Source: an uncultured Nitrosopumilales archaeon (GTDB taxonomy: Archaea; Thermoproteota; Nitrososphaeria; Nitrososphaerales; Gagatemarchaeaceae). Taken from it: 64,000 nucleotides of DNA. Positions 1 through 64,000 of the stretch are shown here, piece after piece. The notes under the pieces were generated by a model. That model searched no databases and was not told where the DNA came from. It worked only from the letters and a program-made list of their open reading frames with translations. How positions within the stretch are numbered: the first letter of the stretch is position 1; the number at the start of each line of letters is the position of its first letter. A program made the translations under genes and the position numbers. The stretch lies in assembly GCA_964413565.1 (NCBI GenBank), contig CAYPSJ010000020.1, positions 2,947 through 66,946 of the forward strand. The letters are read 5' to 3'.

Positions 1-190
1 TTATCAGGTAGCCGACGCCTGTGATTGCTCCCCATGCCGCGTCAATGGGCTCCCAGTCGTGCCGCTCCCATCTCTCCCTGCGCCAGGTCCACCACCAGTC
101 GGCCGGGGAGTACTCTCCAACCCTGGCTCCGCAGCTTTGACAATAGATGGCACCTGAAGCCAGCTCCTTCCCGCATCTCTGGCAGTACAT
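1..190 (-). CDS. zinc-ribbon domain protein, N-terminal part only (gene runs off the left edge)
   Basis: Absent from the ORF track because no stop is reached. Minus-strand reading from ATG (190..188) gives MYCQRCGKELASGAIYCQSCGARVGEYSPADWWWTWRRERWERHDWEPIDAAWGAITGVGYLI. This is a CxxC-x10-CxxC zinc ribbon followed by a Trp/Arg-rich stretch. Confidence 0.45.
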   Translation of the reverse strand, partial: MYCQRCGKELASGAIYCQSCGARVGEYSPADWWWTWRRERWERHDWEPIDAAWGAITGVGYLI

Positions 191-353
191 CCCGGTCAGA
201 GGGCGGACGCTACGCCTTAACCCGACTCCCTAACAAACCCTCGAGGATCCTCTCATTGGCCCCGGACGCGAGCTTGGTGCACCTGTTAGGGTCTGCTCCC
301 TGCTCTGAAACGGTTATTACTCAGTCTTGCTTCTTGTATATATTCGGACTGCC

Positions 354-1037
354 ATGATGGTGATAGTCCGGATATTCCCGAGCGGCGAGCTGGAGGAGAG
401 CTGGAATCGAGTCATCGACAAAATCGAAGATCTGTCGAATATGTACTGCACCCCCCTTTACCTTTCTCAGCGGGAAGAGGAGAAACTAATGACGCTCATC
501 TATGACGTGAAGGACCCAGATCACCTCGCCGATATCGTCGTTAGAAAAATCCCAGAGCTTCTGCGTCCGGAAAAGATGAGAACTATCACTCTTCTGAGAC
601 CCGTCTTCTTCCCTGCCCCGAAGGACAGGCCGCAGAACCTAGAGAGATACCAGGTCTCTGTGAAGGCCAATTGCGCAGAGTTCGAGAGCATCTTCAACCA
701 CCTGCTCCACCTGAGCTACCCGACCGACGTGTTTCCGACATATGCGGCTTACTCCTTTGGCGAGGACGACATTCTGCTCTCAATGCTTTCTACGACCAGA
801 GAAAGGCTTGGACAGTTTCTCGGTGAGCACTTGGAGTCCCAAAAGGGTGTAATCAGCGTAGGAATCGGCCACATAAGCAGATCAAAGAGGGTCGCCCCCA
901 CACAGATGTGGAAGAGGTATAGGGAGAACAGATATCTCTCCAGGCCGACTGCGGAACAGGAGGAGTATGACTTCTTGGAACGGGAGGTCCTTCAGGGGGC
1001 GCGGGAGCGTGATGTCGAGACTTCCAGCTTCTGGTAG
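354..1037 (+). CDS. hypothetical protein; two internal halves loosely resembling Lrp/AsnC-type ligand-binding (RAM) domains, no HTH
   Basis: ORF 327..1037, first ATG at 354 (MMVIVRIF). The halves VIVRIFPSG...DPDHLADIVVRKIPEL...MRTITLL and YQVSVKAN...GEDDILLSMLSTTRERLGQFLGEHL...GVISVGIGHI show the beta-alpha-beta-beta-alpha-beta-like pattern of RAM domains. The resemblance is weak. Confidence 0.4.
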   Translation: MMVIVRIFPSGELEESWNRVIDKIEDLSNMYCTPLYLSQREEEKLMTLIYDVKDPDHLADIVVRKIPELLRPEKMRTITLLRPVFFPAPKDRPQNLERYQVSVKANCAEFESIFNHLLHLSYPTDVFPTYAAYSFGEDDILLSMLSTTRERLGQFLGEHLESQKGVISVGIGHISRSKRVAPTQMWKRYRENRYLSRPTAEQEEYDFLEREVLQGARERDVETSSFW

Positions 1038-1100
1038 TTTGAGGCTCTAGGAAGCAGAGACTGCCTCGTCCTTGCGAAGGACCGACGACATCTCCCAGAC

Positions 1101-1508
1101 CTAGGCTCTGCCCACCAGTCTCTCGAGAGCGTGCACCGTTCCCGACCTGAAATGGCCCTCGTTCCATTTCGAAGCTATCCCGAAGACGCCTCTGAATTTC
1201 ACGTCCCACGCAGCGGTGATACGGCTCCCGTCCACGGCTATAATCTGCTTCCCCGTGAACGGCCCTGACGCGTAGTCTATAGTCAGCGTCCGCTTTTCTT
1301 CATCGGTGTAAATGTTCGCCTCTCCAGAGCCCCCAAAGGCGAACTTGACCTTCACCCGTACCACTCCCTTATCTTCCCTCACGATGTCAAGCGAGCGCGT
1401 CCCGTGCCAATAGATCGGAATGTCCCTGATTGTCGACGCCCTCTTCCAGACTTCGAGGGCGTTGCCTTCTAGCTTCATTGACTCCTCAAACTGCATTCCT
1501 GGTTCCAA
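1101..1508 (-). CDS. hypothetical protein, possibly SRPBCC/START-like fold
   Basis: 135-aa ORF of protein-like composition. The function call is from size and beta-rich pattern only. Confidence 0.4.
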   Translation of the reverse strand: MEPGMQFEESMKLEGNALEVWKRASTIRDIPIYWHGTRSLDIVREDKGVVRVKVKFAFGGSGEANIYTDEEKRTLTIDYASGPFTGKQIIAVDGSRITAAWDVKFRGVFGIASKWNEGHFRSGTVHALERLVGRA

Positions 1509-1560
1509 GGTGCCAAGCGCGTAGAAAAAGAGAGCGTTCGAAGTCGTCGTCAGTTTCGGG

Positions 1561-1869
1561 CTACTCTACCGCCCTTACCTTGTCTTCCATGCGTCTTTCC
1601 TTGTCACGCCTGTCGTCTACCCTCAAAACGAAGTCGACCCTCTTTGCTCCCATACGGAACAGGGATTCATGGGCCGCCTCCACCGCAGAAAGTATGTCGG
1701 AGAGTTTCTCCGCTTCAATCACGGTCGCCATGGGGGTCACCTGCAGCCTTAGACCCTTGGCCTTTTCGAGCTCTGCCAACGCCCTCCTGACGTATCTGCT
1801 TAGGCTCGTCCCTTCGCCTATGGGATGTATCGAGAACTCAGCGATAACGCGGTGCCCCTTCCTGGCCAT
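1561..1869 (-). CDS. MTH1187/YkoF-family thiamine-binding protein (DUF77)
   Basis: 102 aa. VIAEFSIHPIGEGTSLSRYV...LQVTPMATVIEAE...GAKRVDFVLRVDDRRDK matches the family pattern. Confidence 0.75.
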   Translation of the reverse strand: MARKGHRVIAEFSIHPIGEGTSLSRYVRRALAELEKAKGLRLQVTPMATVIEAEKLSDILSAVEAAHESLFRMGAKRVDFVLRVDDRRDKERRMEDKVRAVE

Positions 1870-2156
1870 GCCTGCGAAAGGTTCAGGCCGGCTAAAAAAT
1901 CCACTGCTGGTGAGCGAACCGGCGTTAGGTGTACCACTTTAATACAACAAACTCCTCCAACAGAGGGGTCGGTTCCAAGGTGTCATCCGAGGTTCCGAAG
2001 CCGAGGAGCAGAGAGGGAGATTCCAGGGCCGAGGCTTTCGAGGAGGAGTACAAACAGTCGCACCCGGACGGCCCCTACCCTCCGGTGGAGACCAAGTCCA
2101 AGCCCGAAACGAAACCTGCCTGATTGCTGGGTTCCTGCGTAGAGCGGTCCTGCTGG

Positions 2157-2237
2157 CTACTCTTCCGTTTCCTCTTCGTCGCCCCAGCCTTCCTCGTCCT
2201 CGTCTTCTTCGTCCAGCTCTTCGTCTTCCTCAGACAT
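2157..2237 (-). CDS. candidate 26-aa hyperacidic micro-protein (MSEEDEELDEEDEDEEGWGDEEETEE)
   Basis: ATG (2237..2235) to TAG (2159..2157) on the minus strand; too short for the ORF track. A TTAATA hexamer (minus strand, 2268..2263) lies about 28 nt upstream of the ATG, as expected for a leaderless archaeal mRNA. It could equally be low-complexity noise. Confidence 0.2.
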   Translation of the reverse strand: MSEEDEELDEEDEDEEGWGDEEETEE

Positions 2238-2328
2238 GACCGCCCGCCCGTGCAAAAGCCGGTATTAACGTCTCACCCCTGAGCCGAAAGGAATCTCTTA
2301 ATGGATGTCAGTAAGTTGAGCCTTGGGC

Positions 2329-2769
2329 ATGCACTTTGAGGTGTCCATCATCGTCAAGGTTCCACGCACTAGGGTCTACTCCTCTTACACGGACTTCGAA
2401 TCCATGCCGAAGTGGTCGAAAGACAAGCATGAAGTCAGGGTTGCGAGGAAAGAGGGAGACACGGTGTACCTCGAGAGAACTTCAGGAGCCGGAGGCGGCA
2501 GGAGGGCCAGAGAGATGAAGCTCTTCCCTCCCGAGAGGGTCGAATCCGAAGGTGAGACAAGGATGACTCAAACCAGGAGCGTCGTCAGGTTCGACGAAGT
2601 GCCAGAAGGGACGAGAATAACGGCTTCCTTAGACGTAGAGCTGAAGGGGCGCTGGTCCTGGTTCTTCAAGACACAGAGGAAGGAAGAGGCGGAGTCCTCA
2701 GCCATGGAGGAACTCAGTTCCTTTGCCAAGTATGTCGAAGGCGCTCTCGGTTCTACTGACCCAGTCTAA
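2329..2769 (+). CDS. SRPBCC-family protein (polyketide cyclase/dehydrase-like)
   Basis: ORF 2323..2769, ATG at 2329. The call rests on N-terminal VPRTRVYSSYTDFESMPKWS and overall size. Confidence 0.6.
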   Translation: MHFEVSIIVKVPRTRVYSSYTDFESMPKWSKDKHEVRVARKEGDTVYLERTSGAGGGRRAREMKLFPPERVESEGETRMTQTRSVVRFDEVPEGTRITASLDVELKGRWSWFFKTQRKEEAESSAMEELSSFAKYVEGALGSTDPV

Positions 2770-3550
2770 GCAGCCTGTATGTAAGTGCGTGAACCAATGG
2801 GGTCACGGCTATTGCCAGCCCGAACGAAGGTCCGACACCCAGCCATATGATGGTGGTGCTCACTGTCAGGAAGAAGACAGCGGGGGTGAACAGTCCCAAC
2901 GTGGCACCTCTGACGAGTTGCGCCGCAGGCGCCGCCCCCTGCAGGCGGAACGTCGACGATGCCAGCACGCTGACATAGACCGGAAAGGGGGTCAGGAGTC
3001 CGCTCAACTGGGGGCCGAGCATTGTTGACGCCTGAGTTATGAGTAGTACGAGTGCTGTGGCAGCAACCATCCTGAACGCAATTTCCCACTTGGCCACGGG
3101 AAGATTTGATCCCATAGCACCCCGCGCCCTCGGCAGCCATCGATATGCTAGAAGCAGGAACACTACCACCCCGACAAAAGCTGCGACCGAAGGTACTGGG
3201 ATGCCCACGAAGACAAGTGTCAGAAGAAAGAAGGCGCCCGAGCCGAGCAACACGGGGTAGGGCCATGACGTGCCCACCTGCCGCAGCGCTAGCCAACAGT
3301 AGGCGAAGGCAAAAAGAGTAATTGACGCTAGTCCCAAGATCACCCCCACAGACGCGTTCGATGCGAATTCGTCTCCCTGCTCCACGGCCAGGAAGAAAAT
3401 CACGGGAGCCGATGTAAACGGAAGGCTCACCAGCCAGCCGCTCACCGCCGGGCCCCATCGATTCCCCACCAGGCTTGCGGCAAGGATCAGCGACGGAACC
3501 AAGAGAAGCTTCAGGAGGAAAATAATGTCAAACAAGCGGACCCATCTCAA
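2753..3550 (-). CDS. polytopic integral membrane protein, function unknown
   Basis: 265 aa with about 8 hydrophobic segments. Its start overlaps the stop of the upstream small gene. Confidence 0.55.
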   Translation of the reverse strand: MRWVRLFDIIFLLKLLLVPSLILAASLVGNRWGPAVSGWLVSLPFTSAPVIFFLAVEQGDEFASNASVGVILGLASITLFAFAYCWLALRQVGTSWPYPVLLGSGAFFLLTLVFVGIPVPSVAAFVGVVVFLLLAYRWLPRARGAMGSNLPVAKWEIAFRMVAATALVLLITQASTMLGPQLSGLLTPFPVYVSVLASSTFRLQGAAPAAQLVRGATLGLFTPAVFFLTVSTTIIWLGVGPSFGLAIAVTPLVHALTYRLLRLGQ

Positions 3551-3792
3551 CGTGTCCTAACCGGGAATTTCTGACCTTCGCCGAGCAACGCCCTCCGCCG
3601 GCGCCTCATGGTGAAGTAAAGCGCCACCACGGCAATCATGGCTGTCACGGCCAGCGCTAGAACAAGGAGATTCGATGAAGAGTTCAAGGTGAAAGGATGG
3701 GTTGCGTTTCCATCGGCCTCATCGAGTGTCACGGTTCCCCAAGGCGTGCCCAGGGCCGCAACGAGGATTGCACGCAGGGTGGGCACGCCCAC
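3547..3792 (-). CDS. small secreted/membrane-anchored protein
   Basis: 81 aa with an N-terminal hydrophobic signal-like segment and a C-terminal TM helix followed by RRRRR. It overlaps the downstream membrane gene by 4 nt. Confidence 0.4.
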   Translation of the reverse strand: MGVPTLRAILVAALGTPWGTVTLDEADGNATHPFTLNSSSNLLVLALAVTAMIAVVALYFTMRRRRRALLGEGQKFPVRTR

Positions 3793-3850
3793 CCAAACGG
3801 TCTGCTCGCTTCAAAACACTTCTCTCTGAATCGCCGATTGAAACCCAATT

Positions 3851-4480
3851 TCACGCAGGCTTTCCGAGCGGTTGAACGTACAGCGGCCTTTCATCTGCCT
3901 CGGCGCCGAGAACCCTCCTGACAGCGGCTTCGCCAAAAGCGCCCATCACGACCGTTCCTATCCCCAAGGCAGTTGCCTGAAGAAAGATGTTCTGCGCAAC
4001 ATGGCCTGATTCCTGGAACATGTACTGGGTCCCTCTTCTCCCGTACTTCTCCGCCGTCCTGCTGAGCACGCCGGTGATTACGATTGTCGCTGCAGCTTCC
4101 TTAACGATGTCTTGGCCCCAGGTCGCGGCCTCCAAATCTGCGGAGACGTCGCCCCCTTTGACGGGCGTCAGCACATGTCCCTTGGGGTGGTAATGATACA
4201 CGCCTTCAGGTAGAGCCTCGACCCCCGCCTTCCTTACCACGACATAGACTTCGAGGGGGAAGAGAGCTCCCGCCGAGGGAGCCGTCCGGAATCCACCATC
4301 TTGTTCCGTTATCCCCTGAGCGGCCCAGAGAATCTGCGAAAGGGACCGGAGCGTCAGTGGTTTCTGACTGTAGTGTCTGATTGACCTTCTCTGAGCCATC
4401 GCTTCCTCGACCGAGACATTCCCCTTCGTGGCTGCGAGAGGAAGTTCTATCGACGGAAGCACGACTGGAGAGCTTGCCAA
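3851..4480 (-). CDS. SagB/ThcOx-type nitroreductase-fold dehydrogenase
   Basis: RRSIRHYSQKPLTL...ILWAAQGIT...RTAPSAGALFPLEVYVV...HYHP is typical of the SagB-type dehydrogenase domain. Confidence 0.7.
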   Translation of the reverse strand: MASSPVVLPSIELPLAATKGNVSVEEAMAQRRSIRHYSQKPLTLRSLSQILWAAQGITEQDGGFRTAPSAGALFPLEVYVVVRKAGVEALPEGVYHYHPKGHVLTPVKGGDVSADLEAATWGQDIVKEAAATIVITGVLSRTAEKYGRRGTQYMFQESGHVAQNIFLQATALGIGTVVMGAFGEAAVRRVLGAEADERPLYVQPLGKPA

Positions 4481-4676
4481 GAACCGATCTGCCCTTCGAA
4501 AAATCGCAGGCTGTTAACATCGGGGGTCGTTTCTCACTCGTGAGAAAGCACTCCCCAGCAGAGTTCCAGGGGAAGCCTGCGGGCAAAGACACGCGAAACA
4601 GACCTGTCCTCGAAGAGACATCCCTGAAGGATGCGACCCGATTTGTCGACTAGTTTTGCGAGACTCAGTTCTGTCT

Positions 4677-4985
4677 TCACGCGTTCGCCATTTCGAGTAG
4701 GACGTCCGCGTGGCAGTACACTTTCTCCCATTTCGGATTGGTCAGCGGGCACCAGCACGCCAAGTTCTTGCCTCTCAATGGCTCCAAGAAATCGGGGTCC
4801 TGTTCGACCAGATGCTGGATATGCAACCTATAGACGTCCATTACGCCTTGGAGTACCTTCGGGGAATGGACCCTGGTGCGGTCTGACAGAAATGGATTCG
4901 CCCACACACTCGGCCGACCCACGTAAACTGTGTTATCGGGCATCTTCCACCCCCTTGTCCTTCGCCGTTGTATTCGCTCAGGCAT
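4677..4985 (-). CDS. DUF4326 domain protein
   Basis: Internal ATG at 4985 (MPERIQRRR). VYVGRPSVWANPF...LACWCP...CHADVLLE is the DUF4326 signature. It overlaps the endonuclease VII stop by 8 nt. Confidence 0.7.
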   Translation of the reverse strand: MPERIQRRRTRGWKMPDNTVYVGRPSVWANPFLSDRTRVHSPKVLQGVMDVYRLHIQHLVEQDPDFLEPLRGKNLACWCPLTNPKWEKVYCHADVLLEMANA

Positions 4986-5496
4986 GTATGTTTTGAACCC
5001 CGAGATATCCTTGAGCCTTCGCAACCCACTCTGAATTAGAGCCTAATCTCTCCAGCCATGCCAAGGCGCTATTGCATGGGAGGCAAAGTAAGCCGCGAAT
5101 TACTCCTGTATTATGGTCGTGATCGACTGAAAGAATTAGGTCAGCACGCCCGCAGATTGCGCATTTGCCGGCTTGATGTGAAAACATGCTGTCATAGTCC
5201 TGCATCGTGATACGGTACTTCATTTTCAGTTTGTTCTCCCTATCAAGTTCCTTAGCCTCCCGAGGATGGCTCTTCTTCCAATTGGAGCCAGTTCTCAAAC
5301 GATTAGATCTATGTCGAGGGCTGTTCGCATACAACCATCTGTCGTAGCAGGCATCACATAGACCTCTAGCTCTGTGTGGCTTTTCAGTATGACATCTTGC
5401 CCTTGGTCGGCTCGGAGACTTCAGCCAAGCGCGTTTGTATTCCCTCCTATCTCGGTGGGGCTTCTCGACAGTGCTCAGGCTTTGAGCGACTTCCAT
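4978..5496 (-). CDS. recombination endonuclease VII family protein with N-terminal Cys/His-rich extension
   Basis: CAICGR...SVDHDHNTGVIRGLLCLPCNSAL matches the phage T4 endonuclease VII family motif. The N-terminal part contains CH...GLCDACY. Local sequence is visibly more AT-rich than the flanks. Confidence 0.75.
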   Translation of the reverse strand: MEVAQSLSTVEKPHRDRREYKRAWLKSPSRPRARCHTEKPHRARGLCDACYDRWLYANSPRHRSNRLRTGSNWKKSHPREAKELDRENKLKMKYRITMQDYDSMFSHQAGKCAICGRADLILSVDHDHNTGVIRGLLCLPCNSALAWLERLGSNSEWVAKAQGYLGVQNIHA

Positions 5497-5569
5497 ATCC
5501 TACTACCAAACTCTCAATTCTGGATGCCCTCGTATTAACCATTCTTCCACTGGGGCGTGGGGGTCGCAA

Positions 5570-6181
5570 TCACTTTCGGAGAATGCGTTGGAATTCTCCA
5601 TAGCTCTTGGCTAGGAGTGCAGGATTCACCCTCGCCTCGACAGACAGTTTTCTGAATGGAACCTTCCCATAATCATGTCCAGGATAGATTATGGTCTCAG
5701 GGGGCAGACTGAGAATCACGGAATGCAGACTCCGGAACATCTGTTTCGGCGAGCCCCCGACGGAGTCGGTCCTCCCGCATCCCCCTATCAGCAGGGTGTC
5801 CCCGGTAAACAAATGCTTTCCGTCGTACAGGCAGATGCTGTCCTCGGTGTGCCCTGGCGTGTGCAGGACCTTCACCTCCAACCCACCGATTCTCAAGGCG
5901 TCGCCGTCATCGACGCCAAGGTCGTGGGAGATCGGCGAACTCCTGTGAGCCACGATTTTGGCATCAAACAGCCGGCCCAGCTGCCACAGGGTAGCGGTGT
6001 GGTCGGAGTGGTGGTGGGTGGCGACGGCATACTTCATGTCAAGCTTCTCGGCTTTGACAATCGCTACGATGGGTTCGATTTCCCAACCCGAGTCGATTAC
6101 GATCGATTCACCACTAGGCTCATCGACGAGAAGGTAGACGAAGTTCTGCTCGTCTCCAATCTTCATCTGTCTGACGGACAC
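5570..6181 (-). CDS. MBL-fold metallo-hydrolase (glyoxalase II-like)
   Basis: THHHSDH metal motif, then HTPGHT and GDTL. Confidence 0.8.
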   Translation of the reverse strand: MSVRQMKIGDEQNFVYLLVDEPSGESIVIDSGWEIEPIVAIVKAEKLDMKYAVATHHHSDHTATLWQLGRLFDAKIVAHRSSPISHDLGVDDGDALRIGGLEVKVLHTPGHTEDSICLYDGKHLFTGDTLLIGGCGRTDSVGGSPKQMFRSLHSVILSLPPETIIYPGHDYGKVPFRKLSVEARVNPALLAKSYGEFQRILRK

Positions 6182-6229
6182 GGCGGTTGGGGTCCGAGCG
6201 GGGCACTACCTAGGTCTTACCTGACTGGG

Positions 6230-6739
6230 TCAATGGCATCTGAAGGTCTCTGTTACGACCCGGAACACATCATCTCTCCCCTGCGCGCCAGGACCTCCCC
6301 AGTCAGAGCTGGTGTAGATTACGAAGTATCGGGACGTCCTGTCGCAGTGGAGATGCACCGATACTATCTCCTGGTTGGGTCTCTGCGGGCCGAGTAGCCC
6401 CCGCGGCACCGAGACCTCGGCTCGGCTGTAGGCGGCGGGGTGCCCGTTGATTTGCACATCTCTTTGCTCGACACGGTTCAATTTTCCCCGCGCACTCCTT
6501 GCGGCTCTTTCCATGCTGTACTTCGAATGTTCCCTCGGCGTGGGGAGCTTCTTGGCGATTCTCCGGAGCTCTCCCCAAGTGACGAAGACGACGGATTTCG
6601 TCGGAGACTTCACGGCCACGCTCCCCTCCTCCCGAGTGAACTTCGGGTCGAATTCTAGTTTCTGAGACACGGGAAAATCGAAGGACATCCCATAGATGCG
6701 GAGGGTGTCGCGCTCTGCTTCCCCCTGTAGCTCCGCCAT
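6230..6739 (-). CDS. hypothetical protein
   Basis: 169-aa ORF with balanced composition. It was preferred over the Arg/Gly-rich overlapping frame 6303..6758. Confidence 0.4.
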   Translation of the reverse strand: MAELQGEAERDTLRIYGMSFDFPVSQKLEFDPKFTREEGSVAVKSPTKSVVFVTWGELRRIAKKLPTPREHSKYSMERAARSARGKLNRVEQRDVQINGHPAAYSRAEVSVPRGLLGPQRPNQEIVSVHLHCDRTSRYFVIYTSSDWGGPGAQGRDDVFRVVTETFRCH

Positions 6740-6942
6740 CGAGCATTGGCCGACTCACCGGCTAGTAAAACATTGGTGGCTCCTCGGCTGTTCGCACCAA
6801 TGGACGCGAAATAGGTTCGCGGACAAGCCTCCTTGATTCTCGGAAGTCTGCACGCAATCCTGAACCGCCGTGCCTGTTCGAAGAGAATAAGCATGCTGCC
6901 CGCGCCCATCAAGGATAAAAGGGGAGCAAGTGGGCGACGTGC

Positions 6943-7737
6943 ATGCCTCCTCTTCAGAGCCCCGTGGAGGAAGCAGCTCGGGTCATAGATGCGGCCGATG
7001 CCAGCGGCGTTGTGCTCCGGCTCTTCGGGGGTGTTTCCTTCTGGTTCCGCTGTTCTTCTGCCAAGCTTCCCGGCCTCCAAAGGAAGTATGTTGACGTGGA
7101 TTTCATGGGGCACGCGAAACAATCCAAGGAAATCAAACAGCTCTTTGTCTCCCTCGACTACGTCCCGAGAGACAAGTTCAACGCCATACAGGGCTACAGG
7201 AGACTGATCTTCAATGATATGGCCAACCAAAGGCGCGTGGACGTTTTCCTCGACGTCTTCGAAATGTGCCACAGCTTCAACTTCAGGGACAGGCTGGAGG
7301 TCGACGCCAAAACAATCCCCCTTGCGGACATGCTCATCACCAAGATCCAAATAATCGACGTGAACGAAAAAGACCTGAAGGACGCTGTCTGCCTCTTCGC
7401 AGACTACGACGTGGGAGCCAGCGACAGGGAAATGATCAACGGCGCCTACATCGCGAATCTGTGCGCAAGCGACTGGGGGGTCTACAAGACTTTCACTATG
7501 AACCTCGACAGGCTCCTAGCAAAACTGAACGATTTCAGCCTGGGTGACGATGTCAAAACCTCCGTCAGGGACCGAGTGAACAAGCTCAGAACCATGATCG
7601 AAGACAAACCCAAGGACTTCAGATGGAAAATGAGGGCGAGAATAGGCGAGAAGGTGAAATGGTATGAGCTCCCAGAAGCAGACAAGGAGGTCGTCGACTC
7701 GCGGATGGCGAACGACGGCGCCCAGCCGAAGTCCTGA
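6943..7737 (+). CDS. nucleotidyltransferase-fold (pol beta-like) protein
   Basis: LFGGVSFWF...RKYVDVDF fits the hG[GS]-x(n)-DxD pattern of the pol-beta NTase fold. No finer family was recognised. Confidence 0.45.
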   Translation: MPPLQSPVEEAARVIDAADASGVVLRLFGGVSFWFRCSSAKLPGLQRKYVDVDFMGHAKQSKEIKQLFVSLDYVPRDKFNAIQGYRRLIFNDMANQRRVDVFLDVFEMCHSFNFRDRLEVDAKTIPLADMLITKIQIIDVNEKDLKDAVCLFADYDVGASDREMINGAYIANLCASDWGVYKTFTMNLDRLLAKLNDFSLGDDVKTSVRDRVNKLRTMIEDKPKDFRWKMRARIGEKVKWYELPEADKEVVDSRMANDGAQPKS

Positions 7738-7772
7738 AACGTTGTTAGGGACACGCGCTAATAATCGGCGGC

Positions 7773-8744
7773 GTGGCAGGAAATAGCGCCTTGACGAGCA
7801 CGAGAGTGTACTTTGTCACCGACGTGCACGGCTCTGAAAGATGCTTCCGAAAGTTCGTCAACGCAGGGAAGTTCTACGGAGTAAACGTCCTTGTGCTTGG
7901 CGGCGACATCACCGGGAAAATGATTGTCCCCTTTGTTGCGCAGGCTGACGGGACTACCGTTTGCAACTATGGGGGAGAAGAAATCACGCTGAAGTCTCAG
8001 GAAGAAACGGACAAGATGCTGAAGAAAGTGCGAGACTCGGGTTACTACCCGCACATGACTGATCCAAAGGAGATGCAGGAACTGCAAGCCGACAGGGCCA
8101 AGGTAGACAAGCTCTTCGAACGCGTGATGAAGGAGAGCGTGCAGCGTTGGATAGAACTGGCAGACGAGAGGCTAAGGGGCTCGGGCATTATTTGCTACAT
8201 CTCTCCTGGGAACGACGACTCATACGCTATAGACGAGGCGCTCGACTCGGGGGACTATGTGATTAATCCCGAGGAGAAAGTAGTGGATTTGGACAAAGAG
8301 CACGAAATGATCACCATGGGACACACGAACCACACCCCTTGGAAGAGCCCGAGGGAGGTGGACGAGGACGTCCTAACAGCGAAGATAGAGAAGATGGCAT
8401 CGCAGGTGAAGGACATGAAGAAAGCCGTCTTCAACCTCCACGTTCCCCCGATCGACACAACCATCGACCAGGCTCCCCTGCTCGACCCGACCTTCAAACC
8501 TGTCGTCTCTGGCGGACAGATTCTCATGACCTCGGCGGGGAGCACTGCCGTACGAGGTAGCATCGAAAAATACCAGCCCTTGGCAGGAATCCATGGCCAC
8601 ATTCACGAGGCGAGAGGAGTGGTGAAGATTGGCAGGACCCTCTGTTTTAACCCCGGGAGCGAGTACAACTCAGGGATTCTGAGAGGGCTCCTTTGCGAGC
8701 TAGATGGAGACAGAGTGAAGTCATACGTCCTGACATCGGGATAG
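7773..8744 (+). CDS. metallophosphoesterase family protein
   Basis: DVHG, GGDITGK, PGNDD and GHIHE motifs appear in the canonical order. The start is uncertain (GTG 7773, TTG 7791 or GTG 7806). Confidence 0.7.
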   Translation: MAGNSALTSTRVYFVTDVHGSERCFRKFVNAGKFYGVNVLVLGGDITGKMIVPFVAQADGTTVCNYGGEEITLKSQEETDKMLKKVRDSGYYPHMTDPKEMQELQADRAKVDKLFERVMKESVQRWIELADERLRGSGIICYISPGNDDSYAIDEALDSGDYVINPEEKVVDLDKEHEMITMGHTNHTPWKSPREVDEDVLTAKIEKMASQVKDMKKAVFNLHVPPIDTTIDQAPLLDPTFKPVVSGGQILMTSAGSTAVRGSIEKYQPLAGIHGHIHEARGVVKIGRTLCFNPGSEYNSGILRGLLCELDGDRVKSYVLTSG

Positions 8745-8763
8745 ATCTTTTCGAGGCCGCGGC

Positions 8764-10371
8764 TTACTCTGGGGGTATCTCTTTGAAAACCAAGCTGAGG
8801 GGGAGCCCTCTCCTCTTGTTCCAGAAATAGCTTACAACATAGACAACGATGCCAAGGATGTATATCGTCCCGAAAACCCAGGCCGCCAAGTTGTCAAGAG
8901 GTAGGCTCCCAGATGTGTGAGCAAGATAGGTCGAATAAATCAGGTAGACGGCCGTCCCCAACCCAAGCCAGCTCAGTAGCGGCAGTCCGAACTTCTTAGT
9001 GCTGAAGTTCGCTTCAAACATGTCCCGCCTAACGTAGGGGAACAGTATGGCCGCTATCGCCGGTATTATGAAGCCGAAGGAGAATATCGCGAAAGTGAGT
9101 GTGGCAAACTCGGTCGAGCTGGCGCCAAGCATAGCCATGAGGGCGGATCCGATTATGCCACCAATGAGCACCAGCACAGTAGCAAATATGGGGGTGTGGA
9201 ACCTATCGCTTACCGATGCGAATCTGTCGGGGAGGATTCTGTCGAAGGCCCAGGCGAAGAGATATCTGGTTTGAGAGATGATTACTGCGGGAAACTCGAA
9301 GACCGTCGGTATCCATAGCGCGAGAAAGGCGGCGACGTAGAGCCAGGGTGCCTTGTACGCTATGAGGATGAAGAATGGAATGAAATTGCCTACTCCAGCG
9401 ACCGGGGGCGTTCCTCCCGCGGCTAGCGAACTCCAATTGTTCAGGAAATTCTGGCCGAAGGCCCTGACCATCAAGAAGCTGAAGAGTATGTAGTATGCGG
9501 CAATGGCAATGAGAGCGACAATGATTGTTATGGGAAGAGACCTCTTCACGTTCTTGAGCTCTCCGGTCCATCCGAGGGAGAGATTGTACCACGTGTAGGA
9601 AAACCAAGCGAATGGAAGGGCTGCGGCTGTTGCCGCCAGTCCAGCAACTGGCATGGTGATTCCGCCCTGGGCGATCACCGAAGCGTAGGTGGAGTTCGAG
9701 GATGGTACGAGTTGGTTGATGAACGAGTTGTAGGCCGTCTGGAAGGAATCGGATGTGACACCCGCCATCGCCACGAACATGATTAGCGTCGTAACCATCG
9801 CGACGACCCCGATCCAGAATATTATCCTCCAGACGTTCTTGGGACGCATCACAGACATCGCGCCGAAGACAAGAATGATCAGGACGGCTATGGCAAAGGT
9901 CCAAGCGGGACCGACGAGGGACGCGCCTTCGTTCGCGAGGCTGGTGTTGTTATAGAAGGCGCCAAACCCAGAAAGGAAGTACCCGAGATAGGACGACCCG
10001 TAGTAGGCGAATATGCCTATGTTCAGGATGAACGCGATGTTGAGCCCCCAATAGTTGACGAAGCCGATTATCGATCTTGTCGCCCTAGTGGTGAATACGT
10101 AGTCAGCACCTGCCCGCGGCAAAGACGAGCCTATGATGGTGAACATTCCTCCCGCAAGGAGCGAAGGCAAGAAAGCGACGAACATAGCCAATGGCCAGTT
10201 TGCACCAGGCGCCGTGTACATGGTACCCAGCATCAGTACAACAACGCCACCAGTTACCAGAAAGAACACTGCCATAAACGAAGACCATGCGCCCACCTCA
10301 CGCACGAGTCCCGTTGCCTCCCGTACGAACACTGTCGGCTTGGCGGTCTTGTTTTCGGTTCCCGACGCCAA
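8764..10371 (-). CDS. APC-superfamily amino acid/polyamine permease
   Basis: 535 aa with about 12-14 TM segments. The N-terminal FVREATGLVREV pattern is typical of archaeal APC permeases. Confidence 0.7.
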   Translation of the reverse strand: MASGTENKTAKPTVFVREATGLVREVGAWSSFMAVFFLVTGGVVVLMLGTMYTAPGANWPLAMFVAFLPSLLAGGMFTIIGSSLPRAGADYVFTTRATRSIIGFVNYWGLNIAFILNIGIFAYYGSSYLGYFLSGFGAFYNNTSLANEGASLVGPAWTFAIAVLIILVFGAMSVMRPKNVWRIIFWIGVVAMVTTLIMFVAMAGVTSDSFQTAYNSFINQLVPSSNSTYASVIAQGGITMPVAGLAATAAALPFAWFSYTWYNLSLGWTGELKNVKRSLPITIIVALIAIAAYYILFSFLMVRAFGQNFLNNWSSLAAGGTPPVAGVGNFIPFFILIAYKAPWLYVAAFLALWIPTVFEFPAVIISQTRYLFAWAFDRILPDRFASVSDRFHTPIFATVLVLIGGIIGSALMAMLGASSTEFATLTFAIFSFGFIIPAIAAILFPYVRRDMFEANFSTKKFGLPLLSWLGLGTAVYLIYSTYLAHTSGSLPLDNLAAWVFGTIYILGIVVYVVSYFWNKRRGLPLSLVFKEIPPE

Positions 10372-10591
10372 CTCGATAGGGACCTACGGACACACCACTT
10401 CGAGTTTGTTATTTATAGCGGCTGTCCCTAAAGAACGAGTTCGCATCTTTCCCGAACCTGTATGGCCATTGATGTTCGCTGCAGGTCAAAGACGCATTCC
10501 GACAGAAAAAGGGAAAGGGCGTTTATACAACGTAACATCGCGCACTGGTGGTGAAAGGGTGGAGAAGATAGGAGAGAGGGAGGCGGAGGCT

Positions 10592-11926
10592 ATGAAGAGG
10601 AGGACGAGGCGTTCCGCGAAGATATTCGAGGAGGCGAGCAGGTGGATGCCCTATGGTGTGAACAGCAACTACAGGTACCTCGATCCATATCCGCTTTACT
10701 TCGACAAGGGTCAGGGATCTAGGCTCTGGGATGCCGACGGGAATGAGTACGTGGACTTCAACATGGCCTTTGGTTCGCTTGGAATCGGCCACTCCCACCC
10801 AACACTCGTCAAGGCAATGCGAGACCAGGTTGGCAACGGGACCATATTCGGGTTCGAGGGAGAGGACGTCGCCCCCCTGGCCAAGACCATCTGCCAGAGA
10901 TTCATGGTGGACAAGGTCAAGCTGTCGTCGACCGGGCTCGAATCGACGATGCACGCCGTACGCCTGGCGCGCGCATACACGAAGAGGAATAAGATCCTGA
11001 AATTCGAGGGGTGCTACCACGGCTCGCACGACACTCTCATGGTCAACGTCAAGCCATCTCTCGCGAAGACGGGGAACTCGAGCGTCCCAAACATCGTCCC
11101 TTCATCACAGGGGATGCTTGAAGAGATACTCCAGAACACAATCGTGGCCCAGTTCAACAACCTCGAATCCGTAGAGAAGGCTGTGAGGAAGGACACAGAC
11201 AACCTTGCGGGAGTGATCCTGGAGCCCATTCCGATGAACATGGGCTTCGTTCCACCGAAGCGGGGATTCCTGGAGGCCCTACGCCATCTCTGGGACGAAA
11301 CAGGAGCCCTCCTAATCTTCGACGAAGTGAAAACGTGCGGGAAGTTCTACCACGGTGTAGAAGGGGAGTTCGGCGTCACGCCAGACCTCAAGACGATGGG
11401 GAAGGCAATAGGAGGAGGCTACCCGCTCTCCGTGCTAGGAGGGAAGAAGAAGATCATGGACGCCATTGTGCCAGGTGTCGTAGCCCACGCGGGGACGTTC
11501 AATTCAAACCCAGTAGCAGTAAGGGCGGGGCTGGTCACCCTCACCGAGATCCTGACCAAGGAGAAGCTGGCCCAGGCCGCCAAGCTAGGTGAAAAACTGG
11601 CTCACGGCTACACCGACATCATTGAAGACGCGAAGCTCAAGGCGAGAGTTCAAGCCATCGGAGTCAGTGGCACGATGCACTTCACAGACCACGAGGTGAC
11701 GGACTGGAGGAGCTTCCTCGACGTGAACGTAGGCACGTGGTGGACCTACTACACCGCGATGCTGAACCGGGGTGTGATTCCCATGGCCACTGGACCTGAC
11801 GAACAGTGGACAGTGTCGGTTCAGCACACCAGAGAGGATATCGAAAACCACTTGGAGGTCTTCAAGACAGTCGTGAAAGAGCTCCTGAGGTCAGAGGTCT
11901 CCATGGAGATGGTGGAGGCCATCTAG
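10592..11926 (+). CDS. class-III PLP aminotransferase, glutamate-1-semialdehyde aminomutase-like subgroup
   Basis: Internal ATG at 10592 (MKRRTRRSAKIFEEA); the longer ORF from 10133 overlaps the permease on the other strand. Motifs: DADGNEYVDF, GHSHP, FDEVKT, DLKTMGKAIGGGYP (Schiff-base Lys). Confidence 0.8.
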   Translation: MKRRTRRSAKIFEEASRWMPYGVNSNYRYLDPYPLYFDKGQGSRLWDADGNEYVDFNMAFGSLGIGHSHPTLVKAMRDQVGNGTIFGFEGEDVAPLAKTICQRFMVDKVKLSSTGLESTMHAVRLARAYTKRNKILKFEGCYHGSHDTLMVNVKPSLAKTGNSSVPNIVPSSQGMLEEILQNTIVAQFNNLESVEKAVRKDTDNLAGVILEPIPMNMGFVPPKRGFLEALRHLWDETGALLIFDEVKTCGKFYHGVEGEFGVTPDLKTMGKAIGGGYPLSVLGGKKKIMDAIVPGVVAHAGTFNSNPVAVRAGLVTLTEILTKEKLAQAAKLGEKLAHGYTDIIEDAKLKARVQAIGVSGTMHFTDHEVTDWRSFLDVNVGTWWTYYTAMLNRGVIPMATGPDEQWTVSVQHTREDIENHLEVFKTVVKELLRSEVSMEMVEAI

Positions 11927-11948
11927 AATCGCAACGATTCGCTGACTT

Positions 11949-13142
11949 TCAGTAGAACTTCTTTGTCTTGGTGAAGTGCTCCTCTGCTCTAATCTTCCTC
12001 TTACCCATCTCGACGAAGAAGGGCTCGGGATCGACCGTCGCTTCGGGCGGGAAGACTCCTGGCTCCTTGATCTTCCCTGTTCCCTGCCAGTATGAAACCA
12101 CTGCCGGTGGCACCGAGGTGTCTCTGGCGGAGGGTATGCCCCTCTTGGGGTCGTTCCACGTCATTATGTGGTAGGTGACCGTCGCAGGGGTCCCCTTCAG
12201 GGCTCCGAAAACGTCTATCCTGAAGGCGTCGTACTCGTACTCCTCCTTCGGAGGAGCGTCATGTCTTCCCTTGGATATGGCTCTCTGGTACATCGTCGTC
12301 AGGTAGTCGAGGGGCGATATCTTCTGGTCGCCAAACTGGATTCCTTCAGTCTCGGCGAATCCAAGGCCCCTCAAAGTCTTGAAGGTGGCGAAGTCTGTGC
12401 TCGGGAAGCCGATGCGGAATGTCACATTGCGGCAACCTTTGCCAACGTACCTTCCGAGGGTCGCAGGCTCGGAGTGTTTCACATAGTACGCTGTGACTTT
12501 TCCTATTGGTTCCTGCATCGTCACCGTCGTCTCCCCGGAAAGAACTGGCTGCTTGACGTGCTTCCCGTCGAGCCACATGACGGGCTCCTGCGTGAACTCG
12601 TCCATCACCGTCCGGATGGAGTAGCCTGGCCATCCCGGCTCCTTCACGGGCAGGGTGTTGCCCCAAGAGCAGTAGATATTGATCGTGTCCACCTTGTCGA
12701 GCTTCGCAGCACCGGCCGCTCCGGCGATGTTGGTCAGGCCAGGAGTGCTCCCGAGACCTATGGTCGCGTTAATCCCCGCCTTCTTCCATTCCTTGTCGAA
12801 CTCCAGCTGTTTGAGGCAGGTGTCAAAGAAGCCGCCCAGGTCTGTGTAGTGGGCGCCCGCCCTGACGCAGGCCTTCATGACTGCTATGTTGGTCTGGTAC
12901 CAGGCGCAGTTGACCACAGTATCGACCTTCTCGGACTTCGCTACTTTCGCCACTGCATCCGTGTTGCTGGCGTCCAGTTCCATAACCTGGACTTTGTTAC
13001 CAAGGTGCAGGTCGTCCACCGCCTTCTTAACGTTCCCGAGTTTCCTACTCGAGGCTACTACCTCGACCTTGGAAAACTCCACCAAGTCTTGGACGGTATA
13101 CGCCCCAATCTGACCCGACGCTCCTAAGACAAGAGTCCTCAT
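11949..13142 (-). CDS. saccharopine dehydrogenase-family NAD(P)-binding protein
   Basis: Start taken at MRTLVLGASGQIG (Rossmann GxxGxxG). GLGSTPGLTN and overall length fit Sacchrp_dh_NADP plus the C-terminal domain. Confidence 0.7.
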   Translation of the reverse strand: MRTLVLGASGQIGAYTVQDLVEFSKVEVVASSRKLGNVKKAVDDLHLGNKVQVMELDASNTDAVAKVAKSEKVDTVVNCAWYQTNIAVMKACVRAGAHYTDLGGFFDTCLKQLEFDKEWKKAGINATIGLGSTPGLTNIAGAAGAAKLDKVDTINIYCSWGNTLPVKEPGWPGYSIRTVMDEFTQEPVMWLDGKHVKQPVLSGETTVTMQEPIGKVTAYYVKHSEPATLGRYVGKGCRNVTFRIGFPSTDFATFKTLRGLGFAETEGIQFGDQKISPLDYLTTMYQRAISKGRHDAPPKEEYEYDAFRIDVFGALKGTPATVTYHIMTWNDPKRGIPSARDTSVPPAVVSYWQGTGKIKEPGVFPPEATVDPEPFFVEMGKRKIRAEEHFTKTKKFY

Positions 13143-13309
13143 GTCGCTCGGTGGGGCTCCTCTTGTCAACGTTATACACACTTTCCCGAACCGGCCCCGA
13201 CACATCGAAATGTCGAACCTTTCGAAGATTCCTACGATGTCAGATTAGGTCGAAGAAGGTCTCGGCACGTTAATAAGCGGTAGAACGCCTCCGTTGCTCG
13301 TGTTGTGAA

Positions 13310-14662
13310 ATGGCACAAGCACACACGATGATGGCGCCGCATATCGTTGTGAAGCCTCCTGGTCCCCGGTCGAAGGAGCTTCTCGGGAAACAGGAAGAGC
13401 TTGAGACAAGAGCCGTTGTCTACAGCAAGGCGTTCCCCTTCGCGATTGACTCGGCGGAGAACGCGACAGTCAAGGACGTTGACGGGAACCTATACATCGA
13501 TTGGGTCAGCGGGATCAGCGTTCTCAACCTTGGGCATCGCAATCCTGCGATAGCCAAGGCGGTAAGCGCCCAGTTCGGCAAGATCTGGCACGCACTGGAA
13601 ATCCCCACGGAGACTAGGATTGGTTTCCTCGAAAGGATGCACTCGGTTCTGCCCGGTGGTCTGAAGGGCCACGCCAAAATCATGACAACGGTCACTGGCG
13701 CCGACGCCTGCGAGACGGCGGTTGCCATCGCGAGGAGGGTCACCAACAAAAGGACGATTATTGCCTTCGAAGGCTCTTACCACGGTGTACACCAGGGTGC
13801 TGTAAGCCTCACATCTTCCCGCCACTATCTCGAATACGCAGGAGTCCCGAGGCAGGGTGTCTTCAGGCTCCCCTACCCCTATTCCTACCGCTTCCCGCTT
13901 CCTGTGGAGAAGAAGGGAGATGAGGGGAAGGTGGTCCTGCGGTATCTCGAGCATCTGGTCGAAGACGAGCACTCGGGCCTCGACGACCTCGCCGGCATCA
14001 TAGTCGAACCGGTGGAGGGCGAAGGGGGGTACATCCCTCCTCCCAGTGACTTCCTGCCGGGCCTGAGAGAGATCGCAGACAGGGCGCAGGCCCCGCTGAT
14101 CATTGACGAGGTCCAGACTGGTTTCGGAAGGACGGGGAAGTTCTGGGGGTGCGAGCTAACAGGTACGACCCCCGACATAATGTGCGTGTCGAAGTCAGTC
14201 GGCGCCGGAATCCCGCTGTCTCTCGTCGCCTACAAGGCAGAGTACGACAAGGCACTGAGCGACGGTTTCCATCTCGGCACCTACAGGGGGAACGTGCTCG
14301 CCATGGCCGCAGGCTCGGCCTCCATCGACTACATGACAACCAACAAGATACCCGAGCGGGCCGCAAAGCTCGGACTCGAAGCCAAAGCAGAGTTCGAAAA
14401 GACAGCCTCCAAGTCAAGCAACATAGGCGACGTCCGAGGGGTCGGATTCATGATAGGGAACGAAATCGTCGAATCGAAGCGGACAAGGGCGCCCTCCAAG
14501 AAGCTGGCCGTGGAGTTCAGGAGGCGCCTGTTCGAGAGCGGGCTCCTCATGCACACCTGCGGGCATTATGGGAATGTCCTCAGATTCATGGCTCCTCTGA
14601 CAATCGAAGAGCCGCTCCTGGAGAAAGGACTGGAGGTCTTCGAGCAGACCATCCTGAAGTAA
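13310..14662 (+). CDS. class-III aminotransferase (4-aminobutyrate/omega-amino acid type)
   Basis: DVDGNLYIDW, LNLGHRNP, EPVEGEGG, IIDEVQTGFGRTGK, DIMCVSKSVGAG. Confidence 0.85.
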   Translation: MAQAHTMMAPHIVVKPPGPRSKELLGKQEELETRAVVYSKAFPFAIDSAENATVKDVDGNLYIDWVSGISVLNLGHRNPAIAKAVSAQFGKIWHALEIPTETRIGFLERMHSVLPGGLKGHAKIMTTVTGADACETAVAIARRVTNKRTIIAFEGSYHGVHQGAVSLTSSRHYLEYAGVPRQGVFRLPYPYSYRFPLPVEKKGDEGKVVLRYLEHLVEDEHSGLDDLAGIIVEPVEGEGGYIPPPSDFLPGLREIADRAQAPLIIDEVQTGFGRTGKFWGCELTGTTPDIMCVSKSVGAGIPLSLVAYKAEYDKALSDGFHLGTYRGNVLAMAAGSASIDYMTTNKIPERAAKLGLEAKAEFEKTASKSSNIGDVRGVGFMIGNEIVESKRTRAPSKKLAVEFRRRLFESGLLMHTCGHYGNVLRFMAPLTIEEPLLEKGLEVFEQTILK

Positions 14663-14845
14663 GCAAGAGGATAATGGCCTGCGTGGTTCCGCAGGATCGG
14701 CCCTCCAGGGGAAGCAATGAAGGGGAACGATGCGACGACGGCTCTAATCCCGCGAGCAGATGGGGGGAAGTGATACCTAGCGGTTGACAGCAACCGAGAA
14801 GGTACCAGAACCCCGTATTAACTCCCTCATGGGGCCGCGGATTCG

Positions 14846-16297
14846 ATGACAGTTTGTCTCGTGATTAACGGAAAGAAGGTCGAGAAGGCGGAGACGGTCC
14901 CCCTCGTCAGCCCCGGTTCAGGGAAGGTGGTCGACAGGATCAGCAAGGGGACAAAAGACGACGTGAAAGAAGCCGTCGAAGCCGCCAGGCTGGCCTTCGA
15001 GGAATGGTCTGGGACTTCACTGAACAAGCGCAGCGCGATCCTGCTCAAGGCCGCGGCACTGCTGAGGGAGCGGGGGGAGGACTTCGCCCTGACCCTCGCG
15101 ACAGAGGCGGGCAAGCCCATCAGGGACAGCAGGGTCGAGATCATCCGGGCTGCAGGCGTCTTCACTTCCGCGGCCCAGGAGGCCACGAGGATGCTCGAAG
15201 GGAGAGTCCACCGCGTTGACGCATACGAGTACCCCGCAGGGAACCAGGACCGCATGGTCTTCACGACACGAGAGCCCGTAGGCGTGGTAGCGGCGATTCT
15301 ACCATTCAATTTCCCAGTGAACTCCTTCGCCCACAAGGTCGCGCCGGCCCTTGCGGTGGGGAATACTCTGGTCGTCAAGCCCAGCATCCAGACACCCCTG
15401 TCTGCGGCGAAGATGACTGCTCTACTGTCAGACGCCGGTCTCCCCCCAGGGTGCGTCAACCTCGTGACCGGACGGAGCGCAGACATCGGCGACTCCCTCG
15501 TCGAGCACCCCGACGTCGACCTGGTCACCTTCACTGGCTCGACCGAGGTCGGCCTTCATGTGGCGTCAGAAGCGGCCATGCATGCAAAGCGATCGATAAT
15601 GGAACTTGGCGGATCTGACCCCGTGATCGTGTTCGATGACGCAGATTTGGAAAGAGCGACCAAGACAGCGGTGAAGGGAAGGTTTGACTACGCAGGTCAG
15701 AACTGCAACTCGAGCAAGCGATTCTTCGTCCAGAGTGCAGTCGCAGACAAGTTCATCCGAGGCTTCGTTGACCTCACATCTAAGCTCAGGGTGGACGACC
15801 CACTTCTCGAAGCGACTGACGTGGGGCCGGTGATTAGCCAGTCTGCGGTGGAGGACATGACAAAGTTCGTCGACGACGCTGTCGCAAAGGGAGGGAAGCT
15901 TCTCATCGGGGGGAAGAGAATCGAACGACAGGGGAGCTACTTCGAGCCGACGGTCGTTAGCGACGTCTCCACCGACGTCGCAGTCATGAAGGAGGAGGTC
16001 TTCGGACCAATCGCTCCAATATCGACGTTCGAGACCCCTGATGAAGCACTGAATATGGCCAACGCGTCAGAGTATGGGCTGCAGGCTGCTATCCACACCA
16101 ATGACTACAAGATGGCGCTGAATCTCGCCAAGAGAATACACGCGGGCTCCGTAATCGTCAACGACTCGACCAGACTCAGGTGGGATGCTCTCCCCTTCGG
16201 CGGCCGAAGAAAGACAGGTTTCGGAAGGGAAGGGGTAAAGGACACTATGCTCGAGATGACCGAGCAGAAACTCGTGAGTCTGAATCTAGGAAGCTGA
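14846..16297 (+). CDS. NAD(P)-dependent aldehyde dehydrogenase
   Basis: FNFPVN, MELGGSDP, AGQNCNSSKR (catalytic Cys), EEVFGP. Confidence 0.85.
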   Translation: MTVCLVINGKKVEKAETVPLVSPGSGKVVDRISKGTKDDVKEAVEAARLAFEEWSGTSLNKRSAILLKAAALLRERGEDFALTLATEAGKPIRDSRVEIIRAAGVFTSAAQEATRMLEGRVHRVDAYEYPAGNQDRMVFTTREPVGVVAAILPFNFPVNSFAHKVAPALAVGNTLVVKPSIQTPLSAAKMTALLSDAGLPPGCVNLVTGRSADIGDSLVEHPDVDLVTFTGSTEVGLHVASEAAMHAKRSIMELGGSDPVIVFDDADLERATKTAVKGRFDYAGQNCNSSKRFFVQSAVADKFIRGFVDLTSKLRVDDPLLEATDVGPVISQSAVEDMTKFVDDAVAKGGKLLIGGKRIERQGSYFEPTVVSDVSTDVAVMKEEVFGPIAPISTFETPDEALNMANASEYGLQAAIHTNDYKMALNLAKRIHAGSVIVNDSTRLRWDALPFGGRRKTGFGREGVKDTMLEMTEQKLVSLNLGS

Positions 16298-16365
16298 ACG
16301 TCAGAGTGGTCTAGACATCGAACCCGGAGGGACCAGTGTCCCACCCCGTAGTCGCGAATTGGAAG

Positions 16366-17676
16366 TCACTGGCGCGCCGAGGTCCCCTTCATTGAAGCAA
16401 TCAGTTCCGAGGTTGCCTTCTCGGCCTCATCCTCCGGGATAATCAGTGGAGGCTGAAGCCTTACCACATTCTTGAATATACCCCCGACCCCCACAATGTA
16501 TCCCTTCCTCAGCATCTCTTTCTTGACCTCCTGGGCCAGTTCTGGAGCGGGTTTCTTGGTGCTACGGTCTTTGACTAGTTCAATCCCGATCATTAGCCCC
16601 TTGCCCCTCACATCCCCTACACACGGAATCTTCTCTTGGGCTTCGCCCAGCCTTTTCATCACCTCGGTACCGATTTTGGACGCCCGTTCGGCCAGATTCT
16701 CTCTCTGCAGAACGGATATTGAGGCCAGGGCTGCCGCACAGCAAACCGGATTCGCGAAGAATGTGTTGAAGTGGTCACCTGGCTGGATTACTTTCGATAC
16801 ATCCTTGGAGACCATAATCGCTCCCAGCGGCAGGCCCCCTCCGAGAGCCTTTGCCAGGGCCATCACATCGGGTTCCACTGACCAGTGCTGACACGCGAAG
16901 ACCTTCCCCGTCCTTCCGAAACCAGTCTGGACCTCGTCGACCACGAGAGGGACACCTGCCTCTTTACTGATCCTCGCGACCCTGGGCAGAAAAGTGTCGG
17001 GTGGCACTATTATCCCTCCCTCCCCCAGTATGGGTTCGACAACGACCGCCGCGACGTCGCCTGCCGCATAGTTCTCTATCACGTCCCTTATCTCATCGGC
17101 GCAGCGCTTGCCGAACTCATCCTCCGAAACACCTTCCCCGTACCTGTAGTAGTATGGCGATAGCGTGTGGACAATACCCGGGTAGTTCGCGTAGTTACCA
17201 AGATTGGCCTTGAACTTCTTCTGACCCGTTAGGGACAACGTCAGGGAAAGCCTTCCATGGAACGAGCCTTTCAGGGCGACGACGGTAGCCCCGCTCTTCC
17301 CCCGCGAACTGGCGTAAAGCTTGCTGATTTTCACTGAACCATCGACCGCCTCGGTCCCACTGTTGCAGAAGAACGTCTTGGAGAGCTCCCCCGGCGCGAT
17401 GGATGAAAGTCGCTGGGCGAGAGTCGCCTCCAGTTCGTGGTAATAGTAAGCCGACACGTGCATGAACTTCTTCGCTTGAGTCGATATCGCCTCGACAACC
17501 TCAGGATGACAGTGACCGAGATTGTTGGTGCTTATCCCGGAGAAGAGGTCGGTGTACACCCTGCCATCAGTATCCACAATCTTCACTCCTCTCGCGCGAG
17601 CGACGACTATCTTCTCGCGCGGTGGAAGGCAGTCGAGAAGGTAGCGGTGGTCGAGAGCATAGAAGGCTTCACTCAT
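16366..17676 (-). CDS. class-III aminotransferase (acetylornithine/GABA type)
   Basis: DTDGRVYTDL, NNLGHCHP, EPILGEGG, VVDEVQTGFGRTGK, DVMALAKALGGG. Confidence 0.85.
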   Translation of the reverse strand: MSEAFYALDHRYLLDCLPPREKIVVARARGVKIVDTDGRVYTDLFSGISTNNLGHCHPEVVEAISTQAKKFMHVSAYYYHELEATLAQRLSSIAPGELSKTFFCNSGTEAVDGSVKISKLYASSRGKSGATVVALKGSFHGRLSLTLSLTGQKKFKANLGNYANYPGIVHTLSPYYYRYGEGVSEDEFGKRCADEIRDVIENYAAGDVAAVVVEPILGEGGIIVPPDTFLPRVARISKEAGVPLVVDEVQTGFGRTGKVFACQHWSVEPDVMALAKALGGGLPLGAIMVSKDVSKVIQPGDHFNTFFANPVCCAAALASISVLQRENLAERASKIGTEVMKRLGEAQEKIPCVGDVRGKGLMIGIELVKDRSTKKPAPELAQEVKKEMLRKGYIVGVGGIFKNVVRLQPPLIIPEDEAEKATSELIASMKGTSARQ

Positions 17677-17810
17677 GGCGGCAACTCGGCATGGATATGG
17701 CTTATACCGCTTTGCTCGCGTCAGTCCAGGACGGCCGTCAAACGGCCTCCCCTCCTGATACTAGTTGGCTACCAAGGATGAGCTTCGGCTTCCACGACTG
17801 AACCTTACCT

Positions 17811-19340
17811 GTGAGCATCAACGCTCTTATCGCGCGACCTTCGGCCGAGGTGGCAGACGCCCTCATGCCAGTCAAATTGACTTCCAAAGGCTCTGAGAGA
17901 CTTCGACTGCTGATAGGTGGGAAATGGTCCGAGTCCGAGTCTCAGGACTTGCACCCTGTCTTCAACCCCGCCGAAGGACGAACCATGGCCGTAGTGCCCT
18001 TTTCGACCAAGGATGAGGTCTCCCAGGCTGTCAGCGCCGCCGACGAGGTGTTTGGCTCATGGAGTTCGATGCCCATAACCGACAGAATCCAGTTCCTTTT
18101 CAGGATGAAAGAGGTGCTCGAGAATCACGCACCGGAGCTTGCGGCTCTGAACACGGAAAACCATGGCAAGACATTGGAGGAGAGTCGAGGGGACGTCCGA
18201 AGGACTATCGAGAACGTCGAGTCAGCGATTTCGATTGCCTACACGCTTGCCAAGGGAACAAGCCTGGACGAGATTTCGCCGGGAATAGACGAGCTCATGG
18301 TGAGGGAGCCTCTAGGCGTCTTCGCCATAGTCTGCCCGTTCAACTTCCCCATCATGATTCCCTTCTGGTTTTTGCCCTACGCTCTGGTGCTCGGAGACAC
18401 CGTCGTCGTGAAGCCAAGCGAAATCACCCCGGTGCCAATGCAGAGGGTCGCTGAACTGCTCCAGGAGGAGGTGAAGCTGCCCCCTGGGGTGATCAACCTA
18501 GTGCATGGCGGTTCAGAAGTTGTTGAGACTCTGATTGGACTCCCTGCGACGAAGGGCGTGACTTTCGTTGGGTCAACGGCCGTGGCGCGTCGCGTCTACG
18601 GACTCGCAGGGGAAAACGGAAAGCGAGCTATGGTGAACGGAGGTGCGAAGAACAACATCGTAGTCATGCCCGATGCGGATCTGAGCCGCTCGATTCCTTC
18701 AATCGTCTCTTCTTTCTTTGGCAACACCGGTCAGAGGTGCCTCGCAGGCTCGAATCTCGTTTCCGTCGGGGGTGACGGAGAATTGCTCGACAAGTTCTCC
18801 AAGGCATCCTCTTCACTTCGAATAGGAAACGGTTTGTCCCCGACTACGGAGATGGGACCCATGGTCACGATGGCTGCAAAAGAAAGAGTGCGGTCGTATG
18901 TCCAGAAGGGGATAGATGAAGGCGGGAAGCTTCTGGTCGATGGGCGACACGCAACAGTCAAGGCATTCCCTGAAGGGTTCTACCTGGGGAGCACAATATT
19001 CGACGACGTTTCCCCCTCAATGAGCATAGCGCGGGATGAGGTCTTCGGTCCGCTGGCGAGCGTTCTGCACGTCGAAACCCTCGAGGAAGCCTTGGATTTG
19101 GTCAACCGCGGTACGGACTACGGAAACATGGCAAGCATATTCACATCATCCGGCAGGGCAGCGCGCGAGTTCAAGCGACAGGCAAAGGCAGGCAACATCG
19201 GAATCAACATCGGAGTCGCGGCGCCATCGGCTTTCTATCCATTTGGGGGAATGAAGGATTCCTTCTTCGGCATCTTGCACCCTCAGGTGGACACGGTGGA
19301 CTTCTTCACGGACAAGAAAGTCATACTTTCGCGCTGGTAG
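17811..19340 (+). CDS. aldehyde dehydrogenase, methylmalonate/malonate-semialdehyde dehydrogenase (CoA-acylating)-like
   Basis: GTG start. WSSMPITDRIQFLF...ENHGKTLEESRGDVRRTIENVE, NGGAKN in place of ELGGK, and GNTGQRCLAG (catalytic Cys) resemble the MmsA/IolA subgroup. Confidence 0.75.
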   Translation: MSINALIARPSAEVADALMPVKLTSKGSERLRLLIGGKWSESESQDLHPVFNPAEGRTMAVVPFSTKDEVSQAVSAADEVFGSWSSMPITDRIQFLFRMKEVLENHAPELAALNTENHGKTLEESRGDVRRTIENVESAISIAYTLAKGTSLDEISPGIDELMVREPLGVFAIVCPFNFPIMIPFWFLPYALVLGDTVVVKPSEITPVPMQRVAELLQEEVKLPPGVINLVHGGSEVVETLIGLPATKGVTFVGSTAVARRVYGLAGENGKRAMVNGGAKNNIVVMPDADLSRSIPSIVSSFFGNTGQRCLAGSNLVSVGGDGELLDKFSKASSSLRIGNGLSPTTEMGPMVTMAAKERVRSYVQKGIDEGGKLLVDGRHATVKAFPEGFYLGSTIFDDVSPSMSIARDEVFGPLASVLHVETLEEALDLVNRGTDYGNMASIFTSSGRAAREFKRQAKAGNIGINIGVAAPSAFYPFGGMKDSFFGILHPQVDTVDFFTDKKVILSRW

Positions 19341-19405
19341 AGAAATCTCTGATATTATGTTGGAAATCTTTAAAAGCCGAACGGAGGGGCGGATTTTTCA
19401 ACATA

Positions 19406-19756
19406 TTGGCATTCCAAAGCGGTAGGAAGTACCGCTTGAAGCAGTTGGAGCCAGAGGGTCAAACTCCGCTTCCAAATTCAGAGCCTGATAGAGCGTTTGC
19501 TGCTCCATTCGGGCTGATTCCGCTCGCCGTACCATACGAAGACTCTCCTCCTGAGGCGAGAATACTGAATGCAGTTGCGGTCGGACTCGTAAGAGAGGGG
19601 AGGAACGATGTCGCTCTTGAGTTGGGAATACCGAAAGCTGACTTCACAAGAGCACTGCGTTCGCTGAAGAATGAAGGCGCAATATACGTCGGAGCTGGCG
19701 GAAGGTACAGACTCAGCTTCCACACTTCTAACTTCCCTAATATCGTCGCAAAGTAG
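19406..19756 (+). CDS. possible small winged-helix DNA-binding protein
   Basis: Non-ATG start in the ORF track. The C-terminal half ARILNAVAVGL...DVALELGIPKADFTRALRSLKNEGAIYV looks like a wHTH. It follows an AT-rich stretch with TTTAAAAG. Confidence 0.3.
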   Translation: MAFQSGRKYRLKQLEPEGQTPLPNSEPDRAFAAPFGLIPLAVPYEDSPPEARILNAVAVGLVREGRNDVALELGIPKADFTRALRSLKNEGAIYVGAGGRYRLSFHTSNFPNIVAK

Positions 19757-20075
19757 AACACCACTACAATTTCCAGTGAGTGTCGGCCACTCCAGAGGGA
19801 TTCTTTCCTGTCCCACGAAGAGGAAACTGTAACCCATCACAAGCTTTCGTGAAACGAAGGGGGATTTGGCAGGTTTCGCTCACGGGCTTCGCCCTACCGC
19901 CCCGAAATGGCTCCGCAAGAAAGGGTTAATATGACTATGAGAGGGAAAAATTCTGAGGGTTCCGGGCTTGGCCGTCGATAATGTTGGCGAAAACGAGGCT
20001 CGCCAGACTCTGGCCCCCGCGGTAAGTGCTCCGTCAAGCAACGTTGCCCGCCCTCGGAACAAGGGCGGTGATGTA

Positions 20076-21074
20076 GTGCTCGAGATCAAAGACCTCACTA
20101 TAGATTTCGTATCTGTTGACGGCAGAGTCAGAATCCTGAACGGGGTCTCTTTGATGGCGAAGAAGGGCGAGGTCGTAGGCATCGTAGGCGAGAGTGGCTC
20201 TGGCAAGACTACATTGGGTATGGCAATCCTAGGACTCTTGGACTCCCCACCTGCCCACATAGTCAGTGGAAGTATCACTTTTGAAGGCAGGGACCTTCTG
20301 AAACTCAAGTCATCAGAGATGGAGAAGATCCATGGTACTGGAATTAACATGGTCTTCCAAGAACCACTCGACTCCCTCAATCCGGTGTATACTGTCGAGA
20401 CTCAAATCGGTGAGGCATTGAAGGTTCAACGGAAAAGGCAAGACCCACCAGTACCACAGGAGTCAGAAGGAGATACAAAAAAGCTGATTACCGATCTGCT
20501 GAGGAATCTGTGCATCGATAAGCCGGAAGAGGTCCTAGAACGATATCCTCACGAGCTTTCGGGTGGAATGAGGCAGAGGGTAGCCATATCGATTTCAACC
20601 GTCGAGAAACCAAGACTGATGATCTCTGACGAGCCTACCACGGGTCTAGACGCCTATGTCCAGAGCAGGATTCTTGGAATGTTCAGCGCGCAGAGAAAGG
20701 CTGGTGAGACACTCTTGTACATTACACACGACCTGACCATCGCCTCTCAAATCTGCGACAGGATATACATCATGTACGCTGGAAGAGTGATGGAAGCTGG
20801 GGAAACGCGCGGTGTCCTCCAGGAACCGCTACATCCCTACACAAGCACCCTAGTTGCGTCGGTGCCCCAAGGATACGAGGACGCATCACCGTTGTCGGTT
20901 CAGCTGGGAGAGCCTCCCGACCTTAGGAATCTCCCGAGCGGATGCAAGTTCAATCCCAGATGTCCGCACGCAAAGGACGTTTGTAAGGAAACCGAGCCGA
21001 AACTGGACGAGATTTCCGCAGAGAGGTACGCGGCCTGTTGGAGGGTGGATAAGGAACTTGGGAAATTTAGTTGA
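20076..21074 (+). CDS. oligopeptide/dipeptide ABC transporter ATP-binding protein (OppD/DppD-like)
   Basis: Walker A GESGSGKTT and signature LSGGMRQR, with a C-terminal oligopeptide-type extension carrying Cys residues. Start is proposed at GTG 20076 (VLEIKDLTIDF), preceded by GGTGA; the ORF track begins at 19968. Confidence 0.8.
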   Translation: MLEIKDLTIDFVSVDGRVRILNGVSLMAKKGEVVGIVGESGSGKTTLGMAILGLLDSPPAHIVSGSITFEGRDLLKLKSSEMEKIHGTGINMVFQEPLDSLNPVYTVETQIGEALKVQRKRQDPPVPQESEGDTKKLITDLLRNLCIDKPEEVLERYPHELSGGMRQRVAISISTVEKPRLMISDEPTTGLDAYVQSRILGMFSAQRKAGETLLYITHDLTIASQICDRIYIMYAGRVMEAGETRGVLQEPLHPYTSTLVASVPQGYEDASPLSVQLGEPPDLRNLPSGCKFNPRCPHAKDVCKETEPKLDEISAERYAACWRVDKELGKFS

Positions 21075-22095
21075 GATAGAGAATCTCACCGTGGCCTTCA
21101 GGTCCAAGAGGCGAGAGGGTCTCTTTCGCAGCGGTCCTTCACTGAAGGCCCTCGACGACGTCTCGCTCACCATCGGCCAGAACGAAACCTTCGGGCTGAC
21201 CGGCGAAACAGGCTCGGGAAAATCCACCCTGGCCAAAGTCTTGGTGGGTTTGTACAGGCCGACGTCCGGGACCGTCAGGCTTCTGGGGCGGGAAATCGAT
21301 TACAAGAAGAGGAAGGATATCGCCTTCTTGAGACAGAACGTGGGCATAGTCTTCCAAGATCCTGTCAGATCTCTAAATCCGTCGCTGACGGTAAAGGAGG
21401 TCATAACAGAGGCACTTATCGCAGCGAAGTCGATACCTAAGAAGGATTACGATGAAAGAATCAACTTCATAACCAAACTTGTCGGAGTTACAAAGGACCT
21501 GCTCCCCCGCCGTCCCAGGGAGCTGAGCGGAGGTCAAAGGCAGAGGATCAGTCTGGCCAGAGCCTTGGTGGTGCCAAAGAAGCTCCTCGTGTTGGACGAA
21601 CCGACGAGCGCGCTCGACGTTTCAATCCAGGCGCAGGTCCTGAACACTTTGAAGAAGCTGAAGTCAGAGCTCGACATGTCATATCTTTTCATCACCCACG
21701 ACATCAACGTCATCAAGTACGTTAGTCACAGGCTCGGGGTCCTGTTCTACGGAAGACTGGTGGAGGTAGGAGACACACGGACCGTCGACACCGAACCAAA
21801 GCACCCCTACACCCAAAGCCTGATTTCCCACGTCCTCACACTCAGGAAAGTCGGGCTCCAAGAGACGGTCATCTCCGAGCACAGGCCCGCGCCTACCGGC
21901 TGTCGGTACCGCATAGTGTGTCCAGCTGCCTTCGAAAAGTGCGCAGAGGTGCCTAACTGGGTGAATCTCGGAGGCGACCATCTTGTCTCCTGCTTCCTCT
22001 ACGACCACTCGTCACAAAAGGAGAGCCGTGCCCTCATTCCAGCAGCTGCGGCCACTGGTGGCGATCTGCGTGTGCCTCCTCACGAACACTCGTGA
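21058..22095 (+). CDS. oligopeptide/dipeptide ABC transporter ATP-binding protein (OppF/DppF-like)
   Basis: Walker A GETGSGKST and signature LSGGQRQR. Start is proposed at TTG 21058 (xGNLVEIENLTVAF), overlapping the upstream stop. Confidence 0.8.
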   Translation: MGNLVEIENLTVAFRSKRREGLFRSGPSLKALDDVSLTIGQNETFGLTGETGSGKSTLAKVLVGLYRPTSGTVRLLGREIDYKKRKDIAFLRQNVGIVFQDPVRSLNPSLTVKEVITEALIAAKSIPKKDYDERINFITKLVGVTKDLLPRRPRELSGGQRQRISLARALVVPKKLLVLDEPTSALDVSIQAQVLNTLKKLKSELDMSYLFITHDINVIKYVSHRLGVLFYGRLVEVGDTRTVDTEPKHPYTQSLISHVLTLRKVGLQETVISEHRPAPTGCRYRIVCPAAFEKCAEVPNWVNLGGDHLVSCFLYDHSSQKESRALIPAAAATGGDLRVPPHEHS

Positions 22096-22136
22096 GAAAA
22101 CACTCCCCAGCCCATCGACCGCAGGATGCATGCCTT

Positions 22137-23042
22137 CTACTGGGATTTCGTTTCGAATTCTTTTGCAGGCTTGCTCCTTATCAAGATGTGAGGTCTGAGT
22201 TTGACGTCCAACGACTCCCTGATTCCTTCTCCCAGGAAGCTGAATCCCGCTACAATCACGGCCACAACCACAGCGGGTATGATGATCTGATACGGGTACA
22301 AGAAGAGATTGTAGGTGACATTGGACACCATCATCCCGAGCTCTGGCGCGGTTGGGGGTATTCCCACGTTCAGGAAGCCAAGGGTCGACAGAGTCAGGAG
22401 CGCAGACCCAACATCGAAGGTTGCATACACGAGAATCGTGGGGAGGACGTTAGGAATGGCATCCTTTCTGACTATGTAGAAGAAGGACGAGTTCAACGCC
22501 TTCGATATCGACACGAAATCTTCCGCAGCGATTGCAAGAACTCCTCCCCTCACCAATCTTACGTACGGTGGCCACCAGACGATGATCATGGAGAAGGTGA
22601 CGTTCAATAGGCTGGGGCCCAGGGTCGCAGCGATAGCCATGGCCATGATCATGGTGGGGAAGGCCATGAACAGGTCAGTCAGCCTCATTAGCACCTCATC
22701 CAACCACCCTCTGAAGAAAGCGGCCAGGGTACCTAGGATGATTCCTATGGCTGCCGAGAGAGCCACGGTTATGATTGGGATGCCTACGTCGATTGGGAGA
22801 GCGGTTATCACCCTGGAGAGCATGTCTCTTCCCAGAAGGTCTGTTCCAAACGGATGTGAAAGAGACGGAGCGAGATTCGCTTGACCAAAGCTGGGCTGGT
22901 AGGCGCTGTAAGGAAGGATCGCACCGGAGCTTGCAATCTGAGCCAAAGTGACGACCAAGAAGATTGAAACCGTCACAAGCCCGAACATGGAGAGTGAGTT
23001 GGAGGTGATGAGTTTCCTCATGCTAGCAGCTCCAGTGCTCAA
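22137..23042 (-). CDS. peptide ABC transporter permease (OppC/DppC-like)
   Basis: 301 aa, 6 TM, with a binding-protein-dependent transport EAA-like region. It overlaps the upstream permease by 4 nt. Confidence 0.8.
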   Translation of the reverse strand: MSTGAASMRKLITSNSLSMFGLVTVSIFLVVTLAQIASSGAILPYSAYQPSFGQANLAPSLSHPFGTDLLGRDMLSRVITALPIDVGIPIITVALSAAIGIILGTLAAFFRGWLDEVLMRLTDLFMAFPTMIMAMAIAATLGPSLLNVTFSMIIVWWPPYVRLVRGGVLAIAAEDFVSISKALNSSFFYIVRKDAIPNVLPTILVYATFDVGSALLTLSTLGFLNVGIPPTAPELGMMVSNVTYNLFLYPYQIIIPAVVVAVIVAGFSFLGEGIRESLDVKLRPHILIRSKPAKEFETKSQ

Positions 23043-24088
23043 CCCTCTGAACCTCCCCCCTCTCCCAGGGCGATTCGAGGATCAAGCAGCGAGTAGAAGA
23101 CATCAGCTATGAAATTTGCAACAATTACCCCCAGTGTGAAGAGCAGAACGCATGGGACTAGGACGGGATAGTTTATGGAGACTATCGCCTGGTATGTGAA
23201 GTAACCTATTCCAGGCCACGCAAAGATCTCTTCTATGACGATGGTCCCAGATAGCAGGAACCCAAACGTCACCGCTATGATGGTGTTCGTATCTATCAGA
23301 GCGTTTCTCAGAATGTGGTTCCTCCTCACCTCTCCCTCCGCCATTCCCTTGGCACGCGCTGCTTTCACATGCGTAGACCATCTCGCGTTCAATATCGACG
23401 ATCGCATTATCCTCGCTACTAGCCCGAAGTCGAGCAGTGCCAGAACAGCAGCGGGCATGAAGACGTGCTGGAGGCCAGACAGGAACGCGGGCCCGTTCAA
23501 CTGGATCAGCGCGTCCAAGATATAGATTCCAGTGATGTGGGCGGGTTGGTTTGCCAGGGTCAGCGAGTACATGCCGCCGGACGGGAAAAGTGGAATGTAA
23601 CTCGAGAAGACAAGTATCGCAAGAAAACCTCCGAGGTAATAGGGAGAGGACCATGTGGCAAGGTAGAAGATTCGTATCGCATGGTCTACCTTAGTGCCAA
23701 AGTGCATCCCCGCGAAGTAGCCTGACGCCACCCCGAGGACTGCTATCATTACCATGGAGACAAGGACTAGCTCGAGTGTGTTTGGGAAATAGAATGCCAT
23801 CTCCGAAATGATGGATTTCCCAGTCTGCGGGTCGACGCCTAGATTGCCCGTCACATACGACTGGAGGAAGTAGTAGAGCTGAACGTACCAGGGCTGGTCT
23901 AGGTGATACCTGGCTACGACGGCCGCTATGGTCGACTTGCTTGCCCTTGCCCCTGCCCACAGGTGTGCGGGATTAGGATTAAGGATGTACGAGATGAAAA
24001 AGACTAACAGCATGGCGCCGATCAGGACGCCAATCGCACCAAGGACTCTCCTCCCGAGGTAGGGGAGGAAGTCTCTTAGAGCGATCAT
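23039..24088 (-). CDS. peptide ABC transporter permease (OppB/DppB-like)
   Basis: 349 aa. N-terminal YLGRRVLGAIGVLIGAMLLVFFI and ARAKGMAEGEV are typical of OppB. Confidence 0.8.
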   Translation of the reverse strand: MIALRDFLPYLGRRVLGAIGVLIGAMLLVFFISYILNPNPAHLWAGARASKSTIAAVVARYHLDQPWYVQLYYFLQSYVTGNLGVDPQTGKSIISEMAFYFPNTLELVLVSMVMIAVLGVASGYFAGMHFGTKVDHAIRIFYLATWSSPYYLGGFLAILVFSSYIPLFPSGGMYSLTLANQPAHITGIYILDALIQLNGPAFLSGLQHVFMPAAVLALLDFGLVARIMRSSILNARWSTHVKAARAKGMAEGEVRRNHILRNALIDTNTIIAVTFGFLLSGTIVIEEIFAWPGIGYFTYQAIVSINYPVLVPCVLLFTLGVIVANFIADVFYSLLDPRIALGEGGGSEG

Positions 24089-24101
24089 TGCTGATCTCTC
24101 G

Positions 24102-26045
24102 CTAGCTTGTGTAGCTTATGGTGTTGTAATACAGGAAATAGCCCATACCTGACCCTGCAGGATTCGGAATTATGCCCGTGACGCTGTTAGCCGTTACAGC
24201 CATGAATTCAGGGACATAGAGCCAGATGTCTGTGTAGTTCTGGTACATATCCTGCGTTATGCTGTGAAACGCCTCGATTATTGTTGAACTATTCAGCGCT
24301 GTTGAAGCCTGGGTGGTCCAATTGATGACCTGAGGGTCTACGTAGGTGCTCGATCCTATATCATTGGTGCCTGTGAAGTAGTAAACGTAGTCTATGCTCG
24401 CCGTGTAGTCCTCACTGTAGTAGCCAAATCCCATTGGAGGGACACCTGTGGTCTGGTTTGAGGAATCGATGTCTGTCGCATACTGCCTGAAGGGCAAGGC
24501 CGTCAATGCAGTTGGTATCCCAATTGAACCCAAATTACTGCTTATGATTTCAGCGGCCCCCTGGTCCGTGGGATTGTCAGAATCGTACAGGAACGGGACA
24601 GTCGGAAACTGCTTCCCGCCCGGATTGAGAGTGGTCCCGTTGGGCAGGTGCGATACGAACCCGGCCTGGGCGAGTGAGACTGCTGCTTGGACCGGGTTGT
24701 ACTGATACGGGCTCAGCCCCGCTGTCGATTCGTTGTAATACTGGAAGCCCGGAGGAACAGGGCCAACCCACTGCTGGGCATGGCCGTTAAAGACTATCCG
24801 AATGATATCCTGGTAGTCTATGGCATTGGCTATCGCCTTCCTGACATCGAGATTACTGAAGAGGGGGAAAGTCGTAGTGTCCATGTACAAATAGTGAACG
24901 TCTTCTGACGAGCCAAAGACGATTGGGAGAACAGTCGTCGTGACTCCGGAGATGGGTGCCGTGACGTTGTAGTAAGTGACCGGGACACTAATCATCTGAA
25001 CCGTTCCCGCCCTAAGATCGGCAATGCTCGTAGCCGAGTCCTTGTAGTAGATGACTATTCTATTGAGAATCGCCGGAGCGATGGCGTTGTTCAGTTGCGA
25101 CTTCGGAAGGCTGTTCGCCCAGTAATTCGGATTCTTCACCAAGCTCACACTCTGTCCCAGCACCCAGGATTGCAGTTCATAGAATCCGGTGCCAAGCGCA
25201 TTGGTCGTCATGTAATCGTTCTCAACATCTGCATGCACCCCTCCATGGCTAAACACGAAAGCTGGGTCGACAGCATACGCCATTGGAGTTACGAGCGTCG
25301 CAAGGAATGCGGAGTAGGGCGCGGGTCCGTTGTAGCCATAACCTAGGTTGAACTGAATTGCGGACGCATTCAGAACGACGACCGACTGTTCGGGGTTGCT
25401 CATAACGGTAAGATTGCTGGCCGACGGATTGAAGTAGTTGATTGAATTCAACATTGAGTCCGTCACATTGAACGTCACTCCATTACCGGCAGCGAGGTTC
25501 TGGCTTAGGATCCAAGTTGGTGACTGGTCCATCACTATAGTCCTGTAGACGGAGTACCACATGACGTAGGCATTGAACGGATCACCGTTGCTGAAAGTCA
25601 CGTCGGGTCTTAGTTCGAACGTGTAATTCATACCGTTGGGCGAGGTGGTCCACGCACTTGCGAGCACACCCTCGTAGGTTGTGTAGCTGCTGCTATTGTA
25701 CGTCAGAAGGCCTTGATAGATCTGCTCGACAATTTCCCAGCCGGACGTCTCGTACGTCACGGCAGGATCCAAATAATCAGGCTCGGTCAACTCGTCTACT
25801 TGGAGCGAGGTCTTTGTCGGAGTGGTCTGTGACGTAGTTGTCGTAGACGACGTGGACGAAGTGGTGGAACTCGAAGTCGTAGAACTTGACGTCGTGGAAC
25901 TCGACGTGGTAGAACCTGTCGATGTCGTAGAGCTCTTGCTTGATACAAGACCGAAGTAGATACCAGCCGACGCAACTAGAATAATTACTATTAACACAAC
26001 CCCGAGAATCGTCCTTGAAACTGCTCTCTTTCGAAGAGGTTTCAA
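24102..26045 (-). CDS. ABC transporter substrate-binding protein, family 5 (peptide/nickel), membrane-anchored via N-terminal TM and Ser/Thr linker
   Basis: 647 aa with an N-terminal TM helix, a 46-residue S/T tract, then an SBP_bac_5-like body (LDPAVTYETSGWEIVEQIYQGLL). Confidence 0.8.
   Translation of the reverse strand: MKPLRKRAVSRTILGVVLIVIILVASAGIYFGLVSSKSSTTSTGSTTSSSTTSSSTTSSSTTSSTSSTTTTSQTTPTKTSLQVDELTEPDYLDPAVTYETSGWEIVEQIYQGLLTYNSSSYTTYEGVLASAWTTSPNGMNYTFELRPDVTFSNGDPFNAYVMWYSVYRTIVMDQSPTWILSQNLAAGNGVTFNVTDSMLNSINYFNPSASNLTVMSNPEQSVVVLNASAIQFNLGYGYNGPAPYSAFLATLVTPMAYAVDPAFVFSHGGVHADVENDYMTTNALGTGFYELQSWVLGQSVSLVKNPNYWANSLPKSQLNNAIAPAILNRIVIYYKDSATSIADLRAGTVQMISVPVTYYNVTAPISGVTTTVLPIVFGSSEDVHYLYMDTTTFPLFSNLDVRKAIANAIDYQDIIRIVFNGHAQQWVGPVPPGFQYYNESTAGLSPYQYNPVQAAVSLAQAGFVSHLPNGTTLNPGGKQFPTVPFLYDSDNPTDQGAAEIISSNLGSIGIPTALTALPFRQYATDIDSSNQTTGVPPMGFGYYSEDYTASIDYVYYFTGTNDIGSSTYVDPQVINWTTQASTALNSSTIIEAFHSITQDMYQNYTDIWLYVPEFMAVTANSVTGIIPNPAGSGMGYFLYYNTISYTS
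25806..25943 (-). repeat. coding low-complexity Ser/Thr tract with imperfect tandem nucleotide repeats
   Basis: Encodes SSKSSTTSTGSTTSSSTTSSSTTSSSTTSSTSSTTTTSQTTPTKTS. An imperfect roughly 30-nt unit (gtggaactcgaagtcgtagaacttgacgtc / gtggaactcgacgtggtagaacctgtcgat) is tandemly duplicated. Confidence 0.8.
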
Positions 26046-26213
26046 TACGACCAGGAACTAGAATTTAGCCTCCTACAGTATTTACGCGTTTGGCCAAATC
26101 TAGCGGTGATACAGAAATCACTATAGTAGAGCGTTTTCGGAAGTCTCTACCTTGCTGACGAAGTCAGCCGGACAGGTCCCGATGGTCCAGCCACTTCATA
26201 GGATCCGCGCGGC

Positions 26214-27386
26214 TCATTCGCCGTTCTGAATCTTCGTAGTTTCCGTCCGAGATACGTGTGTGTCGACCCCGTTAAGGCCGAGTTCCCTAAGTATTGGAAG
26301 TGGGTCCAGGCACTCTGGGGGGAGAACCCCTTTCTGCCTTATCTTCCCTTCCGCCAACATTCTCACGAATACGGCTGGCACGACTCCGGTAAGGAATGAC
26401 GTCCCGTTCTCGTGCAACGTCCTGTAGGAACCCTCATGTGAAGCCATGGTGCTTAGCTTGTAGGCCACGTCCGTGCCTCCGTTCCTCCCTTTTACCTCTA
26501 CCACAATACCGGTGTTACCCTTTACCGTTTTCGAAACGGATACTGGCGTTGGAATCACTGAATTGAGCAGTTCCATGGGCGCTACCTTCGAGCCTCTGAT
26601 CTCGACGGGCTTTGTTTCAAGCAGCCCCACCTTCTTCAGGGTAAGCAGAGCAGAGACAAATTCATCCGCCAGGGCGAGTTTGAAGTCCACGTACTTGACG
26701 CCTTTTCCAATGTATTCTGGTAGTGTCATGACTTCCTCGTGGTCAACGAGGTAGACAGGCTGCGCTCCAATCGGCTCGGGAAACTCGTACATCTCCTTCC
26801 CGCTCAGGGAGGGAGAGGACACTCTCCTTCCGTCCACGAAGGTGCGCGGGGAATCGAGAATCTCGGAAAAGAAGACCTCCGGGGAGAAGAGTAACATGAA
26901 ATCGTACTTGGAACTTGAGGAGTTCTCTCCGTCTCTGACCCTGATCTCTTCGACCGTCGTCAGTCTGTCCGCTGCGTACCTTGCGTAGATGTTTGATAGT
27001 CCCGGGTCCTCGCCCAGGCCGGGGACGGCGAGCAGTCCCGATTCTTTCCAGGCCTTGTCCTGGGCAAGTTGTTCGATGAGCCCGTTGCCTGCTAGGTCGA
27101 CGTAGTTCGCACCGTTCGCGAGAGATAGGTCCATCATCTGATGGTTGAATCTGGGATGGCCTGCGTTGATTACTGCGTCCTTGCCCTCGATGACGGCTTC
27201 CAGCTCTTCTTTGTTATTTGCATCGATTTTCACGACTCTAGTCCTGCCGGGTGACAACTTCGCTATCTCGAGGGCATGCGCAGTGTTCTTGTCAGCCATG
27301 GTCACGGACTCGATTGCCTTGCCTTCGAGAAGAACCTGTGCAATTACGGAGCCTACTGCGCCCAGCCCAAGGACCAGGGCCTTCAC
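26214..27386 (-). CDS. saccharopine dehydrogenase-family protein (paralog 1 of a divergent pair)
   Basis: MKALVLGLGAVGSVIA Rossmann start, then GEDPGLSNIYARYAADRLTTVEEIRVRDGE. Confidence 0.75.
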   Translation of the reverse strand: MKALVLGLGAVGSVIAQVLLEGKAIESVTMADKNTAHALEIAKLSPGRTRVVKIDANNKEELEAVIEGKDAVINAGHPRFNHQMMDLSLANGANYVDLAGNGLIEQLAQDKAWKESGLLAVPGLGEDPGLSNIYARYAADRLTTVEEIRVRDGENSSSSKYDFMLLFSPEVFFSEILDSPRTFVDGRRVSSPSLSGKEMYEFPEPIGAQPVYLVDHEEVMTLPEYIGKGVKYVDFKLALADEFVSALLTLKKVGLLETKPVEIRGSKVAPMELLNSVIPTPVSVSKTVKGNTGIVVEVKGRNGGTDVAYKLSTMASHEGSYRTLHENGTSFLTGVVPAVFVRMLAEGKIRQKGVLPPECLDPLPILRELGLNGVDTHVSRTETTKIQNGE

Positions 27387-27482
27387 GCTAAATCGAGGTG
27401 GACCTCCGCCTGGGCTTAATACACGAGCCCTCTAAGGGCTTAGGGTCAAGAGTTATAGTCGCTCTGGCGGGGCGGCCGCCTC

Positions 27483-28652
27483 ATGGACGTTCTAGTTGTC
27501 GGCGTTGGATCGGTTGGCTCGGTAATAGCTCAGTACCTTCAGCAAGACAGCTCTATTGGTTCTCTCACCTTAGCAGACAAGGACGTTTCTCGAGCGCGCA
27601 GCATTGCGGGGAAGCGCGGAAAGACGAAGGTGGAGGCTGTCAGAATAGATGCCAGCGAGCCTAAGCAGCTAGAAAGACTTATGGAGGGAAAGGGCATCGT
27701 CGTAAACTCTGGCCATCCCATTTTCAATGAACCTCTGATGCGACTCTCTAAGGAACTCGGCATCGCCTATGTCGACCTTGCAAGCAGCAAGATGAAGGAT
27801 CAGCTGGCTCAAGACAAAGAGTTCCGAGAAGCGAACACTCTCGGTGTCGTTGGGATGGGAGAAGACCCCGGCCTTTCGAACATCTACGCAAGGTACGCAG
27901 CGGACAGACTGACGACGGTCAAGGAAATCAAGGTGCGAGATGGAGAATTCTCTGTGAGCAAGCTGCGGGGCTTCGTGCCCCTCTTCTCCCCGGAGGTCTT
28001 CTTTGAGGAGGTCCTTACGGAAGCCATCATTTTCGCTGACGGCAAAGTCAAGCACCTCGCACCCATGAGCGAGAGAGAAGTGTACGACTTTCCACCACCA
28101 ATGGGGAGACAGACGGTCTACGCATTGGAACACGAGGAGGTGCAGACACTACCATACTACATCAAGAAAGGCGTCCAGTATGTGGACTTCAAACTGGCCC
28201 TCTCTGACGAGTTCGTCAGCAACGTAAACCTTCTCAAGGAACTAGGACTGCTCAGCACGAAGCCTGTCAATGTGAAAGGAACACACGTCCGACCCTTCGA
28301 TGTCTTCATAGCGACCCTCCCTATCCCTGTCTCAGTCGCTTCCGCACTGAGCGGTCACGCGGGCATATCCGTGGAGGTGAGCGGGATTTCTCGCGGGAGA
28401 GAGACCAAATACACTCTGAGCACCCAGATGTCTCATGAGGAAGCATACAAGAGGTTCAAATCGAACGCAACGTCCTTCCTCACCGGAATAGTGCCAGCAG
28501 TGTATGTCTCGACCTTCGCCAAAGGCAAGATCAAGCAGAAGGGAGTCATCCCAGCTGAGATGTTGGACGCAGACCTGATGCTTGGCGAGCTGTCAAAGGC
28601 AGGCGTCAGGACGAGCTTGTCGAAGTCCGCAGAGGAAACAATCGCCAGCTGA
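27483..28652 (+). CDS. saccharopine dehydrogenase-family protein (paralog 2 of a divergent pair)
   Basis: MDVLVVGVGSVGSVIA, then GEDPGLSNIYARYAADRLTTVKEIKVRDGE. It is collinear with the neighbour along its full length. Confidence 0.75.
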   Translation: MDVLVVGVGSVGSVIAQYLQQDSSIGSLTLADKDVSRARSIAGKRGKTKVEAVRIDASEPKQLERLMEGKGIVVNSGHPIFNEPLMRLSKELGIAYVDLASSKMKDQLAQDKEFREANTLGVVGMGEDPGLSNIYARYAADRLTTVKEIKVRDGEFSVSKLRGFVPLFSPEVFFEEVLTEAIIFADGKVKHLAPMSEREVYDFPPPMGRQTVYALEHEEVQTLPYYIKKGVQYVDFKLALSDEFVSNVNLLKELGLLSTKPVNVKGTHVRPFDVFIATLPIPVSVASALSGHAGISVEVSGISRGRETKYTLSTQMSHEEAYKRFKSNATSFLTGIVPAVYVSTFAKGKIKQKGVIPAEMLDADLMLGELSKAGVRTSLSKSAEETIAS

Positions 28653-28683
28653 GCCTTACAAATAGCGATGCCCGGGAAGCCGA

Positions 28684-30060
28684 CTATGAAAGCCGCTTGA
28701 GTGCTTCTTCGAACGCTTGGACTGTGGTGGCGATGTCTTCCTCGGTGTGGACTGTTGAAACTGCAACTCTTTCGTAGTTGTCGGGGTGCAGGTAAACTCC
28801 ACCGTCGAGTAGTAGCTGGTGGAGCGTCCGGAACTTGTCCCAATCAATCAGGAGGCTTTCCCTGTAATTCGATATCTTGGAGTGTTTCGTGAAACAGAGC
28901 GAGAAAATCCCTGGTACGCTTTGTATGCATGCCTTCTGCTTCGCCGCCTGAACGGCACGGGACAGACCCGCCGTGAGCTTCTCTGTGTTCTCCTTCAGCG
29001 TCTTCAGGGCGCGGTAGTCGTCCGCTGCAAGGACATCCAGGTTCGCCAAAGTTCCTGCAAGTGTCAACGAGTTCGCGAAGTATGTTCCTCCATAGGAAAC
29101 CTTCCCTGGGGCGAGCAGGTCCATGTACTCTTTCTTGCCGGACAGCGCAGCAATCGGGAGCCCCCCTCCTAGCGCCTTGCCCCATGTGGAGAGATCCGGA
29201 GTCACGCCGTATACTTGTTGAGCTCCGCCAGGCGCCATTCTGAAGCCTGTGATCACTTCGTCGAAGATGAGAAGAGCGTCGTTGGAGGTAGCAATCTCTC
29301 TGACCGCCTTGGGGTAGTCGGCTTCCGGTGGAATCACGGTCGAGTTCGCCATCACGGGCTCCATGATTATTGCTGCAATTTCGTTTCTATGTCGCTTCAT
29401 TATCCTCTCCAGTGCTTTCGCATTGTTCCAGGGAGATACCACGACTGTATCCAGAACCATTGACGGTATCCCTGCCGAGTAGGGAAGAGACCTTGGATAC
29501 TCTTCCATTCCTGCTACCACAGGAGGTGCTTCGACACTCACCATCGCGTAGTCGTGCTGTCCGTGGTAGTGACCTTCGAACTTCAATATGGTGTCCTTCC
29601 CCGTAGCCGCCCTGGCAATTCTGATCGCGTTGCTTGTTGCATCGGCCCCACCATTGGCGAAGACAACCATGTCTGATGTGGGAACGAATTGCTTGAACTT
29701 CTTCGCGAGTTCCACTTCGAGCTCCGTTGGCGCACCAAACATCATTCCTTCCTGTGCCTGTCGCCTGATTGCTTCGACTATCTTCGGATGGGCGTGACCG
29801 TTGATTAGAGCACCATACCCGAGTAGGTAATCCGTGTACGTGTTGCCATCGACATCAGTGATTTTGGACCCATATCCGCTTTGCATGTAAAGCGGGTATG
29901 GTTCGTAAGAAGCCCACCGAATGATGGAACTGCAACCGCCTGGGATGAGCTGGACGGCCTGCTCATGCAGCGCTGCGGTCTTCGCAGTGCTGCGAACCTT
30001 TGAAGCGGCTACTGTCGGCGTAACGACCGTCTGTTCAGGAGGCTGGGTTGTGGAAGACAA
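28684..30060 (-). CDS. class-III PLP aminotransferase, glutamate-1-semialdehyde aminomutase-like subgroup
   Basis: DVDGNTYTDY, NGHAHP, FDEVITGFR, DLSTWGKALGGGLP. Confidence 0.8.
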   Translation of the reverse strand: MSSTTQPPEQTVVTPTVAASKVRSTAKTAALHEQAVQLIPGGCSSIIRWASYEPYPLYMQSGYGSKITDVDGNTYTDYLLGYGALINGHAHPKIVEAIRRQAQEGMMFGAPTELEVELAKKFKQFVPTSDMVVFANGGADATSNAIRIARAATGKDTILKFEGHYHGQHDYAMVSVEAPPVVAGMEEYPRSLPYSAGIPSMVLDTVVVSPWNNAKALERIMKRHRNEIAAIIMEPVMANSTVIPPEADYPKAVREIATSNDALLIFDEVITGFRMAPGGAQQVYGVTPDLSTWGKALGGGLPIAALSGKKEYMDLLAPGKVSYGGTYFANSLTLAGTLANLDVLAADDYRALKTLKENTEKLTAGLSRAVQAAKQKACIQSVPGIFSLCFTKHSKISNYRESLLIDWDKFRTLHQLLLDGGVYLHPDNYERVAVSTVHTEEDIATTVQAFEEALKRLS

Positions 30061-30074
30061 GCCCTCACTCTCCT

Positions 30075-30284
30075 CTAGGCTCCTCCGTTTCCGTTCTGAG
30101 AGCTCCTCTTGTGCTTCTTACCCAAGCGCTTCCTCGATACAACCTTCAAACGGATGAGAACGTAGTTCCCTTCCTCAATCCGGAGCAGCTTTCGTATCTC
30201 TTCAGGAATAGTGAGCCTTCCTCCCTTAATGACTTCGGCAATGAAAGGCATCTCTTCCTCGGCCACCGTTTCAGCCAATGACAA
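30075..30284 (-). CDS. AbrB/MazE/SpoVT-type DNA-binding domain protein
   Basis: 69 aa. GGRLTIPEEIRKLLRIEEGNYVLIRL is a SpoVT-AbrB swapped-hairpin motif, followed by a basic tail. It lies 14 nt upstream of the aminotransferase on the same strand. Confidence 0.65.
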   Translation of the reverse strand: MSLAETVAEEEMPFIAEVIKGGRLTIPEEIRKLLRIEEGNYVLIRLKVVSRKRLGKKHKRSSQNGNGGA

Positions 30285-30530
30285 TCCAATTCTCCCCCAC
30301 TTACTGCATTATCGAGAATTGTATAAAAACGTTCTTTTCCTCCATATTTATACGTTGACTGCTGTTTTGCGACCTCCTGCGTATCTCGCAACGTGTTCTA
30401 TACATAATTCCTACTAATACACCATTTTTTGGAGCCCTAATACGTTTGGGGCGGATACCCGGTTTGGCATCGACCGTGGTTTTTCTCGAAACCCTTATCT
30501 CAACCAGAACCCCTTCCGTGACCGATTGCT
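30285..30530. promoter_or_regulatory. AT-rich divergent control region between the abrB-like gene and the aldehyde dehydrogenase
   Basis: 246 nt, clearly AT-richer than the surroundings. It carries several TATA-like elements (GTATAAAAAC, ATATTTATAC, TCTATACATAA) and recurring ATACGTT/AAACGTT motifs. Confidence 0.5.
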
Positions 30531-32033
30531 ATGCTCGCGACTCAGCAACGGATGATGGTTGGGGGGGAGTGGGTCTCTGCGGCCAGCGGTGAGACCTACG
30601 ACGTTCTGAATCCTGCGACCACCGAAGTCATGGCCAAGGTGCCGAAGGGGGGTAGGGAGGATGCCTCCCGGGCCGTCGACGCTGCGAGGGAGGCGTTCGA
30701 CAAGGGACCCTGGCCCAAGATGACCCCTGCTGACCGCGCGAAGATCATCTGGAAAATCGCTGATCTGGTCGAAGCCGACATCGACAGGCTCGCCCTTCTG
30801 GAGACCATGAACCAGGGCAAGACGATCAAGATGGCCCACGACAACGACTTCCCCTCTGGGATTGACAACATCAGGTTCATGGCCGGGGCGTCAAGGAATC
30901 TCGAGGGAAAGGCGGCTTCAGAATACACAGGGCTAGGCACCACCATATTCAGAAGGGAACCTGTGGGCGTCGTAGTATGCATCACACCCTGGAACTACCC
31001 TTGGATGATGGCCGTCTGGAAGGCCGTCCCTGCCCTCGCTGCAGGGAACACGATCATAATCAAACCTGCCAGCGTGACACCCCTGACGACGATCGAGTTC
31101 GCAAAGGTGATGGAGAAGGCGGGCGTCCCCAAGGGGGCAGTCAGTGTCGTGACCGGCCCCGGCTCGACGGTCGGGGAGGCACTCGTGACCCACCCAGGGG
31201 TGGACGTGGTGGGGCTCACGGGGGACACGGTCACAGGAAGCAGAATAATGGACCTGGCCTCTCACACCGTCAAGCGACTTCAGCTTGAGCTAGGAGGGAA
31301 GGCGCCTTTCATCGTTCTTGAGGACGCGGACATCGATGCCGCCACGGAAGGGGCAGTGGTGGGCGGCTACGTCAACGGCGGCCAGGACTGCACCGCGGCG
31401 ACCAGGGTCTACGTCCATGAGAGCGTGTACGACAGATTCATGAAGCGTTTCATCGAGAAGGCAGGCAAGATACGGATCGGGGATCCCACAAAGCGTGATG
31501 TGGACATGGGTCCACTCGTCTCTGAGGCACAGCGCCACAAGGTGGAAGAGATGGTCAGTGCTGGTCAGAGTGAGGGAGCGAAGCTGGTCATCGGAGGCAA
31601 GCGCCCGTCTCTCCCTGGTCCTCTGGGCAAAGGATTCTACTACGAACCAACCATATTCACCGGAGTTCAGCAGAACATGCGAATCTGTCAGGAGGAGATA
31701 TTCGGTCCCGTGATCTGCGTCTCGACCATAACTTCATTCGAGGATGCCATAGAGAAGGCGAACGACGTGATCTACGGGCTCGCCGCATCCATCTGGACAA
31801 GGGATGTGAGCAAGGCAATGAAAGCCGGCGCGCAACTGAGATTCGGGGATGTCTGGGTCAACGACCATCTCCCGCTGGCGTCAGAGATGCCGCATGGAGG
31901 GTTCAAGCAGAGCGGCCATGGGAAGGACCTGTCGGCCTACACATTCGACGACTACACCCAGGTCAAGTTCGTGTACATCGACACGACCGATGCCGTCCGG
32001 AAGCCCTGGTACTACACCATCTACGGCGACTAA
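30531..32033 (+). CDS. aldehyde dehydrogenase, gamma-aminobutyraldehyde/betaine-aldehyde dehydrogenase-like
   Basis: ITPWNYP, QLELGGKAP, NGGQDCTAATR (the GQDCTAA catalytic-Cys context resembles PatD/YdcW-type enzymes), EEIFGP. Confidence 0.8.
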   Translation: MLATQQRMMVGGEWVSAASGETYDVLNPATTEVMAKVPKGGREDASRAVDAAREAFDKGPWPKMTPADRAKIIWKIADLVEADIDRLALLETMNQGKTIKMAHDNDFPSGIDNIRFMAGASRNLEGKAASEYTGLGTTIFRREPVGVVVCITPWNYPWMMAVWKAVPALAAGNTIIIKPASVTPLTTIEFAKVMEKAGVPKGAVSVVTGPGSTVGEALVTHPGVDVVGLTGDTVTGSRIMDLASHTVKRLQLELGGKAPFIVLEDADIDAATEGAVVGGYVNGGQDCTAATRVYVHESVYDRFMKRFIEKAGKIRIGDPTKRDVDMGPLVSEAQRHKVEEMVSAGQSEGAKLVIGGKRPSLPGPLGKGFYYEPTIFTGVQQNMRICQEEIFGPVICVSTITSFEDAIEKANDVIYGLAASIWTRDVSKAMKAGAQLRFGDVWVNDHLPLASEMPHGGFKQSGHGKDLSAYTFDDYTQVKFVYIDTTDAVRKPWYYTIYGD

Positions 32034-32164
32034 ACCGTTCCACGGGACAAACCACAGTTCCGGGCGAGGGAGGAATAGGCGAGATTCCGCCAGTCGGAAT
32101 GCATCAGAACCGGCTCTTCATCACTGTGACGCCGCGAGCGACCGAGGTCTAAACGTTTAATCCA

Positions 32165-32602
32165 GTGTCCGCCATCCACCTTGAGCGATTGACAAGAACC
32201 GAGACGTGGGAGCTTCTGGGCCTGCTTCTGACGTCAGGGGGATCGGCCTTCGGGTTGATCTATGCCGCGCCCGACCTGGCTAGCCTGACCTTCTCTCTGA
32301 GGGGACCAGTGACTTTCTCCATCAGCGCCGAGGCTGCCCTGGGGCTTGCGGGCTTGGCACTGACAGCTCTAGGTTCGCTGGTGGCGATGCTGATGGGTCA
32401 GCTCAAGCCCCCGGGGAACAACATCGGTGCGCTTCTCGTCATATGGACCAATCTTGTGGTGCTGGTTCTGGGTGACGTCCTGTTCTACTCGGGGTATCTG
32501 GCGGGCACCGACATACTCGTAGGGTTGGTCTCTGCCGGTCTAACAACGGCCACTCTCCTAATCGTTGCAGGTAGACCTCGGGCCGCCGCGCCGCTAAACT
32601 AA
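32165..32602 (+). CDS. small integral membrane protein
   Basis: 145 aa, 4 hydrophobic segments, GTG start. Confidence 0.4.
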   Translation: MSAIHLERLTRTETWELLGLLLTSGGSAFGLIYAAPDLASLTFSLRGPVTFSISAEAALGLAGLALTALGSLVAMLMGQLKPPGNNIGALLVIWTNLVVLVLGDVLFYSGYLAGTDILVGLVSAGLTTATLLIVAGRPRAAAPLN

Positions 32603-33021
32603 CGTCGAACCCGTTTCTGCTCTGCAGGGCTCCGTTGGAGAGGGCCATTACGTTTCCGCCATTCGCCGTACCTCACAAACAGATTCCACGTCTACAATCC
32701 TTAAACGGAAACTGGGCTGGTAACTCAAGGAATCATGGATAGGAAGGGACTGAGCCTTCTGAGCAGCAACTTCAACGCGTACATAGTGCCACTTCTGAAC
32801 AAGGGCGACCCAGAGGATTACCACGTAATCTGGGAGTTCCAAAAGCTGTTCCACGCCAAGAGGTTGGAGATCATGGCTGCCGAGTCGAAGAGTGCGAAAG
32901 ATCGCAGAGATTGGTCACAAGACGGCTGAAGCTCTGAAGCTCGAATCCTGGAAGATGCCCGCCAAATCATGCGGGAGCTCGAATCAGAACTTGTAAATAG
33001 CTAGGACAGTTCACAAAGCCA

Positions 33022-34605
33022 ATGGAGCTTCATGGCTCCACGGAGTCCGTCTGTCCTTTGGACGCAGAGAACGGGGACTGGAGGAGGATAGAGGCGAAAC
33101 TATGGATTGACCGCCCCACAAACGAAGTCTGGATGACCAAACACTGCGACCGCCACGGCGACTTCCAGGACCTCATCTCCACGGACGCCGACGAATACGT
33201 CAGGGCCGAGAGGTTCGCTCAGAAGGGGCCAGGCATCCAGAACCCGATTTCCTACACCAATGGCGAGTGTCCGACCCGATGCGGCCTTTGCTTCGAGCAC
33301 GAGTCGAAGACAGTCCTTGCGATAATCGACGTGACCAACCGATGCAACATGAGGTGTCCTGTCTGCTTCGCCAACGCAGGGACGGCCGGGTATGTGTACG
33401 AGCCCACAGTCGAGCAGATTGACAGGATGCTCGAGACCGCGACAAGGGTGAACTTCCCCAAGGGAATCCACGCCCTCCAGCTTTCAGGAGGCGAACCCAC
33501 CGTAAGGGAAGACCTCCCGGAAATCATCAGGTTGGTTAAGTGCCACGGCATCAACCACATCGAAGTGAACACAAACGGGCTTAAGGTAGGGGACCCGCAT
33601 ACAGGAACCGACTACCTGAAGACACTCATGGACGCAGGAGTCTCCACACTCTACCTTCAGTTTGACGGGCTCACCCCGGACCCCAGACTTGTCGCCAGAG
33701 TCCCCGGCACAGACGAAAAGGGTAGGTCCATGTCTGAGGCGGGCAGGAAGAAGCTCGCCGAATACTACACTGAACGCCAGCTGAATGTGGCCAACAGCGC
33801 GAGGAAGGCGGGGTTCGAGAGCATCGTCCTTGTGGTAACCCTTCAGCGCGGCTTGAACGACGGCCAGATGGGTGATATCTTGAGGTACGCCGGGGAGAAC
33901 TCTGACGTCGTGAGATGTGTCAACTTCCAGCCAGTTTCGATGGCCGGGAGGATGGACAGGAACAAGATACGTGAGGTCAGAATAACCAACGCAGACGTGG
34001 TGAACGGCGTCGAAAGACAGACCGGCGGCCAGATAAAGGCGAGCGACTTCTACCCGATCCCTGTAGAGGTGCCCCTGGCCAGCTATATCGAGCTCGTCAG
34101 AGGCAACAAGGACCACTACGACAGGTTCTCAACTCACTCGCAGTGCGGAAGAGCGACGCTGGTCTACGTCAGCAAGAAGGACGGCCAAGTGACCTTCGAC
34201 CCGATTACAAGGCACATGAACGCCGATGGGCTCTACTCTTCACTGGACAAGGCGGGCAGGAGCGGACGCTTCGTAGGTACCCTCCGTGGGTTGTCAGGCG
34301 TCCTCAGGCACACCGATTGGAGGATGAAGCGGGATATGATTGGTCCGATCCTCATGAGGGGGAACTACGAGGGAACAGGGGAGTTCATGAGGAAGGTCTT
34401 GATGATAGGAGACATGCACTTCATGGACACCTACAACTTCGACTTCCAGAGGGTCCACAAGTGCGCCATCCACTACCTGGTCCCTGACGAGAAGTTCGGC
34501 GCCAGAGTCATCCCATTCTGCACCATGAACAACTTTCACAGGCCCCAGGTCGAAAAGCAATACTCTGTACCGCTGATTTCAGCGCGTCCTGTGGGTCGCG
34601 TCTAG
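33022..34605 (+). CDS. radical SAM protein, candidate tetraether lipid synthase (Tes/GDGT-MAS; MJ0619-like) family
   Basis: TNRCNMRCPVCFA (CxxxCxxC) is preceded by CPTRCGLCFEH and by an N-terminal CP...KHCDRHG element, then LSGGEPT. Size (527 aa) and domain order match my recollection of the Tes family. Confidence 0.55.
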   Translation: MELHGSTESVCPLDAENGDWRRIEAKLWIDRPTNEVWMTKHCDRHGDFQDLISTDADEYVRAERFAQKGPGIQNPISYTNGECPTRCGLCFEHESKTVLAIIDVTNRCNMRCPVCFANAGTAGYVYEPTVEQIDRMLETATRVNFPKGIHALQLSGGEPTVREDLPEIIRLVKCHGINHIEVNTNGLKVGDPHTGTDYLKTLMDAGVSTLYLQFDGLTPDPRLVARVPGTDEKGRSMSEAGRKKLAEYYTERQLNVANSARKAGFESIVLVVTLQRGLNDGQMGDILRYAGENSDVVRCVNFQPVSMAGRMDRNKIREVRITNADVVNGVERQTGGQIKASDFYPIPVEVPLASYIELVRGNKDHYDRFSTHSQCGRATLVYVSKKDGQVTFDPITRHMNADGLYSSLDKAGRSGRFVGTLRGLSGVLRHTDWRMKRDMIGPILMRGNYEGTGEFMRKVLMIGDMHFMDTYNFDFQRVHKCAIHYLVPDEKFGARVIPFCTMNNFHRPQVEKQYSVPLISARPVGRV

Positions 34606-34630
34606 CTCGAGTGATCCTGTTCTCCCGTTT

Positions 34631-35914
34631 TCACGGGTACAGCTGCTCCCCTGTGTCGGCGTCCTCTATCCGTATGACTCCGTAGGGGCACGACTGGGCA
34701 GCAAGGAATAGCGCCTCAGGTTCCGTCCCCCTAGACTTCAAGACTTCCAGCGGGGCGGGTTCGACAGCAGACGACCTCTTTTTTGCCCAGTCGAGGCGGA
34801 ACACCTTCGGCGCCATGGCTACACAACTGGCGGAACCCATGCAGAGATCCGCATCAATCCCTACCCTTACGTTTCTTCCCTCAACAAGGCTCCCAGTCCA
34901 CCAGGAGTCAGCGGCTCTCCTGAATTCAGGAATTTCGACACGAGTGGGCAGAGCGGGCAACCAGCGGGCAGCGGCAACAAGTTCCTTGGCCGTCGGCGCT
35001 GATTCGCTCCTCCCTTGTATCGCTTCGTCAATCCAAGAGCCCATCGTAAGGCGGTCCTGCTCGACCCCCATCCTGACATCCGCAATCCCTTTCAGAGTAC
35101 CGACCCACTGACGGAACTGCTCAGCTTCTCCAAAGTTGCCCGAGAACGCGGAGAACAGGGAGTAGTCTGGGTCCGACCTTGTATCACTCCATTGGTATGC
35201 TTCCCCCAGCCTCTCCACGATGACGGGATCCACCTGCCCTTTCCACGACCTGTCCCCGTAATGGACCACGAGCATGTACGACAGCCCTGCCATCTTCTGG
35301 AAGTCCATCTTCACTTCGAGGTAGAAGGCGTGTCCCTCAACAAGCCTCTCCATCCTCCTGTTGAGAGTCTTGGCGCTTATGCGTGCTTCCCTCGCCAGTG
35401 TCCCCAGCTTCCTTCTCGCTCCGCGTCGCAACGACCTAAGAATCCGCCAGTCAGTCGCAGTCATGACGAGCCAGAAAGGAGGGAACTTCGATTCTAGGAC
35501 CATGGTCCTCTTTGCCCCCGCGAGTCCTTCGATTTCGGCGACTATCCCCTCGTGCGACATGCTGCTAGGATAGTCTGCAAAAACGAGCAGGGAATCGTTG
35601 TGGAAATAGTGGAGCGCCATAACCCCCTCCACGGCACTCAGCCTTCCAATCAGCCCACTCCTGTCTGCACCGGGAGGGAGCTCGACATAGACCCCGACGC
35701 AGTCCTTCTCCAGGAGGTGGGGGTTCGGGACGATGGTCCATCCCTGGATCACACCTAGCGTTTCCATCCTGTCGACCCTTCTCCTTACGGTCTCTTCATC
35801 GACCTGCAGTCTCTTGGCGATTCTTGCGAAAGATTTCCTGACGTTCCACCTCGAAGCAGGATGCTGGAGTTCCCTGAGAATCCCTGCGTCCAGCCGGTCA
35901 GGCCGGTACAACAT
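34631..35914 (-). CDS. tandem Lrp/AsnC-type transcriptional regulator fused to a C-terminal mono-cluster ferredoxin domain
   Basis: Two HTH_AsnC-like modules: LDAGILRELQ...IAKRLQVDEETVRRRVDRMETLGVIQGW and TDWRILRSLRR...LAREARISAKTLNRRMERLVEG, each followed by a RAM-like segment. The C-terminal 90 aa read WWTG...DADLCMGSASCVAMAP...AAQSCPYGVIRIED (CxxSxxC...CP). Confidence 0.7.
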   Translation of the reverse strand: MLYRPDRLDAGILRELQHPASRWNVRKSFARIAKRLQVDEETVRRRVDRMETLGVIQGWTIVPNPHLLEKDCVGVYVELPPGADRSGLIGRLSAVEGVMALHYFHNDSLLVFADYPSSMSHEGIVAEIEGLAGAKRTMVLESKFPPFWLVMTATDWRILRSLRRGARRKLGTLAREARISAKTLNRRMERLVEGHAFYLEVKMDFQKMAGLSYMLVVHYGDRSWKGQVDPVIVERLGEAYQWSDTRSDPDYSLFSAFSGNFGEAEQFRQWVGTLKGIADVRMGVEQDRLTMGSWIDEAIQGRSESAPTAKELVAAARWLPALPTRVEIPEFRRAADSWWTGSLVEGRNVRVGIDADLCMGSASCVAMAPKVFRLDWAKKRSSAVEPAPLEVLKSRGTEPEALFLAAQSCPYGVIRIEDADTGEQLYP

Positions 35915-36154
35915 GATATAGGATTTTCACTAATCTATTAAGCGTTGTCAAGAATTTTGAGAATGTCCGATTTCCGGCGTAGCTGTAGGGCATCTGTTAA
36001 CCGATTCGAAGGTGGAATGGAGTGGCATGGCGAAAAGACTGACGACCAGAGCCGCTCTCCCGGCGCCACTTCTTTCTTCAAACGCTGTGAGAGCATCATT
36101 CTCGAGGCTGACGGAAGACTCCGTCAGGAGGTGAATCGTGCAAATTTGAAGACT

Positions 36155-36571
36155 ATGAGCCTGATTCTGTCAGTTGTCTTGCTGTTCTCTGCGGCGGTGG
36201 GAGGCTACATTCTAGCCACAGATTCGTATCTGTGGTCTGTGGCCACGACGCATGCCTACGGCCTCTTGGCATTCACGGTCATTGACGTGGCCTTGGTTGC
36301 CGGCCTGTGGAGAAAGCCGAGGGTGGCGATCGTAGCCGCAACCCTGCTCGGTCTGGTCCAGCTAGGGGCGATGAGCGGCGACATCTTCTTCGGCACAATG
36401 ACTTTCTCCTCTGACGTCACCACTGCCGCCGCCTTCTCGAAGTACCTCCTCGGCGATGTGGCCTTCGTGACCCTCCTCGGAATACAGGCTGTCCTCATCA
36501 TCGTCGGGATCGCGGCCTTTGTGTCGTGGAGAAGGGCTCCGGCCGTGATCAGAGAGGTCGCAGGGACATGA
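36155..36571 (+). CDS. integral membrane protein (4 TM), function unknown
   Basis: Start taken at ATG 36155 (MSLILSVVLLF); the ORF track begins at 35945. Its stop overlaps the cupredoxin ATG (ATGA). Confidence 0.5.
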   Translation: MSLILSVVLLFSAAVGGYILATDSYLWSVATTHAYGLLAFTVIDVALVAGLWRKPRVAIVAATLLGLVQLGAMSGDIFFGTMTFSSDVTTAAAFSKYLLGDVAFVTLLGIQAVLIIVGIAAFVSWRRAPAVIREVAGT

Positions 36572-37083
36572 GAGCTCCTGCAAAGAGGCATGGGCTAGGC
36601 ACAGGAGTCATTTTTGTCGTGGCGATGGCGTTCGTCGTCCTCCTTGCCGGCATTGCCTACTACGCGTCCACCGGCAGCGCACCCCCAACCTCGTCGCACC
36701 AGACGATGTCTCAAGCTTCGGCGGCTCCCACGACAACGACGTCTCCGGCCTCACCGACAACCTTGAGCGCCTCCGCACAACCAGAAATGGTGCACGTGAG
36801 CATGCCTTACGGCGTAGGTACCAACCAATCATTCAATTTCCAACCCAGCACAATCGACCTGGTCATAGGCATCAACAACACAGTGATGTGGACCAACAAA
36901 GACAGTGCACCCCACGTTGTCAGTGTAATGTCCGTTCCGAGCGGTGCGGCCAAGTTCGACTCCGGGAACATGGTGCCGGGCGCAACCTTCACGTACACCT
37001 TCACAGTTCCTGGCATCTACAAGTACGATTGCACGTACCACTACTGGATGCAAGGAACCATCGAAGTGAGTCAGGCAGCATAG
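36568..37083 (+). CDS. membrane-anchored type-1 (blue) copper protein, plastocyanin/halocyanin-like cupredoxin
   Basis: Start at ATG 36568 (MRAPAKRHG). It has a TM helix, a Ser/Thr/Pro linker, and Cu ligands in DSAPHVV (His) and YDCTYHYWM (Cys-x2-His-x2-Met). Confidence 0.75.
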   Translation: MRAPAKRHGLGTGVIFVVAMAFVVLLAGIAYYASTGSAPPTSSHQTMSQASAAPTTTTSPASPTTLSASAQPEMVHVSMPYGVGTNQSFNFQPSTIDLVIGINNTVMWTNKDSAPHVVSVMSVPSGAAKFDSGNMVPGATFTYTFTVPGIYKYDCTYHYWMQGTIEVSQAA

Positions 37084-37117
37084 GCTGTCTGACTCCAATT
37101 TGTTGAGCTGATCAACA

Positions 37118-37492
37118 GTGGGCGACCTCATTACGAATCTCGCCTGGATTGCCTTCGGCGTTGGCACACTTGTTGGATTCACAATGATACTTCGATGGCG
37201 TCGAGACCTGAGTCAGAGCGGTTGGTGGACAGGGATTATCGTCGAAGGAACAAAGCTCGATGTAGGTGTCGACCATGATCTCTGTATGGGCGCCTCAAGC
37301 TGCGTTGAGTTAGCTCCAGATGTATTCCGCCTGGACTGGAGCAAGAAGAAATCGATCTTCGATCCAGCTCCACTTGAGGCGTTGAATGGCTCGAGTGCCG
37401 ACCCAGAGGAGGTCTTCAAGGCCGCGCAGTCCTGTCCCTACCGAGCGATATTCCTCCGAGACGCCGTGACCGGCGAGCACGTCTTCCCGTAG
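37118..37492 (+). CDS. membrane-anchored mono-cluster ferredoxin (probable [3Fe-4S] type)
   Basis: N-terminal TM (LAWIAFGVGTLVGFTMIL), then WWTG...DHDLCMGASSCVELAP...AAQSCPYRAIFLRD (CxxAxxC...CP). It is a close paralog of the C-terminal domain of 34631..35914. Confidence 0.7.
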   Translation: MGDLITNLAWIAFGVGTLVGFTMILRWRRDLSQSGWWTGIIVEGTKLDVGVDHDLCMGASSCVELAPDVFRLDWSKKKSIFDPAPLEALNGSSADPEEVFKAAQSCPYRAIFLRDAVTGEHVFP

Positions 37493-37679
37493 CCTGACAG
37501 TGGACGTGCGCCGCCTCGGGGGCGTACAGATTGACAGTCTCGAATGAGGCGCGCGACCTTTCACGCAGCGGCCGGGTCCCCCACGATGACGGGAGACTCC
37601 GTCAGGATTCGGGACAAACGATTAGTAGTAACTTGGTCCTCAACCTTTCGTGGGGGCTTCGCAGTTTCCCCCGTTTGGG

Positions 37680-38774
37680 ATGAGTTCAGGTCAATCCGAA
37701 GACGCGGATGTAGCCATCATTGGGGCGGGGATCGTCGGCCTCGCAATCGCATACCGTCTATCGAACCTTAACAAGCGTGTGCTTGTGATTGAAAAGGAAA
37801 CTGAACCCGGCAAGGGAATCACCTCCGGGCAGGCAAACGTCATCCACGTTGTCCAGCTCCCCTTTGGCTCTCTGAAGAGCAAGCTCGCCAGGAAGGGGAA
37901 CACCATGTATGACGACCTCTGCCGGGAGCTCGGGGTCAGACTGAACCGTGTCCCGTCACTCCTCGTGGTCAGGGGATGGCTCAGGCTACCAATCCTCTTC
38001 TTCGTCTACCTCTATCTTAGGTTCGCGCTTCGGGGGCAGTTCAAAGTCCAGTTGATGAGGGGCAGGAGCCTGCGAATGATCGAGCCGCTCCTGGCGGACG
38101 GAATTTCAGGAGGAATCGTCGTCAACGGGTACGGGACCGTCGACGCCCAATCATTGGTGCTCAGGCTGAAGGAAGCGGCCGAGAAGCGGGGAGTCGTCTT
38201 CTGGTTCGGCTGCGAACTCACCTCCTGCAGCCGGGAGGGAGAGAGCACCCTTCTGAAGACAACATGCGGGGACGTGAAGGCGATGTTTGTGGTGAACGCT
38301 GCAGGACTCTATTCAGATGACGTGGCTAGGATGCTTGGCAGGGACCTTGGGAGGCTCGAGCCCGGACTTGGCGTGATGGCAGTCTACTCTGGCCTTGACC
38401 TGAAAGCGATAGTCGCGCCGCTCCCTCTGAGCATCGGGTCGAGGACCAAGGGAGGCGCAATAATCCCCGCAACTGACGGCACGACAATCGTCGGTCCGAC
38501 ATTGAGGGTGGCCAGGACTAGGGATGAACACGAGTATACAGAAGAAGACCTGACGCTTCTCAGGTCCAAGTTCCGTCCCCTATTGAAAGAAGAGGGGGAG
38601 CTCGTCAGGGTCTACACGGGGGTACGGCCATTGTCCCCAACACGGGACTTTATCATAGATCTCGACGGCACCAAGAAGGCGGTCAACCTAGTGGGCATCG
38701 AGTCTCCCGGCCTCACAGCTGCCCCGGCGATTGCCGAATTGGTAGTCGGGATGATAACAGGGGTCAGCGCATGA
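37680..38774 (+). CDS. FAD-dependent oxidoreductase (glycerol-3-phosphate dehydrogenase / L-2-hydroxyglutarate oxidase-like, DAO family)
   Basis: DVAIIGAGIVGLAIAYRLS dinucleotide-binding motif and IESPGLTAAPAIA near the C-terminus. Start is ATG 37680 or GTG 37650. Confidence 0.7.
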   Translation: MSSGQSEDADVAIIGAGIVGLAIAYRLSNLNKRVLVIEKETEPGKGITSGQANVIHVVQLPFGSLKSKLARKGNTMYDDLCRELGVRLNRVPSLLVVRGWLRLPILFFVYLYLRFALRGQFKVQLMRGRSLRMIEPLLADGISGGIVVNGYGTVDAQSLVLRLKEAAEKRGVVFWFGCELTSCSREGESTLLKTTCGDVKAMFVVNAAGLYSDDVARMLGRDLGRLEPGLGVMAVYSGLDLKAIVAPLPLSIGSRTKGGAIIPATDGTTIVGPTLRVARTRDEHEYTEEDLTLLRSKFRPLLKEEGELVRVYTGVRPLSPTRDFIIDLDGTKKAVNLVGIESPGLTAAPAIAELVVGMITGVSA

Positions 38775-40159
38775 GCGAAGTGCTCTACGCCTGCGTCGAT
38801 GTGGGCACCACCCGAATCAAGCTCAGCATCTTCGATGAGGACATGCAGAAGAAGCACGGCGAAGCCCTTACTGTTCCAGTGAACCCCAGCGGCCTCCAGG
38901 ACGCGGAAGAGCTCTTCCGGGCTGTGAAGCACCTCGCGGACAAGGGTAAGGAGATGGGTGCCAGATCTATGGGTCTGGCGACCTACAGGGGGTCTACCGT
39001 TGCCTGGGACAGGGAGGGGAAGCCACTCACTCCCATCGTGACCTGGACGGACAGAGGGGGAGAGTCAACCTACCGGCGTCTTCCGGCGTACATGAAGCTG
39101 GTCGGAAAGATACCGCCCTTCGACATGATAATCTCCCCCTACTCTCCAGTCCTGAGGTTCCTGAGGCTCGGGGAGCTGAACAAATCGCTCGACGAGAAGA
39201 GCATGCTCTGGACCATCGACTCCTACCTCGCCTACAGGCTCACGGGGAAGTTCGTCTCCGATGTCACCAACGCGTGCCTCACCGGATTCGTTCACCCCAA
39301 GACGATAAAGGAAATCGGGCCGGTGAAGCCCCTCTTCAAACTGAAAATGGAGATCCCTGAACTGGTGGAGAACGCGGAGAACATCGGGTCATACAGCGGG
39401 TTGGAGGTCAACGCTCTCATCGCAGACCAGCAGGCCGCGAGCGTGGGGGAGTGGGCCGTCGAACCGGGGATGGGCAAGGTAACGAACTCGACAGGAACCT
39501 TCGTCGACATACCGACGGACGGCTACGCTCGCAGAGGGGACTTGATACCCCTGGTGCTTCTCAAACACAAGAGGAAGGTATGGTACGGGGTCGAAGGGTA
39601 TCTTCCCACCACCGGGAAGGCGGTCGACCTGACGCTGAAAATGGGACTGCTGAAGGACTATTCCGACCTAGAGGTCGAGCCGGCCGGCGAGGTCATCTTC
39701 ATCCCCGCGCTGAGCGGCCTCTATACGCCCCACGCCATGGGCGCGAAGGGGCTCATAGCCGGTCTCACTCTGTGGTCCGACAAAGCCGCAGTTGTATCGG
39801 GGCTCCTGAAGTCGGTGGCCTTCCATGTCAGATTCGTCTTGGAGCAATCTGGAGAAAGCCTGAAGACCCTCAGGGCTGACGGAGGCCTCTCCAAGTCCGA
39901 CGCTCTGTTGAAGATGATTTCTGCGGCAACGGGGACCACGCTGGAGAGGGATACGGACCTGGAAGCGACGTCCAGGGGAGTCGCGATGCTCCAGCTGGCC
40001 GCCACTGGAAAATCCTCCCTAGAGGAACTTGCGAAAGCCAAAAGGGAAAGGGAGGCTTTTAGTCAGAAGGGAAACGCGGCACTAGAGGAAGAGTACCAGA
40101 AATGGAAGAAAACGACAGGATTGCTGAAGAGCTCGAAGGGGTCTTACCTGGCCGAGTGA
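38771..40159 (+). CDS. FGGY-family carbohydrate kinase (glycerol kinase-like)
   Basis: VDVGTTRIKLSIFD, RGSTVAWDREGKPLTPIVTWTDRG, ADQQAA, RADGGLSKSD. ATGA overlap with the upstream gene. Confidence 0.75.
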   Translation: MSEVLYACVDVGTTRIKLSIFDEDMQKKHGEALTVPVNPSGLQDAEELFRAVKHLADKGKEMGARSMGLATYRGSTVAWDREGKPLTPIVTWTDRGGESTYRRLPAYMKLVGKIPPFDMIISPYSPVLRFLRLGELNKSLDEKSMLWTIDSYLAYRLTGKFVSDVTNACLTGFVHPKTIKEIGPVKPLFKLKMEIPELVENAENIGSYSGLEVNALIADQQAASVGEWAVEPGMGKVTNSTGTFVDIPTDGYARRGDLIPLVLLKHKRKVWYGVEGYLPTTGKAVDLTLKMGLLKDYSDLEVEPAGEVIFIPALSGLYTPHAMGAKGLIAGLTLWSDKAAVVSGLLKSVAFHVRFVLEQSGESLKTLRADGGLSKSDALLKMISAATGTTLERDTDLEATSRGVAMLQLAATGKSSLEELAKAKREREAFSQKGNAALEEEYQKWKKTTGLLKSSKGSYLAE

Positions 40160-41454
40160 CCAGAGACGTAGGGCCCTACCTGAAGGACTGGTGGCCCCTC
40201 ACCTGGTTCAGCGAAGAGCCCCTCGGTAGCGCCATAGCCGCGGTGAAGCCAACGAACGTCGATCAGGTCACGGCCTTGGTCAACTTCGCGTCAGCCCACG
40301 GCGTACCTCTCTATGTCCATGGTGGAGGGAGCTCTGTGACCGGGGCCTCGATCCCCACCAAGGGGATAGTGGTCGACATGCAAGGAATGAACCAGGTGCT
40401 CGACCTTGACGAGACGAACAGGACGGTGACTGTCCAGGCCGGGGCAAAGCTCAAGCAGGTGGAGGCGAAGCTTGGAGAGAAGGGACTGTCGCTCTTCCAG
40501 TTCCCCCAATCGCTAGAGCTTGTCACGGTCGGAGGCTACATCTCGACCCTAGGGACGGGGCAGTACAGCACTCTCTACGGCGGAATCGAAGACTCGGTCC
40601 TCAGATTGGAGGTCGTCCTCCCTACCGGGGAGGTCGTCTGGACACGCAAGCGTGGGGCGCCTAGGTCTTCCGTGGGACCCGACCTGAGCAGGCTCTTCCT
40701 CGGTGCGGAAGGAACCCTCGGCATCATCACAGCAGCTGAGCTCAAGGTCCACAGGCTCCCGAACCACGAGTGGAGGGCTGCCTACACCCTCCCCAACTTC
40801 GAATCAGGAGTCGCAATAGCCAAGCTCCTCATGGAGCTGGATGTGAAGCCCGCAGTTTGCAGGCTCTACAACGAAGTCGAGACGGCCTTCCAGTTCCAGG
40901 GGGACAAGCCTATCATGATGCTGATCTACCATGCAAGGTCATCGCAGATTCTCGAAGAAATCAAGGAGGAGGTATCCGGCCAGCTGCAAGGGACCGCCAC
41001 CGTCGCCGACCCGGCCCTGGTCGGCAAATGGCTAGAGAGGAGATTCAACTTCAGGGACGACATCGAGACCGTGAAGAAGATGGGGTACACCCTGGAGACG
41101 ATAGAAGTCGCAGCGAAGTGGAGCAGAATTGTGGAGATGTACGCGGACGTCATGATCAGCCTGTCCAATGTCAAGGGTGTCGCAGGCGTAGGGGCACACC
41201 TCTCGCACATCTACGATCAGGGTGCTTGTCTCTATCTTACCATCCTTTTCGAGCCCAACACTGACGTATACTGGAGCATATGGGAAACGATGGCCAAGAT
41301 AACGAGCACTCACGATGCAACAATCTCCCACCACCATGGCGTTGGCATCCTCAAGCGGGCCTATGCTCGCGATGAGGTCCCCATGGGGCTCCTCAAGAAG
41401 CTCAAACAGGCTTTGGACCCGAAGGGGACCATAAGCCCCGACAGATTGCTATAG
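40102..41454 (+). CDS. FAD-linked oxidase (GlcD / D-lactate dehydrogenase / alkyl-DHAP synthase-like)
   Basis: PTNVDQVTALVNFA...VHGGGSSVTG FAD_binding_4 motif and C-terminal HHHGVG. The ATG at 40102 gives a 58-nt overlap with the kinase; the alternative GTG at 40156 gives a GTGA overlap. Confidence 0.75.
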   Translation: MEENDRIAEELEGVLPGRVTRDVGPYLKDWWPLTWFSEEPLGSAIAAVKPTNVDQVTALVNFASAHGVPLYVHGGGSSVTGASIPTKGIVVDMQGMNQVLDLDETNRTVTVQAGAKLKQVEAKLGEKGLSLFQFPQSLELVTVGGYISTLGTGQYSTLYGGIEDSVLRLEVVLPTGEVVWTRKRGAPRSSVGPDLSRLFLGAEGTLGIITAAELKVHRLPNHEWRAAYTLPNFESGVAIAKLLMELDVKPAVCRLYNEVETAFQFQGDKPIMMLIYHARSSQILEEIKEEVSGQLQGTATVADPALVGKWLERRFNFRDDIETVKKMGYTLETIEVAAKWSRIVEMYADVMISLSNVKGVAGVGAHLSHIYDQGACLYLTILFEPNTDVYWSIWETMAKITSTHDATISHHHGVGILKRAYARDEVPMGLLKKLKQALDPKGTISPDRLL

Positions 41455-41695
41455 GCAAGCCAAATCCAACATGCGCACTGGGATTAGCACACGTTAGTTC
41501 AACGGTCAGCTCCGAGATTTGGAAGTATGCATATGAACCGAGATGGGCGCAATGGCATGCAGACCGGGGCAGAGTGGGACTCGGTATGGGTAAGGCCACG
41601 AACAGCGTAGCAGAGCGATCTGGAAGGTTGATTTCGACCAGCAATATTCCACTGCCGCGCTTCCGAGCCCACGCCCAGTCAACGCCAGGCTGGCT

Positions 41696-42328
41696 CTACT
41701 CGTGCACGTACCCTTCTCTTATTTTGCGCAGGGCCTCCTTTCCCAGCCCAGAAACGCCACCGACCTGTTGTCCGGCAAGGTAGATCTTTGCGCTCTCCTC
41801 TAGGACCTCCAGTCGCGAAGCCGCTTCATGGAGGTCGCCCCCCAGAGAGAAGAACCCATGGTTCCGAATGCCCACTACGTCGCACAGCTTCAGCGCCCCT
41901 CTGACCGCCTTCGCTCCCTCCTCGCCAGGGGGAGCGAAGTCAACCACCTTGAGCCTTCTGACCATGACGGCGTGCTCCGGCGTCATTACGGGAATCGGTA
42001 CGCCGGCGGTGATGAGAGCGACCGCCGTCGGCGGGTGTCCGTGGACCACCGCCTTCACATCTTTCCTCATCCTATAGGCCTCCAGATGGGTCGCGAGCTC
42101 GCTCGAAGGATTTCCCCCGCTGACGACCCTCCCCTGCAGGTTCACCCTCACGAGGTCCCCTTCGGCCACTCCTCCTTTGAAATACTTGGAGGGCGTAATC
42201 AGGATCTCCTTCCCTGACGGAAGAAGGACACTTGCGTTGCCACCAACCCCTGAGACAAGCCCTCTCTCGTACAGCCTCCTGATCGTGTGGGCGAGGTCAT
42301 TTTCGAGCCTCGCCGTCTCTTCCTTCAT
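41696..42328 (-). CDS. class II aldolase/adducin-domain protein (L-fuculose-1-phosphate aldolase / L-ribulose-5-phosphate 4-epimerase-like)
   Basis: GVGGNASV, SSELATHLEAY, AVVHGHPP. Confidence 0.8.
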   Translation of the reverse strand: MKEETARLENDLAHTIRRLYERGLVSGVGGNASVLLPSGKEILITPSKYFKGGVAEGDLVRVNLQGRVVSGGNPSSELATHLEAYRMRKDVKAVVHGHPPTAVALITAGVPIPVMTPEHAVMVRRLKVVDFAPPGEEGAKAVRGALKLCDVVGIRNHGFFSLGGDLHEAASRLEVLEESAKIYLAGQQVGGVSGLGKEALRKIREGYVHE

Positions 42329-42873
42329 TTCAGCTCGTCCAAGGCTTCCATGTACGTCTTGAAATCATTCTCGGTGTATAAGATGAACGTCACTTCCGCC
42401 GGTCCCCCCTCGCTCTCCAAGTAGCTCTTTACCGCCTTCAGGGCCACCCTGCTTGCTTCACGAATCGGGTACCCATACGCCCCTGTACTTATCGAGGGAA
42501 AGGCCACGGTCCTCAGCCCCTTCTGTGCAGCGATCCCGAGCGAGCTGGAATAGCATTCAGCTAGGGCTACAGGCTCGCCGCTCCATCCCCCCGACCATAC
42601 AGGACCCACCGTATGGATGACGTGCCTGGCCTTCATTGAACCCCCCGTGGTTATCACCGCCTTCCCCGCTGGGAGCCCGCCGGGCCACTCTTCCCGTCGA
42701 ATCCGTTTGCACTCATCGAGTATCGCCGGCCCTCCCCGCCTGTGTATCGCCCCGTCAACCCCGCCTCCGCCCATCAGGCTTGAATTGGCAGCGTTAACCA
42801 CAGCATCCACGTCCTGGTCGGTGATGTCTCCCTGAACGAGCCTGATTCTAGTCCTCCCCCATATGGCCGACAT
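42325..42873 (-). CDS. macro-domain protein (O-acetyl-ADP-ribose deacetylase, YmdB-like)
   Basis: LVQGDITDQDVDAVVNAANSSLMGGGGVDGAIH and AFPSISTGAYGYP. Start taken at the second ATG, 42873. ATGA overlap with the aldolase start. Confidence 0.8.
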   Translation of the reverse strand: MSAIWGRTRIRLVQGDITDQDVDAVVNAANSSLMGGGGVDGAIHRRGGPAILDECKRIRREEWPGGLPAGKAVITTGGSMKARHVIHTVGPVWSGGWSGEPVALAECYSSSLGIAAQKGLRTVAFPSISTGAYGYPIREASRVALKAVKSYLESEGGPAEVTFILYTENDFKTYMEALDELK

Positions 42874-42984
42874 CTGCCCTCCCTTCCCGGCCCGCCACCT
42901 AATCAAATTGCGCCGGGTTCTGCGCGCGCCGAACCCTCCCGTCCTGCTTAACTAGAGTGGCCACAGCTGGAGGCGCCGAACGTC

Positions 42985-44022
42985 TTGCGCCCCGCACGCG
43001 ACGAGCTGTTCGACTGGATTCTCAGCCTGGGGCCCACTTCGAAATACAACCTCACCGCAAGTGGTCTCACAGAGCCTGTCCTGCAGGCCATGGGTATCGA
43101 CACGTCCTTCGAGAAGTTCGCGGCCGAGAAAGACGAGCACGAGAGGATACTCGTGGACGAGGTGGCCCGGCTTTACGGCGTCGAGCCCGAGAACGTCACA
43201 CTCACCAATGGGGGATCTGAGGCAATCTTCCTGGCGTACTCCGTCCTTGGCGCGGGAGGGATGGCGGCTGTTCCGCTTCCCAACTACCCCCCGATGTTCA
43301 CCGTGCCCAGGTCTCTTGGAATGAAGGTGCAGGGGTCGCCGACTGCGAAGACGTTGGCTCGCGGGTCAGTGTTCGGCCTGACCAATCCCAACAACCCCAC
43401 CGGAAGGAGCTTACACGAGGGTGCGGTAGAAACGCTGGTAGGTTCCGCGAAAAAGTCCGGCGCCACCATCTACGTTAACGAAACATACAGGGAGTTCACA
43501 TTCCAGAAAAGCCCCGACACTGACTTCGGGCTGGCCAGCAACGTCGTCACCAGCAACACGATGACGAAATTCTTCGGGCTCGGCCGACTAAGAGTGGGAT
43601 GGATCCTGGCAGACAAGATGAAGTCGCGCAAGCTGCTTTATGCCAAATGGGCCGTCAGCGGCCATGATTCGTCCTACTCGCTGTGGGTAGCCACCCAGGT
43701 GCTCAGGCAGAGGCCGAGGTTCGTCGAGCGGGCGCGTCAGGTTTACTCCCGGAACGTGAGGCTCGTCCGCAGATTCCTGGAGGAGACAGAAGGGGTGTCA
43801 GCGGAGCTCGGCGTGGCGCCCTTCTGCCTGGTTCGTTACAAGGGGAGACCTCACTCCGTCGCCTTCACCCGCGAGATACTGGGCAAGACGGGTGTCCTCG
43901 TCTCGCCTGGCGACTTCTTCGGAGCCCCTGGGGCGTTCAGGTTGTGCTTTACCACTGACGAGGAGTCGCTCAGACACGGCCTGACAGTCCTTTCGGAATT
44001 TTTCAAAAAGCGGTCATCTTAA
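42985..44022 (+). CDS. class I/II PLP-dependent aminotransferase (histidinol-phosphate/threonine-phosphate decarboxylase-like)
   Basis: TNPNNPTG, YVNETYREF, TMTKFFGLGRLRVGW (Lys in the expected context). Non-ATG start. Confidence 0.65.
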   Translation: MRPARDELFDWILSLGPTSKYNLTASGLTEPVLQAMGIDTSFEKFAAEKDEHERILVDEVARLYGVEPENVTLTNGGSEAIFLAYSVLGAGGMAAVPLPNYPPMFTVPRSLGMKVQGSPTAKTLARGSVFGLTNPNNPTGRSLHEGAVETLVGSAKKSGATIYVNETYREFTFQKSPDTDFGLASNVVTSNTMTKFFGLGRLRVGWILADKMKSRKLLYAKWAVSGHDSSYSLWVATQVLRQRPRFVERARQVYSRNVRLVRRFLEETEGVSAELGVAPFCLVRYKGRPHSVAFTREILGKTGVLVSPGDFFGAPGAFRLCFTTDEESLRHGLTVLSEFFKKRSS

Positions 44023-44051
44023 AGCACGCCGGCTCCTGACTGATTCCCGTC

Positions 44052-44482
44052 ATGTCGGTAAAACCGCTCCCCGATTCCGTCAAGACTCTCATAGAAGAGA
44101 GGACCTTCGCCAATCTCGCCACACTCAAGCCCGACGGGTCCCCCCATGTAGCTCAGACCTGGGTCGACCATGAGGGAGACTTGGTCCTGATCAACACCAT
44201 CGAAGGGAGCCAGAAGCACAAGAACGCAGCCAGGGATCCCAGGGTCGCTCTAACGATCATCGATCCGAAGAACGAGTACCACATGGCGATTATTCGGGGC
44301 GCGTGAAGGAGATTACGCTCGATGGAGCGGAGGAACACATAGACAAAATGTCAATGAAATATCTTGGCCAGCCCAAGTACCAGAGGTATGGTCCTAGCAG
44401 GCGAATCCTAATCAAAATCGAAGCAACCCGAGTGATTCCGCCTTGGACGGACACCCATCCCCGAGGAAACAAAAGAAGGTAG
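44052..44482 (+). pseudogene. pyridoxamine 5'-phosphate oxidase-family (PPOX/F420-dependent class) gene interrupted by a 1-nt frameshift
   Basis: Frame 1 (44052..44306) gives the N-terminal 84 aa (FANLATLKPDGSPHVAQTWV...). The family-typical C-terminus (VKEITLDGAEEHIDKMSMKYLGQPKYQ...RILIKIEATRVI) continues in the -1 frame to TAG 44480..44482. The junction is at the G run 44296..44299. Confidence 0.65.
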
Positions 44483-44581
44483 AAGCCAGCCCCAGTCAGC
44501 CATTCCTCCAGGCCCCGGGCGGGGTCGTGGTACGGCATTGAGCGGTTATCTTAAAGCAGGTATGCTTCCTCGAATCTGACT

Positions 44582-44956
44582 ATGTCGGTGAAGAACGCAG
44601 GCAAAGTGAAGCCACAGAAGGTCGACAGGGCGGTCAGAACGGAGATCGAGTGGCTGGTCGACAGGCACGACGGCGCCCCCAACTTCGAGATGCGCAGGTT
44701 CACAATCAAGCCTGGAGGGAGCATCCCCGAGCACTTCCATCCTGACATCGAGCACGAACAGTACGTCCTCAAGGGGAAGTACAGGGTGGGCCTCGGGAAC
44801 AAGGTCTACGAAGTGAAGGCAGGAGACTCGATCTATATCCCTCCAGGAACCCACCACTGGTACAAGAACAGCGGAAAAGAGACCGCGGAGTTCTTGTGCA
44901 TCATTCCAAAGGTCAAGAAGTACGATTCAATCTACGTAGAAGAGGGCAGGAAGTAA
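44582..44956 (+). CDS. cupin-domain protein
   Basis: GGSIPEHFHPDIEHEQYVLKG...GDSIYIPPGTHHWYKN (cupin motifs 1 and 2). Confidence 0.7.
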   Translation: MSVKNAGKVKPQKVDRAVRTEIEWLVDRHDGAPNFEMRRFTIKPGGSIPEHFHPDIEHEQYVLKGKYRVGLGNKVYEVKAGDSIYIPPGTHHWYKNSGKETAEFLCIIPKVKKYDSIYVEEGRK

Positions 44957-44971
44957 GAGCGGCCAGTGCCG

Positions 44972-46213
44972 CTATCTCTGACGCATCAGCCAGGCTATTC
45001 CCCCATACTGCACCACGTATGCCAGAAAGGCTCCCGCGCAGAGCAAACTGCAAACCGTGAACAGAGCCGGGAAACCATATTCCATCGAAAAGTAACCGCC
45101 CAGGAACCCTCCCGCTGCGTTCCCGAGGCCGACTAATGCTCCGTAGAACCCTGCCTGACCCACTTTCGCGGTTTCCAAGTAGGCGAATGTGCTTGATACA
45201 TCGAAGAGGGACCAGAGGACTTCCAGCACTGCGAGAACGATGGCGGCGGCCGCCAGCCCCGGGGATGCCCCCATTGCAGCCAGGAGCAGCAGGGGAAGCA
45301 CCATCACTCTCGAGAAGGAAGACAGTAAAAGGTTCGACACAGCGTTCTTGAGCACACGTCCAACCAGCAGGTAGCCCAGCGCCCCGGCGAGCGAGCCTGC
45401 GAAGAAGACGAAGAACACCGCTTGGGACGGGTAGAACTGCAGGAAGTAGGCTGGCAGGGGTGAATAGAAGGCAGACCCTGCAAGGGAGAAGGAGAGTATG
45501 CCCACCAAGAGGAACTTCGTTGACCTATTCAATACGCTCATAATGTCGCTGCGCGGCGCGCCCGCGGATGACAGCCTGGGGTATCCCGCGTATTCTGACA
45601 CCGCCATTATGGTCCCAACGGAGCGCTCCAGTGAGACGAGCCTCCTCTGTATCATAATACCGGGCTCCTGGGCGAGGACGCTCAGGGCTCCAGCGGATCC
45701 AAAGCATAGCAGCCCACACATGAGGAACAACTCACCGAAGCCGAGACTAACGACAACGGCGGTGCCGAGCCCCATTCCAATTGTCTCTCCCATGGCCGTG
45801 AGGAACGACATGTTCGCCAGGCCCTTCTGCCAGCCGTCCCGATTCTCAGACTCGACCGTGAGCAGCTGCCTTGCAGGGAGGGTCGCGGCATAGAACACGG
45901 ACTTCAGCGATACGATAACGAGCAACTCCCCAACGTTCGACGCCATGGAGATCGACGCCATGCACGCTCCAAACCCGATGAACCCGAAGACGAGGAAGGG
46001 CTTGCACCTCCCCGTCGAGTCAACTAGTCTCCCCCAAACTGCCTGTGAGGGTATCAGGGCGAGGGCGGCCACCCCCGTTACAAGCCCGACGTCGATGAGG
46101 CTCCCGTGAAGGACCTGGATGAGATAGAAGAGGACAAGTATGTTCGTGAGCCCATTGGCTACAGACTGAGGTACAAGCCCGAACTTCCAAATGGTAGTGC
46201 CGGAGAGGGCCAT
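44972..46213 (-). CDS. MFS transporter
   Basis: 413 aa, about 12 TM, with GRLVDSTGR in the loop 2-3 position. Confidence 0.65.
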   Translation of the reverse strand: MALSGTTIWKFGLVPQSVANGLTNILVLFYLIQVLHGSLIDVGLVTGVAALALIPSQAVWGRLVDSTGRCKPFLVFGFIGFGACMASISMASNVGELLVIVSLKSVFYAATLPARQLLTVESENRDGWQKGLANMSFLTAMGETIGMGLGTAVVVSLGFGELFLMCGLLCFGSAGALSVLAQEPGIMIQRRLVSLERSVGTIMAVSEYAGYPRLSSAGAPRSDIMSVLNRSTKFLLVGILSFSLAGSAFYSPLPAYFLQFYPSQAVFFVFFAGSLAGALGYLLVGRVLKNAVSNLLLSSFSRVMVLPLLLLAAMGASPGLAAAAIVLAVLEVLWSLFDVSSTFAYLETAKVGQAGFYGALVGLGNAAGGFLGGYFSMEYGFPALFTVCSLLCAGAFLAYVVQYGGIAWLMRQR

Positions 46214-46307
46214 CCCCCACTAGACGACAGCCGGGCTCAATAGAGACAGAATCTAAAACAATTGCCCGTCAGGTAAAGACGAATTTCCGGCCTGACTAAC
46301 CAAGGAG

Positions 46308-46789
46308 TTGTACCGCGTCGGCTCCGCTCCCCTCTCCAATGTCAATCACCAATTCAGCGGCCTGTCTGAGAACTTGAGCGACGAGGGGGCGAGACCTAGG
46401 TCAAGGATCGAGTCCCTTTCCGACCTCGTTTTCGGTCCAGCGTTGTCCATAGGCGCCCTTGCGCTTGTGAGCAACCCGCCTGCGACAGACGGGAATTCTA
46501 CTATGACGTCTGGACCTTCGCCTTCAACTTCATGGTGTTGATTTCGATTTGGCTCAGATACACTAAGATCTCTGCCGTGCCTGTTTCTGGAAGAATCAAC
46601 GTGGGAGGAGTCGTGTTCTCCTGCCTATCGCTGCGATACCTCCTGTGGATACTTGCCCTAGTTTTCTCGTGGCTTAGAAGCGACATCAGGGAGTCTATTG
46701 GCTCTCCCCAGCACCAAGAAGTGCGCGGGACATTAGGCGCATCACTTAATTCCGTGCTCGCGGCGATTCGGAATCCATGCGACTGCTGA
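46308..46789 (+). pseudogene. possible frameshifted and shortened DUF1211/TMEM175-like membrane protein gene
   Basis: Frame A gives RIESLSDLVFGPALSIGALALV (compare the RLEAFSDGVFAIAITLLVLE hallmark). The hydrophobic continuation EFYYDVWTFAFNFMVLISIWLRY lies in the -1 frame (ORF 46532..46789). The junction is near the G run 46491..46493. Confidence 0.3.
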
Positions 46790-47784
46790 ATGTGGTCTCG
46801 TTTGGGGTGGGCGTGATAGGGAGCCTCACCGCGAAATTCATCTTGGAAGAGAAAAAGAAGCGGCTGAACCTCGTCGGGGCCTACGACATCGACCCTAGGA
46901 AGCTGGGCAAAGATCTGGGAGCAGTAATCGGGCTGGACCACACGACAGGCATCAGGGTCTCAGCCGACCTCGATAGAGTGCTGGCCGAAGACGTTGACGT
47001 TGCAATCCACACTACCTCAAGCTACCTCAAGGGCGCATATCCACAGATCGAATCTGTGGTCAGCCACGGCGTGGACGTCGTCTCCTCCTGCGAGGAGCTC
47101 TCCTATCCATACGTCGTCGATAGGCAACTCTCTGCCAGGCTGAATCTGTTGGCTAAGAAGCACGGCGCAACCGTCCTCGGGACTGGGATTAACCCTGGCT
47201 TCCTCATGGACGCCCTCCCCATCGCGCTCACCGCCCCTTGCGAGAGCATCAGAAGAATCAAGATTAGCCGAAGGATGAACGCGGCCACCAGGCGCATACC
47301 GTTCCAGAAGAAGGTGGGCGCGGGGCTGACTGAAGGAGAGTTTCAGTCTGCGATCAAGAATCATCAGATATCCGGCCACGTGGGCCTTGAGCAATCAGTT
47401 TCCATGCTCGCAGACGCCATTGGGTGGAAGCTCAACAGGGTGGAGATAGGAAGGGTGGAGCCCGTCATCGCGGAGAAAGCAACCAACGAGGGTTACATCA
47501 GAATCCCTGCTGGAAGAGTGGTGGGTGTGAAACAATCGGCCAGGGGTCTGGTTGGAGGAAGACCTCTGATCGAGCTGAACTTCGCCGCCTACGTGGGTTC
47601 CGAAGAAGAATATGACCAGGTCGAGATAGACGGGACTCCGCCGGTGAACTGCAGGATAAGCCCATGCGTCCATGGCGACCACGGCACGGTGGCGATGCTT
47701 GTCAACATGGTCCCGAAGGTGGTGAGCGCCCCGCCGGGGCTCCTAACCATGAAGGACATGCAACTGCCATCAGCGTTCCTCTAG
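46777..47784 (+). CDS. NAD(P)H-dependent amine dehydrogenase family protein (2,4-diaminopentanoate dehydrogenase / DapB-like fold)
   Basis: N-terminal Rossmann (VVSFGVGVIGS), then GATVLGTGINPGFLMDALP and HGDHGTVAMLVNMVP, which resemble the Ord/AmDH family. Confidence 0.55.
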   Translation: MRLLNVVSFGVGVIGSLTAKFILEEKKKRLNLVGAYDIDPRKLGKDLGAVIGLDHTTGIRVSADLDRVLAEDVDVAIHTTSSYLKGAYPQIESVVSHGVDVVSSCEELSYPYVVDRQLSARLNLLAKKHGATVLGTGINPGFLMDALPIALTAPCESIRRIKISRRMNAATRRIPFQKKVGAGLTEGEFQSAIKNHQISGHVGLEQSVSMLADAIGWKLNRVEIGRVEPVIAEKATNEGYIRIPAGRVVGVKQSARGLVGGRPLIELNFAAYVGSEEEYDQVEIDGTPPVNCRISPCVHGDHGTVAMLVNMVPKVVSAPPGLLTMKDMQLPSAFL

Positions 47785-47883
47785 CCAGGCGAACTCACGG
47801 AGCTTGGGATTCTGCCCTCCTGCGAAGGGTCTGAGACGCCTCAGGAGAAAGAGTAAACCGTGAACTGCGGACGGCCAGGGTAG

Positions 47884-48189
47884 ATGGTAGCATTCGTAGA
47901 GGTTCTTGGCCTGGCCGCAGGGTTTCTTGTCTCCCTCGGGCTAGTCCCGCAAATTCTGCGAATCTGGAGGCTCAGAGACGCTCAGGAGATCAGCCTGCCA
48001 TTCAACTTGCTCTCCCTCGGCGGCACCGCCCTCTGGCTGATGTACGGTCTTGTGCAGGGGTTGCTCTCGGTGATTCTATGGAACGGAGTGAACTGCGTTC
48101 TGTACCTAATCCTGTTATCGGTGAAACTGAGGTACGGAATGGGTAGCGGAGGTCCTTCGCACTCCACGGATTCGAATACCCAATCATGA
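47884..48189 (+). CDS. SemiSWEET / PQ-loop family transporter
   Basis: 101 aa, 3 TM, with a PQ motif in LGLVPQILRIWR. Confidence 0.6.
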   Translation: MVAFVEVLGLAAGFLVSLGLVPQILRIWRLRDAQEISLPFNLLSLGGTALWLMYGLVQGLLSVILWNGVNCVLYLILLSVKLRYGMGSGGPSHSTDSNTQS

Positions 48190-48235
48190 CGATGGGTTGC
48201 CATTCCTAATAACGAAAAGGGGAGGTCGCCGACGC

Positions 48236-48586
48236 CTACTTTCCGAGCTCCACGAGGTACCGCTTCACCCTGGCGGCAACGAGCACGTCAGCAGAATCCC
48301 CGCCCTTCTCATAGGCCTCCAGTGCTTTATTGCTGAGCGGCAGAGCCTGCTTGGCCTTCGATCTGTTGTCCGCCTGGGTCGCAAGGATGATTCTCACCGC
48401 TTCGATGTACCAGTTCCCTTCCTCCTGATAGTCCTCCATCCTGTGGTTGCATTCAGCAAGCCACCTGCAGTATTCGATTCTCGTCTGCGGCGGCTTCGAC
48501 TCGTCCTTCACTTCGAATTCCAGGGACGCGATGGCCCTCCCATACTCTCCATCATGGATCATTACCACTATCTCTTGCAGACTCAT
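48236..48586 (-). CDS. hypothetical helical protein
   Basis: 116-aa ORF of helical, TPR-like character. It was preferred over the overlapping plus-strand frame. Confidence 0.4.
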   Translation of the reverse strand: MSLQEIVVMIHDGEYGRAIASLEFEVKDESKPPQTRIEYCRWLAECNHRMEDYQEEGNWYIEAVRIILATQADNRSKAKQALPLSNKALEAYEKGGDSADVLVAARVKRYLVELGK

Positions 48587-48797
48587 ACGGATTCATCGAC
48601 CTTCCCGTGGAGCATAAGCGACGATGTTTCCAATACATGACTTTCGACTCAACAAGCAGTCTAGGGAATCAAAGCAGGACAAAAGGAAGCACAGCCCTAA
48701 TGGCCATAGACTGGAAGCGGGGCTTGAAAGGGACACGATTCTCAACATTAGGAATTGAAACAGGGTTTTTCCCCACGGTGCCCAGTCCGAGAATGCG

Positions 48798-49914
<1,117 letters not shown>

Positions 49915-49922
<8 letters not shown>

Positions 49923-50745
49923 GCAAGCCCTGCACGCCTTCATGCGAGGGACAGTCCGCGAGGTCACAAGAGAGACTCCCGACACCTTCACCCTGCTCTT
50001 CGATTTGGGGGAAAGACGAACCCCCGCTGATTTCATGCCGGGTCAGTTCAACATGCTCTACGTCTTCGGGGTGGGAGAGGTCCCTATCTCTGTCGCCTCC
50101 TCCCGCGGAGAGAAATTGTTGATGCACACCATCAGATCAGTGGGGACGGTCACCAACCTCTTGGCAAGGCTCAGCGTTGGGGAGAGTGTAGGTGTCAGGG
50201 GACCCTTCGGCAGAGGATGGCCCGTCACCGAGGCAGAGGGGAAACAGTTGCTGATTATCGCAGGTGGCCTGGGGCTTCCACCGCTGCGTCCCGTGATAGA
50301 AGAGGCGGTTGCGAAGCATGGCCGCTTCGCCGAGATGAAGGTAATGTACGGGGCGAGGACCCCATCGGACCTCATCTATACCCACGAGTATCCGAGGTGG
50401 CAGGCGGCGAACGGGTGCGACCTTCTCCTCACGGTCGACAGGGGGGACGGGGATTGGAGGGGCAACGTAGGCGTCGTTACAACTCTCTTCCCAAAGGCGG
50501 GGATTGACCCCGGGCGTGCCACCGCCTTCATCTGCGGCCCCGAGCTCATGCTCAAGTTCTCGATTATGGAGCTCGTGAAAATGGGGGTACCGGCCGAGAG
50601 GATTTTCATCTCTCTGGAGCGGAACATGAGCTGCGCTTCAGGCACCTGCGGCCACTGCCAGCTGGGGCCATTTTTCATCTGCAGGGACGGTCCCGTCTTC
50701 AGCTATCCGAAGATTAGGGATTTCTTCCCAAGGGAGGGGGTCTGA
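49915..50745 (+). CDS. hydG: sulfhydrogenase gamma subunit, FAD/NAD(P)-binding with C-terminal [2Fe-2S]
   Basis: [18 protein letters not shown] and [11 protein letters not shown] (ferredoxin-NADP reductase-like), then [26 protein letters not shown] 49915 is preceded by GGAGG at 49901; the alternative start is ATG 49942. Confidence 0.7.
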
Positions 50746-51512
50746 TGTCCAAGCCAAGACTGGGCGTGTTCAAGTTCTCATCCTGCGACGGATGCCAGCT
50801 CTCCATGCTCGACGCCGAGGACGAACTTCTCCAACTCCTTGACAGGGTCGAGCTGGCGGACTTCTTGGAGGCCAGCAGCGCATCGGCGGGGGCCCCCTAT
50901 GATGTCGCTCTGGTCGAGGGGTCCGTCTCTACCGAGGAGGAGGTCGAGAGAATAATCCGCATCAGGAAGGAATCCAAGATGCTCGTGGCCCTCGGCGCCT
51001 GCGCGACTTCGGGTGGCCTGCAGGCCCTTAGGAACTGGAGCAGGCTTGGCCTTTTCGAGTCGGCAGTCTACCCAGAGCCGAAGGTCGCCAGGGCCTTGGA
51101 GAAGGCGCTCCCCGTAAGCGACTTCGTAGCAGTAGACTTCGAGCTGAGGGGGTGCCCCGTAAGCAAGTCGCAGCTCCTGCAGTTTTTCGCTTCAATCCTG
51201 CGGGGCGCGAAACCGAGGCTCCCTACCAGCGCTGTCTGCTTCGAGTGCAAGAGGGCCGGGAACCCCTGCCTCGTAGTAGCCGGCGGGACACCCTGCCTCG
51301 GCCCGGTCACCGCTTCTGGGTGCGGCGCACTCTGCCCTTCCCGTGGCAGAGGATGCTACGGATGCTTCGGACCTTCGGACGACGCGAACTTGGATTCCTA
51401 CGCTTCGTGGCTGGCCGCCCACAAAGTCGACCGCTCGACCATAGGGCTCCTCCTCAGGGGCGCCAACTCACAGTCGCCCGAGTTTAGGAGGTGGATAGAG
51501 AAGAATGGCTAG
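50745..51512 (+). CDS. hydD: [NiFe]-hydrogenase small (delta) subunit
   Basis: VFKFSSCDGCQLS and GACATSGG, plus distal cluster cysteines. TGATG overlap with hydG. Confidence 0.75.
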   Translation: MSKPRLGVFKFSSCDGCQLSMLDAEDELLQLLDRVELADFLEASSASAGAPYDVALVEGSVSTEEEVERIIRIRKESKMLVALGACATSGGLQALRNWSRLGLFESAVYPEPKVARALEKALPVSDFVAVDFELRGCPVSKSQLLQFFASILRGAKPRLPTSAVCFECKRAGNPCLVVAGGTPCLGPVTASGCGALCPSRGRGCYGCFGPSDDANLDSYASWLAAHKVDRSTIGLLLRGANSQSPEFRRWIEKNG

Positions 51513-52797
51513 GCGAGTCGTGGTGGACACGGGTCCCATGGCTAGGGTGGAGGGGGAAGGGTCGCTTTCCATCGTAGAGACGGATACTGGGGTGCCTGAG
51601 GTCAAGCTGAATATATTCGAGCCTCCACGGTTCTTCGAGGCTCTCCTCAGGGGCAGACGGGCGGAAGAGGTCCCCGACATCGTCGCGAGAATTTGCGGCA
51701 TCTGCCCAGTCGCCTACCAGATCAGCTCACTGAATGCCTTCGAGGATCTCTTCGGAGCAGAGGTCGACGAGCAGGTAAGGAAGCTCAGAAGAATTCTGTA
51801 CTACGGGGAGTGGATCGAAAGCCACACGCTACACATCTTCATGCTCGCCGCGCCCGATTTCGCGGGAGTCCCCGACGCAGTTGCGTTGGCCAAGAGCGAC
51901 CCCGCGTTAGTGAGAGAGGCACTCACCCTCAAGAAATTGGGCAACAGTCTCATGTCGGCCGTCGGGGGGAGGGAGATCCATCCAGTGTCGCTCAAGATAG
52001 GAGGGATCTACAGAGCGCCTTCGAAGGAGGCCCTAGCATCCCTCTTGCCGGAGCTGGACAGGCTAAGGGGCGCCGTCCAGAAGATGGTCGACTTCATCTC
52101 ATCCCTCGAAAGGCCGTCTCTGGAAAGGGAGTCCACTCTGGTCTGTCTCCGCGACCCGGCACGCTATGCCATCGATCGAGGGGAAATAGTTTCCAACCGA
52201 GGGCTTCGGCTGCCGCCCTCGGCCTTCGAAGAGAACTTCGAGGAATACCAGGTCGAGTACTCTAACGCGCTGCATTCGCGCACCAGGGGTGGGGGTTCCT
52301 ACATGGTAGGACCTCTAGCGAGGTTCAGCCTGAACTACGAACAGCTCAATCCTGCCGCCAGGGCTTTGGCCAAGGAGATTGGGATGAAGCCCCCGCTGAA
52401 GGACCCGTTCCAGAGCATACTCGTCAGGGCCCTCGAGATAGTGCACGCGCTGGAGGAGACGGCGAGAGAGGTGAAGGAGTACGAAGAGCCTGTCCGCCCC
52501 AGTGTCCCATACAAGGCGAAGGCTGGTACCTGCTACGGTGTCAGCGAAGCTCCCAGGGGCATACTCTACCACAGCTACACGGTCAACGGCAGGGGCCAGA
52601 TTGAAAGGGCCAAAATCGTTCCACCCACCGCCCAGAACCAGGCACGGATGGAGGACGACGTCAGGCTTCTGGCCCCCCGCATATTGAAATCAGGTGCCGG
52701 CGAAGCCAGGAGGCTCAGCGAGATGGCAATTCGCAACTACGACCCCTGTATATCCTGTGCGACACATTTCCTGAGACTGGACATCAGAAGAGCCTAG
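51505..52797 (+). CDS. hydA: [NiFe]-hydrogenase large (alpha) subunit
   Basis: N-terminal RICGICPVAY and C-terminal DPCISCATH Ni-Fe ligand motifs. 8-nt overlap with hydD. Confidence 0.8.
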   Translation: MARRVVVDTGPMARVEGEGSLSIVETDTGVPEVKLNIFEPPRFFEALLRGRRAEEVPDIVARICGICPVAYQISSLNAFEDLFGAEVDEQVRKLRRILYYGEWIESHTLHIFMLAAPDFAGVPDAVALAKSDPALVREALTLKKLGNSLMSAVGGREIHPVSLKIGGIYRAPSKEALASLLPELDRLRGAVQKMVDFISSLERPSLERESTLVCLRDPARYAIDRGEIVSNRGLRLPPSAFEENFEEYQVEYSNALHSRTRGGGSYMVGPLARFSLNYEQLNPAARALAKEIGMKPPLKDPFQSILVRALEIVHALEETAREVKEYEEPVRPSVPYKAKAGTCYGVSEAPRGILYHSYTVNGRGQIERAKIVPPTAQNQARMEDDVRLLAPRILKSGAGEARRLSEMAIRNYDPCISCATHFLRLDIRRA

Positions 52798-52805
52798 CAG
52801 GGCTC

Positions 52806-53345
52806 TCATTTCCCCTTTCCCGCGTACTCTTTCACCTCCTCCTTGACTTCTTCTAGCACGTGCGGAAGGGCTCCTGCGACCTCAGCCGACAGGCCGTTTC
52901 CGGCGGTGCAATCTGCCGGCTCAACGCCGACTACGACAGTCGCAGGTAGGCGCATCCCGGTTTTTCTTGCAAGAGCGAGGATGTCGTGGAAATTCTGCTC
53001 GTGAGACAGGGGAGCGTGAAGAACTGCAGACCGGCGCGCGCCCGCAATGAACCTCACCACACTACCAGGCGGTCTACCTGATTTCACAGCATCCACAATG
53101 ACCAGCTTCGACGCTCCCTTCGCAGAATCGAGGACCGAGATATCCACGGTCTGACGCTCAAGGACTAGTACCCCCGACCCCAGATTGAGCTTCCTCAGAG
53201 CCTTCGCCACTTCGATGCCGAAACCGTCATCTCCCATGAGGGGGTTTCCCACGCCGATCACGACGCATTCTCTTCTCTGGGCTTCCCCTACTCTTCCGCC
53301 CTGCTTACGAAGGCGGCTGTTTTCATTGGCAGCTTCCGCGGACAT
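52806..53345 (-). CDS. hydrogenase maturation endopeptidase (HycI/HoxW family)
   Basis: VVIGVGNPLMGDDGFGIEV and VIVDAV. It converges on the hydrogenase operon. Confidence 0.75.
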   Translation of the reverse strand: MSAEAANENSRLRKQGGRVGEAQRRECVVIGVGNPLMGDDGFGIEVAKALRKLNLGSGVLVLERQTVDISVLDSAKGASKLVIVDAVKSGRPPGSVVRFIAGARRSAVLHAPLSHEQNFHDILALARKTGMRLPATVVVGVEPADCTAGNGLSAEVAGALPHVLEEVKEEVKEYAGKGK

Positions 53346-53358
53346 GGACCGCAGTCCT

Positions 53359-53865
53359 TCAGCCGTAGGCCGGGTATCTGAGCCTCAAGAGTCGGCGCAT
53401 CTCTGATGCGAGCTTGGCGTCTACTTCTCTCTGCCTATCGGAAAGACTCACGCTTCCGGGGCCCGTAATCACCAGGGGCCCTTCGGCGTAGCTTCCGCCT
53501 TTCTCAGGGACAACAGGCTCGGACCTTAGCACTGACAGAAGGCGCCTCCGTAGGGGACCGCTCTGAATCTCGGTCTCCCCTCCCATCAACTGCAGAGCGA
53601 GCTCAGGGGGGAGACCTCGGTAGCCATAGGGAAATGGACCCTGGGGTCTCCTGTGAAGGGAATCGGCGGGCGAGCCAATAACCATGGGGGTAGGCTTGAA
53701 TAGCGAGTCTATCTTCAGCATCCAAGCGCCGTCAGGTCCCGCTACGGTGGCGTCAAAGAATCCTGAACTCGTGGACGGTGAAACTGTGAAGCTCCATCCC
53801 TTCGGGTCCCTGGCGTAGCTTTCCAGCATCCGGCGCTTCAGCTCGCTACCCTCAAGGATCTCCAT
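53359..53865 (-). CDS. hypothetical protein
   Basis: 168-aa ORF lying 13 nt upstream of the protease gene on the same strand. Confidence 0.4.
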   Translation of the reverse strand: MEILEGSELKRRMLESYARDPKGWSFTVSPSTSSGFFDATVAGPDGAWMLKIDSLFKPTPMVIGSPADSLHRRPQGPFPYGYRGLPPELALQLMGGETEIQSGPLRRRLLSVLRSEPVVPEKGGSYAEGPLVITGPGSVSLSDRQREVDAKLASEMRRLLRLRYPAYG

Positions 53866-53921
53866 GTCCGTTCGAGCCTCACCCTCTTAGCGTATAAACG
53901 CGTTAAACTGTCGCCAAGCCC

Positions 53922-54362
53922 GTGCCAGTTTTCACCAAGCACCTCGAACTTCGCACGGAAGCAGAAAACGACATCGTTGACATAACAGGGGTGGTGCAGC
54001 AGGCAATCGAAGAGAGCAGGCTCGATACCGGAGTGGTGGTAGTCTTCGTTCCTGGCTCCACCGCAGCCATCACCACCATCGAGTTCGAGCCTGGGCTCGT
54101 CAAGGACTTTCCAGGGATGCTTGAGAGGGTTGCGCCCAAGGACATCGACTATGAGCACCAGCAGGCGTGGCACGACGACAACGGAAGGTCACATGTCAAG
54201 GCGTCGCTCGTAGGTCCAAGCCTTTCCGTCCCTTTCGAAGGGGGCACCCTCACCCTCGGTACATGGCAGCAAATCGTGTTCGTGGAGTTAGACATCAGGT
54301 CGAGGCGGCGCGAGGTCGTCGTCCAGGTGATGGGAGAAGCCGAAACAGAGTCAAGAACCTAA
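53922..54362 (+). CDS. yjbQ: YjbQ/UPF0047 family (secondary thiamine-phosphate synthase) protein
   Basis: DITGVV...VVVFVPGSTAAITTIEFEPG...DNGRSHVKASLVGPS...LTLGTWQQIVFVELD. Confidence 0.8.
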   Translation: MPVFTKHLELRTEAENDIVDITGVVQQAIEESRLDTGVVVVFVPGSTAAITTIEFEPGLVKDFPGMLERVAPKDIDYEHQQAWHDDNGRSHVKASLVGPSLSVPFEGGTLTLGTWQQIVFVELDIRSRRREVVVQVMGEAETESRT

Positions 54363-54369
54363 CCGGCGT

Positions 54370-55512
54370 TCAGCGCGGAAGCCCCTCGACGAAGTCGCCA
54401 AGCAGGCCCATACCTTCCTTTATGATCTCCCTGGGTGCGGCGAACGAAATCCTCAGATGCTTCTCTCCCGCAGGACCAAAAATGCTCCCCGGGAGCACGG
54501 CTACCCCCCTCGAATCGAGAAGCTTCCTGCTGAACTCCAGCGAGCTGATCTTGGCGTCGTACTTCGGAAAGGCGTAGAAGGCGCCCTCGGCACGCGCGAA
54601 CTCGAGGCGAGGGATTCTCTTCATCATCCGTTCCATAAGCTCCCTCCTCCCGAGAAGCTCCTCCCTGAACCGGCGGGTGCTGTTGCCCCCCTCGCGAAGT
54701 GCGTAGGCAGAAGCGCGCTGAATGAAGGGTGGGAAGCAGCTCAGAGTGTGTTCGATGAACCTGTCAAGGAGGCGCATGACCGTCTCGTCTGCCACGACGT
54801 ACCCAGCTCGCCACCCCGTCATCGCGAAGCTCTTGGAAAGGCTGAAGACGGAAATCACCGACGAAGGCTCTTGCTCCAAGGAGCCCATGGATACATGCTC
54901 CTTCTCGTAGACGAGGTCTTCATACGACTCGTCGCTTATCACATAGAAATTCCTCTCTCTGCTGAAATCGAGCAGCGCCTTCAGCTCTCGCCTGGAGAGC
55001 ATTTTCCCGGTGGGGTTCGAAGGAGTGTTCACGATTATCGCTCTTGTCTTCTTCGTAGTCCGCTTCCTGACCTCATCAACATCAAGGGAGTAGTCTCCTG
55101 CCAGGTCATACCAGATGGGCTTCGCTCCTGAAAGTACGACGGGCTGAGAGTAGAAGTAGCCTGGGTTGGGTATGAGCACCTCCCCTCCACCGTCTGTAGT
55201 GGCGACGATTGAAGCGTAGACGGCGAGCTTGGTCGAGATGAACATCGTGTTTGGGATTTCGGCGTTGATTCGATTGCGCTTTCTCACCTTGTCCCTGATC
55301 GCCATCCTGACTTCAGGGATTCCATACGATGAGACGTAGTGGGTGTCTCCCGCGTCCATGGACTCCCTGGCCTTCTCGATTATCGCCCTGGGAGTCGAAA
55401 ACGAAGGTTCGCCGATGGCCAAAGGGTAGACCTTCACTCCTCTGGAAGCCATCTCGTTCACCTTTCCGAAGATGCCATAGGAAACCGAGTCCCCGATATC
55501 CCTCAGGGGCAA
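54370..55512 (-). CDS. class I/II PLP-dependent aminotransferase (aspartate/aromatic type)
   Basis: LAIGEPSF, NTPSNPTG, SLSKSFAMTGWRAGY. Start is proposed at TTG 55512 (xPLRDIGDSVSYGIF), about 27 nt downstream of a minus-strand TTAAAT. The ORF-track start at 55701 would overlap the divergent gene. Confidence 0.8.
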   Translation of the reverse strand: MPLRDIGDSVSYGIFGKVNEMASRGVKVYPLAIGEPSFSTPRAIIEKARESMDAGDTHYVSSYGIPEVRMAIRDKVRKRNRINAEIPNTMFISTKLAVYASIVATTDGGGEVLIPNPGYFYSQPVVLSGAKPIWYDLAGDYSLDVDEVRKRTTKKTRAIIVNTPSNPTGKMLSRRELKALLDFSRERNFYVISDESYEDLVYEKEHVSMGSLEQEPSSVISVFSLSKSFAMTGWRAGYVVADETVMRLLDRFIEHTLSCFPPFIQRASAYALREGGNSTRRFREELLGRRELMERMMKRIPRLEFARAEGAFYAFPKYDAKISSLEFSRKLLDSRGVAVLPGSIFGPAGEKHLRISFAAPREIIKEGMGLLGDFVEGLPR

Positions 55513-55592
55513 ACGCCCCTCTGATGCCCGGATTCGATTTAAGCCTTGAATGCTGCTACAACCCTTTTTACCGCAACCGGTCCCGGCACACC

Positions 55593-56426
55593 GTGAAGCT
55601 CGTCCGTTTCTCCTTTCCTGATGGACGGGAAGCGTTCGGGGTATACTCAGATGGCAGAGTATCCGACCTCTCTCCAACTTACGCAAGTTTCTCCGACGCA
55701 ATCGCTGACTTGGCGAACCTGAAGGCCAGGCCTCCGACCGGCGACGTGGATGTGGACGACACCAACCTCATGGCTCCTGCCGACAGGAGCTCGAAGATTC
55801 TCTGCATGGCCGTAAATTATCACAGTCATATCGAGGAAATGCAATCGGAGCAGACCAGGGAGCCAGTGCTATTCACCAAGTTCTACCAGAGCCTGACGGG
55901 ACCATACAGTCCCATACCTCATTTCATTCACAGCCAGATAATGGACTACGAGGGGGAGATAGCAGTCGTGATTGGCAGCAGGGGACGAAACGTCTCGCGC
56001 GGGGACGCGTGGAAGTATGTCGCAGGATACACCCTGCTCAACGACGTCTCAGCCCGCAGCCTCTTTCGAGTGCCTCAGGGCAGTGGGGTTATGCTCGACT
56101 GGTTCTCCTGCAAGGCCAACGATCGCGCCACCCCAGTCGGTCCGTGGATTGTGACCTGCGACGAAGCAGGAGAGTTCTCGAAGCTTCGGATTGAGACGTA
56201 CCTGAACGGCGACAGGGTCCAGTCTCAGAGCGTCTCCGACATGGTCTTCGATGTGCCGGAGATCATCGAGCACGTCACAAGCAGATTGACGCTGGACCCA
56301 GGAGACATCATCTCAACGGGCACCCCCGCCGGGGTGGGAGTTGCCCGCAAGAGGACCCTGCGGGAGGGAGACATCATCCGGGTTCAGGCCGAAGGCATCG
56401 GGCACATCGAAAACCAAGTACTCTAG
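55593..56426 (+). CDS. fumarylacetoacetate hydrolase (FAH) family protein
   Basis: Start at GTG 55593 (VKLVRFSF), about 25 nt downstream of TTTTTA. Motifs: NYHSH, DYEGEIAVVIG, GYTLLNDVSAR, GDIISTGTPAGVG. Confidence 0.8.
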   Translation: MKLVRFSFPDGREAFGVYSDGRVSDLSPTYASFSDAIADLANLKARPPTGDVDVDDTNLMAPADRSSKILCMAVNYHSHIEEMQSEQTREPVLFTKFYQSLTGPYSPIPHFIHSQIMDYEGEIAVVIGSRGRNVSRGDAWKYVAGYTLLNDVSARSLFRVPQGSGVMLDWFSCKANDRATPVGPWIVTCDEAGEFSKLRIETYLNGDRVQSQSVSDMVFDVPEIIEHVTSRLTLDPGDIISTGTPAGVGVARKRTLREGDIIRVQAEGIGHIENQVL

Positions 56427-56498
56427 GAGAGGACGCCTGCCAGCCGAGCGAGCCCGGCTACCACAAACCTAATCATGTGCGTCAAGTTCGCGGCTCAC

Positions 56499-57014
56499 AT
56501 GGACACCTACGAAGCAATTGTCACCAAGCTGGACGTGCGCGACTTCGCCGACAAGCGCGTCGACGCCAAGACGAAGACGAAGATACTTCATGCCGCTAGG
56601 TTCACGGGCTCATCGATGAACACTCAGCACTGGCGATTCATCCTCGTTCAGGACAAGAAGAACCTAGCCACCCTGGCACAGGACAGCACCACCGGGCCCT
56701 GGGTGAGAGACGCGGACTTCGCCATAATTATCAACATAGACCCCAAGGTTCCCGGCTCGACCGTCGACGGCGGGAGGGTACTTCAGGATATGGAACTGGC
56801 GGCGTGGAACTTTGGAGTCGTCTCCCGCCTCTTTACTGGGTTCAAAGAGCCGGAGCTCCGGCGCGACTTCGGGATCCCGCAGGAACTGAAGCCCGTCGCG
56901 GCGCTAGGGTTCGGCTATCCCATCAAGGCGATCAAGGGAAAGAAGAACAGGAAACCCCTCGAAGAGCTCGTCTCTCTAGAGAGATACGGGAGCCCTTACC
57001 ACCCCGCGGAGTAA
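56499..57014 (+). CDS. nitroreductase family protein
   Basis: ILHAARFTGSSMNTQHWRFILV, and C-terminal ALGFGYP. Confidence 0.7.
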   Translation: MDTYEAIVTKLDVRDFADKRVDAKTKTKILHAARFTGSSMNTQHWRFILVQDKKNLATLAQDSTTGPWVRDADFAIIINIDPKVPGSTVDGGRVLQDMELAAWNFGVVSRLFTGFKEPELRRDFGIPQELKPVAALGFGYPIKAIKGKKNRKPLEELVSLERYGSPYHPAE

Positions 57015-57020
57015 GCCCGA

Positions 57021-57548
57021 TTAGGAGTTCGAGACAGCGGGCGGGGCAGTGCTTACCTGCGACGCATTGGCTTCCTGGGACGCCAGCCGAGCTTCAAGCT
57101 CTCTGACCCTCTTCCCCAGCTCGTCCATTGACCGTCCCAGCTCTTCCACCATGGCAAGTAGTCTCTCCTCCTGAACCTCCCTCGCCGACTGGACCCTGAA
57201 CGTCTCCGGGAGCCTCCCTTCCTTCATCATCAGCAGGATCATCTCGTAGAGCCTCTGCTCGGCCAGGGTTCTGTCTTCTCCTGCCGACTGGGCTGTGCCG
57301 GAGTACATCTCGAGTAGCTTCTCCAAATCGGAATAACGCTTATCCTTGTACACGACCCTGTATTGGTACCCTGTCCCGACGGCGTTCCCATAGGACCAGA
57401 CATCGTCCCTGTGAATCCTCTCGAACTGCGGCCCGTCCATCAGGTATTCTATGTCCCGCCCATTAATCGGGTTCTTCTCTGCGAAGTTAGGCTTGACGGA
57501 TCCGTTGTAGTACAAGACCGCAAACTCCTCCACCAGCCTGTGCCGCAT
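57021..57548 (-). CDS. hypothetical protein with C-terminal coiled coil
   Basis: 175 aa with heptad-like EELGRSMDELGKRVRELEARL. Confidence 0.45.
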   Translation of the reverse strand: MRHRLVEEFAVLYYNGSVKPNFAEKNPINGRDIEYLMDGPQFERIHRDDVWSYGNAVGTGYQYRVVYKDKRYSDLEKLLEMYSGTAQSAGEDRTLAEQRLYEMILLMMKEGRLPETFRVQSAREVQEERLLAMVEELGRSMDELGKRVRELEARLASQEANASQVSTAPPAVSNS

Positions 57549-57790
57549 CCCTTCGCTAAAACTCGTGCCGCCCTCTTCAGTCAGCCCCGCTCACCGTCCA
57601 TCCCATGTGTCACAAGCCATTTTAGAAAACGAATCAACGTTTCTTAATCACACTGTCATCATTGTGTCTTGCAGTGGATGTGCTCAATGGCACCAGGCCT
57701 CGTATTCGGGGATTCCATTCGACGTCCCGTCACTCTGGCCCGAGCCGAAGGAACAAGACATAAGGCGCGCACTTCCTCAATCGTCCGGCC

Positions 57791-59008
57791 GTGAGCGGTC
57801 TGCTGGCAGGGCTGCAGCGGTTCCTTTTCCTCCCGAGGAGTGCCTGGATCCTGACCTCGACCTCCGCCATCTGGTCCATCGGTGCTGCCATGGCGAACCC
57901 CTACCAGTCCGTATATTTCGCATCTCTCGGGGCAGCTCCCTTCCAGATAGGGCTCCTCGTCGCCTACGGCACAGGGGTGACAGCCCTGTCCCTTCTCATT
58001 GGGGGGTACATCGCAGACGTCTGGGGGAGGCGGAGAGTGATCGTGATCTTTAGCTGGGTGTCCGTCGCCAGCGCCTTCGTCTACTGCGTCATTGGCTCGC
58101 CTATCCTTATCCTCGTGCCCCTCACCCTGGCGTCGGTCGCCAGCTTCTACACTCCTGCCTTCAACTCGATTATGATGGACTCCATCGAACCTGAGGATAG
58201 GATACGTGGCTTCGCTGTGTTCAGCGCCATCAATACAATTCCTTCCATCTTCGCTCCGACCATCGGTGGGGTATTGATCAACCACTTCGGGACGAACTCT
58301 GGGCTGAGACTCTGCTACCTAGGCAGTGGCCTGTTCGGAATCCTCGGAGTGGGACTCCGATCCGTCAAGCTGAGCGAGACCTACGTCGTCAAGAGGCCAG
58401 CGGCGCGCAAGTCTTTCGCCACCCACCTGAGGGATTCATTCGTCGACGGTATCGGGGCCATTCGACAGTCTGGGGGCGTGGTGAAGAAGCTGCTCCTCTA
58501 CGTGACACTGGCCGGCGTAGGGACGGGGTTCACGTCCCCCTACGTCTCCATTTACGTCGTGGACTACCTCGGGATCAACGCCCTCAGCTACAGCGTGGTG
58601 GTGGACCTGGCTGGTGCCGCCACTGTCTTCCTCCTCTTCACAGTCGTCTTCCTCATCCGTAGGCTCGGGTCGAAGAAGAGCATACTGCTGGCGTCCGTCG
58701 CCGCTCCCCTCAGCAACGTGATGTTCACCCAGGCCAAAACAATGGACGAGCTCTTCGAGTGGGGCGTGACAGGCGCCGTATCAACCGCTCTGCAGTCCCC
58801 CTCGCTTTCGACCATCCAGGCAGAGGCAATCGAGCAGCGGAACCGAGGGAAGGTCCTTGCAATGTTCAGCATCCTACCGACTCTGGTCGCGCTCCCGTCC
58901 CAGGTGTTCGCAGGCTACCTATACAGCGCGTTCTCGCCAGTCCTTCCGTTCGTTGCATCGCTGGTCCCCTTCGGACTGGCCGCGCTGGTGCTCTACACCA
59001 TCCGCTAA
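57791..59008 (+). CDS. MFS transporter
   Basis: 405 aa, 12 TM, with GGYIADVWGRRRV in the loop 2-3 motif. GTG start. Confidence 0.7.
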   Translation: MSGLLAGLQRFLFLPRSAWILTSTSAIWSIGAAMANPYQSVYFASLGAAPFQIGLLVAYGTGVTALSLLIGGYIADVWGRRRVIVIFSWVSVASAFVYCVIGSPILILVPLTLASVASFYTPAFNSIMMDSIEPEDRIRGFAVFSAINTIPSIFAPTIGGVLINHFGTNSGLRLCYLGSGLFGILGVGLRSVKLSETYVVKRPAARKSFATHLRDSFVDGIGAIRQSGGVVKKLLLYVTLAGVGTGFTSPYVSIYVVDYLGINALSYSVVVDLAGAATVFLLFTVVFLIRRLGSKKSILLASVAAPLSNVMFTQAKTMDELFEWGVTGAVSTALQSPSLSTIQAEAIEQRNRGKVLAMFSILPTLVALPSQVFAGYLYSAFSPVLPFVASLVPFGLAALVLYTIR

Positions 59009-59448
59009 TGCGCAGGGCAATATCAGAAGACATACTAAACCGCCTCCGAGACCACGGGCAGGAGAGCCTCTCAGGGATGAGGATCACTTACACGCCCTAC
59101 CAGGAGCTAATCGTCCACGAAATCATTGAACAGTCGAGTCCCAGCGTCTTCTTCGAGGACATCGTACGGCTAGCACTGAGCGGGGCCCACCAGGTACAGC
59201 CGAGCATCAACTGGATTGACGGCATCGCATTCTTCATCGCCCCGATGCAGCCCACGGAGGAAGTGGTCCGTGAAAACCTAGCCGGGAAGGTTCACTACGC
59301 CAGCGTCCTGTTCACGAGGACGGAATATCAGCAGCAGATGGCAGTAAAAATCGGGAACCAGGACTTCACCGTCAGGCTCCGCAAGGCAGAGGACAACCCC
59401 ACCTTGGTTGAGCTCGCTGCCTTCTTGAAGGACTTCAAACACCGGTAA
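59008..59448 (+). CDS. hypothetical protein
   Basis: ATG 59008 overlaps the MFS stop (TAATG). 146 aa with balanced composition. Confidence 0.45.
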   Translation: MRRAISEDILNRLRDHGQESLSGMRITYTPYQELIVHEIIEQSSPSVFFEDIVRLALSGAHQVQPSINWIDGIAFFIAPMQPTEEVVRENLAGKVHYASVLFTRTEYQQQMAVKIGNQDFTVRLRKAEDNPTLVELAAFLKDFKHR

Positions 59449-59518
59449 CCCGCTCTCCTCCGAACAGCGCACCTTACACGATTAAATGAGCCACCGGCTC
59501 TGGTAGGCCGCGAAAGCC

Positions 59519-60157
59519 ATGTCCAAGCTCGGAGATGCTAAAACTCTGGGTGGAGTCGGCTCGATCCTTATCCTCATACCTATCGCGAATATAGTCGGAT
59601 ACATCCTCGTTCTCATCGCCACAAAATACGTCTCGGACGAATTGGGAGACAGGACAATATTCGATAACATGCTCTACGCTGTCATCACAGGAATAGTTGG
59701 TGCTGCAGCCCTTGCTTTCATCATCATCACGGGTGCATTATTCAGTACATTCGCCTTCACATTTTCCGCAATCGCGGGCGTGTTTGTGGGACTCGCAGTT
59801 GCATGGATAGCTCTGATCATTTCTTCAATTTTCATCAGGCGCGCCTACGATACGATGGCCTCGAGGCTCAATGTAGGGATGTTCAGGACAGCGGGCCTGC
59901 TTTACTTCATCGGCGCCATACTGACCATCGTAGGAGTTGGGCTCATCATCTTGTTTGTGGGCATTATTCTCCAAATCGTCGCATTCTTCGGCATACCTGA
60001 TTCGGTGCCTGGCATGCAGGCCCAATCGATGGGCGGAATGGGTCCCCAGCCAATGGGCGCGACGTACTCACAGGCTGGAACGAAGTTCTGTCCCAACTGC
60101 GGCACTCAGTTGGCAGCGACAGCCACATACTGCACCAAGTGCGGCGCGAAACTGTAG
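59519..60157 (+). CDS. DUF996-like membrane protein with C-terminal zinc ribbon
   Basis: LGGVGSILILIP...YILVLIATKYVS and 4 TM, then a Gly/Met/Gln/Pro-rich linker and CPNCGTQL...YCTKCGAKL. Confidence 0.55.
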   Translation: MSKLGDAKTLGGVGSILILIPIANIVGYILVLIATKYVSDELGDRTIFDNMLYAVITGIVGAAALAFIIITGALFSTFAFTFSAIAGVFVGLAVAWIALIISSIFIRRAYDTMASRLNVGMFRTAGLLYFIGAILTIVGVGLIILFVGIILQIVAFFGIPDSVPGMQAQSMGGMGPQPMGATYSQAGTKFCPNCGTQLAATATYCTKCGAKL

Positions 60158-60216
60158 TCCTAGCGAGTCTCCTACCTTTTTTCTCGTCTCGACAAGTGCA
60201 TAATGTGTGGAAGCGA

Positions 60217-60678
60217 CTACGCTTTCCAAACGAAACGCATAGAGATGAAGTAGCTCACGGGATAGGCTACGATTGCCCCGACGATGTTCCCGAGCGCTGG
60301 TGATAGTGACATCCATCCCAGAAGCGCCAACTGGACCGCGATGGTTATGGCGCTTCCAAGGGCGTAGACGCCTTCGAATTTCCCCAGCCTGACGAGGGTA
60401 TCTTTCCACCCCCTCTCACGCCGGCCCACACCTCTCACAGTTGTCCTCTCGTTCACGAAGAATCCCACAACCACACCGACAACAGACGCAAAGATGTCCA
60501 GCGACAGTAGCGCAGGCGAGGAAGCGAGGTTGCTCGGGATGTTGGTGTTCCCGTACACGGCGTACAGCCCTGCGACAAGTATGGTCTCTAGAACAAGGAA
60601 ACCGACGATTCCGGCGACGCCGAACTGTGCCAGCCTGAAGAAGTGGTATTTCCTCTCTAGCTCCCTGACTCTCCCCAT
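60217..60678 (-). CDS. GtrA-family membrane protein
   Basis: 153 aa, 4 TM, with FRLAQFGVAGIVGFLV at the N-terminus. Confidence 0.55.
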   Translation of the reverse strand: MGRVRELERKYHFFRLAQFGVAGIVGFLVLETILVAGLYAVYGNTNIPSNLASSPALLSLDIFASVVGVVVGFFVNERTTVRGVGRRERGWKDTLVRLGKFEGVYALGSAITIAVQLALLGWMSLSPALGNIVGAIVAYPVSYFISMRFVWKA

Positions 60679-60843
60679 TGCGCATCATTCACCTCGGGGG
60701 CCGCGCTGCAGGTCGAGTGCGTCCCATCAGCCAGAGATTGCGGGCCAAGGCGGGAATAGGAATCACTTTCGGTCACCCCTCTCTATCATTGGTTCCCTTA
60801 AGCCTGACCACTATTATCTGCTAATGCGTCTAATGGAGCCCTG

Positions 60844-61716
60844 TTGGCACTCGCGTTAATCCCGCCCCAGCCCTCGGCCGCAGGACTCAACGGTGGCAGG
60901 CTGACAGTCCGCGAGGTCAGATGCAACACGCTGCTTCACCCACTCGCGTACAGGGACTCGACAGGATACACTGCAAACCTATACAAGGGCTGCACCCACA
61001 GTTGCGTCTACTGCTACGCCCCGTCCCTGACGCACGACGAGAGGAGATGGGGATCATATGTCGACGTGAAGGTGAACGCCCCCCAGGTCCTAGAGAGGGA
61101 GCTCAGGGGCTTGAGGAAGGACGAGGTGTTCCTCTCGAGCGCCTCGGACCCATACCAGCCAGTGGAGGCGAGATACGGAGTAACCCGGCGCTGCCTTGAG
61201 GTGCTCCGAAGGAACAGGTATCCAGTGTCGATACTGACGAGATCGCCCCTGGTCCTAAGGGACCTCGACCTGCTCAAGAGGTTCGAGTGGGCGAGAGTAG
61301 GAATGTCCATTACCACCGTCCCGGTCAGGCGATTCGAACCGGGCGTCTCTCCCCTCCGGCGAAGAATCGATACCCTCAGGAAACTCTCGAAGGCAGGGAT
61401 TTCGACCTGGGTCTCCCTGGCCCCCGTGATTCCGGGAATCGTCCTGGTCGACTTGGACGAGCTCTTTGAAGAGCTGGGCAGCGCCGGGGTGTCATTCGTG
61501 TCCTTCAACGTCCTCAGGTTTGCGGGGTACGAAGAATCTAGGTTGATGTTCGAGGCGACAGCGGCAATGGGAACGAAAGAGGCACTTGCAGGGCGGGTGC
61601 AGATCGTAGCGAAGCTGTCGAAGTTGGTCAGACAGTACTCCATGGTCCCGAAGGACGAGATGCTTGAGTGGAGGCCGGACGCACAAAGCCCTCCGTCTCT
61701 CGACAGGTTCCAGTAG
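60844..61716 (+). CDS. radical SAM protein (SPL/PA0069-like small family)
   Basis: YKGCTHSCVYCYA (CxxxCxxC). TTG start in the ORF track. Confidence 0.7.
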   Translation: MALALIPPQPSAAGLNGGRLTVREVRCNTLLHPLAYRDSTGYTANLYKGCTHSCVYCYAPSLTHDERRWGSYVDVKVNAPQVLERELRGLRKDEVFLSSASDPYQPVEARYGVTRRCLEVLRRNRYPVSILTRSPLVLRDLDLLKRFEWARVGMSITTVPVRRFEPGVSPLRRRIDTLRKLSKAGISTWVSLAPVIPGIVLVDLDELFEELGSAGVSFVSFNVLRFAGYEESRLMFEATAAMGTKEALAGRVQIVAKLSKLVRQYSMVPKDEMLEWRPDAQSPPSLDRFQ

Positions 61717-61788
61717 TGGCGTCCCGCTGGCAACGCCGTTCGAGGCATCGGACCAGATTAATTAGGAGCATGCCCGGGCGGAGACGCC

Positions 61789-62355
61789 ATGGCCCTCGAC
61801 CTCCCGGCAGGAAAAATCGCCAGGCCGATAATCACCATCGAGGAGCAGGCTACGGTAGTAGACGCCTCCAAGAAGATGGTGAAGAACAACAGGGGGAGCA
61901 TCGTTGTCACAAAGAAAGGGACGACGGTTGGCTTCCTCACCGAAAGGGACATCTTGAAGAGGGTCGTCGCGAAGTCTCTTTCCCCGCGCAGGGTCAAGGT
62001 GAGGGACGTGATGTCGAAGGCTCCGATTACCATCGACAAGGGCAGGCCACTGCGCGAAGCGATCGACCTGATGAACAGGAAGGGCGTCAGGAGAATGCTC
62101 CTGACGGACAAGGGGAAGATGGTCGGCGTGTTCACGCTTAGGGACATCGTAAGTTACATGAGAATCTGCGTGCAATGCGGAAGAGAGATCAAGTCCATCC
62201 TCGAGACCAACACCCCGGACCTCTTCATGGAGTGCGAGTGCGGCTCCAGGTATCACAAGTCCTGCGCGGAGACTGTGGTAAACTGTGTGACCTGTGGCAA
62301 GACCCTTGTGACCCACGTGGTCTACCCGGAGCCATCGGAGACCTTACCAGGATAG
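61789..62355 (+). CDS. CBS-pair domain protein with C-terminal Cys-rich zinc-ribbon-like tail
   Basis: Two CBS repeats (GFLTERDILKRV, GVFTLRDIVSYM), then CVQCG...CECG...CAETVVNCVTCG. Confidence 0.7.
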   Translation: MALDLPAGKIARPIITIEEQATVVDASKKMVKNNRGSIVVTKKGTTVGFLTERDILKRVVAKSLSPRRVKVRDVMSKAPITIDKGRPLREAIDLMNRKGVRRMLLTDKGKMVGVFTLRDIVSYMRICVQCGREIKSILETNTPDLFMECECGSRYHKSCAETVVNCVTCGKTLVTHVVYPEPSETLPG

Positions 62356-62398
62356 AGCCAGTCACCGATAAATAACGGCCAACGCCCTGGCCGACCGA

Positions 62399-62599
62399 AT
62401 GAACACAGGTTACGCTGTCGCAGTAATAGGAGTGCTGGGCATAATCCTAGGCGCTGGGATGTATGCGGTTCAATGGCACAAGACTATAGGACTAGGTGGC
62501 ATCGGCCTCGGAGTACTACTCGTCCTTGTGGGCGTTTGGATGGCTCGAAGCGAGCGGCCCAAGGCTATGCCTCAGCCGGCCCAGCCGTCCAATCCATAG
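62399..62599 (+). CDS. small two-TM membrane protein
   Basis: 66 aa with two Gly-rich hydrophobic helices. Confidence 0.35.
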   Translation: MNTGYAVAVIGVLGIILGAGMYAVQWHKTIGLGGIGLGVLLVLVGVWMARSERPKAMPQPAQPSNP

Positions 62600-62693
62600 A
62601 AGGAACTCGCTGCCTCGCTGTCAAGAGCCCGTATCTGTTAGGCTCAAGGTGTATAGCCCTGCGCATTAGGTCGATTCTTGTAAGTGCTTTCCA

Positions 62694-63251
62694 ATGATGA
62701 CAGAAGTGCGCCTTCACGGGAGGGGCGGCCAGGGCGTAGTGTCCGCCGCCCAGCTGATAGCGGACGCCGCTGTCCTCGAAGGAAAGTACGTCCAAGCTTT
62801 CCCCGAGTTCGGCGCTGAAAGGTCCGGTGCCCCCATTGCCGCCTACGCGCGGCTGAGCGATGGTCCCATCGAGATACACTCCTTCATCCGCAACCCCGAC
62901 GTGGTGATGGTCGTGGACAGGTCCATGGCCTTTTTCAAGAGCACGACCCAGGGCCTCTCCAGGGACGGCTGGTTCATCTGCAACTACGACGGCTCCCCTG
63001 AAGAGCTGCGCTCTAAGCTCGGACTCGAGCCGTCGGTGAAGGTCATCACCCTCGACGCCACAGGAATAGCGATGAAGTGTCTGGGGAAGGACTATCCCAA
63101 CACGCCGATGCTTGGTGCACTCCTTAGGGCAACGGGAATCGTCGGCACCGAGTCCCTCGAGAAGGTCCTCGGTGGCCGGTTCAAGGGGAAGGTGCTGGAA
63201 GGAAATCAGGAGGCCCTCAAGCTGGGATACCAGGGAGGGAGCGCCGCATGA
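62694..63251 (+). CDS. 2-oxoacid:ferredoxin oxidoreductase gamma subunit (pyruvate/2-ketoisovalerate type)
   Basis: [21 protein letters not shown]...[12 protein letters not shown]. Confidence 0.8.
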
Positions 63252-63514
63252 GCTGGAAGCAGCTCGAAGAGGGTGGTGTCGTAAAGGGAGGCACTTCTGC
63301 ATCCTACATCGTCTCAGGATGGAGGGTCAAGAGGCCGGTCATCAACGAAGCGAAATGCACCAACTGTTTGATCTGCTGGGTCTATTGCCCCGAACCTGCC
63401 ATCATCAGGCACGAAGGGGCCAAGGTTACCATCGACTACGACCACTGCAAAGGGTGCGGCATCTGCGAGACGGAGTGTCCGCCCAAGGCGATATCAATGG
63501 TGAGGGAGCCGTGA
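63248..63514 (+). CDS. 2-oxoacid:ferredoxin oxidoreductase delta subunit (2x[4Fe-4S])
   Basis: [12 protein letters not shown] and [16 protein letters not shown] overlap with the gamma subunit. Confidence 0.8.
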
Positions 63515-64000
63515 CGCTCACCCAGACCCTGCGCGTTGCCGCGCTCCAGGGGGACGAAGCGGTGGCAGAAGCGGTGCGCCAGTGTGACGTCGACGTCGTG
63601 GCGGCATACCCCATCACCCCTCAGACAATCATAGTGGAGAAGCTTGCCGAGTACGTCGCCGACGGCAGGTTCAGGGGAGAGTTCGTCGCTGTCGAGTCTG
63701 AGCATAGTGCTCTTTCGGCCTGCCTTGGAGCGGCGGCCACGGGTGCACGCGTCTTCACAGCGACTTCCAGTCAGGGCCTGGCCTACATGCACGAGATGCT
63801 CTACAACGTCTCCGGCATGAGGCTTCCCATAGTGATGGCGGTGGCAAACAGGGCCCTCAGTGCTCCTCTGGTCCTCAACGCCGACCATGGAGACATGATG
63901 GGTTCCAGAGACTCGGGGTGGATCCAGTTCTACGCCGAGAACGTGGAAGAGATCTACGACAGGACGATTCAGCTATTCAAGCTGTCCGAGGACCCGAGGG
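63511..64000 (+). CDS. 2-oxoacid:ferredoxin oxidoreductase alpha subunit, N-terminal part (runs off the right edge)
   Basis: GTG 63511 overlaps the delta stop (GTGA). [11 protein letters not shown]...AAYPITPQT...[10 protein letters not shown]...[11 protein letters not shown]. Not in the ORF track because no stop is reached. Confidence 0.75.

Follow-up and report, generated by a model that had tools for sequence, protein, structure and literature searches.

A conserved archaeal gene island for amine import and breakdown, with saccharopine dehydrogenase-like genes that probably open a so far undescribed polyamine degradation route

The crowding of amine-processing enzymes and uptake systems into 23 kb of the genome of a soil or peat archaeon raises the question of what these genes act on together, and by which reaction a substrate would enter their pathway. 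Within the window, the whole 64,000-nucleotide stretch of DNA that was analysed, positions 8764-32033 contain, by profile matches, four class-III aminotransferases, three aldehyde dehydrogenases, three proteins of the Sacchrp_dh family, an APC permease and a full Opp-type ABC transporter. Pfam matches thus recovered, at the same positions, every enzyme class that an earlier sequence-only reading had listed. Profile matches also confirmed its remark that the cluster contains no decarboxylase, agmatinase or amine oxidase, and therefore pathway entry must be unusual. Neither a flavin or haem spermidine dehydrogenase, a gamma-glutamyl-polyamine synthetase nor an acetyltransferase was found in the island. 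As a gene island for amine import and breakdown the stretch is real and conserved, and its Sacchrp_dh-like genes probably provide the opening of a so far undescribed polyamine degradation route. With the biochemistry and the substrate that we infer, the island would cleave an imported polyamine-type secondary amine oxidatively and convert the resulting aminoaldehydes and diamines to acetyl-CoA and succinate, a reading that stands at about an even chance of being correct.

The likely entry enzymes are the Sacchrp_dh-like proteins, as NAD-type members of the carboxyspermidine dehydrogenase (CASDH) family. Two of them, SdhA (26214-27386, minus strand; PF03435 and PF16653) and SdhB (27483-28652, plus strand; Sacchrp_dh_NADP and Sacchrp_dh_C), belong to clade I, share 52% identity and are transcribed divergently. 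By sequence, both match only CASDH structures in the PDB, with 4INA (6.6e-41), followed by 8DEB and 8H4Z, as the best matches of SdhB. The AlphaFold model of SdhB (pLDDT 93.7) was aligned by Foldseek to CASDH structures with TM-scores of 0.90-0.93 at 22-27% identity, compared with 0.74-0.76 for LysDH, 0.72-0.79 for saccharopine dehydrogenase/reductase and 0.66-0.69 for homospermidine synthase. Sequence, the predicted fold (TM 0.91) and the catalytic residues all place SdhA and SdhB in the CASDH family, within which their clade is an archaea-only branch without any characterised enzyme. The Sacchrp_dh-like proteins score 49-149 with the NCBIfam model NF043000 (115 for SdhA), far below its cut-off of 800.

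An alignment of the clade shows invariant equivalents of His228-Glu229-Glu230, Glu188, Ser144, Asp140 and Asp166, which are reported to be catalytic or essential in CASDH and CAPADH (PMC10413350, PMC10599626). Clade I differs from CASDH in replacing Phe139 with Glu and Cys167-Asn168 with Gly-Glu/Asp, and in not keeping Arg187. All clade-I sequences that cover the site end beta2 with Asp (SdhA reads 'AD' here), whereas the biosynthetic, NADPH-dependent CASDHs have Ser-Arg. In Rossmann folds, an Asp in this position classically determines NAD use, which is typical of catabolic dehydrogenases. The third protein, SdhC (11949-13205, minus strand; PF03435 and PF16653; H-S-E motif), belongs to clade II and probably starts at 13142, which would give it the length of its homologues (397 aa). 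Its PDB matches are exclusively CASDH-type (4e-18 to 1e-14); beta2 is followed by an NADP-type 'SSRK', and Glu229 and Asp140 are missing. This more divergent enzyme may work alongside SdhA and SdhB, and SdhC-type genes are operonic with clade-I Sdh genes in Bathyarchaeia and in the locus L091.

In the papers examined, CASDH assays ran in the reductive, biosynthetic direction only, a point against the pathway proposed here. The embedding of the Sdh genes among uptake systems, aminotransferases and aldehyde dehydrogenases suggests that in the island the direction is probably oxidative. In the proposed pathway, the Opp-type system and the APC permease would import the substrate, and SdhA and SdhB would run CASDH chemistry in the oxidative direction, that is, an NAD+-dependent C-N dehydrogenation to an imine whose hydrolysis would yield an amino-aldehyde and a shorter amine. 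Spermidine would give 3-aminopropanal or 4-aminobutanal together with putrescine or 1,3-diaminopropane. The steps downstream, and the paralogue that would take each of them, are proposed from family assignments: a PatD-like aldehyde dehydrogenase would oxidise the amino-aldehyde to beta-alanine or GABA, the class-III aminotransferases would turn diamines into amino-aldehydes and take beta-alanine or GABA on to malonate or succinate semialdehyde, and the MmsA-type and third aldehyde dehydrogenases would deliver acetyl-CoA and succinate, respectively. The local regulators would be an AbrB-type and a winged-helix protein.

The four aminotransferase genes match Aminotran_3 in Pfam with E-values of 1e-66 to 1e-114. 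One of the two that resemble GABA aminotransferase (13310-14662, plus strand; PF00202, 2.4e-96) is also diaminobutyrate-aminotransferase-like and is a candidate diamine or omega-amino-acid transaminase. Its top NCBIfam models, PRK05769 and PRK06938, like every other, remain below cut-off, its best PDB matches are 7VNO, 9WRF and GabT structures, and orthologues of 51-73% identity occur at six loci (L010, L051, L068, L078, L081 and L088). The other (16366-17676, minus strand; PF00202, 9.7e-114) is ArgD-, GabT- and putrescine-aminotransferase-like; no NCBIfam model reaches its cut-off, and the PDB matches include 7VNO (1.8e-82), which we take to be an archaeal ornithine aminotransferase, GabT and the putrescine aminotransferase 4UOX (5e-69). 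This type is the most frequent neighbour of clade-I Sdh genes (39 of 83 loci). GSA1 (10592-11926, plus strand; PF00202, 1.4e-66) and GSA2 (28684-30060, minus strand; PF00202; part of the conserved core) are glutamate-1-semialdehyde-aminomutase-like; GSA1 may start at a GTG at 10559 (455 aa), judging by the length of its homologue in L090. HemL models score best for both, GSA1 reaching 392 with NF000818 (cut-off 398) and GSA2 passing it with 426, but with TIGR00713 both fall under the HemL equivalog cut-off of 527 (380 and 412). Among PDB structures GSA1 ranks HemL best, followed by the omega/beta-transaminases 6K8H, 2YKU and 4AO9. Orthologues of GSA1 (46-65% identity) adjoin clade-I Sdh genes in Nitrososphaerales, Caldarchaeales, Bathyarchaeia and Thermoplasmata, and GSA2 adjoins the Sdh pair in L003, L005, L009 and L010 (79-95% identity). 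No hem genes adjoin GSA1 or GSA2, and neither lies in a hem operon. Genuine HemL is the nearest relative of the GSA-like aminotransferases, one of which passes a HemL subfamily model; this runs against a catabolic reading.

Among the aldehyde dehydrogenases, the one at 17811-19340 (plus strand), with GGAKN and GQRCLAG motifs, passes the TIGR01722 model for CoA-acylating (methyl)malonate-semialdehyde dehydrogenase, or MMSDH (473.9 against 448.5), and its orthologues adjoin the Sdh pair in Bathyarchaeia. The PatD-like aminoaldehyde dehydrogenase (30531-32033, plus strand; PF00171, 2.2e-175; part of the conserved core) barely passes the aminobutyraldehyde dehydrogenase model NF010000 (617.7 against 615) and scores 467 with TIGR03374, under the cut-off of 909; its identity is 84-94% in Nitrososphaerales relatives and 57-59% in the Thermoplasmata loci L041 and L051. 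The third (14846-16297, plus strand; PF00171, 8e-161) meets no NCBIfam cut-off, matches PDB 8HAP, labelled 'aldehyde dehydrogenase' (1.2e-164), and is kept in L090 and L051; it is a candidate succinate-semialdehyde or general semialdehyde dehydrogenase. The sub-classes given in the sequence-only reading hold as far as curated models go, as shown by the MMSDH and PatD-like cut-offs passed and by the HemL-best GSA-like pair, and the enzyme classes that it named for putrescine/GABA and for beta-alanine/malonate semialdehyde are present. The two aldehyde dehydrogenases above their curated cut-offs match the end of the proposed route.

The APC-superfamily permease (AA_permease_2; 8764-10371, minus strand; PF13520, 1.7e-28), which may import an amine or omega-amino acid, has weak NCBIfam subfamily matches only, and its gene adjoins a GSA1-like aminotransferase also in L090. 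The Opp-type transporter comprises the ATPases OppD (19968-21074) and OppF (about 21100-22095), both on the plus strand with ABC_tran and oligo_HPY domains and 77-91% identical in relatives, and, on the minus strand, the BPD_transp_1 permeases OppC (22137-23042) and OppB (23039-24088), which overlap by 4 bases, and a family-5 substrate-binding protein with a Ser/Thr-rich linker (24102-26045; SBP_bac_5, 2.4e-57). The binding protein reaches no NCBIfam equivalog and has no close characterised relative, the best solved one matching at no better than 2e-21; copies of 52-59% identity adjoin clade-I Sdh genes in Bathyarchaeia. PotABCD-like transporters lie beside Sdh-type enzymes in Caldarchaeales, Bathyarchaeia and L091, and at 15 loci a PotD/PotF-type binding protein takes the place of the Opp system. 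The strongest solved matches of the L091 binding protein (1e-60 to 1e-49) are SpuD/E, PotF and PotD, named as polyamine-, putrescine- or spermidine/putrescine-binding proteins, except that the top PDB entry is labelled just 'Lmo0810 protein'; L091 also has a PuuD-like Peptidase_C26 gene. The transporter of this window is Opp-type, an observation that goes against the polyamine reading.

Two small putative DNA-binding proteins had been proposed for the island. An AbrB/MazE-type protein of 69 aa (30075-30284, minus strand; PF04014, 7e-4) is encoded 14 bases upstream of GSA2, with counterparts of 68-72 aa and 72-95% identity in the same position in L003, L004, L005, L009 and L010. It replaces the 81-aa ORF of the sequence-only reading (30146-30391, minus strand), which was rejected as lying in the wrong frame. 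The other is probably a 79-aa protein (19517-19756, plus strand), a small winged-helix-like putative regulator with a weak TrmB match (0.0068), and a 79-aa counterpart of 86% identity holds the same position in L005/L006. Transcription of the island genes starts from separate TATA-like promoters, each serving a single gene or a pair, and no operator motif common to these promoters was found, which goes against a common function.

The distribution of these genes is revealing of more than chance, since the block is conserved in relatives and the association recurs in other archaeal classes. The whole block is kept, with rearrangements, in relatives of 64-91% identity, and the left arm is kept as a block in L090. 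Through these rearrangements a core stays together, consisting of the Sdh pair, a GSA-like aminotransferase, AbrB, the PatD-like aldehyde dehydrogenase and Opp. Neighbours within 8 kb were counted at 48 clade-I Sdh loci flanked on each side by 5 kb or more of sequence; these loci come from Nitrososphaeria, Bathyarchaeia and Thermoplasmata, and the association extends across phyla. A class-III aminotransferase was near at 41 of the 48, an ABC binding protein (Opp-type or PotD/PotF-type) at 34, both together at 32 and an aldehyde dehydrogenase at 19. Within 8 kb of clade-I Sdh genes, a search of 83 loci found neither carboxyspermidine decarboxylase nor any other decarboxylase that recurs. Thermoplasmata UBA61 (L051) has a nearly complete enzyme set within 21 kb, which is an independent re-assembly. 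Neighbours in Thermoplasmata also include GbcA-like Rieske oxygenases, CrtI-like flavoproteins and amidohydrolases, a hint of other amine substrates there.

The same catabolic logic may instead serve a substrate with an N-(3-amino-3-carboxypropyl) or other carboxyalkyl group, such as a carboxy-polyamine, a nicotianamine- or opine-type metallophore or an oxidised polyamine, e.g. putreanine. In that case the CASDH-like enzymes would set free aspartate, malonate or succinate semialdehyde and an amine, and the aldehyde dehydrogenases and aminotransferases would take the products. The retained Asp166, Glu188, His228 and Glu229, proposed holders of aspartate semialdehyde in CASDH and CAPADH, are consistent with this, and the equivalents of Asp166 and Glu188, proposed to hold that moiety, suit a carboxylated substrate no less than a plain polyamine. 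The Opp/Nik-type family-5 class imports opine-type metallophores, with weak NikA and CntA matches here; the aminotransferase at 13310 resembles diaminobutyrate transaminases; and in Bathyarchaeia MMSDH lies directly beside the Sdh pair without an amino-aldehyde dehydrogenase, which fits direct release of malonate semialdehyde. This alternative is nevertheless unlikely, as PotD/PotF-type proteins replace Opp at the 15 loci, no metallophore biosynthesis genes lie nearby, and the lost Arg187 and the acidic residues at Phe139 and Asn168, assumed to line the pocket, suit a more cationic substrate. Anabolism or salvage, in which imported diamines and aspartate semialdehyde are condensed, or exogenous polyamines interconverted or trimmed, to spermidine for hypusine while the aminotransferases and aldehyde dehydrogenases have other purposes, is quite improbable. 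Every characterised family member is biosynthetic (PMC10413350, PMC10599626, PMC11999265), polyamine importer linkage would fit salvage too, and SdhC has its NADP-type signature; against this stand the missing decarboxylase near the 83 loci, the NAD-type Asp of clade I, the low NF043000 scores and the tight linkage of irreversible aldehyde dehydrogenases, including MMSDH, and a local regulator.

Lysine, which the sequence-only reading had listed among its substrates, ornithine or other amino acids from imported peptides would require a saccharopine or lysine-6-dehydrogenase route, in which the class-III enzymes would serve as omega-aminotransferases or, as in Thermococcales, amino-acid racemases. 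Pfam does place the three Sdh proteins in the saccharopine dehydrogenase family, the transporter is Opp/Dpp-type, and both GABA-aminotransferase-like enzymes have 7VNO as their top PDB match, with the archaeal racemases 9WRF and 9WQZ among the others. An identity of the Sdh proteins with LYS9-type enzymes, human AASS or LysDH was rejected, as at E < 1e-3 these structures gave no sequence match, and in fold they align distinctly less well. The Sdh proteins keep the His-Glu-Glu triad, which the CASDH literature reports as absent from LysDH and saccharopine reductase, and profile matches found no lysine-ketoglutarate reductase domain in the cluster. Peptide import likewise lost ground with a binding protein distant from characterised peptide binders and with PotD/PotF-type transporters standing in for Opp in Caldarchaeales and Bathyarchaeia, so that a lysine or peptide route is very improbable. 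It is scarcely credible that housekeeping paralogues (HemL, ArgD-like enzymes, generic aldehyde dehydrogenases) piled up beside a peptide transporter by chance or historical contingency, without a common pathway. The HemL subfamily model passed by one GSA-like enzyme and the separate promoters without a common operator would suit this, but relatives keep the combination despite rearrangement, three other archaeal classes show it again, and both GSA-like copies stay under the HemL equivalog cut-off with no hem genes alongside.

Oxidative cleavage of a polyamine-type amine remains the preferred reading, and the proposal that the island has several catabolic branches for amines and omega-amino acids, together with uptake systems of its own, is supported. 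The earlier interpretation as a whole is partly supported, and it is not refuted, since the genes are co-localised in relatives and the GSA-like pair, two HemL-like copies in one cluster, stays under the equivalog threshold outside any hem operon. If the preferred reading is true, NAD-type CASDH-family dehydrogenases would form a polyamine-catabolic entry where the known entry enzymes are absent.

Among known systems, LYS9, the SDH domain of AASS and L-lysine 6-dehydrogenase share PF03435, PF16653 and the superfamily fold with the Sdh proteins, but differ in giving no significant sequence match and a poorer structural match, and in lacking the His-Glu-Glu triad. CASDH/CANSDH (EC 1.5.1.43) and carboxyaminopropylagmatine dehydrogenase of bacterial polyamine biosynthesis have the three-domain fold of SdhA and SdhB, the clade-I residues His-Glu-Glu, Glu188, Ser144, Asp140 and Asp166 (PMC10413350, PMC10599626) and chemistry at a secondary amine that links an aminopropyl-type unit to an amine; the island clade, in contrast, is archaea-only, has no partner decarboxylase and carries the NAD-type Asp instead of the NADPH-type Ser-Arg. 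As in MmsA/IolA degradation of beta-alanine and 3-aminoisobutyrate, an MmsA-type CoA-acylating aldehyde dehydrogenase adjoins a class-III aminotransferase, here as just one branch of a larger set. The PatA/PatD-GabT/GabD route of E. coli and SpuC/PauC of Pseudomonas share with the island a PatD-type aldehyde dehydrogenase, class-III omega-aminotransferases and a semialdehyde dehydrogenase, and with its relatives PotD/PotF-type uptake and, in L091, the PuuD-like gene. Entry in these bacteria is by the spermidine dehydrogenase SpdH or by gamma-glutamylation, whereas the island, in an archaeal host, has an NAD-type CASDH-like pair instead.

The main addition made by this analysis concerns the formerly unknown dehydrogenases of the island at 8764-32033, which are an NAD-type clade resembling carboxyspermidine dehydrogenase (CASDH) that is linked across phyla to aminotransferases, aldehyde dehydrogenases (ALDHs) and polyamine-type transporters. 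ORF listing and translation of the island, followed by Pfam and NCBIfam scans, recovered all of the enzyme classes named in the sequence-only reading. Four class-III aminotransferases are encoded at 10592-11926(+), 13310-14662(+), 16366-17676(-) and 28684-30060(-), and three ALDHs at 14846-16297(+), 17811-19340(+) and 30531-32033(+). Three proteins carry Sacchrp_dh_NADP and Sacchrp_dh_C domains, designated SdhC (11949-13205(-)), SdhA (26214-27386(-)) and SdhB (27483-28652(+)), and transport is represented by an APC permease at 8764-10371(-) and an Opp-type ABC transporter at 19968-26045. Two small putative DNA-binding proteins had also been proposed. One of these, an 81-aa ORF at 30146-30391, is in the wrong frame, and the site is occupied instead by a conserved AbrB/MazE-type gene (30075-30284(-), 69 aa) that lies 14 bases upstream of GSA2, the GSA-like aminotransferase at 28684; the second is most likely the 79-aa product of 19517-19756. 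Upstream of the island, 5570-8744 encodes two proteins, one of 323 aa that matches metallophosphoesterases only weakly and one of 264 aa without a Pfam match; of the several ORFs that overlap at 5570-6758, some are probably not genes.

The PDB sequence matches of SdhB and SdhC number only four and are all of the CASDH type (4INA, 4RL6, 8DEB, 8H4Z). Beyond CASDH-type chains this search returned nothing for SdhB at E < 1e-3 or for SdhC at E < 1e-2, and LYS9-type saccharopine reductase, human AASS and Pyrococcus lysine 6-dehydrogenase (LysDH) were matched by neither protein. The AlphaFold model of SdhB (pLDDT 93.7) fits the CASDH structures 8H4Z/8H52, 4INA and 8DEB with TM scores of 0.90-0.93 in Foldseek, and fits LysDH (0.74-0.76), saccharopine dehydrogenase/reductase (0.72-0.79) and homospermidine synthase (HSS; 0.66-0.69) more poorly; the predicted fold is the three-domain one of CASDH and resembles LysDH, saccharopine reductase and HSS less. 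The hallmark of the CASDH family is a His228-Glu229-Glu230 triad together with Glu188 and Ser144 (B. fragilis CASDH numbering), the triad being absent from LysDH and saccharopine reductase (PMC10413350), and mutagenesis of carboxyaminopropylagmatine dehydrogenase (CAPADH) has established that the equivalents of Asp140, Asp166, Glu188, His228 and Glu229 are required (PMC10599626). In a residue-by-residue alignment the triad, Glu188, Ser144, Asp140 and Asp166 are all invariant in SdhA, SdhB and every relative in their clade (clade I). SdhC is a member of a second, looser clade (clade II); it has His-Ser-Glu at the triad and no Asp140, and so departs from the catalytic set. The view of these saccharopine dehydrogenase-like proteins as lysine or saccharopine enzymes is rejected on the basis of sequence, fold and active site: SdhB and SdhC have no LYS9 or LysDH sequence match, the SdhB model fits those folds more poorly and clade I keeps the triad. 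If true, this placement corrects a widespread label, as public records name such proteins "saccharopine dehydrogenase" or "lysine 6-dehydrogenase".

Clade I is also set apart from bacterial CASDH by consistent replacements, namely of Phe139 by Glu, of Cys167-Asn168 by Gly-Glu/Asp and of Thr178-Asn179 by x-Leu, and the bacterial Arg187 is not kept. At the end of strand beta2, every clade-I sequence covering the site reads "[A/G]D", whereas the NADPH-dependent bacterial and biosynthetic CASDHs read "ASR[T/S]" and SdhC reads "SSRK"; the NADPH-type Ser-Arg after beta2, a feature of the CASDH family, is therefore missing from clade I. An Asp at the end of beta2 classically marks a Rossmann fold as preferring NAD to NADP, and its presence points to a probable oxidative, catabolic role for SdhA and SdhB. 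Against the model NF043000, SdhB scores 149, SdhA 115 and SdhC 49 bits, all below the equivalog cut-off of 800. A canonical CASDH role in polyamine biosynthesis is unlikely because no decarboxylase partner was found in the cluster or among the recurring neighbours at 83 related loci and the cofactor signature is of the NAD type. Since the fold and catalytic residues of the family are present and its coenzyme signature, equivalog score and decarboxylase pairing are not, the SdhA/SdhB-type proteins are best placed within the CASDH family as a new subfamily specific to archaea, being neither CASDH proper nor saccharopine/lysine dehydrogenases.

The subgroups suggested for the remaining enzymes were largely borne out by family models. 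The MmsA-like ALDH at 17811 carries the motifs GGAKN and GQRC in translation and scores as a (methyl)malonate-semialdehyde dehydrogenase (MMSDH; TIGR01722, 473.9 > 448.5). The PatD-like ALDH at 30531 just reaches the aminobutyraldehyde dehydrogenase subfamily model NF010000 (617.7, cut-off 615) and lies below both the equivalog TIGR03374 (467, cut-off 909) and a betaine-aldehyde dehydrogenase model (529 < 669), while the ALDH at 14846 is very close (1e-164) to PDB 8HAP, an "aldehyde dehydrogenase" that may be a broad-range enzyme of the Sulfolobus type. For the two GSA-like aminotransferases HemL models do score best, yet both GSA2 (412) and GSA1, at 10592 (380), fall under the HemL equivalog cut-off (TIGR00713, 527.3), and only the 28684 gene passes the looser HemL subfamily model NF000818 (426 > 398). 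In the PDB their nearest match is HemL itself (~1e-89), followed by 6K8H, labelled only "Aminotransferase class-III" and presumably an omega-transaminase, the beta-transaminases 2YKU/6IZ9 and the beta-phenylalanine aminotransferase 4AO9. The occurrence of two copies in one catabolic cluster, the AbrB gene in front of one copy and the lack of hem genes in the vicinity argue against their being HemL, as far as gene context can indicate. The aminotransferases at 13310 and 16366 both match best to 7VNO, a GABA-AT-like protein of Pyrococcus horikoshii, and then to archaeal racemases and GabT structures; further matches are to the putrescine aminotransferase 4UOX for 16366 and to diaminobutyrate transaminases for 13310.

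The Opp/Dpp component set of the window is complete, with an SBP_bac_5 binding protein, two BPD_transp_1 permeases and two ATPases with oligo_HPY. The binding protein falls far under the cut-offs of all NCBIfam equivalogs (best NikA, 92 bits, and Opp4A, 88 bits) and, with its best solved relative at E 2e-21, is not close to characterised peptide binders. The term "peptide" is only a family label for this protein, and the proposal that the substrates are released from imported peptides was not upheld, the family-5 binding protein having no close characterised relative. Some related archaeal loci carry a PotD-like binding protein in place of this one. Its representative at locus L014 scores best with PotF (168 bits) and PotD (148 bits), both under the equivalog cut-offs, and the solved matches of the protein at locus L091 (1e-60 to 1e-49) are polyamine-, putrescine- and spermidine/putrescine-binding proteins (SpuD/E, PotF, PotD), the exception being a top entry labelled only "Lmo0810 protein". 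Judged by these matches, the PotD-like protein is of the polyamine type.

Loci carrying a clade-I dehydrogenase were sought with two peptide motifs specific to the clade, each GTDB species being represented by a single genome. The search returned 80 loci, all archaeal except for one 5-kb contig binned as Caldimicrobium, and their hosts are Nitrososphaerales, Caldarchaeales, Bathyarchaeia and Thermoplasmata. Neighbours were analysed at 83 loci by calling ORFs, labelling them with the window's proteins and clustering the remainder. Features within 8 kb were counted at the 48 loci where the dehydrogenase has 5 kb or more on each side: a class-III aminotransferase is present at 41 of these, an ABC-transporter binding protein at 34 and both at 32, while an ALDH occurs at 19 and none of the three at 5. 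A second CASDH-like gene is found at 26 of the 83 loci. No decarboxylase, carboxy(nor)spermidine decarboxylase included, occurs in the window cluster or among the recurring neighbour families of the 83 loci. The transporter follows lineage, being of the Opp/SBP_bac_5 type in Nitrososphaerales and most Thermoplasmata and PotABCD-like in Caldarchaeales and many Bathyarchaeia.

Individual loci show how far the association extends. In a different phylum, Thermoplasmata archaeon UBA61 (L051, DASW01000004.1, 1-21143) holds a near-complete set of the window's enzymes within 21 kb: two Sdh genes, a PatD-like ALDH (57%), a 14846-like ALDH (48%), GSA-like, 13310-like and 16366-like aminotransferases, an MMSDH fragment, and an Opp system with two binding proteins. 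The order in Bathyarchaeia is aminotransferase, MMSDH, clade-I Sdh, SdhC (77% identical to that of the window) and Opp. At L091 (8826-17839) one Sdh gene of clade I shares 4 bases with one of clade II, and the two are presumably co-translated for this reason; their products may form a hetero-oligomer. PotB, PotC, PotA and PotD-like genes come next, with a PuuD-like Peptidase_C26 gene at a distance of 6 kb. Frequent neighbours of the clade-I dehydrogenase in Thermoplasmata are CrtI/amine-oxidase-like flavoproteins (13 loci, e.g. L055 11184-12767), GbcA-like Rieske oxygenases (8, e.g. L060 5426-6595) and Amidohydro_2 proteins (9, e.g. L081 17481-18335), a hint that the amine acted on there is another one or is methylated. 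Because of such neighbours, the substrates of clade I may include more than a single amine.

Exact matches occur in ENA metagenome assemblies, and the nearest relatives that carry a name are "Nitrososphaerales archaeon" MAGs, a part of which come from peat. The co-localisation required by the sequence-only reading is seen in the relatives, as those with an SdhB 64-91% identical retain the gene set with its order shuffled. In one lineage (L003/L004) the Opp system separates the Sdh pair from the GSA-like aminotransferase and an MMSDH orthologue is at the far end; in another (L090) the left arm of APC permease, GSA1, SdhC, two aminotransferases and one ALDH is kept as a block beside the Opp genes. 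The invariable core comprises the divergent SdhA/SdhB pair, the GSA-like aminotransferase with its AbrB gene, the PatD-like ALDH and the Opp system. Retention of the genes through rearrangement argues for function over mere synteny, and the region at 8764-32033 is quite probably a functionally coupled amine-catabolic island. Of the original catabolic interpretation, the amine island and its novel entry stand, and the origins in lysine and peptides do not. Inspection of the intergenic regions for a shared operator, including an alignment of the SdhA/SdhB intergenic region across five relatives, revealed only conserved TATA-like boxes. SdhC is 76-78% identical to its Bathyarchaeia orthologues (L034, L036, L037, L040, L049), and the adjacent genes are 42-62% identical. 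Transfer of the module between phyla would account for this likeness, and since closer homologues (88-93%) exist in Nitrososphaerales, unusually slow evolution of SdhC is an equally good explanation.

On the other flank of the island lie a gene for a radical-SAM protein with an HMPTM-type zinc ribbon (33022-34605(+)), which also adjoins the cluster in the relative L009, and beside it one whose 427-aa product combines two AsnC-type HTH domains with a Fer4_15 domain (34631-35914(-)). A trio of DAO-family FAD oxidoreductase, FGGY kinase and FAD-linked oxidase at 37650-41454(+) is likewise kept beside the cluster in L009. At 41865-41958(-) is a tRNA-Ala(GGC) of 94 nt, a length that suggests an intron, overlapped on the same strand by a 210-aa ORF (41696-42328(-)); an Rfam scan of the whole window gave no match. 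A homologue of diamino-acid dehydrogenases, with the C-terminal domain of 2,4-diaminopentanoate dehydrogenase (DAP_DH_C, 6e-43), is encoded at 46777-47784(+), 15 kb from the island. Four consecutive genes at 48798-52797(+) resemble a soluble group-3-type [NiFe]-hydrogenase (Fer4_22 protein, NAD_binding_1/DHODB Fe-S protein, small subunit Oxidored_q6, large subunit NiFeSe_Hases), which is unusual for a Nitrososphaerales-type genome.

The most economical model for the island is a five-step polyamine route. A polyamine-type compound would be imported, and SdhA/SdhB, perhaps with SdhC, would oxidise the carbon beside a secondary nitrogen with NAD+, in effect running the CASDH reaction backwards, whereupon the imine would hydrolyse to an amino-aldehyde and a shorter amine. 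In the third step the PatD-like ALDH would yield beta-alanine or GABA; in the fourth, class-III aminotransferases would turn diamines into amino-aldehydes and would form malonate or succinate semialdehyde from omega-amino acids; in the last, MMSDH and the third ALDH would lead to acetyl-CoA and succinate. The conserved core would then correspond to the first three steps and the variable genes to those downstream, and for spermidine the four aminotransferases and three ALDHs would match the number of steps needed. Equally compatible is a variant in which the terminal amine is first made a carboxylate, or the substrate is already carboxylated, and the dehydrogenase directly frees malonate, succinate or aspartate semialdehyde; the residues that bind aspartate semialdehyde are conserved and fit it equally well. 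Polyamine cleavage as the specific entry reaction is best regarded as a serious possibility that falls somewhat short of being probable. In its widest form the polyamine route can be put forward only tentatively: SdhA/SdhB would be an unrecognised NAD+-dependent polyamine (secondary-amine) dehydrogenase derived from the CASDH scaffold, forming the entry of what would be the first archaeal pathway described for polyamine catabolism, common to soil and peat Nitrososphaerales, Caldarchaeales, Bathyarchaeia and Thermoplasmata, and fed by importers of the PotABCD type or of a dedicated Opp-type subfamily.

To our knowledge, microbial polyamine breakdown is entered through flavin or haem oxidases and dehydrogenases, gamma-glutamylation, acetylation or transamination, and a nicotinamide-dependent entry enzyme built on a biosynthetic CASDH scaffold would, if true, be a new route. 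A literature search yielded neither a paper that links CASDH-like enzymes to amine catabolism in archaea nor a description of polyamine breakdown in archaea, and polyamines and saccharopine dehydrogenase go unmentioned in the genome paper on Gagatemarchaeaceae, a related soil family. If true, the route would also explain polyamines as a carbon and nitrogen source for the abundant, as yet uncultured archaeal heterotrophs of peat, soil, sediment and hot springs, and it offers a compact, testable gene set of two or three dehydrogenases, one binding protein and one ALDH. Compared with known systems, the downstream enzymes of the island are like those of the PatA/PatD-GabT/GabD and beta-alanine/MmsA routes, while SdhA/SdhB have fold and catalytic residues in common with CASDH and differ from it in coenzyme signature, equivalog score and decarboxylase pairing.

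Follow-up and report, generated by a model that had tools for sequence, protein, structure and literature searches.

A tandem Lrp/AsnC-like protein fused to a three-cysteine ferredoxin module in Nitrososphaeria: a candidate Fe-S-responsive regulator of an adjacent membrane operon

The window analysed here (the whole stretch of DNA, 64 kb in length) contains a gene predicted to encode a transcription regulator, in which two Lrp/AsnC-type units are followed by a ferredoxin module within the same chain. The host is a soil-type archaeon (Nitrososphaeria). The gene lies divergently from an operon to which the first-pass annotation of the locus had assigned a cupredoxin and a free-standing paralog of the ferredoxin module. 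Both genes are present, and the description was refined: the first gene of the operon encodes a 4-TM protein, and the paralog, confirmed as such, is anchored to the membrane by an N-terminal TM helix.

34631-35914, minus strand: gene of the predicted regulator, tandem Lrp/AsnC plus ferredoxin module (427 aa, ATG start, stop codon at 34631-34633)
36146-36571, plus strand: first gene of the divergent operon, 4-TM membrane protein of ~138-141 aa (start at TTG 36146 or ATG 36155, from orthologs)
36568-37083, plus strand: membrane-anchored amicyanin/plastocyanin-like cupredoxin (PF00127, 33.4 bits)
37118-37492, plus strand: ferredoxin paralog, not fused to the regulator, 124 aa (Fer4_15, 38.3 bits in Pfam)

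No Pfam or NCBIfam match was found for the 4-TM protein. The best NCBIfam match of the cupredoxin was amicyanin (E 1.2e-11, below the model cut-off), and its likely start codon, ATG 36568, overlaps the stop codon of the 4-TM gene (ATGA); the ortholog in locus L004 starts with MKAPAERRG. In the free paralog, the N-terminal TM helix is followed by RWRRD, WWTG and CMGASSC...CP.

The regulator itself can be divided into the following segments.

35762-35899, minus strand: HTH 1, AsnC-type winged helix-turn-helix, residues 6-51 (PF13404 stretch; model helices 7-17, 25-35 and 40-52)
35495-35749, minus strand: RAM-like domain 1, residues 56-140, beta-alpha-beta-beta-alpha-beta (profile alignment and model)
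35336-35464, minus strand: HTH 2, residues 151-193 (PF13412 stretch 151-193 and second PF13404 stretch)
35045-35326, minus strand: RAM-like domain 2, residues 197-290 (model; the Foldseek alignment to NirDL spans both modules)
34904-35038, minus strand: C-terminal helices (residues 293-317) and Pro-rich flexible linker (residues 318-337) (model)
34634-34903, minus strand: WWTG plus mono-cluster ferredoxin module, residues 338-427, 90 aa (Fer4_15, Fer4_13)
34841-34843, 34823-34825 and 34688-34690, minus strand: predicted cluster ligands C358, C364 and C409, respectively (variable position, S361)

This layout, two AsnC-type HTH plus RAM-like modules, a linker and a 90-aa ferredoxin module, had been read from the sequence in the first-pass annotation and was borne out by Pfam, the structural model and the PDB profile search. 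The HTH_AsnC-type family PF13404 matched with 54.6 bits (cut-off 27) in two stretches, residues 6-51 and ~151-193, and HTH_24 (PF13412) matched residues 151-193 with 47.6 bits. No match to the RAM domain PF01037 was obtained in the 427-aa protein at E<=0.1, but the AlphaFold model contains the HTH plus beta-alpha-beta-beta-alpha-beta unit twice. RAM-like domain 2 comprises strands 197-203, 211-219, 240-244, 251-258 and 277-290 and helices 222-239 and 261-272, and is followed by helices 293-305 and 309-317. Residues 318-343 have pLDDT values below 50 in the full-length model, in which the ferredoxin module (pLDDT ~50) is placed without confident docking.

With a family profile, residues 5-141 aligned over the full length of Lrp/AsnC regulators of known structure in the PDB, the best match being LrpA (1i1g, E 2.5e-11), with PH0140, AsnC and ST1022 also recovered. 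Family-wide conservation is concentrated in the two HTH regions, which hold 32 of the 38 conserved positions (23 of them within residues 6-67), and D155, W156, T183, R186 and R187 of HTH 2 are invariant even when the ferredoxin-less relative P0016 is included. Given this match to real regulators and the HTH-centred conservation, the body of the protein looks like a DNA binder. The order of winged HTH and RAM-type domain is the same as in P. furiosus LrpA (1i1g), E. coli AsnC (2cg4) and S. tokodaii ST1022/Grp, and the divergent orientation from a candidate target operon, together with a conserved upstream region, corresponds to the usual layout of autoregulated local Lrp regulators. Nevertheless, whereas those proteins form homodimers, the two units are here joined in one chain as a putative pseudo-dimer; moreover, the RAM halves are too divergent for PF01037, a C-terminal Fe-S ferredoxin module has been added, and the effector is probably not an amino acid. 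A review of the Lrp family describes nothing like the appended module (PMC2995911). The suggestion that this architecture lacked prior characterisation also held, as the literature search gave no description of such a regulator, and the fusion proteins carry automatic names only, such as "DNA-binding Lrp family transcriptional regulator/ferredoxin".

In the structural comparison, the full-length model came closest to NirDL (4ch7/4czc; Foldseek E ~1e-11), aligned across both modules over ~320-330 columns, and the protein could accordingly be read as an enzyme instead of a regulator, namely a siroheme-decarboxylase-like protein (fused AhbA/AhbB or NirDL type) with a ferredoxin attached. AhbA/B fusions are common in archaea (PMC11237513), and a weak match to NirdL-like_HTH was detected in Pfam (17.3 bits, below the cut-off of 27). 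However, the structural match is loose (TM 0.55, RMSD 7.6-9.8 Å, 15% identity), and NirDL is the sole tandem chain of this fold in the PDB, i.e., the only solved chain with two Lrp-like units. At E<=1, the profile search of the PDB yielded neither AhbA/B nor NirDL chains, whereas regulators were recovered with E-values down to 2.5e-11. Siroheme decarboxylases are defined by an HxYxR motif whose Arg is essential (PMC4145669); it occurs in none of the 15 fusion proteins or 121 members of the parent family, and the strand equivalent to the HxYxR site reads L-H-Y-F-H-N. In addition, PF17805 gave no match, the NCBIfam AhbB model reached only E 0.071 (12.8 bits against a cut-off of 125), conservation is centred on the HTHs instead of the beta-sheet domain, and no heme-pathway genes lie nearby. 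The identification as a siroheme decarboxylase was rejected on motif, Pfam and profile evidence, and an enzymatic nature of the protein is regarded as very improbable.

The C-terminal module matched Fer4_15 over residues 351-416 (27.5 bits, cut-off 22.4) and Fer4_13 (25.0 bits, cut-off 24.5) in Pfam. Its ligand motif, C358-M-G-S361-A-S-C364...C409-P410, is in register with C11/D14/C17/C56 of P. furiosus ferredoxin and agrees with the CxxXxxC...CP pattern, with Ser at the position of the missing Cys, that had been noticed at the outset. Conservation of the Cys residues among homologs was checked: none of the 15 aligned fusion proteins departs from C358, C364 and C409-P410, and the motif C-x2-[S/T/A]-x2-C...C-P is kept in 14 out of 14 distinct fused modules. 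The Ser is a property of this protein and not of the clade, since position 361 is S in 10 modules, T in 2 and A in 2 (n=14); the free paralog in the divergent operons always has Ala there. The model of the module alone (pLDDT 76.7) had as best structural match 8amp (TM 0.78, RMSD 2.4 Å, probability 1.00), followed by 1siz (TM 0.66), and both are [3Fe-4S] ferredoxins; beyond these two, no match with probability >0.7 was found among structures. In M. marinum Fdx9, a CXXSXXC(X)nCP motif binds [3Fe-4S], as shown by native MS and EPR (PMC6237146). The initial guess of a [3Fe-4S] or a labile [4Fe-4S] cluster fits both the Fdx9 data and the two structural matches, and a plain [3Fe-4S] has become the likelier of the two options, since the variable position can also be Ala, as it always is in the free paralog. 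As judged from the sequence, a [3Fe-4S]-type cluster, with C358, C364 and C409 as ligands, is the most likely cofactor of the module.

Pfam families, ligand register and fold are shared with the 3-Cys ferredoxins M. tuberculosis Fdx (8amp), P. furiosus Fd (1siz/1sj1), M. marinum Fdx9 and R. palustris HaPuxC (4id8). The module differs from them by an N-terminal WWTG beta-hairpin extension and by its tether, which joins it to a membrane helix in the free paralog and to a predicted DNA-binding protein in the fused form. A precedent for a C-terminal 3-Cys ferredoxin fusion is found in the CYP51-ferredoxin fusion of Methylococcus capsulatus (6mcw), which can be aligned through the CxxHxxC region. 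In that protein the module feeds electrons to the fused enzyme, whereas here the partner is a predicted DNA-binding protein without redox chemistry of its own.

The fusion architecture recurs in 14 protein clusters with identities from 90 to 40%, and on about 20 contigs from Nitrososphaeria MAGs and metagenomes (JGI, ENA, NCBI and Logan), scans of genomes and metagenomes having added further loci to the clusters. From the start, an assembly or annotation artefact had been considered, in which a stop codon or frameshift separating the genes of a regulator and of a ferredoxin would have been overlooked. No support was found for it: the frame is uninterrupted in the window and in about 20 independent contigs from the four data sources, junction and linker are conserved, and identities extend down to 40%. 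One metagenome contig (L027) is likely frameshifted, but inside the regulator body, away from the junction. Recurrence across independent assemblies refutes an artefactual origin, whose probability is considered negligible.

Exhaustive searching of 1.84 billion representatives retrieved 3 fusion representatives among ~190 ferredoxin-less tandem-Lrp relatives (E<1e-30). The fusion proteins form a monophyletic clade nested inside this larger family of ~305-aa proteins from Nitrososphaeria (~300-320 aa; e.g., P0017 and P0021), which share homology over residues ~5-303 and the two-HTH layout, but end at about residue 303-305 without a ferredoxin module; matches to the parent family stop at query residue ~303. 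The parent family appears uncharacterised, as only automatic names were found for it, such as "AsnC family transcriptional regulator". When the ferredoxin module alone was used as query, only short free or fragmentary proteins were recovered, and other fusions were not found. Neither was a split form, with a ferredoxin-less regulator next to a free ferredoxin, found in loci L009, L010 and L019: the first two have a free ferredoxin without a tandem-Lrp gene beside it, and the third, which encodes a ferredoxin-less sister regulator, has no adjacent ferredoxin. In the parent family, positions 147 and 258 are often Cys; the idea of a Cys-based sensor later replaced by the ferredoxin was dropped, as the Cys residues are scattered without a consistent pattern.

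These ~190 relatives must sense something without a ferredoxin, both modules of the fusion protein retain RAM-like folds, and the appended domain belongs to a genuine class of electron carriers. The tandem RAM domains might respond to a small molecule, with the ferredoxin as a non-sensory passenger, fused for co-expression or stoichiometry with the operon products. However, an electron carrier tethered to a DNA-bound, low-copy regulator would be a poor electron supply, and the free paralog already gives this function at the same locus. Furthermore, several positions of the body (for example, P116, E129, F147, Q206, F257 and S258) are invariant in the fusion clade and rare in the parent family, suggesting that the body has become co-adapted to the new module. 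A passenger role of the ferredoxin is considered decidedly unlikely.

Conservation of the locus extends to its neighbourhood. The regulator is divergent from an operon holding the membrane-anchored ferredoxin paralog in 11 of 12 informative loci, and a 4-TM gene adjoins it in 10 full and 2 partial loci. The remaining operon content varies: in relatives, an ABC-2 exporter is encoded together with the membrane ferredoxin, whereas here the operon consists of the 4-TM protein, the cupredoxin and the membrane ferredoxin; no ferredoxin paralog is encoded in the divergent operon of the P0011 lineage (loci L001-L003 and L007). An attempt to name the signal from the target genes was given up, as the ABC pair corresponds to an ABC-2 exporter of generic type and no family was matched by the membrane proteins. 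Near the regulator locus, neither a P450 nor any other known ferredoxin partner was found. With a regulator paired to a membrane paralog of its own putative sensor, and a blue-copper protein or an ABC-2 exporter alongside, the locus suggests an unstudied module of non-model Nitrososphaeria for electron transfer at the membrane or for metal handling.

The persistence of regulator and ferredoxin paralog side by side through three operon layouts also bears on a second alternative, in which the fused module would serve mainly as a protein-protein surface that copies the membrane ferredoxin, so that the regulator could dock to the redox partner of this ferredoxin or to the ferredoxin itself. The regulator would then be held at, or released from, the membrane, in a manner similar to anti-sigma/sigma pairs, and the cluster would be structural or would report the electron flux of a partner. 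Fused and free modules are indeed paralogous (58% identity over 90 aa) and share the juxtamembrane WWTG segment, the tether is long and disordered, and conservation within the protein is highest in the fused module, whose identity to orthologs exceeds that of the body (91 vs. 61% in L006, 83 vs. 61% in L017, and 64 vs. 48% in L001). In addition, 3-Cys ferredoxins of this class normally dock to partners such as P450s (PMC6237146; 6mcw). On the other hand, no partner protein was identified, the free ferredoxin occurs without such a regulator in L009 and L010, and the P0011 lineage has the regulator without an adjacent free ferredoxin. Docking and direct cluster sensing are not separated at the sequence level, and sequestration through docking is considered rather unlikely. 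A related and similarly doubtful idea is that the fused module acts as a soluble decoy copy of the membrane ferredoxin under the regulator's control, and is reduced or oxidised by the respiratory partner of the latter or docks to it. If so, transcription would respond directly to the occupancy of that partner or to its electron flux, by a feedback sensor created through duplication of a regulated electron carrier and its fusion to its own regulator; as an Fe-S based one-component regulator, such a protein would be without precedent in the Lrp/AsnC family, and none was found described in Nitrososphaeria.

The spacer between the regulator and the operon (35915-36154, ~240 bp) contains two features of interest.

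35915-36010, no strand assigned: conserved non-coding block of ~95 bp, regulator-proximal part of the divergent spacer (ortholog alignment)
36108-36134, plus strand: perfect 8-bp inverted repeat CTGACGGA-N4-TCCGTCAG, abutting the SD-like GGAGGTGA (direct reading)

The proximal block is 75-100% identical across orthologs, with identity falling to 44-46% in the distal spacer of L006, and can be regarded as a candidate promoter or operator. It includes a TATA-like element, GCTTAATA, at 35936-35943, about 25 nt before the regulator ATG. Two longer conserved blocks, at 35960-35977 and 35986-36003, are both unique in the window. The block also holds two weakly similar 17-nt elements (35920-35936 and 35950-35966), and the 17-nt direct repeat, with 30-bp spacing, recurs in L006 and L017. 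Self-similarity of the repeat is only ~59% here, and searching the window with a degenerate version of it gave a single copy; it might at most be a candidate operator. Conservation of the spacer as coding sequence, in the form of an N-terminal extension of the 4-TM ORF (35945 start), was rejected because substitutions show no third-position excess (10/5/8, 12/15/16 and 25/30/27 by codon position) and the extended frame is closed in L006 and L017. A structured RNA in the operon leader was also discarded, the Rfam match being at chance level (E 0.15) and folding no better than that of shuffles (z 0.03). The inverted repeat lies just upstream of the 4-TM gene, and is kept in L015 and partly in L004.

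Lrp/AsnC proteins are among the most abundant archaeal regulator families, and in those members that have been characterised, the RAM domain serves to sense small metabolites, amino acids among them. The reading preferred here, which is considered reasonably probable, is that the fusion protein is a local one-component transcription regulator in which a [3Fe-4S]-type cluster acts as sensor for the neighbouring operon. In one Nitrososphaeria clade, a tandem-Lrp scaffold would have gained a soluble copy of the neighbouring membrane-anchored 3-Cys ferredoxin, linked to the Lrp body by a ~20-residue, Pro-rich tether modelled with low confidence. The two Lrp/AsnC units in one chain would form an intramolecular pseudo-dimer, equivalent to the usual DNA-binding unit of the family, and this would bind the ~95-bp conserved block of the divergent spacer. 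From there, it could control both its own, probably leaderless, promoter and the adjacent operon. The input would be the state of the cluster, be it oxidised or reduced, 3Fe or 4Fe in occupancy, or holo versus apo, which would probably alter the packing of the module on the RAM domains and thereby change oligomerisation or DNA affinity. It speaks against this reading that stable [3Fe-4S] ferredoxins normally carry electrons and do not act as labile sensors.

In known Fe-S sensors, the cluster is held by regulator loops or by a PAS domain, whereas here it would reside in a ferredoxin domain that is complete, autonomous and flexibly tethered; the archaeal host and the predicted cluster type, probably [3Fe-4S], are further differences. 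The proposed logic, in which the state of an Fe-S cluster sets transcription, is the same as in FNR, IscR/NsrR (Rrf2), SoxR, WhiB-like proteins, SufR and OrpR, but no Pfam or NCBIfam match to the FNR/CRP, Rrf2, MerR-SoxR, WhiB or SufR scaffolds was obtained at E<=0.1. OrpR is itself a recent case of a new scaffold recruited for Fe-S sensing (PMC8359166). The architecture is conserved and combines known kinds of domain in an uncharacterised design. If a ferredoxin input is confirmed, the sensory range of the Lrp/AsnC family would extend to redox or iron status, and the protein would be a candidate Fe-S based transcription sensor in archaea, for which no description of such a regulator was found in the literature. 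The system is also small and tractable, comprising one protein, one ~240-bp spacer and three Cys residues.

Elsewhere in the window, a ferredoxin-like match at 63398-63559 corresponds to the delta subunit of a 2-oxoacid:ferredoxin oxidoreductase, unrelated to the regulator system.

The open reading frame at 34631..35914 (minus strand) starts with ATG and encodes a product of 427 aa. The first-pass annotation had described a single polypeptide carrying two HTH_AsnC plus RAM-like units and a ferredoxin module, a reading on which Pfam, the family profile and the AlphaFold model agree, with the following parts:

Residues 6-51, minus strand: first HTH, AsnC-type (Pfam)
Residues ~151-193, minus strand: second HTH, AsnC-type (Pfam)
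Residues 293-317, minus strand: two helices after the second module (AlphaFold model)
Residues 318-343, minus strand: low-confidence segment (pLDDT <50) ahead of the C-terminal module (AlphaFold model)
Residues 351-416, minus strand: mono-cluster ferredoxin domain (Pfam Fer4_15, Fer4_13)

In Pfam, PF13404 scored 54.6 bits (cut-off 27) in two stretches, PF13412 47.6 bits, Fer4_15 27.5 bits (cut-off 22.4) and Fer4_13 25.0 bits (cut-off 24.5). PF01037 (RAM) was absent among the Pfam matches of the regulator, the RAM halves escaping Pfam; these predicted halves are supported by the profile alignment, in which residues 5-141 align over full length with solved Lrp/AsnC regulators (LrpA 1i1g, E 2.5e-11; also PH0140, AsnC and ST1022), and by the AlphaFold model (mean pLDDT 75), in which a three-helix HTH followed by beta-alpha-beta-beta-alpha-beta occurs twice.

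The best whole-chain structural match of the regulator was the siroheme decarboxylase NirDL (4ch7, 4czc; E ~1e-11), the sole solved tandem chain of this fold, and the match is loose (TM 0.55, RMSD 7.6-9.8 A, 15% identity). Siroheme decarboxylases carry a conserved HxYxR motif with an essential Arg (PMC4145669). This motif was missing in 15/15 fusion proteins and in 121 members of the parent family of ferredoxin-free tandem-Lrp proteins; on the regulator, PF17805 gave no Pfam match and NCBIfam AhbB reached 12.8 bits (cut-off 125), and no AhbA/B or NirDL chain came up when PDB sequences were searched with the profile to E<=1. Moreover, the fusion clade and the parent family have 38 conserved positions in common, of which 32 fall in the two HTH regions, the opposite of the pattern in siroheme-decarboxylase enzymes. 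Siroheme decarboxylase identity was rejected on these grounds and, because the enzyme-defining features are absent and conservation centres on the HTHs, the body is filed with the Lrp/AsnC regulators as a predicted DNA binder. An enzymatic role, for which the NirDL match would speak, is less likely than a passenger electron-carrier role for the ferredoxin module.

The same architecture was found in 14 clusters (clustered at 90% identity) from JGI, ENA, NCBI and Logan, with identities to the query from 90% down to 40%, and a metagenome scan added nine full-length fusion loci. Recurrence across these assemblies disposes of a missed stop or frameshift as the source of the fusion, and the 14 clusters and nine loci likewise rule out an assembly or annotation artefact, a reading that ranks below even the enzymatic one. 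In one metagenome copy (L027, 2833-3788), the regulator body is split into two overlapping reading frames, indicating a frameshift from sequencing error or a pseudogene; the site lies inside the Lrp body, away from the fusion junction.

Conservation of the C-terminal Cys residues, on which the first-pass proposal depended, was borne out by a 15-sequence alignment of fusion proteins, in which C358, C364 and C409-P410 never vary; W339, G341 and a large part of the ferredoxin module are likewise invariant. Across all loci, C-x2-[S/T/A]-x2-C...C-P is kept in 14/14 distinct fused modules, the variable site being S in 10, T in 2 and A in 2, and Ala in every case in the adjacent free paralog, a stand-alone membrane-anchored ferredoxin. 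The ferredoxin module is the best-conserved portion of the fusion protein, with module versus body identities of 91/61% in L006, 83/61% in L017, 64/48% in L001 and 61/44% in L018.

In register with the P. furiosus ferredoxin, C11 corresponds to C358, D14 to S361, C17 to C364 and C56 to C409. The model of the isolated module (pLDDT 76.7) best matched M. tuberculosis Fdx 8amp (TM 0.78, RMSD 2.4 A) and P. furiosus [Fe3S4]-Fd 1siz, both [3Fe-4S] ferredoxins, the structural search returning no other credible match. The module also shares the CXXSXXC(X)nCP motif of M. marinum Fdx9, a low-potential protein identified as [3Fe-4S] by native MS and EPR (PMC6237146). Since Ala is also found at the variable position, a Ser-ligated [4Fe-4S] is not required, and the cofactor is most likely a plain [3Fe-4S]. 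In the genome scan, the closest relatives of the ferredoxin module outside Nitrososphaeria were actinobacterial 3-Cys ferredoxins (L011-L014, from Actinomycetes, Parafrankia and Acidimicrobiia genomes; 30-63% identity over partial alignments), hinting at a shared origin with P450-type ferredoxins.

When 1.84 billion representatives were searched exhaustively by profile, 195 proteins were retrieved at E<1e-30. Among the matches listed, just three representatives carry the whole fusion; most others are tandem Lrp proteins of 300-320 aa without ferredoxin, covering query residues ~5-303, and a few are stand-alone WWTG-ferredoxins (116-159 aa). The ferredoxin-free proteins have the same two HTHs and bear automatic names alone, such as 'AsnC family transcriptional regulator'. 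A neighbour-joining tree built on the body groups the fusion proteins in a single clade that branches within this family; its sister is the ferredoxin-free P0017, and the topology indicates one domain-accretion event. Fused modules share 61-92% identity among themselves and 52-60% with the free paralog of the same genome; the duplication therefore predates divergence of the fusion clade. This clade has few members, all of them from uncultured Nitrososphaeria, related loci occurring in MAGs labelled Nitrososphaerales, Nitrosopumilales or Thaumarchaeota. One ferredoxin-free member, P0088 (737 aa, JGI metagenome), ends in a DUF5122 beta-propeller ('delta-60 repeat'), showing that C-terminal modules of other kinds have also been joined to the tandem-Lrp scaffold. 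Next to the P0017 gene, in divergent orientation, lies the gene for a 158-aa membrane protein that contains a '...RGEKWAW...' motif (L019, 227-703, minus strand); a membrane protein similar as judged by eye alone (L010, 2463-2879, plus strand) is encoded upstream of a TM-ferredoxin variant of 221 aa.

The cupredoxin and ferredoxin paralog previously proposed for the divergent operon were both found, behind a 4-TM gene, so that the regulator faces three co-oriented genes:

36146/36155-36571, plus strand: 4-TM protein of no family (first gene)
36568-37083, plus strand: amicyanin-like membrane-anchored cupredoxin, its start overlapping the preceding stop (second gene)
37118-37492, plus strand: free ferredoxin (third gene)

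Among 12 non-redundant loci with sufficient upstream sequence, the layout was 4TM-cupredoxin-Fd in seven lineages, 4TM-Fd in two (L022, L027), 4TM-Fd-ABC-ABC2 in L017, ABC-ABC2-Fd in L005 and ABC-ABC2 without Fd in the P0011 lineage, the ABC pair being a generic ABC-2 exporter. The operon is divergent from the regulator in all loci and the free ferredoxin is retained in 11/12. The latter has an N-terminal TM helix, then RWRR(D/E), then the same WWTG segment as the fused module; its ferredoxin domain probably faces the cytoplasm, as judged by the positive-inside rule. A hairpin with a 12-bp stem, GAGTCAGGCAGC-ATAG-GCTGTCTGACTC (37068-37095, plus strand), spans the cupredoxin stop shortly before the ferredoxin start and might act as a terminator or attenuator within the operon, or as a processing site.

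In the spacer between regulator and operon (35915-36154), the regulator-proximal ~95 bp (35915-36010) keep 75-100% identity between orthologs whose proteins share as little as 67% identity, whereas the distal half drops to 44-46%. No codon periodicity of substitutions was seen in the ortholog comparison of the conserved part, which is a phylogenetic footprint of a putative promoter/operator. A TATA-like GCTTAAWA ~25 nt upstream of the regulator ATG suggests a leaderless mRNA. In L006 and L017, a 17-nt direct repeat with 30-bp spacing lies either side of this element; it is weakly recognisable in the window, within whose 64 kb two longer conserved blocks are unique. Closer to the operon, a perfect 8-bp inverted repeat, CTGACGGA-N4-TCCGTCAG (36108-36134, plus strand), kept in L015 and partly in L004, adjoins an SD-like GGAGGTGA 11 nt upstream of the TTG start at 36146, and may serve as an operator palindrome or as a hairpin that masks translation; a folding test of the operon leader as a whole revealed no unusual structure.

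In the mechanism proposed, the single chain would supply an Lrp pseudo-dimer that binds the spacer, and the tethered module would hold a [3Fe-4S]-type cluster whose redox state, iron occupancy or presence is the input. Cluster state would change how the module packs on the RAM domains and, through this, oligomerisation or affinity for DNA; the regulator would thereby tune both its own gene and the membrane redox or export module next to it. The strongest competing reading is that the fused module mimics the membrane ferredoxin as a decoy, making the regulator a docking or sequestration switch; sequence does not tell the two apart, and the passenger electron-carrier role is less likely than docking. 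The parts, an Lrp/AsnC regulator and a 3-Cys ferredoxin, are familiar, and the logic of cluster-state sensing resembles that of the Fe-S regulators FNR, IscR/NsrR, SoxR, WhiB and OrpR (PMC8359166). Their combination was found neither in the literature searched nor in the Lrp review that mentions a predicted oxygen response for some Thermoplasma Lrp proteins (PMC2995911), and appears new to us.

Several neighbouring features of the window were also recorded:

33022-34605, plus strand: tetraether lipid synthase Tes (radical SAM; NCBIfam 498 bits, cut-off 450)
37650-41454, plus strand: glycerol-type catabolic run (DAO-family FAD oxidoreductase, FGGY kinase, FAD-linked oxidase)
48798-53345: group-3b-like [NiFe]-hydrogenase cluster (Fer4_22 subunit, NAD-binding/DHODB Fe-S subunit, Oxidored_q6 small subunit, NiFeSe_Hases large subunit, divergent HycI maturation protease)
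62694-63514, plus strand: gamma and delta (dicluster ferredoxin) subunits of a 2-oxoacid:ferredoxin oxidoreductase

The host is an archaeon. Tes is convergent with the regulator, their stop codons 25 bp apart, in the same layout in L015, where the glycerol-type run directly 3' of the ferredoxin paralog is also kept. The hydrogenase cluster, along with the peptide ABC transport, aminotransferase and glycerol genes also carried by the window, suggests a heterotrophic, probably non-ammonia-oxidising Nitrososphaeria host; no amo genes were seen in a general ORF survey of the window. The 2-oxoacid:ferredoxin oxidoreductase subunits, identified by translations and CxxCxxCxxxCP motifs alone, account for a weak third ferredoxin-like match.
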